This document shows, piece after piece, positions 1 to 64,000 of a stretch of DNA of 64,000 bases. Source of the stretch: Stylophora pistillata (Eukaryota). The stretch is from the NCBI RefSeq assembly GCF_002571385.2, contig NW_019217946.1, positions 357,427 to 421,426 of the forward strand, in the 5' to 3' direction. Position 1 is the first letter of the stretch; every line of letters begins with the position of its first letter. The position numbers were made by a program, and so were the translations under genes. The notes beneath the pieces are model-generated. The model saw nothing but the letters and a program-made list of their open reading frames with translations. It searched no databases and was not told where the DNA came from.

Positions 1-1640
1 CACGAAGACGTGTTAAAGATGACAGAAGCAAGAGGTATTATATGGCTGAGGTGGGAGAGATCAGGAAAAAGATTTCAATTGCAAAGGCTGAGTTGGATCG
101 TGTGAGAGTCAATGGGAAGTTGACGAAGAAAGGGAAACGGAACAGAACTATTTTACAGGAGGAGTGTAAACACGTCTCGGCGGCGGAGTTAGTAAGTTAT
201 ATGGAGAAGCAAAGATCACTTCTCAGGAAACTTAAGAGAGGATTTTACCGGAGACAGAAACACGCGGAAGCAAGACGTGTAAATTACCCGTTTAAAGTAG
301 ACGCGGGTCAGGTTTATGCTTACATGAGAGTCATTGGACAAGGATAAAGAAGACAAGTGCCCGAAGCACACGCCAGTGGATGACAAAAATGAAAATAGAA
401 AGATGTTTGAGAATATCGTGGAGGCGAGTAGCTTTTGGATACAGCTCTGGAAAAGTCAAGGGACTGGGAATAGAAACGCCCAATAGCTCGAGGATATAGG
501 GTCTGCAATTTATAGTCGAGTTCCTGCCCCGTCAGAGAAGGCCTGGAAGCTAAACACCGTCGAAGCTACAAGGGTACTAGCAAGGAAAAAGAACTAGAGC
601 GTCCCGGGTCCAGATAGGTTGACCAACTTTTGGTGGAAAAAGGCACAAGTGCTTCATTGAAGGTGTGACCATGTCGTTTCAGGCTATAGCGAATGTCAAT
701 GTAGAGTATCCACCCTGGTTCTCTGAAGGAAAAACCACACTACTTCCGAGACCCTGAGAATTCACAAGTGATAACCAGAGGCCGATAAACTTTCTAAATA
801 CTTTGTACAAGTGGTTCACTTCGTGCATATTAGGACCTGCAAATCAACATCTAGAAACGCATGGTCTAATGGATGGAGCTCAGAGGGGTGCACGCGCAGG
901 CTGTAGCGGAACCATAGACAATTTACTCATTGACAGAGTTGTGACCTTAGATTGTCAGAGGCGAAAGCGTAATTTGAGTATGGCCTGGATTGACGTCAAA
1001 AAGGCGTACGACTCGGTAGACCATGGTTGGTTGGAAGAGATGATGATCTTGCATAGATTCCCTATCCGGTTGTCAAGGACGGTAGAGAAGTTAAGCAAGG
1101 GCTGGAACACAAGGGTGGTGGCGACAACAAAGCTAGGACGCGAGAGATCTGAGCCAATCAGGTTTCTTAAAGGTCTACCCCAGGGTGATGCTCTCTGTCC
1201 CAGACTCTTCACGGTTTGCTTCAATTCTATTGCGTGGATGATCACTGCCAGTGAGGGCTATAAGCTATCTGAGCCAATTAGTGTAAAGGTAACAGATTTG
1301 CTGTATATTGACGATCTAAAGGTCTTTGCGTCTTCGGAGAGTAAACTAAGCCGTGTTATGGAGTCAACCAAGACTGCAATGGATGATGTCGGACTCCAAT
1401 GGAACCCCAAAAAGTGTGCGGTCGTTCATGCACCGAGAGGGGTATATACCCCTACCCATGACGCCACGGGGCTAAGGGTAGATGAGAATATCTGTATTTC
1501 CAACCTTGAAGAGGGCAATCAGTACAAGTTCTTGGGTGTTTTGGAGACGTTGGGGCAAGAGAAGAGGATGTCGTTGGAAGGCACAGCAAGGACTATCTTC
1601 GCAGAATGTCTTTCATCTGGTCAAGTCCCTTGTCTGATTA
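1..1640 (+). mobile_element. Degraded non-LTR retrotransposon (RLE-type, R4/Dong-like), 5' part including reverse transcriptase
   Basis: ORF 803-1921 has RT motifs WIDVKKAYDSV, KGLPQGDALCP, LLYIDDLK and YKFLG. Upstream frames carry stops and frameshifts. The shifted frame ends at ...IWSSPLSDY (1640). Confidence 0.85.
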
Positions 1641-1924
1641 TCATATCAAACTGTTTCCCCACTGCGATGGACATTTGTTTTTGTCGGTTCCAGCCTGGCG
1701 CGGCCGCTAACCCAGATGCCCTCCTGAGCAAATTTTCAAAATGGCGGNGATGGATGTCTTCCCCTGGGGTGGGATGGGTGGGTGTTGTCTTGCGATTATA
1801 TGAGCCTCTGGCTCGGGCAATATGGGCAACCATGCCCCACGCAAAGACATTAAACTTGATTACAGGAAGTGCAGGAGACGAGACGCATTGCAGCACTTTG
1901 TACAAGCTGAACCTTATCTAATAA

Positions 1925-2490
1925 GACAGACCTGAGAAAAAATCAGGCTTGTACGGGATTCGAACCACTGACCTCTGCGATACTACTGCAGCGCTCTACC
2001 AATTTAGCTAACAACTGGGAGCAGGCCGCTAAGTTGAGTCGTAATAAGCCCGTGAAAGCGATAAAATAGATACAATAAAAAAATATATGAAACTCATATA
2101 TTTTGAACTGCGGTATTATATACGTATGATGCAATATCCTTCCAGTAGAGAGCACTGTTTAAGCAATAGCGAAAATCAGACCTGAAAAAAATCAGGCCTG
2201 TTCAGGATTCGAACCACTGACCTCTGCGATACTAGTGCACCGCTCTACCAATTGAGCTAGCAAGCCAACTAGAAGCAGCCCGCTAAGTTGATTCCTAATA
2301 AACCCGTAGAGGTGATAAATCAGATACAATAACCGTTAGGTTCATTCGTAATAAGCCCGTGAAAGTGATAAATGAGATACAATGAAATATATTAGGTTTA
2401 TATATTTTGAACTGCGGTATGAGATACGTATGATGCACGATACTCGCAGTAGACAGTGCTATTTAAGCAAAAGCGAAAATCAGACCTAAA
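1925..2490 (-). repeat. Tandem ~230-300 bp tRNA-derived repeat, about 2 units
   Basis: Repeated AGACCTGAAAAAAATCAGGC...GGATTCGAACCACTGACCTCTGCGATAC...GCTCTACCAATTGAGCTA. On the - strand this gives A box TAGCTCAATTGG and B box GGTTCGAATCC. A related copy lies at ~43575-43830. Confidence 0.7.
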
Positions 2491-4192
2491 TTTGACAGTG
2501 ACTCACGTATCGTACTTTATCACCCTGAAGATCAATTTACCACCGTGATGAGTGTCATTTTCTACTTTCAAATCAATTTGCATCCTTGATATTGCAACTT
2601 CTGCCTTTACCCTAATCCATTTTCGTTATTTTCGCAAAGAGAAAATTAGAAACTCCATTCTTTAAATAATTGTACAAGATGAAGAAGAAGCTAAAAATGT
2701 TATGGTTTTTTTCACGGCGCTCTGACAACTTTCCATTACCAATAATAAAAGTCCCACGTTATTTATCATGAAATACGTATTGCAAATGCGGTGTAACGCG
2801 TCAGTCGAATGAAAACATTTAGAAATAAACTTCTGTTACATGTATCTTCAATAATTATCTTTCGTTCTCGACGAATTTTCTCGTAGGTGTCAGTGTATAA
2901 CACCCTAAAAGTCTTGTTTGCTTGTTGGCACTGATTTACATAGAAGGGGAAAGAAAAAAAAATTGTGAGAAAACCGAGACCTCAGTGCTGATTTAGCGAG
3001 GTCTTTGGTTCTGATCATGAGTGGCAGTTGGGCTGTGTTGTCCACATGAACAAAAGACCCATTTTTTTAGACGAAAAAACTGTTAAATAACTTTTACACG
3101 GTAAATATTTCGCAGCATTACATTCCATCCTTTTCGCGGCTGTGAAATGCAGAGAAGAAATAGACCTTTTTTTAAGGATGTCAAATACATTTTTTTGCAA
3201 CATACTTATTGATTTCACCCTTTCCAATTTGAAAACTGAAGTTGACGCAAACCAAAACAAAACAGTCACAAAACAAAACAAAACAAAACCTAGAAGAAGA
3301 AGAACAAAAGAAAAGAAAAGAAAATACTGCGTGAAATTTACATAAAGTGAGGTTGAGGTAGGAAAATTCAATTGGCGTGATGTCTTTGTCCTTTCCAATT
3401 GATATACAGTTAGAAAAGTGGCTGCAGAAAATAAGATTCGATATCAAGACACTGAAATGGAACATAAACCCTATTCTTTAGCAGTGGCGAAGTGCTAATT
3501 AAAGTAGAATATGTTACATGTAACTTCACGGTGATTAATGATATCAGGGCAGAAACTAACATCAAGGAAGAATAGCATTGATATCAAGCAAGAGAATTTA
3601 TATAGTCTCTCGCATCAAGTTAGCAAGGAAATGGAACATTAAGCTAAAACGATATCAAGATAGATAATGGAAAATAAACCATCAAGATTTAACAGTAACT
3701 CGTGCAATTAAGTTCCCTGTCACCAACTGAGTAATTTTGAAACAAACGGCGAGCCACACATTACCATCTCTTTGATATTCAAACTCGCTTGCTTGGGTTT
3801 AAAATTGATCAGATGAGGGTATTTAGGTTGCCAAAATGTAACATCTAATTCATCTCTTGTTGAAAGTTACTTATATACCCCGTACTTTCAAAGGCTTTAA
3901 TTTCTACTTCGATCCGTTTAGCAATTAAGCAATTCTCTGATAAAACAACGTCGATGGATTGTTTTATACAGGTGCAGTTGGCTTTGTTAAATTGTTGAGC
4001 AATAATCAAGATCTCACCAAGACAGATGATCTAAGGACTTCCTTTGAACATTATCAGTTTACAAATTACGTAATGGTCATTGATCAGGATCTGGTCCAAT
4101 AACAAAAACTTCCTGTAACTATTAAGAATTATAACTTATGAAGATGGACCTAGTTACATTATTCATATCGAGTGAAGCAACAACGCAATACA

Positions 4193-4470
4193 ACCGCCGC
4201 CTGGTTAGCTCAATTGGGAGAGCGCCGGACTGCTGTGCGGGAGGTCGAGAGTTCAATACCGGCCGGACCAACACTCAGGGTCTTAAAATTAACTGAGAAG
4301 AATATGCTTCCTTTCTTTAACATCAAGAAATGGTTAGATATTCTAGTCTTCTCGGATAGGGACGAATAAATGGAGGTCCCGTCTCCTGCAGGGTTGGGGT
4401 AGGAGACGTTAATTTCCCACGCACGAGATTACTGTGTGATGGATGTCCTCCCTGGGGTGGGATGGGTGGG
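4193..4470 (+). mobile_element. tRNA-derived SINE with Deu/Nin-like core
   Basis: A box TAGCTCAATTGG and B box GAGTTCAATAC, then core GTCTTCTCGGATAGGGACGAATAAATGGAGGTCCCGTC. Near-identical copies at 17086 and 45965. Confidence 0.8.
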
Positions 4471-4570
4471 TAACAGGACCCCCGTTGATACCAGTGTTTA
4501 CTACACTGAAGGGGCTATCCTGTATAAATATAGATGTCTGTCTGTCTGTCTGTCTGTCAGGAAAAAAGAT

Positions 4571-5043
4571 ATGGAGGTGGTTCGCCTTAGACTCCCTTAT
4601 TGTTTGCCTTTACTGCTCTTCCTTTTTTGCTGTCTTCATACCTCGCAAGGTACTACAAAGCATACTTTCTGTTTATTTCAATTTCTTTGTTCAATTGATA
4701 GCTTTACAAGTGACGAAATCATTTCCCTGTGATAGGTGATAAAAACGTCCGGACCTTTTCTAACAAAGGTTTTAGTCGAGAATCCTCAGACAACGTGTGG
4801 CTGATGAAGATGGTAGAAGAAACCTTTTCCTATTTAAACATCAGCAAGATCAATTCAGTGGAGGTTCAAAGGGACGGCGAGTGTGGGTTTGCCTGCCTTA
4901 CCGACCCTTTGTGTTTTTCATACAACCTGGAGGCAAGTGTCTCCAAAACAGGAACCCGTGTATGTGAGCTGCTACCATCAGACAAGTACAACAACTCGGA
5001 CAAAGCTCTCATCAGCCAGAGATTCTATCATTACAGGATCCAG
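4571..5043 (+). pseudogene. Secreted PAN/apple-domain protein, probably truncated or degenerate
   Basis: Signal exon 4571-4649 (MEVVRLRLPYCLPLLLFLFCCLHTSQ, GT donor). Exon from 4736 encodes CGFACLTDPLCFSYNL...CELLPSDKYN (PAN-like Cys pattern). The expected donor reads TTGAGT, and the downstream sequence looks degenerate. Confidence 0.6.
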
Positions 5044-6065
5044 TTGAGTGGTCTGCTGTTTTACGTGCTGTTGGAGAAAATTCCCCAGGAGAGACATGTA
5101 ATTAGACAGGTGGCTATCAGACAGGATTGCAATACACACGTTCAGGGTTTCGCAACAGTCCTGTCCGATTTAATCGGAGCTAATGTCCCTTGGAGTATTT
5201 CTAATATCTTAGGTGCTCTCCAAACCTCTCAAATGCTCCCTGGACGCGCAAATAACGCATAAAGAGATAATTTAACACATTTTCCTTGCTGTCGGTTTGA
5301 GTTTCGACAGCGGAAAACTCCCTCTCGGCTTCGCTTCAGAGGTTACATAGTCACTTCTTTTGCGTGGAAAATGAATATAAGACATGTTTACGGAATTCAA
5401 TTTAATTACGCAAATTCACGAAATATGCAACAAAAGAAAACCTTTCAGAAAACAGAAGCACAGAAGACAGTTGCCACAGATTTGAATGTTAAAAGTAGAA
5501 AAAAGTCTCCTATTTTTAGATCATTATCTTTCTTCATTCAGCTACGTACGTAGCCTCATGTGTGATAGCTGCAGCAGAGTAAAATCAAATCAATTTAATG
5601 GCGGAAGAATTCAAATTATATTTTTATGCAAATTTGAACAAAATGTCAAAGAAAAGTGTACATTCTGCTCTTAACGCGAAACAACAGTTTTTACTCTATG
5701 GCTACTTGTTTCTATATGATATAGTTATACTGCTTTAAAGAAAACCTTCCTGGATCTTTTCTATCATTAAGAACTATTTATTTTAAATAGAGAAGGTAAG
5801 TGAATATATCTATATTTTTTTCAAAAAGGAAAGGGGGAGTTACTCAACTAAGAAGAAGATACATTTAAATGTTGTGCCGCGTAGCACTATAAACACAAAT
5901 GATGGAACAGCGGATTAACTCTAAAGCGTAAATTAAAGTGCTAAGTGAGACCTATGAAAAGCCCCTTTGCTCTGCCGACTAATCTACGAGAGATGAACAC
6001 AAATCGACCCCGACTTTCTCTGTGTGTGTTCAGAGTACGCGGTAAAATATTTATATGTACCCTTA

Positions 6066-6377
6066 AGGCACGTTTAAACGGTTTCAACATTTGACCAACA
6101 TTCGTTCAACAAAAGTTGAATGGATGTTGGGCAAATGTTGGACGTGAAAACAGCAAAATTGTTCGGAGGCCTTTGAAATGCCTCACAAAGGCCGCCCTAC
6201 AAAGGAAATGTTGAATGACAGTTTAAACCGATTTAAACTTGATTAGATACGCTTTCAACAACCTTTGGACATTTTTACGTCTTCAACAATGTCGGAAGAC
6301 CTGTTTAAACGCACCGAAAATGCAACAAAGTGTTAAATGCATGTTGAAGCAAATGTTTAAACCGTTTAAACGGGCCT
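6066..6377. mobile_element. PIF/Harbinger (Tourist-like) MITE
   Basis: TIRs AGGCACGTTTAAACGGTTTCAACATTT / AAATGTTTAAACCGTTTAAACGGGCCT. TTA target-site duplication at 6063-6065 and 6378-6380. Confidence 0.8.
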
Positions 6378-6427
6378 TTACTCTTCGCCGTGATTCACCA
6401 CCTTAATCGACCCCAACTTTCTTTGTC

Positions 6428-6500
6428 CGACCTCGTAGCTTAGTCGGCAGAGCAACGGTAGATTTAATACGGAGGTCGTGGGTTCGATTCCCACCGAGCT
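6428..6500 (+). mobile_element. tRNA-like SINE head
   Basis: A box TAGCTTAGTCGG and B box GGTTCGATTCC. No canonical cloverleaf. Confidence 0.6.
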
Positions 6501-6683
6501 TTGAAAGAAATTTTCCACGAGTTATGATCAACCATCACCGTCCACAAGTTTTTAGAAACTGCCACTGACCTAGCTCTGCCTCCAACATCTTATTAGCTCT
6601 GACCTAACTCTAACGTCTTATTAGAAATTACGAAAAAAGAATAAAGAAAATAAAAGCTATAACAGGAAATATACTCCACAGCA

Positions 6684-6748
6684 CCTTGCGAATTATGAAG
6701 ACAGCCAACAATACAAACCAGTAAAAGCAAACATTTTCCAAGATCCAT
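6684..6748 (-). pseudogene. Orphan signal-peptide exon paralogous to the PAN gene exon 1
   Basis: MDLGKCLLLLVCIVGCLHNSQG versus ...LLLFLFCCLHTSQG. Both are preceded by AAAAAAGAT-ATG. Confidence 0.5.
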
Positions 6749-8797
6749 ATCTTTTTTGTGTCTGAGAATTTGAATTTGTAACAAAAACGATCAAACAGCA
6801 CTAACCGGGTACCTTTATTAAAGAGCGGTATAATCTTCTATGAATAAGCTTTTTAAGATGGTTGTTCGGAAATATATTTATTGTTATTTGACTTTAAGGA
6901 AATGCAATTATATGTTTTTAGATCATTGGTGCGCAAAGCGATATATTTGAGCACCTGTCTATAAGACCAAACTTCAAATTGTTGTTCAAAAACAAAACCG
7001 ACTGCACCTGTATAAACCAGTCACTGGTTACTCTTTTCTCTCGCGAATGACTTGGTACTTTGAAAACAAAAAGCGTTTGAGGGTATGGTGTACGCATGTA
7101 TACAGGTGAAATCATGCAGGTAGCGCATGGTGATACGAAAATTCAAGGCAAATGACTTAAACGTAAAAACAAGAAATGCGTGAGATGTTAATTTTGGAAA
7201 AAAACACAGCATGTCATTATTGGACTGATGACAGGCCAAAAAGAGTAAATTTGAATATCTTATAGGTGGTAATATGCAAAAATATACTGTTCCAATGCGA
7301 GGAAATTGAAGGCGATTGCCGATCTTATTCCGTTAGGCATCAACTTATGCAATCGCGTCTATAGCTTGCAATTGTGTTAAATTCCAATCCGCGAGGTAAA
7401 AAAAAAGTAAAAGAAAAAAAAGCGTCGAGAACATGCTTACTGCGGGCTTTAAGCGTTAACAGAAATAGCGTTCACATAAAGAAAAAATGTTTGGTTGTTT
7501 TACTCTAGACAACTCGTGCAGCATACGGAAAGCATTCGCTTTCCGAATGCCTTGTTTGGCGTTCTAAAGAGACGCCAATTAACTGTCAATTAATAAATTC
7601 ACTTCGAGCTGTAACTTTGAGGACAGACTTCCATTAAGCGTTCTAAAGAGACGCCAATTAATTGTCAATCAATAGACTAACGATAAATAGATTAGCGCTG
7701 TAACATTAGGGAAAGACTTCCATTAAGCCCATTCTATTTTAAACAAAGCTGTAGTCCAAGAGGCAATCTATTGCTTTCTATTAAACCGATTGAGGCAAGT
7801 TCCATTGTTAAGACATCATTGTACAGTCGCAGGACCCCTCAAGGTAATGCCTGTTAAGAGCAGTATGAAAGTCATTGACAAAAAAGAATAGTGTACAGTG
7901 AACTTTGCATTGTAGCGTGTTCTTAAATAGGGGAAGGAGGCATTAGTCAATCATTGAGGAATGTCGAAAGCACACTTCTAGTGCATGCGTTGTTGCACTC
8001 AGTTAATTGAAGGATTGTTCTCATCTTCCATCTAGTCCATCACTCCAGCCCCTAAAGTGTATTATGCATCTTGGGTTCGGTTCGAGAATGATTTTGACCG
8101 CAATGCAGAATGCGGGATTTCGAGCGCGCTCAACGGCACAGAAGATGATAACATTCACACGGCTGAAATTGCCGGAACTTGCTGCCATAGGATGGCCTTG
8201 ACGCCGACAGCAAAGAAGATGACGAATTAACACTCATTCTTGTAGTTATCACTAAACAAAACGGCTCCATTCAAATAAAAGTAAATTGGNNNNNNNNNNN
8301 NNNNNNNNNNNNNNNNNNNNNNNNNNNNNNNNNNNNNNNNNNNNNNNNNNNNNNNNNNNNNNNNNNNNNNNNNNNNNNNNNNNNNNNNNNNNNNNNNNNN
8401 NNNNNNNNNNNNNNNNNNNNNNNNNNNNNNNNNNNNNNNNNNNNNNNNNNNNNNNNNNNNNNNNNNNNNNNNNNNNNNNNNNNNNNNNNNNNNNNNNNNN
8501 NNNNNNNNNNNNNNNNNNNNNNNNNNNNNNNNNNNNNNNNNNNNNNNNNNNNNNNNNNNNNNGGAAAAGGTGAAAATGACGAGGGAAAAACTTTACTTTG
8601 TAGTACGAAAATACACAAAATGGAAAGCCATGATATCATAGTTCAATATTTCGGTGGTACATTGTTAACTTTTTATACAGAGAGTCGGCAAGATGATGTA
8701 ACATCCAAACATCGCACTCGATTTGAGTGGGCTGATGAAGTGGGCGTGGTCATGAAATTCAGTAAGAGACTATTTGTACCCCGCGAGTTTCATATGA

Positions 8798-10397
8798 TCG
8801 TGTAACAGCCTCGAACCAGTTTGCATTACCAGCGATGGGCTACCTGATGTGGACACAACAATGGCCGGTGACAGAGCTTAAAAAATTGGATAGAGAAGCT
8901 CGCAAGATAATTGTTGAGAATGGAGGAAAACATCACAACGGGTCAACTGCCATTTTATACCTGCCAAGGGAGATGGGAGGGAGAGGCCTGCGTTCGATCG
9001 AGGAACAGTACAAAGTAACGAAGATAAAGACGGCAGTGAAGTTATATAGCAGTGGCGACCCAGCCATGGCGGTGGTTCGTGAGTTTGAAGAGAGAGCGGA
9101 AGAGTTAGGACACAGTTCGTTAGTTAAAGAGGCAGCAAGGTATGCAGATGAGATGGGTCTCCAGTTGCAGCTGGAATACCCAAGTCCAGCTTGCATAAAA
9201 CGTGATAGTGGAGAGGTGATAACAGCAGAGAAATTGAAGGTAGAGCTGAGAACGGTCTTGGAAGAGAAGACACGGGAAACGATGCATGAGCAGAATTGGC
9301 AGGGGAAATTACTCTCTGCGATAACAGAAGACGAGAGTCTTAACTTCAACGGATGTTATTGGTGGCTAAGCAGTTGGAAACAGTGCCCAACACATACTGT
9401 GGGGGGGATGTTTGAACTCTACGAGCAATTATTACCGACGAGGTTATATGCTTGCCAGAAAACGCACACAGACACATGTGGTAAGGCCCCTGAAAGTGTC
9501 GCCCGTGTCTTGGCTGGTTGTACCGCCCTCGCTCAGAATAAGTATCTTACTCGACATAACGCAGCCTTGAAAATACTTCTCTTTGAAATTCTGTACGACC
9601 TAGGCCTTGTAGAAACAGTCCCCTCTTGGTACTCGCCATTAAAACCGAAGCCAGTGTACGAGGCGAACAATACTCAAGCATTCTGAGACGTTCCTTTATT
9701 TGCGGAGCACCAAGAAGTTAGAGCCAAAACAATAAATGCGCGTATTATCGACCATGAATCGAGACGAGTCATCACGCTAGAGATGAGCTGCCCATGGTTT
9801 ACAAATAGGTGGAAAAAGAATTAGGAGAAAACCTCGAAATACGGACCGCTTTGTTGGGAATTAAAGCGGAAGTACCAAGGATATGAAGTGAAACAATATA
9901 ATATCATAATGGACGCATTAGGGGGATGGTGTCGTGACTTAGAAGCCGAAATGAAGGAGTTGGTCGGAAACAAGAGTAAGGGAGTTCTTCAAAATATGCA
10001 GAAGGCTGTGATCTCGGGAACACTAAATATCTCTCGGACATTTAAAGTTGTAGCATGAAAAATGAACATCGCGTACTATTTAACTCTTTGCCTTCAAAAA
10101 TTCTGCGGATTATTAGAAACTTAGGAAGTGATCGTCACTGATTAACTCTTTCATAGCCGAAATAAGTAATAGGTTTTTAAAGAATTTAGAATGACTATTT
10201 TAGATTTGGATACCCGAAATAGCTTATCTTTTTTATTTCTCGAGGGGTTTTTTTTTGTTTAGTATATAGATTTGGATTTCACTGTAGTTAACGGGCTACG
10301 CTCATGCGCCCCGTCATACTATTCTTATTGTATATGGCATACAAAAGCTTTAAACTGCTGCCTATAATAATAATAATAATAGTAATAATAATAATAA
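8798..10397 (+). mobile_element. 3' part of the same R4/Dong-like retrotransposon: RT thumb, degenerate CCHC knuckle, restriction-like endonuclease, 3' UTR and (TAA)n tail
   Basis: Resumes with RVTASNQFALPAMGYLMW, then LYLPREMGGRGL, CGKAPESVARVLAGC...YLTRHNAA and LEMSCPW..K..KY. ORF ends near 10058. (TAA)n run at 10364-10397. Confidence 0.8.
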
Positions 10398-10446
10398 ACT
10401 GCTACGAGCAGTTTACCATGAGCAAAGGCAAATCTAACAGATGCCC

Positions 10447-10763
10447 CCAATTTCCAGTAAACAGGCCAGACCACAACAGCGGGATCTACGTTCCCTACTC
10501 TTGCGATAACTGTGTGGGTTCTTTAACTTTCCCTGCTAACCATGCCAGTACAGGGACGATGCAGGAGATGGGGGCCTACGGTTTTTCGTCCTTACTCGAG
10601 AAGACTAAGATGTCTAACAATTTACTGATATCATAGCAAAGGCAGCACATTCTCTTTAGTTAATATTCTATAATCATGAGTGTTGGTCTTGTCTGGGGCT
10701 TGAACCCACGACCTCCCGCTCGGCATTCCGGCGCTCTACAACATGAGCTAACCGGGCGGCGGT
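10447..10763 (-). mobile_element. tRNA-derived SINE with Deu/Nin-like core, related subfamily
   Basis: The - strand reads ACCGCCGCCCGGTTAGCTCATGTTG...GGTTCAAGCCC...GTCTTCTCGAGTAAGGACGAAAAACCGTAGGCCCC. Confidence 0.75.
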
Positions 10764-12932
10764 ATAAAACGGATAATTATACAGTTCTGCGGTCATTAAA
10801 TCGTTTTAACTCTAATTTTTTATTCTTTCCTTTAGGTGGGTAATAGTCTTGTGCGATTCTGTACTTCTACAATGACATAGAGAAATTCGTTCTTCACTGT
10901 TTTAAAATAACTTTCGATCTTCTGGTTTAGCAGCCTCCTTTTATAAGAGGCAAATGATAGGTACAAGGTGAATATATGTTAGATGAATTATCTTTTGAGC
11001 GACTCTCATTTCTTCATTTTCATCTACAGTAGGGCCCCGAGCTAAGCTTGCATGTTGAAATGAAACACTGTGAAACATGAAATGAAACACTTTGAACCAC
11101 GTGCCATCCATTCACGTCGTGGGTCTACTGCAAGCCGAACACGAGCCCCGTGCCTCAGGCTGTACCTCGGACTATGAAGTTGGCCATGAACCACAGGATG
11201 GGAGCCGTCGGTAGCTGTGCCGATGTTGAATAGCTACTGATGGGTAACTAAACACTATCTATCATGAAAAACCATCAAACAGAGGATGGTTATAGATTTC
11301 AAGTATTCGCGATACCAAATAAAAACAGCAACATTGGCGAAGTTGGACTATTATTGACTGGTGAAAGTAATTTTTTGTTAGACTTTATCAGGAGTTTATT
11401 TATTAGAAAAGTGGCGAATATAGTTTTTCTGATTAAAAATCGTGTAGCACTTCACATTGAACTTTTACAACTCACCGCAGCTAATTCGCGAGATAAGCCA
11501 GAAAGCTTCACCACTGCGCGTAGTATGGACAAACGTCCAAATAACGAACGAAGTTTGAGAGTAGAAGAAGAGGAGGTACCGTGATGGAAAGCATAAAATA
11601 CGTCAGACTGCAAATTGCGCTCGCCTTAAGGACTCCTACAATTTTGTTGGTCTGAGACATTTACTCGTAGTAATTTTATCAAATTGCACTGGAAATCATG
11701 TTGACATCTACACAAATTTGCATTTGTTTTTTTTTTTTTAATGCATTCAGACCTTATCTTACTTGATATGAACTTTGTTCAACACTCATAAACCCAGAGT
11801 CTCTGTTCAATGATTCCAGGTCAAATTCAAAGTTGAAGGTTTGTTACTTCTACTAATGAAATGCCTCCCAATTTCTAGAGTAAACCAACAGCTGAAGCTT
11901 CCTCTCTGCTTTTCATCCATTCGTGTCCATGGATAGAAGATTTCAATTTTCATGTAGGGAACAAGGCGCACTACAGTATTATAGCAAGGAGATGGTAACG
12001 TAATTACTAGTAATCCTTAATATTTTTTAAGAATAAGGAAATATCCTTAGGTATCACTGAGTCTAAGGGACGCTTCATCACACAAGGCTGACACAAGGCG
12101 TTCCTAGTGGGAAATTTATGTCGAATCGAATCTTGTACGTTTGGTTGCTTCATTTAATAATTATATACGTCTCTCTCAAAACTGCTTAAAATTCCTTGGT
12201 AGTATTTATATTTAAAATATACTCTGTCTGACCAATTTGACGAATAAAACATTCTTGAAAATGATAAAAAAAGATTGTTGTATTCATGGTGCAAGGCGTG
12301 GTAAACTGACACATGGGTGCTCGGGTATAAAAGAATATGTCAGGAAATCAATAAAATATTACTTTAAGTCGAATTAAGTATTGAGTGGAGAAAAGAGATT
12401 TCGATGTAGGTAGAGGTCTTTTGTCTAAATTCTTGATTCGTTCCTGAATTGTGCGCTTTGGAGATTGTTTAAATCTAGCTTTCAGTAGAGATTTGTATCA
12501 CTTATTTTTCTTCCCTTTAAAGCTTTGAAACAAGCATCGCGTGATCGTTATTGTACAGTTTTACAAAGAAGGCTGAAGAGGATTCCAAAACATGTAAGGA
12601 AAACTTTTAAAAATGACAATCATGTAATTAGCACAATTGGCTTCTTTTTGACATCAAAACATTACCGGTAGCTTTGGGAAATATTAAACAAGATTGCACC
12701 TAGAGGTATTAAGCAGATGGGGGACAGCAAGAAATGGTGAGACCACAAAGGATTCGGAAATGTTGTATAGAGCAATTATGGTTGATAAAGTTTTGCATCA
12801 TATGGCATAACGTTTAGCCTGGTGTCTCCCGTTGAAGTCATGACAAAAAAGAATTAATTTGACCAAATGACTTGAAACCTCTTCACAAAAAAACTTTTAT
12901 AAGACAAATTTAATCATTGCAATTCTTTTTAG

Positions 12933-15107
12933 GTTTAATGCAACGATTATGCTACTGGTTTTTCTAGACGCATCGATTTCCTTTATTGGTGAGTTGATGA
13001 GTAGGCGAAAAAAAATTCAGTTTGAAAGTAGAAAGGTTACCATTGAGATCATCTTCAAATCCAATTTTGCTCGTGTTCGAACAGTTTCTTGACCAAAAAT
13101 TTCCAGAGGCACATAGGTTGTTTCATAAAGATAAAAAAGGTGAAGTATTTCAGCTCCCTTTATTCCTGGCTTGTTTAGTGTAAATTTGATTGTAAATGAA
13201 ATGGAGCCTGACCGTGGATGACCAGTTGGTATCACTTTATTGCGTCTTAGTGGACATCTATGTCTCCTCCATGGAATGAAAAAAATTCTCAGCCAAGATC
13301 CAGCCCTCTCGAATAAAAATGTTGGTCTTATCTCGCTATTTTGCTTGTCGTCAAGATATAAGCTAACAATAACACAACTTCATCAGGAAATACTTCTCAT
13401 TAAATCAAGTATTCTGTTCTTTGTCACTCTCCTTTTGCATTGTCTCCATTACTCTTCACCCATTTCCGCCCCTTGTAATCGTTATTCAAAGCCAAAGCAC
13501 AGCCCTTTAATCAAGGCAAATACTTGGTGAATGGAATAATGGATGTTCTACCTAATGGTAACTTGAAACTTCGCCTGGATGCAAGAAAGGAAAGCAGCGG
13601 AGCTGGTGAACAACCCCTAAACCCCACAACTGTGTTACCTACAAGTGGCTACACGACTGAACCTCCCACTGGGGGAGCTACCAGCACGGGAACAGCACCA
13701 ACCCCCGGGTCGACCATTGGATTCAGTACGACGCCTGGGTCCAGTATATCCCCCGGAATAAGAAATCCAGGTACGACGGCTCTTCAAAGGCGTAAAAATA
13801 TTTTGCTGATAAAATTATAGTGTCAGTATCTACAATTGATAGTAATAGGACTGAAAATAAGTTATTGTCAGAAATATTGTCAGATTTTCTTGTTTTCACG
13901 TCCTCACATTCTAAGAATAACATTCAAACAAGAAAGGTCCTCTCTTACACTCGAGTAATGCTTGAAAAATTATATATTGAATATCGCAGATGATCATTTT
14001 AGGGACGGTCATCGTCTCCATGTTTGAAAGAATTATATAACACTCTTTAAGTTTCCCGAAAGCAGCAAACGTCGATAAATGGCGATCAGCCACCAAATTA
14101 GGCAGAGGGAGAGCTACAAAAATATGGTCCTTGCCATACGAAATTAAAGACAGTACAAGTTTTCATCTACAGGCGGCAATCCAAGACGGGTTGCACTAAA
14201 CTTGCACAACGACCACCGTCGAGTACACAATGCTCCAAGAATGAGGCTCACTTCCCAACTAAACGATGATGCTCAGAGGTATGCAGACAAACTTGCCCGT
14301 GAAAGTTTGTTTGTTCATGACCAACAAAATAGAAGGCAAGGAGAAAATCTGAGATTGCAATGCGCCCCTGGAAGTGATGTAGATCTGGTTAAGAAGGCTG
14401 TTGATGCATGGTAAGCCTCACCAAAGGCAATGCAAATTTAGTAAAATGTAATTTGGAGTCGACTTTTAGTGATCTGGAGTAAAGCTTAGAGCAAATCCCT
14501 AGTGAGTGCCGAATGTATTCTGGGATTGAATTGGTTTTGCTTATGTTTGCCTAATCATTTTTTCTAAAAACCTCACTAAAGCCAACTAGGAAATAGTCGC
14601 TGAGCATTACGTGAAGTACCAGTAAATACTGACCAAGAAAACATGCATTGAATTTTCTGCCGATCTATTACTGTTGTTGTTTTGATGTTGTCTATAAATA
14701 GATAAATAAATGCCATTGCAGTGCCATTAGAATAGCTTCCATCCGCTCTCTCATTTTTCAGGTATAACGAGGTTTGTACGTACAATTTCGACAATCCTAG
14801 AGCAAGTTCTGGCGTCACCGGTCACTTTACTCAGGTCGTGTGGAAAAAGAGCACCAGGCTTGGCATTGGGCTCGCCAGAGGAAGCTACGCATTTGGTTCA
14901 CACTTATTTGACAACTGCCTGTTTGTAGTCGGTCGGTATCTAAAACCAGGAAACGTATTTGGTGCCTATCAACAGAATGTTTTGAGGGGCAGCTTTAACA
15001 GGCAGATGTGTCGTTCTTCAAACACTTCCGGAAAGAGAAATAAGCTGTTCCGAAAACTAAATTCGGGAGAAAGTAAAAGAAAGAGCACCTTAGAGATGGT
15101 TCTATAA
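12933..15107 (+). CDS. CAP-1: secreted CAP/SCP (GAPR-1-like) protein with N-terminal hairpin motif and T/P/G linker
   Basis: Exons 12933-12988, 13492-13770, 14173-14410 and 14762-15107 join in frame with GT-AG sites. Signal-like FNATIMLLVFLDASISFIAKA. CAP motifs LHNDHRRVH, GENL, WYNEVC, GHFTQVVWK and VVGRYLKPGN. Confidence 0.85.
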
Positions 15108-16364
15108 CTAAGGGAAAACCATATTATATGATGCACTTTAGGAAGGATGGAATAAAGTCATCTGTGGCAAATAGATAATGGCTATGCTTACCTTGGTTTG
15201 ATTTTATTAACTAGCAATCAAAGAAGAGTTCATAGAAACAGTTGGTCGGTTAATATTATTGGATTCACAACATAGGGAAATATGGCCGCGCATGAAAGAG
15301 AATTTATCTCATGGCTCTTTCGAGGAAATCGAGATAAAACTGAAGAATAAGCAAAAGTTTTGGAATATCTACATAAGGTGACATAAAATTCAACCACAGT
15401 TTATAAGTAAAACAAAATAATGTGGAAGGACACGGCCATGAACACCTTTCAGTGTTCAATACTTAATCGCCTTGAACTTAATTACTAAGAACTGTGATAT
15501 CAACGGAATCACTTTCACAAATTTACTGTAAACCAACATAGTGCATTGGATAAGAACGGAGAATCCTGATTAAAATCGCTTGACCAATCAAAGTGAAACC
15601 AATGGAAGATGGGACTTTGTACCCTGATGAGTTGGGTAAGAAGATAAGACTGACTACAATGATTTCCGCTTCATTTAAGCCAGGGTGGAAAACGTAAGAT
15701 AATCGTAAGCTTACGTGCATACAAAAAGAAATAAAGAGTTCATTATCCTGCTCTGTGTATGTTAAAGATCCGGAACTATGCATCATCATGAAATTCTTCA
15801 CATCATATTACCGAGGTTATTGTCCTCTACATCGATATGAAATGGGAAGGCTTATGTCATCTAAATACAGGTGGGTAGTTTCAATTCTTTAGCTATGGGA
15901 GGATTACGACTGACAGGAGGCCAAAAAAGCTCCACTCTCAACTTCGTATTTCTACTCCTTTAAAACCTAGAAAATGTAAGAAACGTTTGAAAAACTAGCA
16001 AACCTATCTTTTGAACAAAATGATTTGGTGATGTAACTCCATGATTGACGCCATCAATTTTCCATTGAAGAGTATAGATCTACGTGTATCTACTGACTGT
16101 GCGTCGCAGCTTGATTTTCAAAAGTTATAAACCCTCGATTTTTGAACTTTTTGGGAGAGAAATATTGTTTTTATTCCTTGCCTCTTCCTTTCAATTTGAA
16201 AACCTATTTTTTTTCTGCTATTTTTATTCATCAGGAATCTAAAGAATTTATTTTGGTTAAATTATCATGGCCTTGTCGTTTGGTTAGGTTTGTTTTCACT
16301 GAGAGGTAAGATCTTTTGCTCGTTGGAAACAATCATTTATCATACAACTAAGAGACTTTCAGAC

Positions 16365-18480
16365 ATGATTGTCATGGGCGTTTTTATATTCTTATATTTG
16401 TGTTCCACAGTAAGTGCAGGCTCGTTGCGAATTCCTGTAGAGGGACAGCTCATATACGACAGTTCATCAAAGATGGTAGATCTCTGTCTGTCGGCGCACA
16501 TGTGTCCACCGTGTGTTTTTGACACTCTTTGTAACCAGGGCGGAATTTATCCCATGCAAGGAACAAATGCTCTACCTTACTCCAGCAACGCTTCGCCGTT
16601 AACCTCTGTTTCAACGACCCCAACATCACCGTTAACCTCTGTGTCATCGACCCCAACATCTTCGAGTTCGGAGCTAGCCTCGACAGAGTCTCCTTCAACC
16701 ACCGAAGCTACCACGCAGATTATTTCCACGACGGAGGAACCGGCTAGTAGTACAACAGCATCAACCCCTTCCAGCAGCAGCATCACTGATCACACCCCTT
16801 CATCGGTGTCTGAGACAACTTCAATCACAGAGGCTACAGAAACAACCGAAAGTGGTAATCTAAGTCCTACAACATCGGTCACGGCCTCAGCAACAACGGT
16901 CGGTGGGGGAATTGACGCAGAGACAGGTAATTACATGGTTTTTATCGGACAAAAATCTGATATAGGGAACTAAGTATGAGAAAATAATCGGGACCTACTG
17001 GTCTCCCTGACAATTGAAACGATCCACTTTCCCATTTTTTTCTGCACTGGTCTGAAAGAGGGCTGAGATACAGGTTCGAGTTATAACCGCCGCCCAGTTA
17101 GCTCAATGGATAGAGCGCTGGACTGTTGTGCGGGAGGTCAAGGGTTCGAGTCCCGGCCGGACCAACACTCAAGGTCTTAAAATAATTGAGAAGAATTTGC
17201 TACCTTTCTATAACATCAAGAAATGGTCAGATATTCTAGTCTTCTCGGATAGGGACGAATAAATGGAGGTCCCGTCTCCTGCAGGGCTGGGGGAAGGAGA
17301 CGTTAATTTCCCACACACGAGATTACTGTGTGATGGATGTCCTCCCCTTGGGTGGGATGGTTGGGTTTACTTGACCCGCAGTAATTGGCGCAAGCTGTTG
17401 CGGTGTCCCCTGGCGAATCAAATAAATTAAAATTAAATTAAATATGTACAACTACGTATTGTAGTGCTTTCTGTTTCGGGGGGAGGCTCAATGTCCAATT
17501 CATTCGTTATCAACGGGTATACCAAAATACCAGCGTTCAATCGTTTTGCAGTGTCTTACATAGCCCGATTCGTCCTTTTCAACCTTTAAAGTGCGAAGTT
17601 TCTATAGCTTACATCAGTTCCTTTTTGCTTTATTAACATATAGATGTTCACCAAAAGGGATTGGATAAGCACAACTATTATCGCAAAATACACAACTCAC
17701 CTGCACTAAGTCTGAGCTCACAGTTGAACAGTGATGCCCAAAAGACTGCTGAAAGAATTGCAGCTCAGGGTAAACTTGTCCACACTGACGACTCGGAGTT
17801 GGGTGAAAAAGGAGAGAATCTTGGAAAGTTGTGCGTAACGGACGAAACTCTAGAAGAGGTTATAGTTAAAGTTGTTGAGAGATGGTGAGTAGATTATGGG
17901 GCTGGTAAAATCCTATGAAGTTCTCAAAAAAAAAAACAAATTAATGCTGCAAAAATGCAGGAAAAGCAGGAAAACTTTGGTTTTACATCACTGTGCTATG
18001 CAATTGGCCTAGAGAAGCAAAACAATATATTGTGTAGTTTTATAATTTTTTTTATCAATATTTAGGCAGAAAATTAATTTCTGGTTAATTCTGGAACAAC
18101 AAGGTCTGAAAACTAATGCAAAAACATTTTTTTTACTTTCTTTTTCGTTGTACTGAAGGTATAATGAGGTTTGTAAGTACGATTTTAGCAAGCCAGAAGG
18201 GTCACAGTCAACTGGACATTTTACACAGCTCGTTTGGGCCTCGACTAGAGAACTCGGTCTCGGATGGGCTAAAAAAGATGAAGGTGACTTCCCTTGTTAC
18301 TATGTAGCGGGAAGATACAGCCCCGGTGGAAATATTGACAACAGATTTGAAGAAAACGTCATGAAAGGAAGTTTCGACTCCTCATACTGTTCATCAAAAA
18401 GGCGAACTCTTAAACGTTTGAGAGACCCGGTCTGGCCAAAATGGTATAATGTTATCGTAAGAAGTCTCCACCATTACTAA
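16365..18480 (+). CDS. CAP-2: secreted CAP protein with Cys-rich mini-module and S/T/E mucin-like linker
   Basis: Exons 16365-16926, 17644-17884 and 18159-18480. Signal MIVMGVFIFLYLCSTVSA. CAP motifs HNYYRKIH, GENLG, WYNEVC, GHFTQLVW and VAGRYSPGGN. Confidence 0.88.
17086..17420 (+). mobile_element. tRNA-derived SINE in a CAP-2 intron
   Basis: Same family as 4193. B box GGTTCGAGTCC and an A-rich (TTAAA)n tail. Confidence 0.8.
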
Positions 18481-19210
18481 TTTAGTCATACTTTAAAAAC
18501 TCGTTTTATTCCAGTTTGAGATGCTTCGGTATCCCTTCTTACAATTGTCATGATAAGGGAAAAAGGAGCGAGGTACAACTCTATAATTTTACACAATCAT
18601 TCATGTCGACATTACATATCACAAGCCAGACCAAGTATGGACCCTTGTGGGACGCCAGACTTTATTTGCTCAGAAGCAGACTGTGCGCTGCCATAGACAA
18701 CAGATTGACATCGATTTATAAGATAGTTCTCAAACCACTTCAGTTCTTGGTTTTGGATGTCAAACCCAGGCAATTTCTTTATGAGAAGTTGGTGATTCAT
18801 CGGTCGAAGGCTTTTCGAAAGTCGACAAACACCGCTGCCGTAACGCGACCATCGTCTATACCTTTCCTAATACAATCCGTGAAATATGTTACCGCGTCCT
18901 GGGTAGAGTGATTTTTCCGAAACCCGCACTGGAAGGGAGATAGCTGGTTGGACTTTTCTAAATGATGGAGTAGCTGAATTTCCACGGCTCTTTTAAGGAT
19001 CTTCGAAGCCACCGGTAAAACGGAGATGGGACGGCAGTTATCCATACACGTATTATCCCCATCTTTATATAGGGTCACCACCCTTGCATATTTCCATTCC
19101 TCCGGTACAACTGCAGAGGAAATCGAGAGATTTATTATGGCTGTTAGAGGAGCTGAAATGCTTGAAGCCGCATCCTTTATTAGACGGGCTGGAATTCCGT
19201 CAAGTCCTCT

Positions 19211-20350
19211 AATAATAATAATAACTTTATTTCTATAGCGGTATATACAAAAGCTCTTTATCGCTTTACAATCTAATAAATATCTAACTAACAATCTTAC
19301 TAAGACAAAATCAATTAAAAGCAAGTATGAAAAGATAAGTTTTCAATCTAGATTTAAAGACGTCAACTGATCGACTTAATTTAATGTCTAAGGGAATATC
19401 ATTCCAGTGCTTTGGGGCAGCGACTGAGAAGGCCCTGTCCCCATAGCTCTTCAGGCGCACATTCGGTACTTCTAATAAATGTTTGCTAGCTGACCTAAGA
19501 TTTCTTGTAGGGCTATATGGGACTATAAGTTGACTTAGATACAGAGGCGCCAGACCATTGAGAGCTTTAAAAGTTAACAGTAATACTTAAAAGGTAACTC
19601 GCTGCTCCACTGGTAACCAGTGTAGCTCCTTAGGGACGGGGCGAATGTGTGCAGTCCTAGGGTGCCCAGCTACGAGGTGTGCAGCGCAGTTTTGAACGCG
19701 CTGGAGCTTCTGAATGATACACTTGGGTGACCCGAGGAGCAACGAGATACAATTGTCCAGACGACAAATAACATAAGCATGAACGAGGGTCTTTGTGCTC
19801 TCAGAAGTCAAATACATTCTGATCTTAGCGATATTACAAAGATGGAATAAAGCAGATTTACAAACGGAACTCACATGCCTATCGAGCGACAAGGTTTCAT
19901 CAAAAACCACTCTTATGTTCCTAGCTTTGTCAGACCGCTCAACACGATGATCACCAACCAGAATACTGTCCAAAGATGGGCGTGGCCTATATTTTGAACT
20001 GATAACGAGTAGTTCCGTCTTGTCCCTATTCAACTTAAGAATGTTACAAGACATCGAACGATCGATATCTCTAACACAAGATTCAACCCGAGCGACAGAA
20101 TAAGCCTGATCATCCCCACAGAGAGAAATGAAAGACAGATACAACTGAGTATCATCAGCATAGAAATGATAGCCCATGTTGTATTGCCTGACAATATCCC
20201 CAATGGGTAGGTATAGAGCAGATATAAAATCGGTCCCAACACAGAACCATGTGGTACTCCGCACGACAGCGAACGCGTGACAGACCGCGCACCACGAATG
20301 CTCACAAAATGAGATCTGTCACTCAGGTACGATTTAAACCAGGCCAGAGC
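19211..20350 (-). mobile_element. 5'-truncated L2-type LINE nested in the CR1-like element
   Basis: [30 protein letters not shown] and LHWLPV, with a (TTA)n 3' tail at 19211-19225. It splits the host sequence SLRSS / RGLDGIP. Confidence 0.85.
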
Positions 20351-21323
20351 TAGATCGCAAAGACTTCTGCGCTCAGATGGTTTCTGTTAAGAGTTGGGAT
20401 ATTAGAAAGCAATTTCTCCACAACAGTTGCAAAAATGTGCAAAGACCATTTGCAATGGTGATAGCATCCGTAGTTGTTTTTCCATCTACTGTGATAGGCT
20501 CAATCGAAGCTGAAGTTTGAGGTGTAATCGATTTGTTGGGTTCATCCTCGGTGTAAATTAAAAACCTGTGAAGCTCACGAGTGACGTAAAACAAAGACAA
20601 CAAAACATTATAAACAAGAGCATACAGCAAAACAATACCTCATGAAACAAAGAAAACCTCGTCAGGTTTTTAGACCGAGGATGACCTATTTGTTGGGAAG
20701 GACTTTCTTAACAGCTTTCCAGAAGTTTTCGGGATCATCAGAATTTTCTTCTATGATTCTGCGATTGTAGCTGGATTTAGCTCTGCGAACCTGATTTCTC
20801 AGTCTCTTATATCTGGACCAGTGTAACTCGGTGTTTGTCCAGCGAGCTTGGCGGTAAAAATGATCTCTCTCTGTCATTACTTTCTTTATCGTGTTTGACA
20901 ACCAAGGGGTGTTTCTGCCGCGAACTTTCTTTTCAATCTGAGGTGCGTGGTTATCAACAACGCGCAAGAAACTTGTTCTAAAGTTCAACCACACATCATT
21001 GACATCCTGACACTCACTGACGTTATCCCACGAGACAGATGACAGTTCGTCTTTAAATTGAACAGCACAGTACTTGCTGTGGTTTCTGCATTTTATCGTC
21101 CGTGGTTTAAACTTCAGCGAATTCAAATTTCCAACGAAAGCCGACATGTCATGATCACTAAGCGCTGACTTGACTACCTTGACTGAGGTAATATTGTGGT
21201 TGACAAGTACAAACAATATCAATAAGAGTTTGGGATTCCCTTGTGACTCTTGTAGGCTCGTTAACTACCTGTGTCATGTTTATGCTTTGAAGAATGCGTT
21301 AGATCTTCTTTGTTTCACCTTAA

Positions 21324-21902
21324 AGTGCCCATAATGTCAAAAAATTTTTTTCGTTCATCTAATTCTACATTTCACCAAATGAACTTCTGGGAAAAAATTT
21401 TCGATTTGGATAAAACGCAATTTTTTTATAATTTTTTAAAGACATTCAAATTTGCCGCTATTTTGGTCCAACATTCGCACCAGTCTTCCTCGGTTTAAAG
21501 TGAGTCGTGACGTAGGTTCAGGAACACGTGATTTTGGGTTGAGACTTATCTGACTTGAAAACAAGTGGGAATTTGCTTCAGAGTGGTCACAATATCGTAA
21601 GCTCACAATATCGTAAACGACACGCACTCGACCAGTGGGTTTATATGCACTTTAAGGTCAAGTGAGGTTCCTGAACCTACGTCACAGACATCAGTCACGT
21701 GGTAATTTTGAGCACGTTATTCTTGTGATAAGCGGCAGGGGTCGACCGCAAGAAAATAGAATTTTGAACTTTTTTTACGAATTTTGTAAAAATTCGTAAA
21801 AAAATCGCGTTTTATCCAAATCGAAAACATTTTTCACCGAAGTTCATTTGGTGAAATGTAGAATTAGATGAGCGAAAAACGTTTTTTGACATTATGGGCT
21901 CT
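21324..21902. mobile_element. Non-autonomous DNA transposon (Kolobok-like MITE)
   Basis: ~110-bp TIRs AGTGCCCATAATGTCAAAA... / ...TTTTGACATTATGGGCTCT with AG...CT termini. TTAA TSD at 21320-21323 and 21903-21906. An internal inverted repeat lies at ~21507/21667. Confidence 0.8.
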
Positions 21903-24871
21903 TTAACACCTCGCACCAGGTAAAAAATTACAATTTAAATCGCCCATTATAATCACTTCTTTCATTAGCAATTTCTAAAACATTCTCAAACGACGACACA
22001 ACTCCACATTCAAGAAATCAGATCCTTTTGGGGGACGATAAAGTGTTCCCAATAAAATCCCTTTTGAGTGAGGCTGAATAAGTTCTACCCATATAGTTTC
22101 TAGGTCAGGTTTTTCTAAATCTTCCCTTCTAAACGCCGATAAAGAATCTGCTAAATAAACAAGAACCCCGTCACCTCTGCGTTTATTTTGGCGATCCTTG
22201 CGGTAAAGTTTATAGCCATCAATCTCTATTTCAGTATCGCAAACATTGTTAGAAAGATGACGTTCAGTTATTCCAAGAATACTAATTCCTTTGTGCGACT
22301 CTAATAAAACACGAGCTTGGTCAATCTTTGGTAGCAAGGATCGGATGTTTTGATGACATACCTTTAGGCCCTTCGAAAGTAACAACTCCGAAAGACTTTT
22401 AAGTTTAGGGTAGGCTGTGTTATCTCTCTCGGTGACTTCCTCAGCGTCCATCACGCCACCTACACTGCAGCTGTCACAACACTTGCTGTCCTCGAACGAA
22501 ATTCCGATACACTTTAGGTGGAAAAGACCATTGCATGCTTGACACGAAGCTTCACCTTGGTTCCTTCGGATTGTCTTAAGACAAAGTAAACACGAAGGAC
22601 GCTTAGTGTGGTTTACCGGACCAGGGTTTAGAGATATATTTCACACTTGCAACAGAATCCCGGCGGCGAAAAAATAGTTCACCAGTATAATTAACTGTCC
22701 AGGGTTGCCAAATTTGAAAGTAGTTCTGAAGTCTCGCTTTCCACAAGGAAAGCCTTCCCGACAGCCGAATCGAAATTTCCCTTGTTTTCACGTCTCCCGT
22801 AACGGCCATCGAGGTGATAAAATTAACAGAGGCATAACTTGGTTCAAACGAAGCGAAGCTGACAAAATGGCACGTCAAAGAATTCGCACCATGTTGTGAG
22901 CAAGGGATAACTTTTTGGGGCGAAAGTTGAGCAGCGCCGACTGAACGACAAGGAAAACCACAAAGCACAGCAAAACATGACCAGACGCCATGATACTTGA
23001 TGCTTTCCGGCGGGACACAACTGTCGAGCAAAAACTTGTCAAACTCCAAACAGATTCCCTCGAAGAGCTGAATCCTAAAAGTATTTTCTGGGAAAAATCA
23101 TTAAACAGCTAGGCGTTCGACCGAATTGGTCTGACACTTATGGGAAGGTAGCTCCTCTGGGGGTTTTCGCTCAGTAGTGCGAATTGGTCTTTTTAGGTGC
23201 GAGTTTGTAGGTGGCGAATTTGCAATGGGACGAAAATTCTAAACGGCTGATCACTTTGTGAAAAGTTAGACATCATTGGACCGATTTAACCCCGAAAAAT
23301 GTTCAAGTAAATCTCTTTTCTACCTATCACTAATACCTCCCTGTTGACGATTGTCTTCATCATGGTCACAAAGGGTGAAAACGAAATTTATCTCTAAACG
23401 CCTTTATGATTGGTTCTAAATCTATTAGAACCAAAGTTTACACACCATGGCCAAGTCTATGTTTATAGGTAAATGCTTCTGGCTTTATGATAAAATAATT
23501 AGTTATTTGAAAAGCATAACTGGCTTATTTGGGTCGTGCTGTAGGACCCAAAAGTTCCCTAACCATTTTAAATGAATGAAAAATGGTTGCTGTGTTACCT
23601 CTTGTAGGCTTAGTCTCAAATTAACTGAGCAAGCTAGGAGCTTAATTCTCTCTTTGAGTGGACAATTAAGTGTCTCACTTCATTTCTTCTTTCTTCATAA
23701 AAGCATTCTGAGATTTCAAGACGGGGTTGGCTTTTCATACAAAGAGAAACCGACCAAAATTCAGCTGGAAAGAAAGCTATTAGCCAATGTAGTCACGTCT
23801 CGGAGAATTTCATGTAATTCTAATATTTTTGCCCAACCAACCCTTCAATGCATCTACCAGTTGAATGGGCACGGTTCTCTTGTGACTGGTATGTGAGCAG
23901 AGGTCTTGTGTTACTGAATTCGGTCACACGCTGAACACCAGCGCCTTTCAATTGAACTGAAGTTAATATTGATGGTAGTTTTGTTCAAATATTTGAACGA
24001 ATGGAAACAAAAGCAATTCATTTATTTGGATTTTTGACACGCCCTCCTGAAGACTGGAGTTAGGTGAGTTTTAGAGAGAATGTGGTTTCAATGTTTTCCC
24101 GAGGAAAAACCGTTTTAAATACCTCGAAATTATTTACCTGTGACTTATCTACCGCTAGAGCACTACACGACTTTATTTCGTAACAGATCTTGCTTTGAAG
24201 AAGTTTTGTTTTACGCTTGAGAAATGTATCGGGATAGCGATTAAAAAGTCAGCTACTGACGATTTTGTTTTGGAAAAAAATAATGAAAAAAGGTTTATAA
24301 CGAAAGTCTTTAATTCAAATTCTAAGGTAATGGAAGATTACTTCACGTATTAGAGGCTCCTTTGCTTTCCTTACATCGCTTTACATCTCCAGACAAAACA
24401 TAAGAGATCCTCTTTTACTTTAACCGTAACGCAATGAATTATTTAAATTAAAAGAGTAAATCAAAGTAGAAAAAGACAGACTTATCTCAATATCTACCTC
24501 TCACTAGAAATTTCATTCGCTAAGACGCGATACTTAATATACTGGCATGGATAATACTTGGATAGTTTTCATGGTATTAAAGTTGTTGATGAAGGAAAAG
24601 TTGGGTGTTCATTTAAGGTCTTTTTTCTGAAACTGTTTACTCCTAGCTTACCTCTAACATCACATCGTTAATTCAAATGTGGAATTAAAAACGATACCCC
24701 TGTGAAACAAAGATGGAAAACAAAGCATGAGCTAAGAATTCTGAGCGTTATTTTGCTACAATGCTCCTAAAAAATTTATCAAAACCTACTTTTCCGAATC
24801 TTTTATGTAAATTGAAGTTTTTAAATTTTGATGATCAACTTCCCACCATAGGGCTCTTACGTGTAACCATC

Positions 24872-25451
24872 ATGACCGGGCCTTTCATTTTCCTGACCAT
24901 GATTCAAGCAATATATGCCACGAATGGTAAGTGACAATTATGTTAGTTATCTTGGAAGGATCATTTTACCCACAGTTCCTACGGGAGGAAGGATAAGCTC
25001 TTGACAAAGTGTTGTCAAGGACTGAGCCCAATCATTTTTGCCGTAGTAACTTTGAATCACTTTCGACCAGCAATGATAATTATCATTATAAAAATATTAG
25101 GGCTACTTTTATTATTAACAGTAGTGCTGTTAGTGGATTAGTATTGTAAGCATCTTTTTTATCATTACCATCATTTCTTACATTATTATCATTATAATAG
25201 TCTTAATCAAAATCATTAGTTTCGCTATCATTATTATGATTGCCATTAATAGAACTATTATTGGAATGAAGATAACTGTTACGAAAGGTAAGCCTGTTGT
25301 GCTGTTAGACTCTTTCAAAACTTAGCGAACATTTTATTTCTACACCAACACTCGATCGGTTAGCAGCAAAAGAAAATAGTCAAAATATACGATCACATCA
25401 CAGGGCATTAGTGTTGAAGGACCCAAAACGTATTCTACGCAGATAAAGCTA

Positions 25452-25532
<81 letters not shown>

Positions 25533-27740
25533 CCCAGGCAAAGTGCACACGAACAAGTAGGTTTTTTAATGCATCGCAAGGAGCGAATAAACATCGTTCG
25601 TGCACATTGCCCATGGTATTATGTTTTTATTTCGCATGTCAATGACTGGAAGTGAACAATTATGACAGGAACGATAGTATGTATGAAATAAATTCCTAAT
25701 CCAAAAAGGCTGCTGATCCTATTGCTACTTGTTTTGTTGTTGTTGTTGTTGCTTTTTTTTTTTTTACTAGACATTACGGCTGTTTCCATTTGCTAGAAAC
25801 GAAGCCATGAAAATGCATCTATGAGTAGCATCAAAAAAACTTCAGTTGTAAGTGTGCGTACTTTTAAAATTCGTAGAATTTACAATCCAAGGAAATGGTT
25901 CATATGAAGCCGGGAAACTAAAAGTGGACCTTCACCTCGAGTCGACTATGAACATAACATCTGAAACAACTGTCCCCCCAACTTCTATCATGACAACGCT
26001 ACCTCCAACCACAAACGCGACAACTATTCCTCCGACGTCGTCGTCGAGAACATCTCCAGCTGCATCTGAAACAATTCCCCCTTCTACACTACCTCCAACA
26101 CCAGGTCCTACAGTAAATTCTACGACGCTTGGGCCCGAGACAGGGGCCTCATCGAGACCCACAAATATTACGTCAACTCCAACAACCTTACCGCCAACAG
26201 CTGCAAAGGGTGACAACATAACAAGTACCACAGGGCAACCGACAATAAGTGCGGCAGTGAATGTCACTACCCCAACACCTGCGCCAGAGTATAATGATGG
26301 AAAACCTTTAGCAAACTCCAAGCAGTGTAAGTAAAATATTCAACCCACATTAGATATCAATTTTAAAAGAGAACGACAAATTAAAAACCCCACCGCTTTT
26401 AGCCTAATTGTTACCTTCCAGTGTGTTCTCGTTAACGTTTTCATTCCTCATCAATAGATGAATCCTTTTTAAAATACTTGTGTTTCGGGCAGTAACAGCT
26501 GTAGTCACTGTGGTGCTACTAAGGTTAGATGCATAGAAGTTGCTATGGCATCGACAAAAGAGGTGGCAAAGGTAGCAATAGCTATCAGGGGTTTGCACTC
26601 AAAAGCAGCAGTGATGGGAGGGGGGGTATTGAAGAGAGTGGCAATGATAGCGGAGGTAGTAATAGTATTAGTGACAGAGGTGAGTAGCACATTAGTGACA
26701 GCTCAGCGGAAGTGACAGTGGAAGCAAAGGGCGACGTAGAGGCCGCACCGGAAGTGTGTACACAAGTCTGATATAAATGGGGTTGTGATAAGGACAATGA
26801 ATTTGAACGACTCCCTAACATAAGCTTGGATTTAGTTTCAGCTTTAGATCGTACAGCCCTCGAGCTGCACAATTACTATCGCTCGATTCACGAGGCGCCT
26901 CTCCTAACCCTTGATGAAAACCTCCGAAAAGATGCTCAAGATTATGCTCTTAAAGTTGCTAGGAGCCAAATGCTACGGCCAGAACAAGATTTTGTGCTCA
27001 ACTCTAAAAATGAAGGAGAAAACCTGGGATTTAGATGCTCGACAATACGACCTGATCCTGAGAAAGCCTTGAGACAGATAATGAAGCGGTGGTAGGAAAT
27101 TCTCAGAGTGCTAACTCTCTTTACTCTTATCTTCTCTTACTTTTTCTCGTCTATGATCCTAGCTTTCCTCTCATTTTCGATATTTTGCGACTCGGCAGTG
27201 TAAATTGAACTGTCACTAGTAGAATTATTTCTCTGGTTCCCCCTCTTTATTAATGATCAAATCCCTCATTAGAAACTTTGTAATGTTACCGTGACAACCA
27301 AAACTACTATTTGGGAAAATTCCTGATCTACAGAAAAAAAATGTGCGAATGCTTTTTTGGACATTTGTGGCATAGTACAGTGTCGAGTGTTTTGTTCATG
27401 AAGTAACACTCAAATTATTCATTCAATTTTTTTATAACTGATCTTCAGGTATGACGAAGGCTGCCAATACAACTTTCAAGCACCACCAACGGACAAGTAC
27501 TCGTTCAGACACTTCACACAAATGACATGGAATGGAAGCAGAAGGCTAGGCGTTGGCATCACCTATGGGAAAATTAACAATCTGCATTGCTTGTACTTTG
27601 TCGCACGTTACAGACCCCGTGGAAACCTGGGAAACAAGCTCATATATATCAATAATGTCAAGAAAGGAGTTTTCGATTCGTCTTTTTGCAGACCAATAGT
27701 AAATCAAGTGCCTAACCAAGAGGTCATTTTAAAAGAATAA
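24872..27740 (+). CDS. CAP-3: secreted CAP protein with T/P mucin-like linker
   Basis: Exons 24872-24926, 25877-26326, ~26842-27091 and 27449-27740. Signal-like MTGPFIFLTMIQAIYA. CAP motifs LHNYYRSIH, GENLGFRC, WYDEGC, HFTQMTW and VARYRPRGN. Confidence 0.85.
25460..25528. repeat. (GA)n microsatellite
   Basis: Directly visible. Confidence 0.95.
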
Positions 27741-28449
27741 ACTGAGATTAATTTAACGTGTACAAACAAATGAAAAGAAAACTGCAATTTTTCTTTAACA
27801 TATGCTGAATATGTATTTATAAGAAGTGTATTATGAGGCTTTTTATTACTGATGATACTGGTAGCAGAATATTTAAGAGTGACGATGCGTAGTTCAGAAA
27901 AGCTATGTTTAACACATTAAGAGCTGTTGAATAAATAAGGCACCTGTACTTTGAAACTAATGCAAAACGTGTGGTGAGCGTTTTGAGCAACCACGTCCCT
28001 CCCTACTAAGATTCTGCTATGTGGTCTGATACTTTTGTTGTTAGGGATCGATCACAACTCCTTTTTCTTTCATTTTGGGCAATATGGCATAGATCAAACC
28101 CTTAGCTTTTGTTCAACGACTTGTGGTCATCTGTTGAGAATTACTATGGTCACTCTTAGGAACACCTAAAATTCAGCTAAACATTCCCGTGACTCAGGGT
28201 TGAGCCGGTACAATGTTCTACGGTTTTCAGGTCAAATCTACTGTAATCCCATCAGCCAGATTGTATCTAATCGCCATTTCAGTCCCTACCGCTAAAACAA
28301 GATTGAATCAGATTATAGAACTATTTAAGGAAGTAACCTAGGATAGCATTGGCTCAGAACACTTTGTGATTGATTATACATAGCTTTGTAAGTTATGCCT
28401 ACAATCTTGTTACGGCTTCTACAATCACGAAAAATTAACAAAAAAGAGG

Positions 28450-28507
28450 AAAACTAACTAAAAAGAGGTAAACTAACTAAAAAGAGGTAAACTAACTAAC
28501 AAGAGGT
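28450..28507. repeat. ~19-bp tandem repeat, 3 copies (AAACTAACTAAAAAGAGGT)
   Basis: Directly visible. Confidence 0.8.
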
Positions 28508-29387
28508 GCTTGACTATTCTATCTTTTATACATAAATTTTAAGGTACCTCGGTGAGCTAACAGCGGAAAACACGACTGGTGGGGTGTTAAAAGCTGGATT
28601 GGTGAAACAACCAGTTAATTGTACAGGTTCCGGATGAATAAATTCACACCTTTTTCACCTCATTGCCAAGCAATAATAATTCCAAAAATACTTTGAATGT
28701 AGTTGGTAATTGTTATGAAACTTACTTTTTTGCCTCACGGATTTCTTAAGGAGTTCTACAGTATTTAATTGAACTCCCAACGGACAACAAGAGATGAAGG
28801 ACAGAAATCAAAGCTTTTTACAGGATGACAAAAGACATACAGTTATTGTTTACTCAGAGAATAATGCTGGTACTGATATTACATATTTACCTAAACCTGT
28901 TTTAAATGAATAAGTGGAAGAAATTATTACTCATTTCTTGTCTCTCGAATTTTCGTCACTTTCAAGTAAGTTATGGTTTCTTCAACACAAAAATTTAAGA
29001 ATTCATTGTTACTTCTCTTTGGCTTCTGACTTGGTGATTTCTGTATGAAAAATAGAATCAAGGATCGACAGAATAAGTTCTGTAGTTTAATTTGGTGTCA
29101 TTCTTAATCGAATGAATAAACATAAACGAGTACATTTTTTTAAAACTTTCTTCCAATTTCTTCTCAATTCACTAGACATATTTTGATACTCTTAATTTTT
29201 CAGACGTTTTTTTTTAACCAATAACCTTTTATTCTTACTTGTACGTTTCGTGATGCTTTTAATGTTATTGTTATTTTGTGGACTCAGGGATAGTATTTAA
29301 ACACTGCCTAAGCCCACGTTCCTGATTGTTGATGGTTTATGTTAGTGCCACGGCTCTTTATTTAATTGACCAAGTTTACTTTTTAGA

Positions 29388-31928
29388 ATGAAAGCTTTGC
29401 AACTGTCTGCCATATGCCTTTCCATTGTCATAAGCATTTACTGGAACTATGGTGAGTGATTGAACCTTGAAAACAAACTGTTTCTTATCAGGCGCTCTTC
29501 AGCAAAACCTCGACTATAAACCCCGAACAAAAACTCAACCTTTGGATGACGGTTGTTTACATTGTGCCCCTTACTCATTCTATTTGCCCCAATAAGAACA
29601 GGAGGTTAAAAGGGAGATATATACAGGAATTAAGTTGTTCAGCTAGTCTTTGCATTATGGACGCTTCCATGCTACACAAAATGGAACAACGACGAAAATG
29701 AAAAACTGGTATTAATATAGTGTAAGTTTATAAAATTCACATCATAAAGGCAGGAGGAAAACCACTGCGTCCTGTGGAGGATTGGCTCTCGGGAAAAGCG
29801 AGAACCATATTCAGTTGACAGCAGAGTGGTGTAGTTTGAATTGAAACAATTCATATTCGTAGTCGTAAGCTCGTTATATATTCCATCTTTTACTTTTAAG
29901 TCCAAACAGGAAAACGAGGCCCAGTGAAGGATACTAAAAAGGACCAGTTCATGATAACAGGAAAGGGAACAACTAAAGGGGGCAAGACGAAGATAATCGT
30001 TTACATGCAGACTACTGGTGAAAATCCAATCAATCCAGCACTAGGTAAGAAACAAGGGAAGAAAGCTTCTAATGTTACACCTGATCATTCTGGTAAACTG
30101 AAACTCCGAGTCCGTCACCTACCACAACAATACCACTGTCTGCTCAGGTCACAAGTGCATCACCAAAACCAAAGAAAGGGAAACACTTTTAAGTCACACC
30201 AAAACACCACCAACAGGTGGCAAGGCCTAGCCAAAATCGGAGATTTGCACCGGGTCGGAGTGTGAAAAACTCCAGCGCAAAAAAGTTGGTATCAAGCTCT
30301 TTAAATAATGCAGCGAGGGCTACTGTGGACTCTGCTAAAGCTACATCAACACCCTCTGCGATTATCAAGTCCTCGTCAATGACCAGTGCTGGTTTCCTTT
30401 CCTCTTCTAACTCTGCTAAATCCACCCCTGCGCCTCAGTCCAGCGGAGTGGTGCCGGTAAAAAGCAAACAAGCCGCTACCAGTGGCTCACCCGGACCTTC
30501 GCCGCAACCTTCAAGAAAGCAACCTACAACCAGTAGTTCGTCGGCATCTTCACCTCCACCCGATCAGTCTTCGAGTCAGGCTTCAGTGCAGCCTAGTGCT
30601 ACAAATAGTACAGCTATCCAATCTTCATCTGTATCAAGTTTAGCTCCTTCTTCATCTTCACCTCCAGCAGTAATCTCTTCAACTTCAGTTTCCCTTGACC
30701 CAAGTGCGACGAAAAATGCAGTTCCTCAAGTTTCATCTCTCGCTAGTGTTGATCCTTTCTTGACTCTGTCACTTGCGATTAAATCTCCTAGTGCAGGCGC
30801 ATCAAGCGCTGCGGTTACCCAAACTTCCTCTCTTCCAGGGTCCAGTGCTTCTTCCTCTCCTGGATCAACCATTACACCCGCAAAGTCTTCCCCAACAAAC
30901 CCCAACAACTACTCCTTACTTTACATTTAAGCGATAACTTTCCTCGTGATTATTCTCCTTTTATGGTCAGTCAGTTTATATATCTGCACCTATGTACGCT
31001 ATTTAAACACTTTTAAGTCTCGAACTGATCGTTTCCCCCAGTTTCCCGAGACGAACACATAGCTCTGGATGAGCACAACTTCTTCGAGGCTTGCATAAAT
31101 CAGCGCCACTCAGTCTTAACAAAGATATGGTATTTGAAGCACGCGAGTACGCCAAAAAAATTTCTGTCGCTGGAAATCTTTCACAAGGATGAATCGCCAG
31201 ATAAACTGAAACAAATGGGTGAAGGAGAAAATATTGGACTGGTGTGTTCTAAGGTTGAACTATCAGCTGCGCGAGTAGAGAGGAAAGTCGTAGATACCCG
31301 GTAAGGTTTTATACAAATAATCTTGCCTCACTGGGATTCTGTTGTTGTATTTCATCAAATATCATTGAATTTACATATACACATGGTGAGAGACAATAAC
31401 ATATGAAAAACTATTACGTTAATCTATGGACGCAATGCTCACTTACTCGGCATACGGTACACAAAAATGCTTTTCAGAGATCAGGATTAGTTCGCAACAA
31501 ATTCAAGAAGTTCAAATAATTTTTAAGTGTCTGCATGTGAGTACGTACAAAAGGGAAATTCATGTCTACCGGGAAAAAGCAACTCGATTTTAAATTCATT
31601 CCCTCTCTTATTCTACTTGTAGGCACAGAGAGGCGTGTAAATATAACCTCCAAGATCCTGACCCGATGTCCAAAAAAGCAGCTCATTTCACACAGCTTGT
31701 GTGAGGTGCTTCTAAACAACTCGGCGTTGGTGTTGCCGTGACAAAAAATGGGAAAAAGAATTGTGTATACGTTGTTGCTTGATACAAGCCTATGGAAGCT
31801 CGAAAGACCCAAAGAGCCTTAAAACTAATTTCAAAAAAGGATTATTTGATGCTTCCATTGACTGTGCTGCCAGCTCAAAGAAAAAGTTTTTCATTGCCGT
31901 GAAAGATCATTGCTTCTTATCAGCTTAG
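29388..31928 (+). pseudogene. CAP-4: unprocessed CAP pseudogene with Ser-rich linker
   Basis: Exons 29388-29451, 29901-~30920, 31042-31300 and 31623-~31928. Frameshifts in exons 2-4. The conserved intron-split Trp is changed to Arg. In-frame TGA in HFTQLV* and VVA*YKP. Confidence 0.85.
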
Positions 31929-32066
31929 TCGTTGAAGCTTATTTGTTACTGGGCGGGTAATGTTAAGAAAACGCCTCCGTGAAGAGCTACGAGTAGCAAG
32001 AAAAAACTTTAAAAGTCTTACTTTTGACTTTTTGTTGGTTATTGTAACAGGTCAAACAATAGTGAA

Positions 32067-33920
32067 GTGCAGCTCTTACGTATTGCTTTAAATCTCAGCC
32101 TCGTTGCCTTAAGCTGGCACGAAGTGAAAGACTTAATTTTCTATTTCAAGTGTCGCGCTCGCCACTACACCTTACCCATAGCTGATTATGTCAGGCCCAA
32201 AGGCACCCGTCTTACTCATCATAGCTCTGATCAAGACGTACTAATTCCTAAGTGCCGTACAAAGCTTTTTCAATTTAGTTACTTTAATCGTGTCGCTAAA
32301 CTCTGGAATACCTTACCTGTATCCACTCGTATTATTAGTTCTCTCAATCAGTTTAAATCTCACGTACTCCAACGCTATTCGGCTGCTTTTCGTACAAACT
32401 ATGACGTCACTAACTTCAACACCTGGAAGTCGATCTNNNNNNNNNNNNNNNNNNNNNNNNNNNNNNNNNNNNNNNNNNNNNNNNNNNNNNNNNNNNNNNN
32501 NNNNNNNNNNNNNNNNNNNNNNNNNNNNNNNNNNNNNNNNNNNNNNNNNNNNNNNNNNNNNNNNNNNNNNNNNNNNNNNNNNNNNNNNNNNNNNNNNNNN
32601 NNNNNNNNNNNNNNNNNNNNNNNNNNNNNNNNNNNNNNNNNNNNNNNNNNNNNNNNNNNNNNNNNNNNNNNNNNNNNNNNNNNNNNNNNNNNNNNNNNNN
32701 NNNNNNNNNNNNNNNNNNNNNNNNNNNNNNNNNNNNNNNNNNNNNNNNNNNNNNNNNNNNNNNNNNNNNNNNNNNNNNNNNNNNNNNNNNNNNNNNNNNN
32801 NNNNNNNNNNNNNNNNNNNNNNNNNNNNNNNNNNNNNNNNNNNNNNNNNNNNNNNNNNNNNNNNNNNNNNNNNNNNNNNNNNNNNNNNNNNNNNNNNNNN
32901 NNNNNNNNNNNNNNNNNNNNNNNNNNNNNNNNNNNNNNNNNNNNNNNNNNNNNNNNNNNNNNNNNNNNNNNNNNNNNNNNNNNNNNNNNNNNNNNNNNNN
33001 NNNNNNNNNNNNNNNNNNNNNNNNNNNNNNNNNNNNNNNNNNNNNNNNNNNNNNNNNNNNNNNNNNNNNNNNNNNNNNNNNNNNNNNNNNNNNNNNNNNN
33101 NNNNNNNNNNNNNNNNNNNNNNNNNNNNNNNNNNNNNNNNNNNNNNNNNNNNNNNNNNNNNNNNNNNNNNNNNNNNNNNNNNNNNNNNNNNNNNNNNNNN
33201 NNNNNNNNNNNNNNNNNNNNNNNNNNNNNGTGCAGCTCTTACGTATTGCTTTAAATCTCAGCCTCGTTGCCTTAAGCTGGCACGAAGTGAAAGACTTAAT
33301 TTTCTATTTCAAGTGTCGCGCTCGCCACTACACCTTACCCATAGCTGATTATGTCAGGCCCAAAGGCACCCGTCTTACTCGTCATAGCTCTGATCAAGAC
33401 GTACTAATTCCTAAGTGCCGTACAAAGCTTTTTCAATTTAGTTACTTTAATCGTGTCGCTAAACTCTGGAATACCTTACCTGTATCCACTCGTATTATTA
33501 GTTCTCTCAATCAGTTTAAATCTCACGTACTCCAACGCTATTCGGCTGCTTTTCGTACAAACTATGACGTCACTAACTTCAACACCTGGAAGTCGATCTG
33601 CTGCAAATGCAGTAGGTCACGTGATCTTCTATTAGTTGGTAACTGCTGCTATTAGGACTTTCTATCGGTCGCATGAGGGATTTATTCCTATCGTTTTCGT
33701 TTTTTCTTTTATTATTTTATATACTTTTTTATATACTTTTTACACTGTCTATTGTTTACATAGTTAATATTTGTTTATTTCTCGTACGGACACACTTAAT
33801 TTGGAGCCTCGCTCTGTTGTGTGTCCCGCACCCTTGTCCTCCGTTCTCTTCTTTGTCTTGTTCATATGTGTATTTTAGTCCTTTTAGTATTGAAAGTATG
33901 GTGAAAGCGATTAAATAAAT
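32067..33920 (+). mobile_element. 3' end of a LINE (RT C-terminus and 3' UTR), duplicated on both sides of an N gap
   Basis: CRTKLFQFSYFNRVAKLWNTLP..SLNQFK motif. 32068-32436 is nearly identical to 33230-33599. A-rich end near 33915. Confidence 0.75.
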
Positions 33921-35439
33921 TAAGCTCAAAGAACAAATTTCGTAGCTCCAAATGATATTCTTAAATTGCCCTCGAATTGTGATGATTCGTTTTCTTGCAA
34001 ATTTGGATAAATTTTCATGAGCGTTCAGATCCTCTTCTAATTTATCCACAACTGAAGGTGGCGCTGAACATTGAGAGTGTCAAGTACTCGTCAGAATAAC
34101 AAATTCTGTGAACTCGAGCGAAAGCTACCAAGCAATGATTTTCTCTGGCAGTATTCACAAGCTCTACAGCGAAAAGTTTACTCAAAGTTCTAAACTCGCG
34201 GTTCACCTAAGGAAATTCGAAAAGCTTTTTTTTCGCTCTATGGCTCAAAAAAGCCTACTGAGTGAGACAACCGTCAGTTTTATGTTGTATTTGCACTGTA
34301 GAGCGATGCTGATCGTTGAAACAAATGAAGAGATGATAAAATATGCAGAACAGATTACTAGGACCACGGATGAATTTTTTGCCTTACAAATGTTATACAA
34401 AGATTATTATTAAATTCTTTCTTGCACGGACATTGGTATTCAAAAGCGAGCTAAGCAATCCATCGTGATTCGTTTACAGCACATACGAAAAGCGGCCTAC
34501 GGCCTCGGGCCGTATCCAAGACCTCGAGCACACAGGTTTTTTCCAATACAGAGATCCCGGTTGGTAAATAGCATGTGTTTCTCCTTTCTTGTAAATCATA
34601 AAATTAATTATCATGAGCCCATAACCTCAATGTTTGTGACAGGCTCAGTGAAGTGAAACTCGACTTCATTCAGTCTTCAAGGTGGCCAGTCTAAGATATA
34701 AAGTTGAGACCAGAAATGAAGAAGATTAAATTTTCACTTTTGAATACCTGCACCTGCTAGCATTGGTGGCACAATGTCGGAAGGGGCGTGATTACCAGGC
34801 AACTTTAAGACTGTCAGAAAAAAAAAAAGGCCAAACATGACCTCATAGTAATTACCAACTCACCGAGAACTCTGTCCCGTTAACATGCGTTCAGTGGTTA
34901 ATTGGTGCCGTCAAAATGGTGTTCCCGTAATAAACATGCCATAGACATTGTTTATATGAAGGTAAGTCGACTTTTACTTTCGAGTAAACCAAAGTGACAT
35001 CTTTAATTCATTATCCATTTGATACTATTTACAAACACTTCCTTCTTCCGTAATCTTGACTCAAATAGAAAATGTGTTTAGATTTCGGAGAGGACTTGGT
35101 GGCATTGATATTTCTCCAAACTTTAAAGTACACGTTTAAAGCACGCGTGTACTCAAAATAAATTGTACTTTTTTCCTATTCCAATACTAGGGAAACTGAG
35201 AGGATCAGAACACTGCATTTTGAAGTTTTGGCGTTTGTTATTACGTGAAAGCGTAAAAGCTGTCATTCATGAGCGGTTGACTGATCTTTATTACTACAGC
35301 GAATATCATGAAAACGAGGAACTGTAGTTTATTGTAACAAATTAATTTTAAACTATTTTCTACGTAAAGTAGGAGTCAGTGGATGAAGGTTCTAGTGAGA
35401 ATCTGGTTTAGGGAAGGAGAATCCACCTTCCACCTAAGC

Positions 35440-38400
35440 ATGTGGACATTTATTTTGCACTGTGCTGTGGTTACGCTGGGTATCACAAATTCTGCTACAA
35501 CAGGTAAGCAGGATGACCTCTCGTTTGAAACTATTAAAGATCTAGATATACTTAAACAATGTTACTCGCAAGATGGTGCTATTCTCATATCACAACAAAG
35601 TATCCTCGCGAGTTTGAAAGAAAATTCGAAGAAGATAGAAGGAAATTACGAACCAGATTATTGGTTGAGGGATGAAGCAGTTTTCATTTTTTTTTTCCTA
35701 TAAATATAGGTTTTACTTTTATCTTGTCTCTTTTCAACCATTTCCTAACTCACGGTTAAAATATCTTTTTACCAAATGAAAGACGAATAGTTATAAGATT
35801 AAATGAATAATCTTACAATAAGCATTGAAAGTTTGAACAAGAAAACCGATTGATGAAATGGTTGATGATTCACCTAAAGATGCCTCTCACTAAAATAAAC
35901 TTTCGACGTTATTTCGCTTCGTTCACTTTCACCCGACATTCATGCACTACCCGTGCTGCATAATTATTAATCACCATGGCATTGTCTCATTCATCTCCTC
36001 AGCTACGGTCTCTCGATCATTTCTGACAGATTTTGACAAGATGGATAAATTTACCACGAAGTCGCAATCGAAAAAACAAAGAATGACAATACCGCATTTT
36101 CTACGAACGTTTAATGGCAATTCAGTTTCACTGAGTTCTGCTTTTATATTGCCTGTTAAGCACAGGATAATTTCACAGACGTCAAACGCTCCTAACAAAC
36201 AGCTGCATCATCCTCCAGCCAGGAATTCATTGCCCCTCTACAAAGTGAAGCAAGGAGTTAATGGCGGCTTGCAAAATGGATATATAGCTCAACACCCCCT
36301 TGTACACCAAAGAGGAAGAAACGATAATAATACCACTAATACCAATAAAGTATTTGAAATGGTGGGACCACCTCTTGCACTCAACACTCAGTTAAAAGGG
36401 TTGTTCCACTCACCGAAAGGTCGTGTTGTGGCAAGCGCAAGCAACTTCAGTGGAAAAGCAAATAAACACAGTCCTCTAACGAACTATAGCAACAAAGGAT
36501 TCATTCTCGCAAAGCAATTGAAGGACACATCAGCTTTAAGAGAGAAGACGCCTTTAGACGAAGAAATAATCGTAATGGGAGCGCCTTTAATATTCACTAA
36601 AGGAAACAAAAAATTTCTCACTATTTCAAAACATACCAAAGGAAAGACAAGCAACATTTTAAGGAACAGGGCTGCTCCCTTTCATCAGAAAGCTTATACT
36701 CCTCAAAAACTTCAAGGAGTGCATGAGAGCAAAACGTCTTTGAATATGTTGGCTTTGCATAACAAGACGACACTTCGAAACGACAAGGATGTTAGTTCAT
36801 CAATGAGTCCCAAAAATATCCAAAATCACATCCCTTCAAATGGGAATTTCCATAAACAAGAAAATAATAAAGTGGCAAATCTCTTGAAACAAAACCAAAG
36901 TAAAACGTCAAGTCAAAGTGAAAGTCAAAAGGAAACATTTGGGAATGAAACAGTGGTAATTACAGACAATTTTCTTCCTCATAACGTAAGTTTGAAGCAT
37001 CCTGATTCAACTTATTTTCACAAACAAACACCTAATAAAAGTGGAAATCAACTCCAGAGCATAGAACAGAAACAAACAGACGTTTTCTTTGAGACTGAAC
37101 TGGGTTCTAATGAAACTAGCAAAGCAGAAGGCCCTGGTAAAAATACTACTGGTTACCAAGAATACAACGCAAAAGAAAATCATGGCAGTGAAGAAACCAA
37201 CTCTATATTCACAACTATAATTGGTGACAGGCAAGAAAACCTTCCGCCATTTCCTGAAGAAAATTCTGAAGAAAAAAATGTCGAAGATTTGCAAATTTTC
37301 AGCGATGATAGTGGTAGCGTAAGCAAAGACCGAGATGAAGGAGAAAGGGATGGTCAGTTTCAAGGTAAACCGATGACTTCAGCTTCAAACCAGCGGTACA
37401 TGCCAGTGGATGACTTTGGGTCGCCTTTTTATGGCAATGAGACAGGTAAGCGTCTTCACAGTTGGACTAGTAATTTGGTAATTATATAGACCTCTAGTAT
37501 CTTGACAGGAGTACATCTGTGGATGTTATCGCAGATTGTTTAATTATAATTGCCTTTAAATCCCTTTTCGCAATATTTTGAAACTCTATAAATGATAGTT
37601 CCATGATAAAAATAATTCGCATCTCCAATACGAAACATAACTATTTTATGATTAAATTATATTTGCTTTGCGTTCAAAATTAATCACCATTGTAAGATGA
37701 AACTTCCGTTGAACTAAATTTCGCAGACGAGTATTTTAAGCGAGACGCCCTTGCAGCCCACAACAGGTATCGAGCTTTGCACAATGCTCCTCCTCTGCAA
37801 CTTAGCCGGGAGCTGTCCGCGGAGGCTGAAAAGTTTGCCAAACGACTGGCTAAAGTGGGTGTCGCATATCATGAAATAAACCGTAACCTTCGGAAGGAGG
37901 ATGAAGGTGATAATGTGGCAAGAGGGTGCAGTGAGTGGGGAGGGCTGACATCTACTGGAGCGATACATAGATGGTGAGAGCCTGCATTTCATTGTACATG
38001 CATAACTGTAAACAAGTAAACCGGCTGAAAAACCTTTTTTTGATTTCTTAAAGATTTCTTGATGGAATCTAAAAACATAATTTATCACCTGCTTAGAAGT
38101 TCAAGAGAACTTTTAACTTCTTTTGTTTTGTAATAGGTCGTGAAAATAATTTCATTTTCTCGGCCTTTTCAGATTAAATATTGACATTTTTCAAATGGAC
38201 GGCAGACTTTTAATTCAAACAAGAATCATCAATCGTACTTAAACGTTTTAAAAAATAACCAACCACAGGTATAGCCAAGTGTGTTATTTTAACTGGAGCA
38301 AGAACGCCATTCAACCCGAAGCGAAGAATTTCATGCAATTAATATGGAAAGGAACCAATCACATGGGAATAGGAAGAGCTTTTGGAACTCGCCGTGGCCT

Positions 38401-38938
38401 ACCTTGCACTTTCATCGTGGCACGTTACAGACCTGGTGTTATGAATGCATATGAAATGCACAGTAACGTAGACAGCGGCTCATTCCTGCCTTCATATTGC
38501 GATGCGGATAAGGACAAAGGTTTAATGTCCACAGGATATCCAAGTACATTTTTTCAGAAGGGAGTTGCACAACAATTCAATGAACCACCTCCTGACCCTC
38601 AGTCCTTTAGTAATTTCCAAAACAATGCAGACCCCTTAACAAGCGTAACGTTCTACCCTCTGGGTCCATGGGAGAAAACTATAGATTCGCAAGATGAGAG
38701 TGACTTTACGAGGGTACAACCCGATGAAAAGAAACTGTACAGTTTGTCACCTCGTGTCAATGTAGCAGACGCTACCCTCGACGACGATATGGACGACGAG
38801 GATAATGTCTCGATTACAGGCGATGATGATGACTGGAAGAGGACATATAAGTCACCTAAGGTTAAAGGTCACATAGTCGTGGATGCAAAGAAGTCTACAA
38901 TTAAGAAGACAGAAAAACGTCTTAAAAAAGCCGGCTGA
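35440..38938 (+). CDS. CAP-5: large secreted CAP protein with ~480-aa disordered N-region and Asp-rich C-tail
   Basis: Exons 35440-35503, 36003-37445, 37727-37973 and 38269-38938. Signal MWTFILHCAVVTLGITNSA. CAP motifs AHNRYRALH, GDNVARGC, WYSQVC, NFMQLIWK and IVARYRPG. Confidence 0.85.
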
Positions 38939-39294
38939 ACATTAAAAGCAAACTCGTACTGATGAAGGCAATTTAATAACTTCTGTGACCATACTAGAGC
39001 AGGAATGATCACATGGCAAGCTGGTTATGAGTGAAAACATGCAAAGTGTACGTCAGTGATCTCTTAAATCAATATGTTGCTAGTCAGAGTGTTCAAGAGC
39101 AAAAATTTCGCCAAGAGGTAAATTTGATTCCAAACCCATATGGCAGAAACTTTCAACTCTCTCTCCAAAGGATCCTATGAAAACCTACGTATTACTTATT
39201 TATTGATATGATTTCTCATTTACTTGTCTAAGATTATAGCTGCATGTGTGGATTAAATTGTAGATAAATATGTCCTGTATTAAATGAATAAAGA

Positions 39295-39535
39295 TGATAA
39301 GTTTCTGAGGAAACTGTGCCGCTGCGTCAGTGGGGTGTATCATAAGATAACAATGTTTTATCAACTAAAGTTGATAATGTATGTTGGCCGCCGTGGAGAT
39401 ATCAGTTTCTATAGCTGACGTTTTCAGAGCTAGCCTTTCGTCAAAGTGAATGACGAACAGCAAACGCTCCAAACGGAGCTTTAGGATTGACGCCGTCAAA
39501 AGTGACCAATTTATATCATCTACTTAGTTGATAAG
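39295..39535. mobile_element. Penelope-like repeat fragment
   Basis: Degenerate palindrome GCTGACGTTTTCAGAGCTAGCCTTTCGTCA...TGACGAACAGCAAACGCTCCAAACG, resembling PLE terminal repeats. Confidence 0.4.
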
Positions 39536-53690: not shown

Positions 53691-55336
53691 AAAAATTCTG
53701 CAATCAGCGTCAGTGGCACTTCATACTCCTCGATGACATTCACTCAACGGACTTAAATAGAGGAGGACTTCATCTTGGGGAGACAGGTATTGCCAAAATG
53801 TATAACAACTTCGCGAATAAATTACATGAATGTAGTTGACCTACTGGCCGTCTGTTCAATTCAGAGCGTAATCGCGACCTTGGAAATCCAATCGTTTCTC
53901 ACCAATTTGAATCATAACATGGAAAACAGCATAATACAGGTATAATCTTATCTTGTTGATAAATGTTTAACCAATTTCCAGCAGCAAACTATCAGTTTCA
54001 CGCCGAATCAAAGACGTTTTTTATGGCTTGAAAAACATTACGGAAACTGTTGATTATGAAAATTTTCTCAGATAAGCCTTGTTGTTAAACTCGAGAATAG
54101 ACAAATAGAATAATATCATGCCCATAAATTAAAGCCAGAACAAGTTTACAAATTTTTCATTGAAATAAAGAGAAATACTGAAATTGTAAAACTTACTGGG
54201 TTGCTTTCTTTGTTGACATCGACCCAGTACTAGTGATGAACTGTTAATGAGAAAGGCAAATGAATAAAGTTAAAATTTCCTCTAACAAATCGTTTATTTT
54301 TGCTTAGCTATCTCACAGACATCCTCTGTTAACAATAAACTGTCAAAATTGCCAACAATTTTCGCTCAAAGTAAGTTAAAATGGCTTTGTTTTGTTAAAC
54401 TTTACTCACGTTCTAGCCGCGACGGCAAAATGGCTTTCTTCACGTCACAGACAAGGCCGCGACGGCTGGAAACCTCACAACGACAGCAACCGGAAGTAAT
54501 TCTGGCAGTAACTTCATTTCCGCTTGCCGTCCCAGATGTCTGCCGTCGTAGGATCTTAAGCTCGTTATTATTTTACAGTGCTACCTAACAGGGTAAATAT
54601 CACCTACTACTGCTGGCAACAAACTACAACTGACTTCTGGTAAGAGATTTGAAGAACATCATCTTTTAAAGAAGAAAACCCAGCACTGTTGTGTCACTGT
54701 TAAGGTTAAGGTCAAATCAAGTTGTCAATGAGTAATTCTGATTACAAGGCGAAAACTGTCAGGATTTTTTTTAAGTGCTTAGAGATCGTTCGCATATTGA
54801 TTTATAAAATTCCCTTATAAGATTTAGTTAACCTGGTACACTATTAAAAAGGGTTTTTGATATTTCAATCGAGGATGAGGATATAGAGGCAAAAATAAAT
54901 TGGTTAGACTGGTCATGAGACTTGTTAAGTACGATCACTCCGCCGTCTAAAATCTCGCGCCCATCAGAATAGACTAAATGTACTTTTTAACATCCACATT
55001 GGTGAAACTGGCCTTGTTCCCAATCCGTAGAACGGTGAATATCCAAAGAAGTCGTCACACAGAGCAATTGATTTTACCTTTTAATTTCACGTTGGAATGA
55101 ACTACGAAGTCTCAAACGATCTTTTTCTTCCTTCGTCTCTTACGTGTCAAAAGTGCGCCCGCGAAACAACAAAGCGGTAAATTTGTCAAAATCACCGGGG
55201 CAACGAGTTAACCATTAAATGGCTAAATAATTACAATTTTTTTATTCTTAACAGGCTTTATCTTTATATCTAAAGACCTCCCTCGGTAGGTTCAAATTGA
55301 AAAATCATGTAAAGATTGCTCACTCACATCCCGGGT

Positions 55337-55915
55337 CCTTTTCGAAGTCTTTCCTATTTGCTTATCTTAATTTGCCTTTTGCATACAGGACAGCATTTAA
55401 AGAATGTTGCTTTGGTTTCTTCTATTTTCCATTGCTGCTGCCCAAGTAGGTAAAAACAGTTTCCTTTGTTGATCTATCTCAATTTAACATCACACTTCTT
55501 TTTCCTTTTGACTCATGAATTTTGCATTATCCTGCTGGTCAACGACGAGGAGTATGAAAGATGGACGATAAAAACAAATTCTTCATACTCACAGCGTCTT
55601 TCCACGGGGAACATTAATTTGGATCTAAATTTTTTATCGTGCTCGGGCTCGTTTTGAAACTGTTCTCACATAAAGCACGCTGTTTTCAACCAATCATAAT
55701 GATTAATTGATTATTGAACTGCCTTCATCTATTTATTTTGCGTGTCACTTAAGTTTGCATAAGAGACTGAACTGCCTTGCTTCCAGAACTTACCCCAGTT
55801 TCCGTGGTAGCATGTAGTGGCAAGGAGTATCGTAACTCCATAGTGTTAGACCATCCCGAAAATTAATCAGGTTTTACTGTCAAACGACTCATTTTATATC
55901 ATACCACTGTGTATT
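55337..55915 (+). repeat. Second copy of CAP-8 exon 1 and intron 1, with intact GT donor
   Basis: Near-identical to 50819-51362. Encodes MLLWFLLFSIAAAQV followed by GTAAAA. Confidence 0.8.
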
Positions 55916-57403
55916 NTGCTGTTTCTATTTTCTTCATTAAATGAAGAAATTTTCTGGTCGTCAAGCTGTTTTTCTTCCTTCGATTCATCTAATGAACTTG
56001 GATCTATATTTGCCAGCCATTCTGACTCTTCGTCGTCGGAAATATGATTCAAATTGTCCGCCATTTTTTTTTTTTTTTTCGTAACTACAATCCAATTCTT
56101 CGCTTGCGCGATGCGAGAAAACCTGTTTAACCTGTACTTTACAATAGACGAGTACAAATACCGCGTGATATTTGCACTCGTCTATGGTGTTATTTGTTCT
56201 CGTCTAGGTGTAATTGGATAATAAAGGTACTTATTGCAAATAGGGCAATGAGGAGGACTTGGTCAAATATTTCAAAGAGCTTCTTTTCCTTTCAGATCTT
56301 TAAATATAAATCTGAAAATGATACATTCCCCGCCTGCGTTGCCACCATCCAGGAATAAGGTGGCGTTCAATGCTGGGTTATGACAATTTCGCTAACGTCG
56401 CCTCATTTAACAAAGAATACAATTATTGAAAACTCTGAGCATTGCGTGATAGTGGCCTGTGCAAAGAAACAGGTCGCTCATACCACCGGGTATGGCTGGT
56501 GACCGGGTACCCACGATGCACTTACTTGTACCAGTAAAAAAAAGAAATAAATAACGCTATTCATTGGGTCAAGAAATGAAGCATCGCTGAAAGGCGGAGC
56601 CTTTCTCCGCCCCATTACCATCTTACCGTTGCCCAATCAACCAGTTTTCTTTTATTTCCCTACCAATTTACGAGCACAGTTTTGTCCAGGGTTGATCAAA
56701 GGATAAGAAGTGGTTCATTATAAAGGTGTTGATCCTAAATATCTGCCTTTGCAAATCATATAAATTTTTTTTTTTTTTTTTTTTTTTTTTGCTCTTTCCT
56801 TCTCTATTATTTTCAAGGTACAACGAAGTCTGTCGTCCGGGATACGACTTTTATATCCCCTCTTTTAGCGCTGGAATAGGCCATTTCACTCAAGTAGTGT
56901 GGAAAGAAAGCATAGTTCTTGGCATTGGAATAGCTTCAGGAAAGAAAAACGGCATGAACTGTGCATATATTGTGGCTATATATAGACCGGCTGGGAACAT
57001 GGTAGGAGAGTTTACCCAAAATGTGCCGGAAGGAGACTTTAATAAGGACAGCTATTGTGCAACAGTTAAGAGGCATACGCTCTTGGACAAGCAATGGAAG
57101 GCAGCTTTCGTTAACAATTCAAATGCCACAACGGGGTCGGCTGAGCTTCGCGGCCAATTTGAGGAACAATAAAGCAGCAAGAAAGAAAATATTGCCACAA
57201 AAAGACAAAAACAATCAGCGATTATTGTTATGCTATTTCGTTTTCATTGTTTCTCTTATACTTTGAAAACACATACAAATAAAAGCGTAAACAAACCATG
57301 GCAACCACTGCAAGACAAACCAGGACAAGACTTTGCTCGCCCGACATCTATTTTATCTTACACTTTACCAACAATGTATCGAGAAGCCCAGCTAAAACAG
57401 GAA

Positions 57404-59053
57404 TTAACCATGTTTGTGATGAGAAATATGACCTTTCTTTTTGCTGTTTAACAGCCCGAGGTCTTCGCCTCGTGGCTTCTTAAACCCAGTATGTTTAGCG
57501 TTCAAGCCATCCCTGGGCGGAGGAACTACAATGAGAAGAGGAAAGCAAACAGAAGCAATTAGCTCTCTTTAAGACTTACACTTTCCAGAGTTTATGGAAA
57601 CTTTGATTTTCCACCTTGGAATGCGAAATAAAGATTAAATGAATAGCCATTCAGTTATGCCATAAAACCAAACCAGTTTTTGTATTAGTAGTCATTTTAC
57701 ATCATTAGCACTAGTAATCGCGTAATTTCTCGTGCAATTTGGAATAGTGAAGCATCAGTATTTTTTCCAAAGGCTAGAAACATTGCACGAGCCATAAAGC
57801 GTGTTCAATTCACAGTCTAAAATATCAAGAAGTTTTTCCTGAGGCAATTACTACAATTAAGGAGAAATTCCCGGTGTCTCCGCCAATCAGCACTCTTGCT
57901 CTCTATGTTATAACTAGTGTAACACAAAATAACCAAAAAAATTTGACAAAGGCATCATTTCAGCAGATTTACAGCGCAAAAAAGCTAGCCTCGTGTTCGT
58001 AACCACCAGATGCAAATCGACTTGTTTATTAGCCTTATCGGATGCCAATTCATTACGTCGAGGCAAAGAAATCGAAACAACATACCTTTCCATCCAATTG
58101 GCTGTTGCTTCCCATCTCCCAGACTTTCAGTCCCCACCGTGCCTCCCATTGTGGGAGAGGTAGTTGGCTCTAGTGCGGCACCAGCTGCTCCCTCTGCAGG
58201 ATTACCAATCCGACATGTCAAGAGAACATGAGAAAAACGTTTGTGCTAGTTGGTTCTTTGTATTTATAGAGGATAAGTGAAAGCAAAAAGCCAAAATATA
58301 AAGTAAAACAGTTTACCAGTACCTCCTCCTAGACCTTCTGATCCCTCTGCGGGAAGAGCCCCTCCCTCCTGGCCACCTACTCCTTCTACTGGACCTTCTG
58401 GAGGAGCAGGTATACCTGCTCCAAATCCTCCTTCCGAGCCTCCTACTCCTCCTACTGGGCCACCTTCGCCTCCCACTGGGGCTCCTAGACCTCCTGCTGC
58501 GCCTCCCACTGGGGCTCCTATACCACCTGCTGCACCTCCTAGCCCTTCTGCTGGGCTAACTGCGCCTCCAACTGGGGGCGCTAATCCTCCTACTGGGCCA
58601 CCTACTCCTCCCACTGGGGCTCCTATACCTCCTGCTGCGCCTCCCACTGGGGCTCCTATACTACCTGCTGCACCTCCTAGCCCTCCTGCTGGGCTAACTG
58701 CGCCTCCAACTGGGGGTGCTAGTCCTCCTACTGGGCCTCCTAACCCTCCTACTGGACTGACTGCGCCTCCTCCGAGGCCACCTGCAAGGCTTCCTACACC
58801 TTTGCTGCTTTTACTCTTACCAGATAAGCCAATTGCCTTACTTGCTGTGCCAACCACCTTACCTGCTACCTTTCCTACCTTTGTTCCCTTCAAAGCTATG
58901 CTTCCAACTTTCGCTGCCAGGCCTAATAATCCATAAGGTTTCTGTTGGCTACCCACCTCTTCCGCCGGACCTCCTCCTGCGGGTCCTACCCCTCCTGCCA
59001 TCCCCTCATCGGGTCCTCCAGCTCCCGTTCCCATCCCACCGATTTGTCCTACC
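57404..59053 (-). CDS. Gly-rich elastin-like protein, copy A (5' end in gap)
   Basis: Exons 59053-58317, 58193-58086 and 57525-57404, nearly identical to copy B. Confidence 0.7.
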
Positions 59054-59726
59054 NNNNNNNNNNNNNNNNNNGATTGTAAAGCGTTTAGAGGCTTGCAATA
59101 ATTTATTATCATTTATTCAACGGATGGGTGAACTAATCTTGATCATTCATGATCCCTCGAAAGATCCTGTTTATTTCTACTATGTAAGTCCTAGCCAGAA
59201 TTAGATAGGGTCCACTGTTTTAAATTCGTCCTGAGCATCTCCTCTGCTAGGCTCTATCAATTTGGTTTAAGGTAACGTTCTGTATAAAACTATGAGTGCA
59301 TATTTCCATTGCCGTCCTTGAATAGATATAAACGAGCGTCAGGAATGGCTTTATGATCTTTCGCCAATCATTAGTCACATGATAGTCACGAGACCGGTCC
59401 TGGAGAATTGATCCCTCTGTGGTATTAAGAAATAAAAATGAGAGTAACTGTATAACACTTCTGGATAGTCCAGCTTGGCGCATGAATTCCCCCCACCCTC
59501 CCCCCTTCCTTCCACTGCCCTTTTAACCACCACCTCTGCAAGGTCAACACCACTTTATTACTTATTTGTTAGAACTTTCGTAACAGTTCGTTTTCTACAG
59601 TCTAGTTATATGAAGGAACTCTCCATCATATAAATTACATAGATAGGGAGCTACATCATAACGATCTTTTGATTCCAGCAAGCCAGCATGTCTTCACACC
59701 AGCATATCTTCACTTTATCTTTTTAG

Positions 59727-61281
59727 TGTTAGCCGAAGACGAACAACAAGGTTTAGCAGCTCTCAATGAATTTCGACAAGTACATGGGGTTCCTGCGATG
59801 ACACTGGACAGAGAAATGTGCGATGAAGCTGGTCAGTACGCCAGGCGGCTTACACGCATGGGTACTCTTAAGCATTCAAAGGATGAAGAAAGACATGGCC
59901 AGGGAGAAAATCTATCAATGGGATGTTCATCAGACGCTTCACCGCAAACCGCTGAGCAAGCCGTGAAAAGCTGGTGGGCTTTTTTTTACTTCTTTAATCA
60001 GGTTTTCGAGGTGTTGTCTCGAAGTTTTACCTCTTAATTAAATGCTCCAAATCAGATACAACGGATCGTGCATCATACGTAAAATGCTCCAAAGACAGAT
60101 GTCAATTATCAGGGTAACTGAAATCTCATTACAGGGACTCGTTATCACAACCTGGACTAATTCTTAAAAACTTCGTCTTAGAAATGCTCCGGCTCAGCGT
60201 TTTAGAAAAAATGATTTGCGACGGTACTAAACGAAGGACTCTATACCAAAGACTTGCTTAAAGCAGAGAACTTATTTTTAGAACCAGTTTGAAGTGAGAG
60301 GGGCCAAAAGTTTGGAGATTCGATCCCTTCATGTATAGGCATTTATTCCAAATAGGGCAATGAGGAGGACTTGGTCAACTATTTCAAAGAGCTTCTTTTC
60401 CTTTCAGATCTTTAAATATAAATCTGAAAATGATACAGTCCCCGCCTGCGTTGCCATCATCCACCAAGGTGGCGTTCAATGCCGGGTTATGACAGTTTCG
60501 CTAACGTCGCCTCATTTAATAAAGCACCCAGTTTTTGAAAACTCTGAGCATTGCGTAATAGTGGCCTGTGCAAAGAAACAGGTAGCTCATACCGACGGGT
60601 ATGGCTGGTGACCGGGTACCCACGATGCACTTACTTGTACCAGTAAAAAAAAATAAAAATAACGCTTTTCATTGGGTCAAGAAATGAAGCATGGCTGAGA
60701 GGCGGAGCCTTTCTCCGCCTCATTACCTTCTTACCGTTGCCCAATCAACCAGCTTCTTTTTTTCTTTTATTTCCCTACCAATTTACGAGCACAGTTTTGT
60801 CCAGGGCTGATCAAAGGATAACAAGTGGTTCATTATAAGGTTGTTGAGCCTAAATATTTGCCTTTGCAAATTATATAAATTACTTTTCCGTTTGTTTTTT
60901 TTCTTCCCTTCTCTAACATCTTCAAGGTACAACAAAGTCTGTCGTCCGGGATACGACTTTCATACCCTCTCTTTCAGCGCTGGAACAGGCCATTTCACTC
61001 AAGTAGTGTGGAAAAAAAGCATAGTCCTTGGTAATGGATTAGCTTCAGAAAAGTAAAACGGCATGAACTGTGCGTATATTGTGGCTAGATATAGACCGGC
61101 CGGGAACATGATGGGAGAGTTTACCCAAAATGTGCCGGAACGAATCTTTGATAGGGACAGCTATTGTGCAACAGTTAAGAGGCATACGCGCCTGGACAAG
61201 CAATGGAAGGCAGCTTTCGTTAACAATTCAAATGCCACAGCGGGTTCGGCTGAGCTTCGCGGCCAATTTGAGGAACAATGA
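59727..61281 (+). pseudogene. CAP-9: CAP paralog (exons 3-4 visible) with premature stop
   Basis: Exon 59727-59973 (ALNEFRQVH, GENLSMGC) and exon 60927-61281, with in-frame TAA at 61054-61056. The conserved YNE reads YNK. Confidence 0.8.
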
Positions 61282-61512
61282 AGCAGCAAGAAAGAAAATA
61301 TTGCCACAAAAAGACAAAAACAATCAGCGATTATTGTTATGCTATTTCGTTTTCATTGTTTCTCTTATACTTTGAAAACACATACAAATAAAAGCGTAAA
61401 CAAACCATGGCAACCACTGCAAGACAAACCAGGACAAGACTTTGCTCGCCCGACATCTATTTTATCTTACACTATACCAACAATGTATCGAGAAGCCCAG
61501 CTCAAAAAGGAA

Positions 61513-63259
61513 TTAACCATGTTTGTGATGAGAAATATGACCTTTCTTTTTGCTGTTTAACAGCCCGAGGTCTTCGCCTCGTGGCTTCTTAAACCCAGTA
61601 TGTTTAGCGTTCAAGCCATCCCTGGGCGGAGGAACTACAATGAGAAGAGGAAAGCAAACAGAAGCAATTAGCTCTCTTTAAGACTTACACTTTCCAGAGT
61701 TTATGGAAACTTTGATTTTCCACCTTGGAATGCGAAATAAAGATTAAATGAATAGCCATTCAGTTATGCCATAAAACCAAACCAGTTTTTGTATTAGTAG
61801 TCATTTTACATCATTAGCACTAGTAATCGCGTAATTTCTCGTGCAATTTGGAATAGTGAAGCATCAGTATTTTTTCCAAAGGCTAGAAACATTGCACGAG
61901 CCATAAAGCGCGTTCAATTCACAGTCTAAAATATCAAGAAGTTTTTCCTGAGGCAATTACTACAATTAAGGAGAAATTCCCGGTGTCTCCGCCAATCAGC
62001 ACTCTTGCTCTCTATGTTATAACTAGTGTAACACAAAATAACCAAAAAAATTTGACAAAGGCATCATTTCAGCAGATTTACAGCGCAAAAAAGCTAGCCT
62101 CGTGTTCGTAACCACCAGATGCAAATCGACTTGTTTATTAGCCTTATCGGATGCCAATTCATTACGTCGAGGCAAAGAAATCGAAACAACATACCTTTCC
62201 ATCCAATTGGCTGTTGCCTCCCATCTCCCAGACTTTCAGTCCCCACCGTGCCTCCCATTGTGGGAGAGGTAGTTGGCTCTAGTGCGGCACCAGCTGCTCC
62301 CTCTGCAGGATTACCAATCCGACATGTCAAGAGAACATGAGAAAAACGTTTGTGCTAGTTGGTTCTTTGTATTTATAGAGGATAAGTGAAAGCAAAAAGC
62401 CAAAATATAAAGTAAAACAGTTTACCAGTACCTCCTCCTAGACCTTCTGATCCCTCTGCGGGAAGAGCCCCTCCCTCCTGGCCACCTACTCCTTCTACTG
62501 GACCTTCTGGAGGAGCAGGTATACCTGCTCCAAATCCTCCTTCCGAGCCTCCTACTTCTCCTACTGGGCCACCTTCGCCTCCCACTGGGGCTCCTAGACC
62601 TCCTGCTGCGCCTCCCACTGGGGCTCCTATACCACCTGCTGCACCTCCTAGCCCTTCTGCTGGGCTAACTGCGCCTCCAACTGGGGGCGCTAATCCTCCT
62701 ACTGGGCCACCTACTCCTCCCACTGGGGCTCCTATACCTCCTGCTGCGCCTCCCACTGGGGCTCCTATACCACCTGCTGCACCTCCTAGCCCTCCTGCTG
62801 GGCTAACTGCGCCTCCAACTGGGGGCGCTAGTCCTCCTACTGGGCCTCCTAACCCTCCTACTGGACTGACTGCGCCTCCTCCGAGGCCACCTGCAAGGCT
62901 TCCTACACCTTTGCTGCTTTTACTCTTACCAGATAAGCCAATTGCCTTACTTGCTGTGCCAACCACCTTACCTGCTACCTTTCCTACCTTTGTTCCCTTC
63001 AAAGCTATGCTTCCAACTTTCGCTGCCAGGCCTAATAATCCATAAGGTTTCTGTTGGCTACCCACCTCTTCCGCCGGACCTCCTCCTGCGGGTCCTACCC
63101 CTCCTGCCATCCCCTCATCGGGTCCTCCAGCTCCTGTTCCCATCCCACCAATTTGTCCTACCGGTCCCTCGATGTCAACTTGTAGATTTAATCTGGTTGC
63201 GCCGTTTTTTTTTATTGTCCCAGTGCCAGAAATAGTTAATTCAGAATCTTGGCCCACCT
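61513..63259 (-). CDS. Gly-rich elastin-like protein with the CAP-cluster N-terminal motif but no CAP domain, copy B (first exon not identified)
   Basis: Exons 63259-62426, 62302-62195 and 61634-61513 are joined by phase-1 GT-AG introns. The last acceptor has CTAAT plus a long pyrimidine tract. The protein ends ...KKKGHISHHKHG*. Confidence 0.75.
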
Positions 63260-63715
63260 CTGAAATAATCAATAAATAATACGATTTTAATGAGCATACT
63301 TAATTTTCTTTCTCTTTCTCGGAGAAATTAGCTCTATAGCTACTCTGGTAAATCCGAGGTGAAATAAAGGTGATGTATGTATGTCAAAGCGATTGCGATT
63401 TTGGACCACGACTTTGTCTAGGTCAATAAAAAAGCAAGTTGGTCATTAGTAGTCAGCTTTCTTTATCGAACAAGCTTAGATTATTTCAGTTTTCCTACAT
63501 GGCCAAAACCGCCGATGAGAGTTCACAAAAGGGTTGCGAGGCGAATTTAGGGAACTCGTCAGAATATTTTTTTCTGCAGAATTAAAGATTGTTTCGAAAC
63601 TCGTAATCGTTTTGGATGGTCATGGGCGCAATTATTTCATCAAGCTTCAGAAAAGCTGAGTGGTAGTCGAGATTTTATATTTAAATGGCCGCAACTGAAA
63701 TAAATATATCTTATA

Positions 63716-63771
<56 letters not shown>

Positions 63772-63947
63772 NNNNNNNNNNNNNNNNNNNNNNNNNNNNN
63801 NNNNNNNNNNNNNNNNNNNNNNNNNNNNNNNNNNNNNNNNNNNNNNNNNNNNNNNNNNNNNNNNNNNNNNNNNNNNNNNNNNNNNNNNNNNNNNNNNNNN
63901 NNNNNNNNNNNNNNNNNNNNNNNNNNNNNNNNNNNNNNNNNNNNNNN

Positions 63948-63948
<1 letters not shown>

Positions 63949-63985
<37 letters not shown>
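63949..63985. repeat. (TG)n microsatellite next to a gap
   Basis: Directly visible. Confidence 0.95.
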
Positions 63986-63990
<5 letters not shown>

Positions 63991-64000
63991 TTCACTTGTT

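What the first reader, a model, noticed from the sequence alone, without database searches (positions are those of the whole stretch)
12933..61281. Tandem array of nine secreted GAPR-1-like CAP loci with fixed exon design and hypervariable linkers
Seen: intron phases (1, 1, then 2 inside the Trp codon) are conserved, and a candidate splice acceptor lies just upstream of the ATG in CAP-1 to CAP-8. The linker composition differs in each gene: T/P/G (CAP-1), S/T/E (CAP-2), T/P with several NxT sequons (CAP-3), Ser-rich (CAP-4), ~480 aa basic then acidic (CAP-5), K/P (CAP-6) and a short Gly-rich one (CAP-7/8). Known: GAPR-1 itself has no signal peptide, and CAP proteins act in venoms, defence, reproduction and lipid binding. 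Inference: an old diversified array with recent birth-and-death at its right end.
Basis: partly seen in the sequence, partly recalled or inferred. Interest (0 to 1): 0.7.

Follow-up and report, generated by a model that had tools for sequence, protein, structure and literature searches.

The report
Cnidarian secreted CAP array, new hairpin
A coral carries a row of 18 related genes, several broken, for likely secreted GAPR-1-type CAP proteins with a cysteine pattern shared with anemone stinging-capsule proteins, and most begin with an unnamed, predicted beta-hairpin that likely joins several copies together.

Summary
The array is real and larger than reported: 18 same-strand CAP loci over about 130 kb of Stylophora pistillata contig C163. 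In the window CAP1, 2, 3, 5 and 6 are intact and spliced in RNA; CAP4, 8 and 9 are broken; CAP7 lacks its own last exon in this assembly. Intron phases and linker compositions hold. (1) Four cysteines plus a C-terminal extension, shared with Hydra, Nematostella and other corals and absent from the other Stylophora GAPR-1-type genes sampled. Peptides of the Nematostella nematocyst proteins NEP-16 and NEP-17 carry these cysteine motifs. (2) An unnamed 25-35-residue beta-hairpin behind the signal peptide, also in Acropora, Montipora, Orbicella and Nematostella. (3) A CAP-less Gly/Pro gene on the minus strand that keeps the signal exon and hairpin. A Stylophora-only clade is rejected, so the array is old. 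Part of the 'recent' right end may be an assembly artefact. Function and oligomerisation are inferred, not shown. New variant of a known family; moderate interest.

The parts
12949..15107 (+). CAP1, intact, 300 aa; exons 12949-12988, 13492-13770, 14173-14410, 14762-15107 (RefSeq XP_022791757.1 is a shorter model)
   Evidence: three joints in RNA; open frame
15974..18480 (+). CAP2, intact, 383 aa; start codon split by an intron (15975/16235); exons 16235-16305, 16411-16926, 17644-17884, 18159-18480
   Evidence: four joints in RNA, the first on 2 reads and one contig
24872..27740 (+). CAP3, intact, 350 aa; exons 24872-24926, 25877-26326, 26836-27091, 27449-27740; first tetrad His replaced
   Evidence: three joints in 4 of 4 runs
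29388..31930 (+). CAP4, pseudogene: frameshifts in exons 2 and 3, two stops in exon 4, Ser-rich linker
   Evidence: zero depth in 4 of 4 runs
35440..38938 (+). CAP5, intact, 807 aa, 480-aa linker exon, no hairpin found, degenerate tetrad (H,D,Q,N)
   Evidence: spliced contigs over exons 3-4 in X1 and X6; first intron outside the laid stretch
41322..44939 (+). CAP6, intact, 449 aa = PFX24968.1 / XP_022791747.1; has lost cysteines C1 and C3 together
49394..50550 (+). CAP7 exons 1-3; RefSeq XP_022791759.1 joins them to the exon at 56818; most reads laid here come from a diverged copy that skips exon 2
51507..57172 (+). CAP8, broken: frameshifted exon 2, deleted and stop-bearing exon 3, last exon 56818-57172
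   Evidence: near-zero depth over 51307-51973
52322..56222 (.). about 3.9 kb insertion in the last intron of CAP8 with a DDE_Tnp_4 (Harbinger-type) transposase remnant
59728..61281 (+). CAP9, exons 3-4 only, one stop in exon 4, begins behind an 18-N gap; may be a second haplotype of CAP8
61513..63259 (-). CAP-less gene: hairpin + Gly/Pro-rich exon 63259-62426, exon 62302-62195, last exon from 61634; its CAP7-like signal exon lies 2.4 kb beyond the window end; not tested in RNA
57404..59053 (-). second, gap-truncated copy of the CAP-less gene, 99.1-99.5% identical
13503..13592 (+). hairpin module of CAP1 (weak; rank 435 in leave-one-out)
16413..16505 (+). hairpin module of CAP2 (by eye only; not recovered in leave-one-out)
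25877..25956 (+). hairpin module of CAP3 (rank 1)
29930..30022 (+). hairpin module of CAP4 (rank 19)
42477..42572 (+). hairpin module of CAP6 (rank 1)
49794..49892 (+). hairpin module of CAP7 (rank 1; predicted two strands, pLDDT 77-85)
51508..51600 (+). hairpin module of CAP8 (rank 1)
63162..63257 (-). hairpin module of the CAP-less gene (rank 1; 56% identical to CAP8's)

Best explanation
This is an old tandem array of likely secreted proteins, each a GAPR-1-type CAP head predicted to be held by two cnidarian-type disulfides on a low-complexity, likely glycosylated stalk, with an N-terminal predicted beta-hairpin that likely links several chains, and they are likely made by stinging cells as capsule or discharge proteins. 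Shown: the array, the exon design, splicing of five window genes, the four cysteines and extension, the age, the conserved hairpin sequence. Predicted: CAP fold, hairpin fold, disordered linker. Inferred: secretion (hydrophobic first exon); C1-C3 and C2-C4 pairing (joint loss of C1 and C3 in CAP6 and its orthologue); self-association (a lone amphipathic two- or three-stranded sheet cannot bury its face alone, and it persists in a gene with no CAP head); nematocyte origin (NEP-16 and NEP-17 motifs). The heads would bind metal, lipid or peptide through the His/Glu tetrad, and copies with a degenerate tetrad would act as binding or spacer variants.
For: 18 loci, one strand, one intron design. RNA joints. 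Nearest solved relative is GAPR-1 by sequence (E 4.7e-16) and fold (E 9.4e-14, rmsd 2.1). C1 motif in 42 of 44 four-cysteine rows against 1 of 32 plain rows; C2, C4 invariant and C3 in 14 of 15. One clade is not rejected with the trait columns removed (p-AU 0.64). Hydra and Nematostella proteins carry the same domain, repeated up to 8 times in one chain, i.e. multivalency by another route. Hairpin: 7 of 14 segments rank first among about 6500 frames in leave-one-out; Orbicella and Acropora segments not in the profile score 13.8-16.5 bits against 2.9 for the next row; AlphaFold gives two strands in CAP7 and three in the longer type (pLDDT 86). NEP-16 and NEP-17 were released from Nematostella nematocysts, NEP-16 is expressed only in nematocytes (PMC3627010), and their single peptides carry the C1 and C3 motifs; the NEP-16 motif matches that of CAP9 and two flanking loci.
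Against: No cell-type or protein data for these genes were seen. The NEP link rests on one peptide each; the NEP models are about 15 kDa and the paper calls them short single-domain proteins with no sign of a structural role. 5 of 14 hairpin segments were not recovered in leave-one-out, a profile of window segments alone did not list the Nematostella segment, and CAP5 and two upstream loci have none. Some relatives are only signal peptide plus CAP (P0190, P0197), and the most abundant CAP7-like transcript skips the hairpin exon, so the module is dispensable. Clade support is modest (83/87, with one plain row inside). A GAPR-1-domain extracellular protein is reported from coral skeletal matrix (PMC7853314), so other sites are possible.
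Confidence: 0.5

Rival explanations
1. They are mucus or extracellular-matrix proteins of gland or epithelial cells, working like yeast Pry proteins: a glycosylated Ser/Thr stalk presents a lipid- or sterol-binding CAP head for defence or for managing microbes and symbionts.
For: Mucin-like linkers and sequons; RefSeq names them PRY1/2/3-like; CAP proteins bind sterols through an aromatic loop motif (PMC10189770); an extracellular GAPR-1-domain protein occurs in coral skeletal matrix (PMC7853314).
Against: The aromatic loop motif is present in only 5 of 15 array domains; the cysteine motifs match nematocyst peptides.
Confidence: 0.3
2. The hairpin is not an assembly module but folds back on its own CAP head or binds another protein or a sorting receptor; the proteins are monomers.
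For: The module is short, variable (two or three strands) and absent from several members.
Against: It is kept in a gene with no CAP domain and is separated from the head by about 25 to several hundred low-complexity residues; its sequence is conserved from corals to an anemone while the linker is not.
Confidence: 0.3
3. They are soluble venom toxins whose CAP head acts on prey.
For: PMC3627010 proposes this for NEP-16, -17 and -20 as untested; a GAPR-1-like protein co-purified in haemolytic fractions of Stylophora (PMC5762905; identity with these genes not checked).
Against: No CRISP channel-blocking domain; one-to-one orthologues are kept across robust and complex corals, unlike fast-turnover toxins; long glycosylated stalks are unusual for toxins (my knowledge).
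Confidence: 0.12
4. The right end (CAP8/CAP9 and the two minus-strand copies) is one locus assembled twice from two haplotypes, not a recent duplication.
For: 99.1-99.5% identity over 1.66 kb up to an 18-N gap; the sequence after the gap resumes at the CAP8 deletion point; abundant RNA comes from a CAP7-like copy that a genome search did not find.
Against: CAP8 and CAP9 differ by about 8% in exon and intron alike, high for alleles.
Confidence: 0.4

Closest known systems
Human GAPR-1/GLIPR2 (PDB 1SMB, 4AIW); group 2 SCP/TAPS proteins
   Same: Best sequence and fold match; compact CAP domain without the group 1 cysteines; His/Glu tetrad in 11 of 15 array domains.
   Different: Group 2 proteins are described as lacking signal peptides and disulfides and as intracellular (PMC3435950). 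These have a hydrophobic signal exon, four cysteines of their own, a C-terminal extension, a stalk and a hairpin.
Nematostella nematocyst CAP proteins NEP-16, NEP-17, NEP-20 (PMC3627010)
   Same: NEP-16 and NEP-17 peptides carry the C1 and C3 motifs; the paper notes close coral relatives.
Hydra multi-CAP proteins XP_065647709.1, XP_065676310.1; Nematostella XP_048577144.1, XP_032219189.2
   Same: Same four-cysteine domain and extension; XP_048577144.1 has signal peptide, hairpin, low-complexity linker and one CAP domain, the array's full design.
   Different: The Hydra proteins repeat the domain up to 8 times in one chain and show no hairpin; all are uncharacterised automatic annotations.
Yeast Pry1-3
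   Same: Secreted CAP with a Ser/Thr-rich region (architecture recalled; RefSeq names); fold match E 9e-13.
   Different: Other cysteine positions; sterol-loop motif in only 5 of 15; no hairpin known (recalled).
CRISP / venom allergen 5 (group 1 CAP)
   Same: Secreted, CAP fold.
   Different: No six-cysteine group 1 pattern, no hinge or channel-blocking domain; weaker matches than GAPR-1.

Membership tests
CAP superfamily (PF00188) | Pfam CAP match | tested here: met
   10 of 12 CAP exon frames hit at E<=0.01 as half-domains; P0001 carries PF00188
CAP superfamily (PF00188) | alpha-beta-alpha sandwich fold | tested here: met
   predicted model pLDDT >90 over most of the domain; Foldseek to GAPR-1 rmsd 2.1 over 148 columns
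CAP superfamily (PF00188) | two-His, two-Glu tetrad (PMC10189770) | tested here: met
   intact in 11 of 15 array domains; altered in CAP3, CAP5 and two upstream loci
GAPR-1 / group 2 SCP/TAPS | closest to GAPR-1, lacking the six group 1 cysteines | tested here: met
GAPR-1 / group 2 SCP/TAPS | no signal peptide, no disulfides, intracellular (PMC3435950) | tested here: not met
   hydrophobic first exon in 6 of 6 models (peak hydropathy 2.25-2.92); four conserved cysteines
Group 1 CAP (CRISP, antigen 5, PR-1) | signal peptide | tested here: met
   hydropathy and exon design only; SignalP not available
Group 1 CAP (CRISP, antigen 5, PR-1) | six cysteines forming three conserved disulfides (PMC3435950) | tested here: not met
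   four conserved cysteines
CRISP venom proteins | C-terminal cysteine-rich channel-blocking domain | tested here: not met
   no such Pfam hit on last exons; 2-8 cysteines per whole protein
Nematocyst CAP proteins NEP-16/17 | shared cysteine motifs | tested here: met
   one peptide each, compared by eye
Nematocyst CAP proteins NEP-16/17 | orthology by full-length sequence | not testable with these tools
   the NEP sequences could not be fetched by accession and were not among the named hits
Nematocyst CAP proteins NEP-16/17 | expression in nematocytes, release on discharge | not testable with these tools
   bulk RNA only; the single-cell atlas tables were not seen
Pry-type sterol exporters | aromatic caveolin-binding loop motif | tested here: inconclusive
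   pattern in 5 of 15 array domains
Pry-type sterol exporters | sterol or fatty-acid binding | not testable with these tools
   needs an assay
Any named family for the hairpin module | match in Pfam or to a solved fold | tested here: inconclusive
   0 of 19 segments under E 0.1 in Pfam; best Z 4.2 in 48161 chains; too short to exclude a family

The most novel reading that the evidence does not exclude
The N-terminal beta-hairpin is an undescribed assembly domain of corals and anemones that polymerises into barrels or fibres, so the array encodes a kit of interchangeable subunits (CAP heads on stalks of different length and charge, plus a headless Gly/Pro elastic subunit) for a stinging-capsule or thread material, and hexacorals get by assembly the multivalency that Hydra gets by repeating the same domain in one chain.
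Probability: 0.18. Interest if true: 0.72.

Novelty: new variant of a known kind. Interest (0 to 1): 0.44.

Why it matters
Group 2 (GAPR-1-type) CAP proteins are described as intracellular and disulfide-free. This lineage shows a second, cnidarian route to a secreted, cysteine-stabilised CAP protein, with sequence marks that separate it from the many plain GAPR-1 genes in the same genome. That gives venom and mucus proteomics a way to sort the 'GAPR-1-like' and 'PRY-like' labels, ties coral genes to nematocyst proteins whose role has been open since PMC3627010, and offers a small testable module conserved between corals and an anemone. Tandem arrays of secreted CAP genes as such are common, and the genes are already annotated, which keeps the score moderate.

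Tried and rejected
Complex prediction of four hairpin copies (CAP7 residues 28-64): no answer, score 0.17 against a mark of 0.32, alignment not used; it is no evidence either way. Atlas searches of two hairpins: none usable and one hit at 0.76, below what shuffled proteins often reach. Hairpin against Pfam, PDB sequences (best E 0.004, a hairpin in a viral attachment propeller, taken as a generic match), Foldseek (no E<=0.001) and VIA (best Z 4.2, gasdermin rows at Z 3.9-4.0 taken as common strand arrangements): nothing to build on. Word-based homologue searches were insensitive: 2 and 3 hits and none for the CAP-less gene, so its range is unknown. No hairpin was found in 40 other stretches of the genome around CAP hits (one 9.6-bit row at a locus edge dismissed). 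A 36-base exon in my first model of the CAP-less gene was an off-by-one error and is dropped; the four-exon model is read from the frames and was not re-run. Hydra and Nematostella multi-domain hits were first suspected to be fused models of the same array; their near-identical internal repeats point to single proteins, so they are no evidence of synteny. Synteny in other species was not tested. Term searches in PMC13581030, PMC12945647 and bioRxiv 10.1101/2025.10.06.680633 found nothing relevant. Earlier scan notes: none on this array.
Full report
What is there. The window is G000:C163:357427-421426 of a 398-Mb genome. A protein search returned the CAP6 product as PFX24968.1, Stylophora pistillata, on a contig of the same length. 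RefSeq names three window genes PRY3-like, PRY1-like and PRY2-like. So the genes are annotated. Nine CAP loci lie in the window on the + strand. A tblastn of 204 kb around it found eight more upstream and one downstream, 18 in all between about C163:303k and 436k. The last intron falls in the same codon in all 18 (Trp in 17).

Gene models and RNA. Six models (CAP1, 2, 3, 5, 6, 7) have GT..AG introns of phase 1, 1, 2 and no internal stop (two boundary slips were corrected there). CAP1 shows all three joints (7, 10 and 6 reads in X24, one contig in X1). CAP2 shows four joints; the first, on 2 reads and one contig, cuts the start codon itself, and the second places the ATG at 16365 in an intron. 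CAP3 shows three joints in 4 of 4 runs. CAP5 and CAP6 are covered by spliced contigs in X1 and X6. CAP4 has zero depth over 29125-31752 in 4 of 4 runs and carries frameshifts and stops. CAP8 is near zero and broken; CAP9 has only exons 3-4 and a stop. At CAP7, 165 and 411 reads skip exon 2 and 200 and 601 join exon 3 to the exon at 56818, but 227 of 235 and 645 of 657 reads differ from the assembly at 50433 and the match into the last exon is at most 34 bases. They come from a diverged copy that two DNA searches of the genome did not find. 125 further joints were not shown, so CAP7's own splicing is open.

Right end. The exon at 56818 pairs with CAP9's last exon and lies behind a 3.9-kb transposon-bearing insertion in CAP8's intron. 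CAP8 and CAP9 are 90-93% identical, but the next 1.66 kb is 99.1-99.5% identical and stops at an 18-N gap. Recent duplication and two haplotypes laid in tandem both fit.

The CAP domain. Its nearest solved relative is human GAPR-1 by sequence and by fold of a predicted CAP7 model. Unlike GAPR-1 it has four conserved cysteines: C1 after the GENL motif, C2 in YxEVC, C3 before the last strand, and C4 in a GxFxxxxC extension. In 40 other stretches of this genome around CAP hits only one other locus (C429, two domains) has this type. A profile of the last exon found the type in Hydra, Nematostella, Pocillopora, Montipora, Acropora and Orbicella; the three vertebrate hits I had named lack it. Only 20 of the 150 hits were looked up for names, so 'cnidarian' means all named carriers, not a census. 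In a 76-row tree the 44 four-cysteine rows fall on one branch with one plain row (83/87, bootstrap not settled). With cysteine and extension columns dropped and one half-domain row left out they fall on a branch of 47; one clade is not rejected (p-AU 0.64), while a Stylophora-only clade of 15 is (8e-34). The broken CAP4 and CAP9 and CAP8's exon 3 were left out. Single loci pair with Acropora and Orbicella (100/100) or Montipora proteins (99/96 group), so paralogues predate the split of robust and complex corals. The tetrad is intact in 11 of 15 and the aromatic sterol loop in 5 of 15.

The hairpin. Behind the signal peptide most genes have a 25-35-residue stretch of the form hydrophobic-x-G-x-G, turn, alternating hydrophobic strand. 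By eye it is in 13 of 18 loci; CAP5 and two long-linker upstream loci lack it, CAP9 lacks the exon, and none was found for the downstream locus. In leave-one-out against about 6500 frames, 7 of 14 segments ranked first, 2 within 25 and 5 were not recovered. A profile of window segments alone ranked the N-terminal segments of P0002, the Pocillopora family and Montipora above unrelated rows, P0124 within noise, and did not list the Nematostella one. The wider profile picked Orbicella and Acropora segments it had not seen, though it held their Stylophora orthologue. Nematostella XP_048577144.1 has the longer type at the same place, 29% identical to the C163:337.7k segment. AlphaFold predicts two strands in CAP7 with a disordered linker and a three-stranded meander for the longer type. 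A minus-strand gene at 61.5-63.3 kb keeps a CAP7-like signal exon and the hairpin, followed by Gly/Pro repeats and no CAP domain; it is untested in RNA. This makes the hairpin a separable module. Self-association is my inference from its exposed hydrophobic face and its independence.

Function. PMC3627010 (passages, section 13 and supplement 3 read) found CAP proteins NEP-16, -17 and -20 in Nematostella nematocyst discharge, showed NEP-16 only in nematocytes, and noted many CAP proteins in Hydra nematocysts. The NEP-16 peptide carries the C1 motif, present in 42 of 44 four-cysteine rows and 1 of 32 plain rows; the NEP-17 peptide carries the C3 motif; the NEP-20 peptide is uninformative. This is the best lead to a site of action, on one peptide each. 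Against a single answer: PMC7853314 (passages) reports an extracellular GAPR-1-domain protein in coral skeletal matrix, and PMC5762905 (passages) lists a GAPR-1-like protein in Stylophora haemolytic fractions. Definitions of the tetrad and sterol loop come from PMC10189770 (passages) and of groups 1 and 2 from PMC3435950 (passages). PMC8162421 and PMC7694928 were seen as search listings only; the atlas supplements, which may settle the cell type, were not seen.

Novelty. Nine literature searches showed no paper describing this array, the four-cysteine subfamily as such, or the hairpin; of six accessions only NEP-16's appeared in any main text. The library lacks most subscription journals and supplements, and the tree in PMC3627010 may already hold the clade without naming its marks. 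Verdict: a real, old, partly decayed array of a known superfamily, with a distinct cnidarian variant of the domain and an unnamed module. Interest 0.44.

Noticed in passing
window 15974-16235 (+): The CAP2 start codon is split by a 259-base intron (two bases in one exon, the third in the next), supported by 2 reads and one contig. CAP1 may do the same: its exon starts at 12933 on a third codon position and a matching donor lies at 12592, untested.
   Followed up: partly
window 48055-50550 and 56818-56850: The most abundant transcript laid in the array is a diverged CAP7-like copy that skips the hairpin exon and was not found in the assembly.
   Followed up: partly
window 36003-37445; G000:C163:303466-307218 and 310491-311858: The three long-linker loci without a hairpin share a short motif of the type V-x-G-[AS]-P-L in their linker exon; one linker frame is 1251 codons long.
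   Followed up: partly
L005:2710-2991 (G000:C163:320.1k-320.4k): In one upstream locus the hairpin appears to be split by an extra intron.
   Followed up: no
window 16411-16560 (+): CAP2 has four extra cysteines right behind its hairpin (8 in all), possible interchain links.
   Followed up: no
L023 (G000:C429:264000-273999, - strand): A second locus with two four-cysteine CAP domains and the same Trp-codon intron, close to Nematostella XP_032219189.2.
   Followed up: partly
window 4189-4471, 10560-10767, 17082-17366, 45963-46176: Copies of a tRNA-headed short repeat, heavily covered by reads from elsewhere in the genome.
   Followed up: no
window 758-1918, 8766-9683 (+); 18600-22640 (-); 32028-33652 (+): Reverse-transcriptase and endonuclease remnants of non-LTR retrotransposons between the genes.
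   Followed up: no
window 4403-5259 (+): A possible small secreted gene: signal-like stretch and a PAN-like cysteine-bearing frame, no Pfam hit.
   Followed up: no

Follow-up and report, generated by a model that had tools for sequence, protein, structure and literature searches.

The CAP domain of the coral proteins studied here is closest to that of human GAPR-1 (GLIPR2; 1smb, E 2.3e-28, Foldseek TM 0.85), and yeast Pry1, of the Pry1-3 family, is also among its closest relatives. GAPR-1 is a cytosolic protein associated with Golgi membranes, and has neither a signal peptide nor an N-terminal extension. Pry3 carries its CAP head on a long low-complexity stalk, an arrangement shared by the coral proteins, and is anchored by its C-terminus. 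Neither GAPR-1 nor the Pry proteins bear the small N-terminal hairpin that we describe.

The hairpin itself invites comparison with other systems. The foldon of phage T4 fibritin, which is C-terminal and viral, is a 27-residue beta-hairpin trimerisation unit that is stable only through association. The likeness is a functional analogy, in that both hairpins have about 25-27 residues and sit terminally on an extended chain. There is no sequence or significant structural match between them, and the coral hairpin is N-terminal whereas the foldon is C-terminal. The secreted 'bouquet' proteins of the collectin, ficolin and C1q type are made of an N-terminal association segment, a stalk and a globular head. 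The coral order of N-terminal segment, Gly-rich stalk and globular head is analogous, but the coral proteins lack cysteines in that region, have no Gly-X-Y periodicity, and end in a CAP rather than a lectin or C1q head. The stem hairpins of beta-barrel pore formers of the alpha-hemolysin and aerolysin types resemble the coral hairpin in their amphipathic alternation and strand length, yet they are embedded in a large globular protomer, and we detected no homology between the two.

Bacterial Ig-like (PF16403), Calx-beta, PKD, YDG and GIN/DUF2807 repeats share the pattern h-x-h-x-G-[ST]-G-[ST]-h with the coral segment. Their matches had 4-17 bits per stretch, covered the profile partially, and drew their significance from summed repeats. 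This likeness is convergent beta-strand grammar and not kinship. Resilin, elastin and cnidoin-like proteins have Gly/Pro-rich short repeats, as do the Gly-rich gene and many of the linkers described below. The likeness of the Gly-rich gene to these elastomeric proteins is in composition only, and the comparable sequences of other corals are CAP linkers, not separate proteins.

The CAP gene array

The window, i.e., the whole stretch of 64,000 nucleotides analysed from the stony coral Stylophora pistillata, holds a tandem array of genes encoding secreted GAPR-1/Pry-like CAP proteins. In the majority of these genes a signal peptide is followed by a Cys-free segment of about 25 residues, a disordered linker of low complexity, rich in Gly/Pro or in Thr/Ser/Pro, and the CAP domain. 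The hairpin segment and the linker share a single symmetrical phase 1-1 exon. The CAP1 exons scored 27.4 and 21.4 bits with the Pfam CAP model PF00188 (cut-off 21.1), which is also in the precomputed annotation of proteins P0001, P0027, P0028 and P0094. The HNxxR, GHFTQVVW and YxPxGN signatures are present in CAP1, 2, 3, 5, 6 and 7, and degenerate in CAP4 and CAP9. The AlphaFold2 (AF2) model of P0027 had pLDDT values above 90 across the CAP domain, an alpha-beta-alpha sandwich, and Foldseek matched it to 4aiw, 1smb and 5jys (E 1e-12 to 1e-13, TMt 0.85-0.90). Strict orthology with GAPR-1 (GLIPR2) was rejected because P0001, P0027, P0094 and P0120 have hydrophobic first exons resembling signal peptides (assigned by eye), followed by hairpin and linker.

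CAP4, CAP8 and CAP9 are decaying genes. The CAP exons of CAP4 are broken. CAP9 consists of exons a and b only (59729..61278, + strand), with an in-frame stop in exon b and a substitution of the conserved His of 'HNxxR', and no motif exon was found for it. ORFs of a Harbinger/PIF-type transposase (52429..53836, + strand; PF13359 DDE_Tnp_4, E 3.9e-10) are inserted beside the CAP8 fragment. None of the CAP exons found lies on the minus strand.

Membership of the motif family

The preliminary description had proposed one N-terminal module in eight genes of the window. The eight peptides were indeed read verbatim in CAP1 (13521-13583), CAP2 (16431-16496), CAP3 (25879-25941), CAP4 (29948-30010), CAP6 (42495-42560), CAP7 (49815-49883) and CAP8 (51526-51594), all on the + strand, and in the Gly-rich gene (63171-63239, - strand). 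The pattern in which the module was written exceeded the expectation from shuffled sequences, with four matches against 0.03 expected for its strict form and five against 0.62 for a looser one, and these matches fell solely on the proposed sites. CAP4 is among the strict matches.

We ran leave-one-out profiles against all 2761 six-frame pieces of the window. The left-out member was the best non-seed match for CAP3 (E 1.2e-4), CAP7 (4e-3), CAP8 (3.5e-4) and the Gly-rich gene (1e-5); CAP1, CAP2, CAP4 and CAP6 were missed. When the profile was built from the exons of other corals only, the top four matches in the window were CAP6 (3.7e-13), the Gly-rich gene (6.3e-7), CAP8 and CAP7. A profile of 12 sequences excluding CAP1, CAP2 and CAP4 (A2) ranked CAP4 seventh of the 2761 pieces, precisely at the proposed residues (per-sequence P 2.9e-4). 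With the same profile CAP1 ranked 1097th (P 0.21) and CAP2 obtained no score.

These scores point to one statistical family comprising CAP3, CAP6, CAP7, CAP8 and the Gly-rich gene, and weakly CAP4. Its members combine the profile match with a place after the signal peptide, a phase-1 acceptor and a low-complexity linker immediately downstream, a combination again weaker in CAP4 and lacking in CAP1 and CAP2. The proposal of a common module thus stood for the former genes and fell for the latter two, whose segments are, by their sequences, positional analogues only. The CAP exons of CAP1 are themselves real; the CAP2 segment shares its exon with the signal peptide and precedes a Cys-rich stretch. 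In CAP3 the motif opens a Thr/Pro-rich linker exon, and the orthologue P0082 turned up in the protein library search. The module is unannotated, as had been stated: none of the eight motif exons had a Pfam match at E up to 1, and the best PDB sequence match to the hairpin was not significant (E 0.53).

Exon structure of CAP6, CAP7 and CAP8

The exact mapping of P0001 (PFX24968.1) placed the signal-peptide exon of CAP6, which ends in intron phase 1, at 41322..41373, and its motif-plus-linker exon (246 nt, phase 1-1) at 42475..42720. The CAP-domain exons a (42969-43229) and b (44148-44936, with a long tail) follow on the same + strand.

CAP7, also on the + strand, was mapped with P0027 (XP_022791759). 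It has a signal-peptide exon (49394-49439), a mini-exon of 36 nt in phase 1-1 (49525-49560) that isoform P0042 lacks, a motif-plus-Gly-rich-linker exon of 174 nt in phase 1-1 (49792..49965), and CAP exon a (50307..50550). NCBI gives it the CAP exon b at 56818..57169 (+ strand), but this assignment is uncertain because transcript contig L001 matches CAP7 exons 1-4 at 97% and that exon b at only 72%.

CAP8, which had been counted as a gene of the array, turned out to be a frameshifted fragment (51508..52063, + strand) inside the annotated last intron of CAP7. It consists of a motif pseudo-exon, with a phase-1 acceptor like those of CAP7 and the Gly-rich gene, and a truncated piece of exon a (51932-52063). 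The linker shifts to another frame, the motif frame carries a stop, and similarity to exon a begins only at 51856.

The Gly-rich gene and the assembly gaps

The readable Gly-rich exon (GLY-2; 62426..63259, - strand, 834 nt, phase 1-1) starts with the motif and continues into a Gly-rich region of in-frame tandem repeats of 21 bp and 138 bp. A second copy (GLY-1; 58317..59053, - strand) has its 5' end cut by an assembly gap (59054..59071) at the expected position of its motif, which is unreadable. The two copies differ by 5 mismatches in 787 nt and lie in a 2.8-kb duplication that is collinear to 59053 and ends at the gap. The right flank of this gap (59072-59728) has no match beside GLY-2; therefore, continuity and frame across 59054-59071 are not established and one Gly-rich motif is readable. 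The copies diverge by about 0.5%, equally in coding and non-coding DNA, and therefore yield no selection signal. They could be haplotigs. Two other gaps lie in the window. The one at 46177-46188 is intergenic and truncates a SINE-like repeat that does not resume in the right flank. The one at 32437-33229, downstream of CAP4, has a direct duplicate of 370 bp at its flanks (99.7% identity), which is probably an unmerged overlap. All eight motif segments are clear of the gaps.

No signal-peptide exon could be read upstream of the Gly-rich gene, and no database protein or transcript matched it. Its CAP-less architecture was seen only in this S. pistillata locus, where it lies inverted, tail-to-tail with a CAP gene; loci L002 and L007 have no syntenic CAP-less gene. 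In other corals, the Gly-rich motif exons (P0063, P0078, P0120) are followed by CAP exons, as is always the case there when the motif precedes Gly/Pro-rich sequence. Therefore, the Gly-rich gene, which had been presented as an independent type of protein, is best read as derived from a first exon of the CAP7/8 type. This motif-plus-linker exon would have been partly duplicated in inverted orientation, after which its linker would have grown by in-frame repeats. The product, if expressed, would be a headless chain with the same N-terminal segment.

Conservation in other corals

Unlike the linker, the motif is conserved in orthologues: at least five other coral assemblies, among them Desmophyllum pertusum, encode it upstream of CAP exons (loci L002, L004, L005, L006, L007, L009, L010 and L011). 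Transcript contigs L001 and L008, which lack introns, have the motif spliced in the proposed frame, and protein P0094 also contains it. As had been described, the motif opens the mature protein, close behind the signal peptide; in CAP6, P0094 and P0120 it follows that peptide directly. A search of a library of 1.84 billion proteins returned 25 single-stretch matches, all of them coral motif exons, and seven multi-stretch matches to the repeat domains named above that share the local pattern.

Predicted structure of the hairpin

The suggestion of a beta-hairpin agrees with AF2, which predicts one in CAP7 and in the Gly-rich N-terminus. In full-length CAP7 (P0027) it spans residues 35-59 with pLDDT 59-74, next to a linker below 50, and in the Gly-rich N-terminus modelled alone, without a CAP domain, pLDDT reached 76, 95 and 88 per block of ten residues. 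These are single-chain models, whose pLDDT is not proof of a stable fold. The segment is predicted to be a two-stranded, amphipathic, antiparallel hairpin of 10+10 residues. One side is wholly aliphatic (I7, I9, G11, G13, I15 / T21, L23, I25, V27, I29) and the opposite one polar (K, S, T, T / S, N, Q, E). The turn is charged.

Possible functions of the hairpin

We propose, with a probability of roughly 0.45, that the hairpin is a small assembly or anchoring handle for CAP heads, and that the Gly-rich gene arose from the inverted partial duplication. The aliphatic face of a lone hairpin would not be sustainable in water, and would probably be buried against copies of itself or against a partner surface. 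The handle would then tether the CAP heads through flexible spacers, much as in proteins made of an N-terminal hub, a stalk and a head. Because of the aliphatic face and the apparent independence of the hairpin from the CAP domain, self- or partner-association seems the most likely role. A search for expression or localisation data found none.

A sorting determinant is the strongest of the alternatives, although an unlikely one. The hairpin behind the signal peptide would route the proteins to regulated secretory granules or cnidocysts, a role with precedents in POMC and chromogranin, whose sorting signals are N-terminal loops. Its position immediately after the signal peptide would fit, as would its conservation independently of the cargo, including its retention in the CAP-less copy. 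A GAPR-1-like protein was also detected in hemolytic fractions of S. pistillata (PMC5762905). Yet the known sorting loops differ from the hairpin, which has no cysteines, and no dibasic cleavage site follows it. Its fully aliphatic face and invariant G-x-G suit sheet packing more than recognition by a receptor, and a search for cell-type data found none.

Less likely still, the motif may have no separate function, being a relic of shared ancestry in a still young tandem array, kept only under weak constraints such as the context of signal-peptide cleavage, with the Gly-rich copy a dead by-product. The motif is lacking or lost in CAP1, CAP2, CAP5, CAP9 and some paralogues of other corals (one in L004, one in L011), and dN/dS is only 0.5-0.7 among CAP7, CAP8 and the Gly-rich gene (33 codons). 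The decay of CAP8, CAP9 and CAP4 and the several open frames of the Gly-rich DNA point the same way. However, in five coral CAP6 orthologues the first ~33 residues of the exon are conserved and the next ~40 are not, the motif being far better conserved than the linker beside it. Column statistics showed strict amphipathy, with G11, G13 and the alternation in all 28 of the sequences compared, which represent two deep paralogue groups, and the motif is kept in Desmophyllum as well as in Stylophora. The dN/dS was 0.07-0.74 overall, and down to 0.07-0.3 within CAP6.

The assembly handle has a more specific and improbable form, in which the hairpin would be a minimal hetero-oligomerisation hub free of cysteines. 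The aliphatic faces might pack in a small shared beta-barrel or sandwich, mixing CAP heads on spacers of differing length into multivalent 'bouquets', to which Stylophora would add a headless elastomer-like chain. Candidate sites would be the coral surface, mucus or secretory organelles. The heteromeric polymer of mucus, cnidocyst or matrix envisaged in the preliminary description is speculative.

It is very improbable that the hairpin folds back against the CAP domain of the same chain, adding a strand to it or capping the binding groove, and regulates it. CAP domains do expose their central sheet and groove, and nearly all carriers have both elements, but the linkers between them range from ~25 to more than 150 disordered residues, the AF2 confidence of the hairpin is higher in the CAP-less model than in the one that includes a CAP domain, and a near-consensus motif persists in the CAP-less copy. 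Least probable is a membrane-inserted or free beta-barrel of hairpins from several chains, acting as anchor or pore: aliphatic and Ser/Thr/polar residues alternate along two strands of ~10 residues and the top Foldseek neighbours of the isolated hairpin are stems of alpha-hemolysin-type pores and barrels that form rings, but none is significant (every E-value ≥1.1, probability ≤0.41), an aromatic girdle is not evident, the turn is charged, there is no globular pore-former scaffold, and the matches to bacterial Ig-like, Calx-beta and GIN repeats mark the pattern as generic for beta strands.

CAP proteins, which abound in coral genomes, are recurrently flagged in studies of stress, immunity and venom. 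A conserved but unannotated N-terminal hairpin joined to elastomer-like or mucin-like spacers offers a concrete and testable idea of how CAP heads may be displayed or assembled. The locus is also an example of how a symmetrical exon of phase 1-1 can be duplicated in inverted orientation, with its linker growing to form a new open reading frame. Should the hairpin prove to self-associate, it would be a new and very small assembly tag, with possible use in protein engineering.

The CAP gene array and the motif exon

The analysed window comes from the genome of the stony coral Stylophora pistillata. Using iterative exon profiles we identified nine CAP gene copies (CAP1 to CAP9) in it, all on the + strand, and PF00188 was confirmed with Pfam. 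CAP7 corresponds to XP_022791759 (P0027 in our protein set), annotated as "PRY2-like". Superposition of the CAP-domain model on human GAPR-1 and yeast Pry1 gave TMt values of 0.85-0.90. Full-length comparisons were made with the database proteins P0001 (PFX24968.1 or XP_022791747, i.e., CAP6), P0027, P0028 and P0094 and with exon-wise references, not with hand-joined spliced models.

The gene structures of CAP6 and CAP7 were obtained by mapping the NCBI proteins on the window. CAP6 has a signal-peptide exon (41322-41373, +) and an exon encoding the motif and a linker (42475-42720, +), followed by CAP exon a and then by CAP exon b plus tail. CAP7 has, in this order, a signal-peptide exon, a 36-nt mini-exon, the motif-plus-linker exon (49792-49965, +), CAP exon a and CAP exon b. 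The motif exon has phase-1 introns at both ends, and the position and phase of its acceptor are common to CAP7, CAP8 and the Gly-rich gene.

Several copies are damaged or atypical. CAP8 lies within the annotated last intron of CAP7, beside Harbinger/PIF-type transposase ORFs (52429-53836; PF13359, DDE_Tnp_4) in that same intron. The linker of CAP8 runs on in a different frame, and of its exon a only a fragment is present. CAP8 is a copy in decay or else a patchwork made by the assembly. CAP4 has broken CAP exons. CAP9 (59729-61278) shows signs of decay: the conserved histidine of HNxxR is replaced (LNEFR) and exon b has an in-frame stop near 61054. We looked in the window for a motif exon and any 5' exons of CAP9 and found none. 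CAP5 lacks the hairpin; ahead of it, a 531-codon open frame (35894-37486), low in complexity and rich in Ser, Asn and Lys, is only a candidate N-terminal exon and had no Pfam match.

Six of eight segments share the motif

The preliminary description had proposed that eight segments, those of CAP1, CAP2, CAP3, CAP4, CAP6, CAP7, CAP8 and the Gly-rich gene, share one N-terminal motif. All eight peptides are present verbatim in the window. The strict form of the proposed pattern matched four times (0.03 expected by chance) and the looser form five times (0.62 expected), always at the proposed sites. Leave-one-out profiles searched against 2761 six-frame pieces recovered CAP3, CAP7, CAP8 and the Gly-rich gene (E-values of 1e-5 to 4e-3), and missed CAP1, CAP2, CAP4 and CAP6. 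The membership of CAP6 was regained with a profile built solely from the sequences of other corals, for which CAP6, the Gly-rich gene, CAP8 and CAP7 were the best four pieces of the window. With a 12-sequence profile excluding CAP1, CAP2 and CAP4, the claimed residues of CAP4 scored P = 2.9e-4, CAP1 had P = 0.21 and CAP2 received no score. Given these profile results and the pattern counts, six segments (CAP3, CAP6, CAP7, CAP8, the Gly-rich gene and, more weakly supported, CAP4) are genuine members, and those of CAP1 and CAP2 are positional analogues only.

In transcript contigs, motif exons are spliced in the frame originally proposed. The Logan contig L001 (1039 bp) carries a single uninterrupted ORF of 306 codons. 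It matches exons 1-4 of CAP7 at 97%, and its junctions coincide with the boundaries that had been predicted. Two further intron-free contigs (L008/P0009 and P0094) also encode a signal peptide, the motif, a linker and a CAP domain. The end of L001 (552-760) matches exon b of the window (56817-57169) at only 72%, which makes the annotated 3' exon of CAP7 doubtful. The model XP_022791759 may be a chimera of two paralogues, one contributing the 5' part and the other the 3' exon; alternatively, the assembly may lack the true exon. P0042, a transcript-derived protein of the L001 cluster, differs from P0028 by lacking the 12 codons of the mini-exon between signal peptide and hairpin, an apparent skipping of this phase 1-1 exon. 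Literature and cell-atlas look-ups returned no expression data for these genes.

Conservation in stony corals

The motif is conserved in orthologues. In other coral assemblies, each genomic locus compared (L002/L010, L004/L007, L005, L006, L009, and L011 of Desmophyllum pertusum, GCA_029204205.1) has a motif exon ahead of CAP exons a and b. Tandem arrays are frequent at these loci. Two GenBank "hypothetical proteins" (KAJ7374886.1 and KAJ7374887.1) of the L011 locus (MU826827.1, 4283891-4316980) are shortened models. Their reading frames run past the motif-plus-Gly-rich exon into the following intron and end there, so that the CAP exons beyond are omitted.

The motif exon was also compared among five CAP6 orthologues: its first ~33 residues are conserved, the ~40 after them are not. 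The dN/dS of the motif is 0.07-0.5 within CAP6 and 0.5-0.7 among CAP7, CAP8 and the Gly-rich gene (small samples).

With the 12-sequence profile, HMMER was run exhaustively over 1.84 billion representatives and gave 32 matches at E up to 1e-3. Twenty-five have the motif in single full-length form: P0027 and short ORF calls, which are coral motif exons of the CAP6, CAP7 or CAP3 type. The remaining seven matches, each made up of several stretches, belong to long repeat proteins of bacteria (Ig-like, PKD, Calx-beta, YDG, GIN). We rejected kinship with them, as each stretch scored only 4-17 bits and covered the profile in part; they reflect a common β-strand grammar. A library match, the eukaryote-like P0055 (1633 aa), contains numerous tandem copies of "DVQVQKPGHT(S/T)V" with a weak match to the profile's second strand, and is probably unrelated to the family. 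Stylophora and Desmophyllum are the only species named among the carriers, hence the taxonomic range is established for stony corals only.

The Gly-rich gene

The Gly-rich exon (62426-63259, - strand, 834 nt) ends at a phase-1 donor and contains in-frame repeats of 21 and 138 bp. It stands in inverted orientation and tail-to-tail to a CAP exon b, an arrangement present twice in the window. No CAP exon was found on the minus strand of the window, and no signal-peptide exon is readable upstream as far as the gap at 63772. The N-terminus of its ORF had no match among proteins of 169-539 aa in a collection of 5.8 billion.

The gene had been regarded as a non-CAP carrier of the motif. It does carry the motif, but an independent type of protein was not borne out. 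In other corals, Gly/Pro-rich repeats continue many motif exons (P0063, P0066, P0073, P0077, P0078, P0084), and CAP exons follow such exons wherever the context could be retrieved. In L002 and L007, the DNA downstream of the CAP7-like genes holds no CAP-less counterpart. The putative gene is best read as a partial, inverted copy of a CAP7/8-type first exon in which the linker has expanded.

The two Gly-rich copies belong to a 2.8-kb duplication (56222-59053 / 60334-63162), collinear up to 59053. Within it, 57200-59053 and 61310-63162 are about 99.5% identical, with coding and non-coding DNA equally close, against a divergence of 8-10% in the neighbouring stretch of CAP exon b and intron. This mosaic points to gene conversion, a duplication of very recent date or a tandem placement of haplotigs. 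Since the non-coding flanks are equally identical, we rejected the identity of the copies as a signal of selection. An 18-nt gap (59054-59071) lies exactly at the expected motif start of the second copy (58317-59053). Collinearity stops at 59053, and the right flank (59072-59728) has no match beside the other copy. An ORF read through these Ns is meaningless.

Other assembly defects were also found. A 370-bp direct duplicate (32067-32436 / 33230-33599, 99.7% identity) borders the gap at 32437-33229 on both sides, and direct duplicates at 48839-49112 and 49098-49369 (98% identical) flank a single N; both pairs look like contig overlaps that were left unmerged, not like a biological feature. A third gap (46177-46188, intergenic) truncates one of four copies of a SINE-like repeat of about 280 bp (4189-4471; 10560-10767, - strand; 17082-17366; 45964-46176; 75-94% identity), another copy of which lies within the CAP2 intron. 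The left end of the window holds the reverse-transcriptase ORF of a retroelement (803-1918, PF00078). Nothing in the window resembled human sequence. The three gaps, which we left unfilled, do not touch the motif segments. At 50.8-63.8 kb, duplicates, single Ns and a transposon are patched together, and copy number and exon assignment in this region are therefore uncertain.

Predicted structure and possible function

The motif had been described as a β-hairpin, and AlphaFold2 predicts one. In P0027 the strands span residues 35-44 and 50-59 (pLDDT 59-74), followed by a disordered linker (60-83) and a CAP domain modelled with confidence. Modelled alone, the 70 N-terminal residues of the Gly-rich exon give the same hairpin (6-15 and 21-30; mean pLDDT of 76, 95 and 88 per block of ten) and are otherwise disordered. 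The hairpin model had no significant structural neighbour, the best non-significant ones being stems of oligomeric β-barrels. Across 28 sequences, G11 and G13 are invariant, and the hairpin has an aliphatic face (I, I, G, G, I / T, L, I, V, I) and a polar one (K, S, T, T / S, N, Q, E). The exposed aliphatic face would have to be buried.

A role as sorting signal is possible, if unlikely. That the segment has no separate function seems slightly more doubtful still. Intramolecular regulation, in which the hairpin would dock on its own CAP domain, is improbable: the hairpin is better predicted without that domain, linker length varies widely, and the hairpin persists in the CAP-less copy. A barrel-forming or membrane-inserting hairpin is slightly less probable again. 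A cleaved pro-peptide was rejected because there is no dibasic site after the motif.

With a face to be buried and docking within the molecule disfavoured, association with itself or with a partner is the most likely outcome, and the hairpin may serve as an assembly or anchoring handle (probability of about 0.45). The mixed polymers of CAP and elastomeric subunits pictured in the preliminary description are conceivable but have no direct support. Our results show that a coral-expanded family of secreted CAP proteins has a real, unannotated and conserved N-terminal element, a predicted hairpin, encoded together with its linker in a single, shuffling-prone 1-1 exon.

What the first reader, a model, noticed from the sequence alone, without database searches (positions are those of the whole stretch)
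61513..63259. CAP-less family member: hairpin module fused to an elastin-like Gly/Pro/Val/Ala repeat region
Seen: the N-terminus EVGQDSELTISGTGTIKKNGATRLNLQVDIEG closely matches CAP-8 DLGHDSLITIFGTGILKQNGTTHLKLQIEIEG and has the same phase-1 acceptor. It continues into PVGG/GGLG/GGAAGGIGAP repeats, including a duplicated 46-aa unit, and then two short exons with no CAP domain. Known: elastin and other elastomers use similar G/P/V/A motifs. Inference: this is an inverted duplicate of a CAP-7/8-like gene that lost the CAP domain and turned its linker into a structural elastomer, i.e. a new gene born within the array.
Basis: partly seen in the sequence, partly recalled or inferred. Interest (0 to 1): 0.8.

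Follow-up and report, generated by a model that had tools for sequence, protein, structure and literature searches.

The report
CAP-less glycine-rich offshoot of coral CAP genes
In a Stylophora pistillata coral CAP-gene cluster, an unannotated open reading frame (in two near-identical copies) keeps both ends of a CAP protein but has a long disordered glycine-rich repeat in place of the CAP domain; no tool here could show whether it is expressed.

Summary
On the minus strand, 61513-63259 holds a 3-exon, all-phase-1 open model. It has a 32-residue beta-hairpin module (56% identical to the CAP-8 pseudo-exon, 61% to full-length CAP proteins of Oculina and Desmophyllum). About 245 Gly/Ala/Val/Pro-rich residues follow, including a 46-residue tandem duplicate, then two short exons and no CAP domain.

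- The window is Stylophora pistillata.
- Exon 3 is homologous to the conserved basic C-terminal tail of full-length family members. Both ends of a CAP gene are therefore kept and the middle is gone.
- The exon-2 donor lines up with the donor of the ancestral hairpin exon.
- A second copy lies at 57404-59053, 99.5% identical and cut by an N gap.
- Relatives already carry short Gly/Pro/Ala linkers, so the repeat is an expanded linker.

Origin from a CAP-7/8-like gene is well supported. "Elastomer" rests on composition only (G 43%, P 12% in the repeat; predicted disordered).

Reality as a gene is open. No start or signal exon is readable, there is no canonical poly(A) signal, no matching protein exists among 1.84 billion representatives (so it is absent from the S. 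pistillata annotations held there), and no ortholog was found.

The parts
62426..63259 (-). Exon 1 of the CAP-less gene (copy 2): hairpin module plus Gly-rich region. The acceptor AG is just upstream and the donor GTAAAC follows 62426.
   Evidence: ORF; translation; splice strings.
63165..63259 (-). Beta-hairpin module, about 32 residues, shared with the CAP family.
   Evidence: tblastn E 8e-10 to 51505-51603. 61% identity to the Oculina and Desmophyllum CAP proteins. AlphaFold2 strands at residues 6-15 and 21-30, pLDDT 77-89.
63054..63161 (-). Acidic Gly-rich spacer, residues 33-68.
   Evidence: Composition; predicted disordered.
62898..63053 (-). Lys-rich segment, residues 69-120, with 10 Lys and no acidic residue. 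Predicted as two helices. No relative found anywhere.
   Evidence: Composition. Helices 75-87 and 90-105. Hydrophobic moment up to 0.55. No hits.
62544..62897 (-). Gly/Pro/Val/Ala repeat region, residues 121-238, including the duplicated 46-residue (138-nt) unit.
   Evidence: TRF; 43/46 identical units and G 43%, P 12%; pLDDT about 30.
62427..62543 (-). Acidic Gly/Glu/Pro-rich end of exon 1, residues 239-277.
62303..62425 (-). Predicted intron 1, 123 nt, containing stops in frame.
62195..62302 (-). Predicted exon 2, 36 codons, phase 1 to 1. Its 3' end and donor align with the donor of the CAP-8 pseudo hairpin exon.
   Evidence: Best local alignment 62209-62183 against 51674-51700, reached by 11 of 1000 shuffles.
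61635..62194 (-). Predicted intron 2, 560 nt, with no CAP relic.
   Evidence: Family HMM finds nothing; tblastn gives only chance-level hits.
61513..61634 (-). Predicted exon 3, homologous to the basic C-terminal tail of full-length family members. Stop TAA at 61513-61515.
   Evidence: 0 of 5000 shuffles reach the score against P0017 and P0030. It is the only window match to the P0017 tail.
57404..59053 (-). Copy 1 of the same gene: exon 3 at 57404-57525, exon 2 at 58086-58193, exon 1 from 58317 up to the gap. 99.5% identical to copy 2 including the introns.
59054..59071 (.). 18-N gap that cuts copy 1 where its hairpin would start. Not filled.
63772..63947 (.). 176-N gap 512 nt upstream of exon 1. 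The missing start or signal exon could lie here or beyond the window. Not filled.
51506..51601 (+). Hairpin of the CAP-8 pseudo-exon, the closest in-window relative. It is followed by a frameshift and sits inside the CAP-7 intron.
49792..49968 (+). Hairpin-linker exon of the annotated CAP-7 (PRY2-like, P0016).
59669..61281 (+). CAP-9, the convergent neighbour. Its stop lies 231 nt from the Gly gene stop. It has an in-frame TAA at 61054-61056.

Best explanation
This is a CAP-domain-less derivative of the coral signal-hairpin-linker-CAP-basic-tail family, annotated in S. pistillata as PRY2-like.

Origin (well supported). An inverted copy of a CAP-7/8-like gene kept its hairpin exon and its C-terminal tail. 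It lost every CAP-coding part. Its short Gly/Pro/Ala linker grew by rounds of in-frame tandem duplication (21-, 33-, 63- and then 138-nt units) into a stretch of about 245 residues. That stretch also holds a Lys-rich helical insert of unknown origin. The unit was later duplicated in tandem, or homogenised by gene conversion.

Product (inferred). If expressed, it would be a secreted, largely disordered, cysteine-free Gly-rich protein. The two family-specific end modules (beta-hairpin and polybasic tail) would carry a hydrophobic Gly/Pro/Val/Ala chain, suited to self-association in an extracellular matrix. Secretion is inferred only from the family, because the first exon is not readable. Matrix or elastic behaviour is inferred from composition alone.
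For: - Species and family: the window is S. pistillata.
- Hairpin homology at protein and DNA level, with a shared phase-1 acceptor.
- The hairpin is 61% identical to the hairpins of the full-length CAP proteins of Oculina patagonica (P0030) and Desmophyllum pertusum (P0015). In D. pertusum the CAP exons follow directly (L002 23269-23550 and 25203-25556).
- Exon 3 aligns end to end with the C-terminal tails of P0017 and P0030, with 0 of 5000 shuffles reaching the score. It is the only match to that tail in the 64-kb window.
- The exon-2 donor is collinear with the CAP-8 pseudo-exon donor.
- Relatives carry short Gly/Pro/Ala/Thr or Gly/Tyr linkers after the hairpin.
- No CAP relic is present.
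- The frame is open through 277 + 35 + 39 codons in both copies. By contrast, the neighbouring CAP-8 pseudo-exons and CAP-9 carry stops or a frameshift.
- AlphaFold2 predicts a confident hairpin, two helices in the Lys-rich part and disorder elsewhere.
- The repeat has G 43% and P 12%. High combined Pro+Gly is the shared trait of self-assembling elastomers (PMC5703643, citing Rauscher 2006).
Against: - No start codon or signal exon lies in the 512 readable bases upstream; the frame has a stop and no ATG before the acceptor.
- No AATAAA or ATTAAA lies within 600 nt after the stop, whereas CAP-7 and CAP-9 have one at 106 nt.
- No protein in 5.8 billion clusters (word search) or 1.84 billion representatives (HMMER) matches anything beyond the hairpin. 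The ORF is therefore absent from the S. pistillata protein sets held there, although CAP-7 is present.
- No ortholog was found in the Tara Pacific pocilloporid contigs, in three other coral loci or in JGI metagenomes.
- The two copies differ at 3 synonymous and 3 non-synonymous coding sites, and the introns are just as similar. There is no signal of purifying selection.
- GGN-rich repeats rarely mutate to stops, so an open frame is weaker evidence here than elsewhere.
- This is a short-read draft assembly with gaps on both sides.
Confidence: 0.55

Rival explanations
1. Dead relic. The ORF is an untranscribed or non-coding remnant of an inverted CAP paralog. Its linker minisatellite expanded neutrally, and the frame stays open only because the units are multiples of 3 nt and GGN/GCN/GTN/CCN codons seldom mutate to stops.
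For: - Absent from the protein databases that do hold the neighbouring S. pistillata gene.
- No readable first exon and no poly(A) signal.
- No selection signal between the copies.
- The surrounding CAP-8 and CAP-9 are decaying, and a DDE transposase ORF sits nearby.
- No ortholog found.
Against: - The non-repetitive parts are also intact in both copies: the hairpin, the 52-residue Lys-rich segment, exon 2 and the tail.
- Three GT/AG introns keep phase 1 and deliver the frame to a tail that still ends at the family's usual stop position.
- The hairpin is closer to those of distant corals (61%) than CAP-7 (39%) or the CAP-8 pseudo-exon (38-56%) are.
- At 27% DNA divergence from the CAP-8 pseudo-exon, a neutral sequence would be expected to carry stops or frameshifts, as CAP-8 does.
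Confidence: 0.35
2. Real gene, different job. It would not be an elastic fibre but a silk-like framework or inhibitor protein of the skeletal organic matrix, as with molluscan shematrins and Lys-rich KRMPs. Alternatively it would be a precursor of cationic amphipathic or Gly-rich antimicrobial peptides in mucus.
For: - A Gly-rich region, a Lys-rich region and a basic C-terminus occur in a calcifying animal.
- Shematrins, KRMPs and other Gly-rich silk-like proteins act as shell framework proteins or mild mineralisation inhibitors, and KRMP3 activity maps to its Lys-rich region (PMC4660305).
- The Lys-rich segment is predicted helical with a moderate hydrophobic moment.
Against: - No sequence homology to any such protein.
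- No Tyr, Asp-rich or Cys motifs.
- No dibasic processing sites around the Lys-rich part.
- No expression or proteomic data.
Confidence: 0.15
3. Assembly artefact. The two copies, or the repeat length, would be products of short-read assembly, for example a haplotig placed in tandem, so the true locus differs from what is written.
For: - Copy 1 ends exactly at an N gap, and the sequence beyond the gap is unrelated to the copy 2 upstream region.
- 99.5% identity is in the range of allelic difference.
- N runs of varied length suggest a scaffolded short-read assembly.
Against: - That fits gene conversion or a nested duplication better than a haplotig.
- The ORF, its splice sites and its tail are read independently in two contigs.
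- The annotated CAP-7 model uses the exon next to copy 1.
Confidence: 0.2

Closest known systems
Coral hairpin-linker-CAP-tail proteins: S. pistillata PRY2-like (P0016), Oculina patagonica LOC144649653 (P0030), Desmophyllum pertusum OS493_005239 plus downstream CAP exons, and Logan transcript P0017
   Same: Homologous beta-hairpin exon with the same phase-1 acceptor. A Gly-rich low-complexity linker follows it directly. The basic C-terminal tail is homologous. The ORF lies in the same gene cluster.
   Different: There is no CAP domain (PF00188) at all. The linker is about 245 residues instead of 20-60. It has a Lys-rich helical insert and two novel introns. It lies in inverted orientation. The first exon has not been seen.
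Notothenioid antifreeze glycoprotein genes, born from a trypsinogen-like protease gene
   Same: The same mode of gene birth. A duplicate of a secreted-enzyme-type gene keeps its ends and loses the catalytic or globular middle, and a short coding element is amplified into a long repeat that becomes the new protein (PMC5850335, citing Chen et al. 1997). The new gene sits next to its precursor.
   Different: The family, repeat and organism differ. For AFGP both function and expression are proven, whereas here neither is. Here the amplified element is an existing coding linker, not an intron-exon junction.
Tropoelastin and elastin-like polypeptides
   Same: A Gly/Ala/Val/Pro-dominated, predicted disordered hydrophobic repeat (G 43%, P 12%, A 17%, V 13%). 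A Lys-rich, helix-prone segment sits between Gly-rich parts. The C-terminus is basic (PMC5703643 for the Pro+Gly rule).
   Different: There is no sequence homology. It lacks VPGVG-type pentapeptides, poly-Ala KAAK cross-link motifs and the C-terminal Cys pair. Glycine is much higher and the chain carries acidic residues. Coacervation and cross-linking are untested.
Cnidoin, the Hydra nematocyst elastomer
   Same: A cnidarian, repetitive, Gly/Pro-containing disordered protein proposed to act mechanically (PMC4321713).
   Different: Cnidoin has Gly/Gln/Met/Cys repeats flanked by minicollagen cysteine-rich domains and a propeptide. This ORF has no Cys and almost no Gln or Met in the repeat, and there is no homology.
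Molluscan silk-like shell matrix proteins (shematrins, KRMPs)
   Same: Modular Gly-rich plus Lys-rich or basic low-complexity secreted proteins in a CaCO3-forming animal (PMC4660305).
   Different: There is no homology. Those proteins are Gly/Tyr-rich, whereas here Tyr is nearly absent. Presence in the skeleton is untested.

Membership tests
CAP superfamily (Pfam PF00188, CRISP/Ag5/PR-1) | A CAP (SCP) domain | tested here: not met
   Pfam finds no family in any of the three exon products at E up to 1. A family HMM finds nothing in the three minus-strand frames of 61300-63300, yet scores 172 and 83 bits on CAP-9. All CAP exon matches in the window lie on the + strand.
Coral hairpin-linker-CAP-tail subfamily (PRY2-like) | N-terminal beta-hairpin module after a phase-1 acceptor | tested here: met
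Coral hairpin-linker-CAP-tail subfamily (PRY2-like) | Conserved basic C-terminal tail (LLNSKKK...HK type) ending the protein | tested here: met
Coral hairpin-linker-CAP-tail subfamily (PRY2-like) | Signal peptide exon (MW.. type) upstream of the hairpin exon | tested here: inconclusive
   None is found on the minus strand in 63260-63771. A 176-N gap and the window end follow, and these were not to be filled.
Tropoelastin | Sequence homology to vertebrate tropoelastin | tested here: not met
   The HMMER search of 1.84 billion representatives gave 14 weak hits. Of the 8 retrieved, all but P0012 are unrelated low-complexity proteins, and no hit scored above 45 bits. PDB sequences gave no hit.
Tropoelastin | Alternating hydrophobic (VPGVG-like) domains and Lys/Ala cross-linking domains | tested here: inconclusive
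   One Lys-rich helical segment is flanked by Gly-rich segments, and there are PVGG/GAPVGG motifs. There are no poly-Ala KAAK motifs and only one such alternation.
Self-assembling elastomeric proteins (functional class) | High combined Pro+Gly content with hydrophobic side chains and disorder | tested here: met
   The repeat has P+G 0.55 with Ala and Val abundant. pLDDT is about 30. The criterion is taken from PMC5703643.
Self-assembling elastomeric proteins (functional class) | Coacervation, cross-linking and reversible extension | not testable with these tools
   Needs recombinant protein and biophysics.
Cnidoin / minicollagen-associated nematocyst proteins | Flanking minicollagen cysteine-rich domains and Gly/Gln repeats | tested here: not met
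   None of the three exon products contains a cysteine. The repeat composition is G/A/V/P. Features are as described in PMC4321713.
Expressed protein-coding gene | Transcript with the predicted junctions, or an annotated or observed protein | not testable with these tools
   No RNA data are at hand. Indirectly, no identical or similar protein exists in the collections.

The most novel reading that the evidence does not exclude
A reef-building coral has recently made a new secreted structural protein in the way Antarctic fish made antifreeze. It would have gutted a duplicated CAP gene, kept its targeting ends (hairpin and polybasic tail), and amplified the Gly/Pro linker into an elastin- or silk-like disordered chain with a Lys-rich cross-linking or binding helix. 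It would be invisible so far because it is unannotated, and so absent from every proteomic search database.
Probability: 0.15. Interest if true: 0.75.

Novelty: new variant of a known kind. Interest (0 to 1): 0.5.

Why it matters
If it is expressed, it would be a clean, datable case of gene birth by domain loss plus linker amplification in a cnidarian, with the precursor family still next to it. It would also be a candidate matrix or elastic protein of a model coral that current annotations, and therefore skeleton, mucus and cnidocyst proteomics, cannot see. It further shows that the hairpin and the basic tail of this CAP subfamily are separable modules; the tail survives in this window only in the CAP-less copies. 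If it is not expressed, it is an ordinary decaying paralog with an expanded coding minisatellite.

Tried and rejected
- Word-index protein search with exon 1, whole and with residues 1-125: no hits.
- HMMER search of 1.84 billion representatives: 14 weak hits. Of the 8 retrieved, all but P0012 (the D. pertusum hairpin protein) are unrelated low-complexity sequences. P0005, the most similar at 64%, sits on a marine metagenome contig among prokaryote-type genes.
- PDB sequence search: nothing.
- JGI metagenome scan with the N-terminal 125 residues: nothing.
- Search for the gene next to CAP orthologs: Tara Pacific contigs L004-L009, contigs L003, L010 and L011, and D. pertusum L002 show no Lys-rich, exon-2 or minus-strand exon-3 match. 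The Tara contigs end 570 nt after the CAP stop, so absence there is weak.
- CAP relics in the introns: a 26-residue match to the start of the CAP N exon at 62051-61974 (E 0.02) was not confirmed by the family HMM or by blastn, and was dropped.
- Exon 2 against the CAP-7 linker at protein level: not significant, with 611 of 5000 shuffles reaching the score.
- AlphaFold2 of full-length CAP-7 with a 3-sequence alignment: too low in confidence (mean pLDDT 37) to say whether the hairpin docks on the CAP domain.
- dN/dS between the two copies: too few differences (3 and 3) to be informative.
- Look-ups of the S. pistillata and Oculina gene records for flanking DNA: not on record.
- Literature searches for a Stylophora glycine-rich or CAP-array protein: nothing relevant.
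- Joined model: the three exons were searched only separately and by reference. The N runs were not filled.
Full report
**What is there.**
The minus strand of 61513-63259 carries an open frame of 299 codons (62373..63272). Its in-frame exon part, 62427-63257, translates to 277 residues. The frame has a stop and no ATG upstream of 63272, and a good acceptor (T-rich tract plus CAG) ends at 63260. The exon therefore starts at 63259 in phase 1. A donor (G|GTAAAC) follows 62426. Two further exons, 62195-62302 and 61513-61634, keep phase 1 through standard GT/AG sites and reach a TAA at 61513-61515.

Exon 1 is 35% Gly, 13% Ala, 10% Val and 9% Pro. None of the three exon products contains a cysteine. 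Exon 1 divides as follows:
- a 32-residue module;
- an acidic Gly-rich spacer;
- a 52-residue Lys-rich segment with 10 Lys and no acidic residue;
- a 118-residue Gly/Pro/Val/Ala repeat with G 43% and P 12%;
- an acidic Gly/Glu/Pro end.

Tandem Repeats Finder reports a 138-nt unit (2.2-2.6 copies, up to 94% matches) laid over older 21-, 33-, 42- and 63-nt periodicities. The two full 46-residue units are 43/46 identical.

**Where the window comes from, and the family.**
The CAP N exon at 50282-50554 is 99% identical to the protein named PRY2-like of Stylophora pistillata (P0016, 284 residues). That model shows the family layout:
- a signal exon at 49394;
- a hairpin-linker exon at 49792-49968;
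- a CAP N exon;
- a CAP M/C exon at about 56821-57172.

All CAP exons of the roughly nine genes in the window lie on the + strand. Both lie inside the large CAP-7 intron, next to a DDE_Tnp_4 transposase ORF. They are pseudo-exons. CAP-9 (59669-61281) has an in-frame TAA at 61054-61056 where CAP-7 has AAA.

**The hairpin link is real.**
- The module matches the CAP-8 pseudo-exon with 18/32 identical residues (E 8e-10 within the window) and 73% DNA identity over 109 nt. The DNA match runs from 13 nt inside the intron to the end of the module.
- The only non-trivial hit of the exhaustive HMMER search was a 122-residue protein (P0012). Its cluster mate is Desmophyllum pertusum KAJ7374886.1.
- In the D. 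pertusum genome that hairpin exon is followed directly by CAP exons on the same strand (L002 22722-, 23269-23550 and 25203-25556). It is therefore a full-length family member whose model was truncated.
- In an alignment of six hairpins, the CAP-less gene is 61% identical to both Oculina patagonica and D. pertusum, 56% to the CAP-8 pseudo-exon and 39% to CAP-7. It is thus the S. pistillata copy closest to the form seen in other coral families.
- AlphaFold2 on exon 1 alone gives strands at residues 6-15 and 21-30 with pLDDT 77-89. It gives two helices (75-87 and 90-105, pLDDT about 55-68) in the Lys-rich part, and pLDDT about 30 across the repeats.

**New evidence on origin.**
- *Tail.* Full-length relatives end in a conserved basic tail. 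It is seen in the Logan transcript P0017, in Oculina P0030, in three D. pertusum genes and in the Tara Pacific contigs. Exon 3 aligns with that tail up to the last residues. The scores are 51 and 49, and 0 of 5000 composition-preserving shuffles reach them. With the P0017 tail as query, the only matches in the whole window are the two copies of exon 3. CAP-7 and CAP-9 of S. pistillata stop just before the tail.
- *Donor.* The best local alignment between the sequence after the CAP-8 hairpin and everything after the hairpin in this gene falls on the exon-2 donor (62209-62183 against 51674-51700). Only 11 of 1000 shuffles reach that score. The hairpin-to-donor distance is 55 nt in the pseudo-exon and about 940 nt here.
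- *Linker.* Relatives already have short Gly-rich linkers after the hairpin: Gly/Pro/Ala/Thr repeats in D. pertusum, Gly/Tyr in Oculina, and a Pro/Thr/Gly/Ala stretch in CAP-7.
- *No CAP relic.* No trace of CAP coding sequence remains between the hairpin and the tail.

Together these points show that a complete family gene, in inverted orientation, kept both ends, lost the CAP part and expanded its linker in frame. This is the mode of origin described for notothenioid antifreeze glycoprotein genes from a trypsinogen-like gene (PMC5850335).

**Two copies.**
56222-59053 and 60334-63162 are tandem units offset by 4109 nt. It jumps to about 99.5% from roughly 61200 through the whole Gly-rich gene, introns included. 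Copy 1 stops at the 18-N gap 59054-59071, just where its hairpin would begin, and the sequence beyond the gap is unrelated to the copy 2 upstream region. In coding sequence the copies differ at 3 synonymous and 3 non-synonymous sites, which says nothing about selection. Gene conversion or a nested recent duplication fits the step in identity better than a misplaced haplotig, but only a long-read assembly can settle it.

**Is it a gene?**

For:
- Both copies are open through all three exons.
- The non-repetitive parts are intact.
- Three introns preserve phase and deliver the frame to a homologous tail that ends at the family's usual stop.
- The neighbouring CAP-8 and CAP-9 have decayed at equal or lower divergence.
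- The hairpin has stayed close to the form seen in the other coral families.

Against:
- No start or signal exon lies in the 512 readable bases upstream. A 176-N gap and the window end follow.
- No AATAAA or ATTAAA lies within 600 nt after the stop, while CAP-7 and CAP-9 have one at 106 nt.
- Nothing in the two protein collections matches beyond the hairpin, although S. pistillata CAP-7 is present in them. I infer that the annotations held there did not call this gene.
- No ortholog turned up near CAP orthologs in other corals or in JGI metagenomes. The sampling is thin, however, and the Tara contigs (presumably Pocillopora, inferred from the project and the 81% identity) end 570 nt after the CAP stop.

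I put the chance that it is an expressed protein-coding gene at about one half.

**How it would work.**
Shown:
- a confident beta-hairpin;
- a helix-prone cationic segment;
- a long, cysteine-free, hydrophobic, Gly/Pro-rich chain predicted to be disordered;
- a polybasic tail.

Inferred:
- Secretion, by analogy with the family's signal exon.
- Self-association of the Gly/Pro/Val/Ala chain. High combined Pro+Gly with hydrophobic side chains is the common trait of self-assembling elastomers (PMC5703643).
- Anchoring or targeting through the two end modules inherited from the CAP family.

It is not a member of the elastin family, because there is no homology and there are no VPGVG or KAAK motifs. 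It is not a member of the cnidoin family, because it has no cysteine-rich domains and no Gly/Gln repeats (PMC4321713). An equally composition-based alternative is a silk-like skeletal matrix protein in the manner of molluscan shematrins and KRMPs (PMC4660305). A cationic peptide precursor is another.

**Limits.**
- The three exons were searched separately and by reference.
- The N runs were left as they are.
- No contig was taken to be human.
- No RNA data or eukaryotic genome collection could be searched by DNA.

**Verdict.**
The proposed origin is supported and extended. The elastomer function and the "new gene" status remain untested. This is a new variant of a known kind, a CAP-family derivative without the CAP domain, and is of moderate interest.

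Noticed in passing
window 56222-59053 vs 60334-63162: Identity between the two tandem units jumps from about 90% (CAP M/C exon part, up to about 61200) to about 99.5% (the whole Gly-rich gene including introns). This suggests gene conversion or a nested recent duplication.
   Followed up: partly
window 61054-61056: CAP-9 carries an in-frame TAA where CAP-7 has AAA. CAP-9 is probably a pseudogene, or this is an assembly error.
   Followed up: partly
They lie inside the large intron of the annotated CAP-7, beside an insertion with a Harbinger-type DDE_Tnp_4 ORF (53441-53839).
   Followed up: partly
L004-L009 (Tara Pacific metagenome contigs) vs window 49783-49935: The 81%-identical CAP-7 ortholog, presumably from Pocillopora, lacks most of the hairpin exon. 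Homology runs up to 49782 and resumes at 49936. These contigs keep the basic tail that S. pistillata CAP-7 has lost.
   Followed up: no
L002 10001-25556 (Desmophyllum pertusum MU826827.1): The annotated 132-residue protein KAJ7374886.1 looks like a mis-joined model. It joins the signal exon of one gene to the hairpin exon of the next, 12 kb away, and reads on into the intron. The CAP exons that follow are left out. A second hairpin exon at about 10955-11291 has a frameshift.
   Followed up: partly
window 13479-13817, 16200-16970, 25852-26331, 30193-30927, 35894-37486: The upstream CAP genes carry long Ser/Thr/Pro-rich (mucin-like) or otherwise low-complexity exons after more divergent hairpin-like stretches. 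Linker length and composition vary widely across the array.
   Followed up: no
window 62373-62425: If the exon-1 donor is not used, the frame runs on for 17 codons into a strongly hydrophobic, aromatic C-terminus before a stop. This would be a possible alternative, membrane- or anchor-like end.
   Followed up: no
window 803-1921 (+) and 18797-22454 (-): Reverse-transcriptase-bearing retroelement ORFs (RVT_1) are interspersed in the CAP array.
   Followed up: partly
L012 (Logan SRR13022789 contig, 1039 nt): A spliced transcript from a close relative (91% identical to CAP-7) encodes the full layout of signal, hairpin, linker, CAP and basic tail. The ancestral tail was therefore lost only in the sequenced S. 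pistillata CAP-7 lineage.
   Followed up: no
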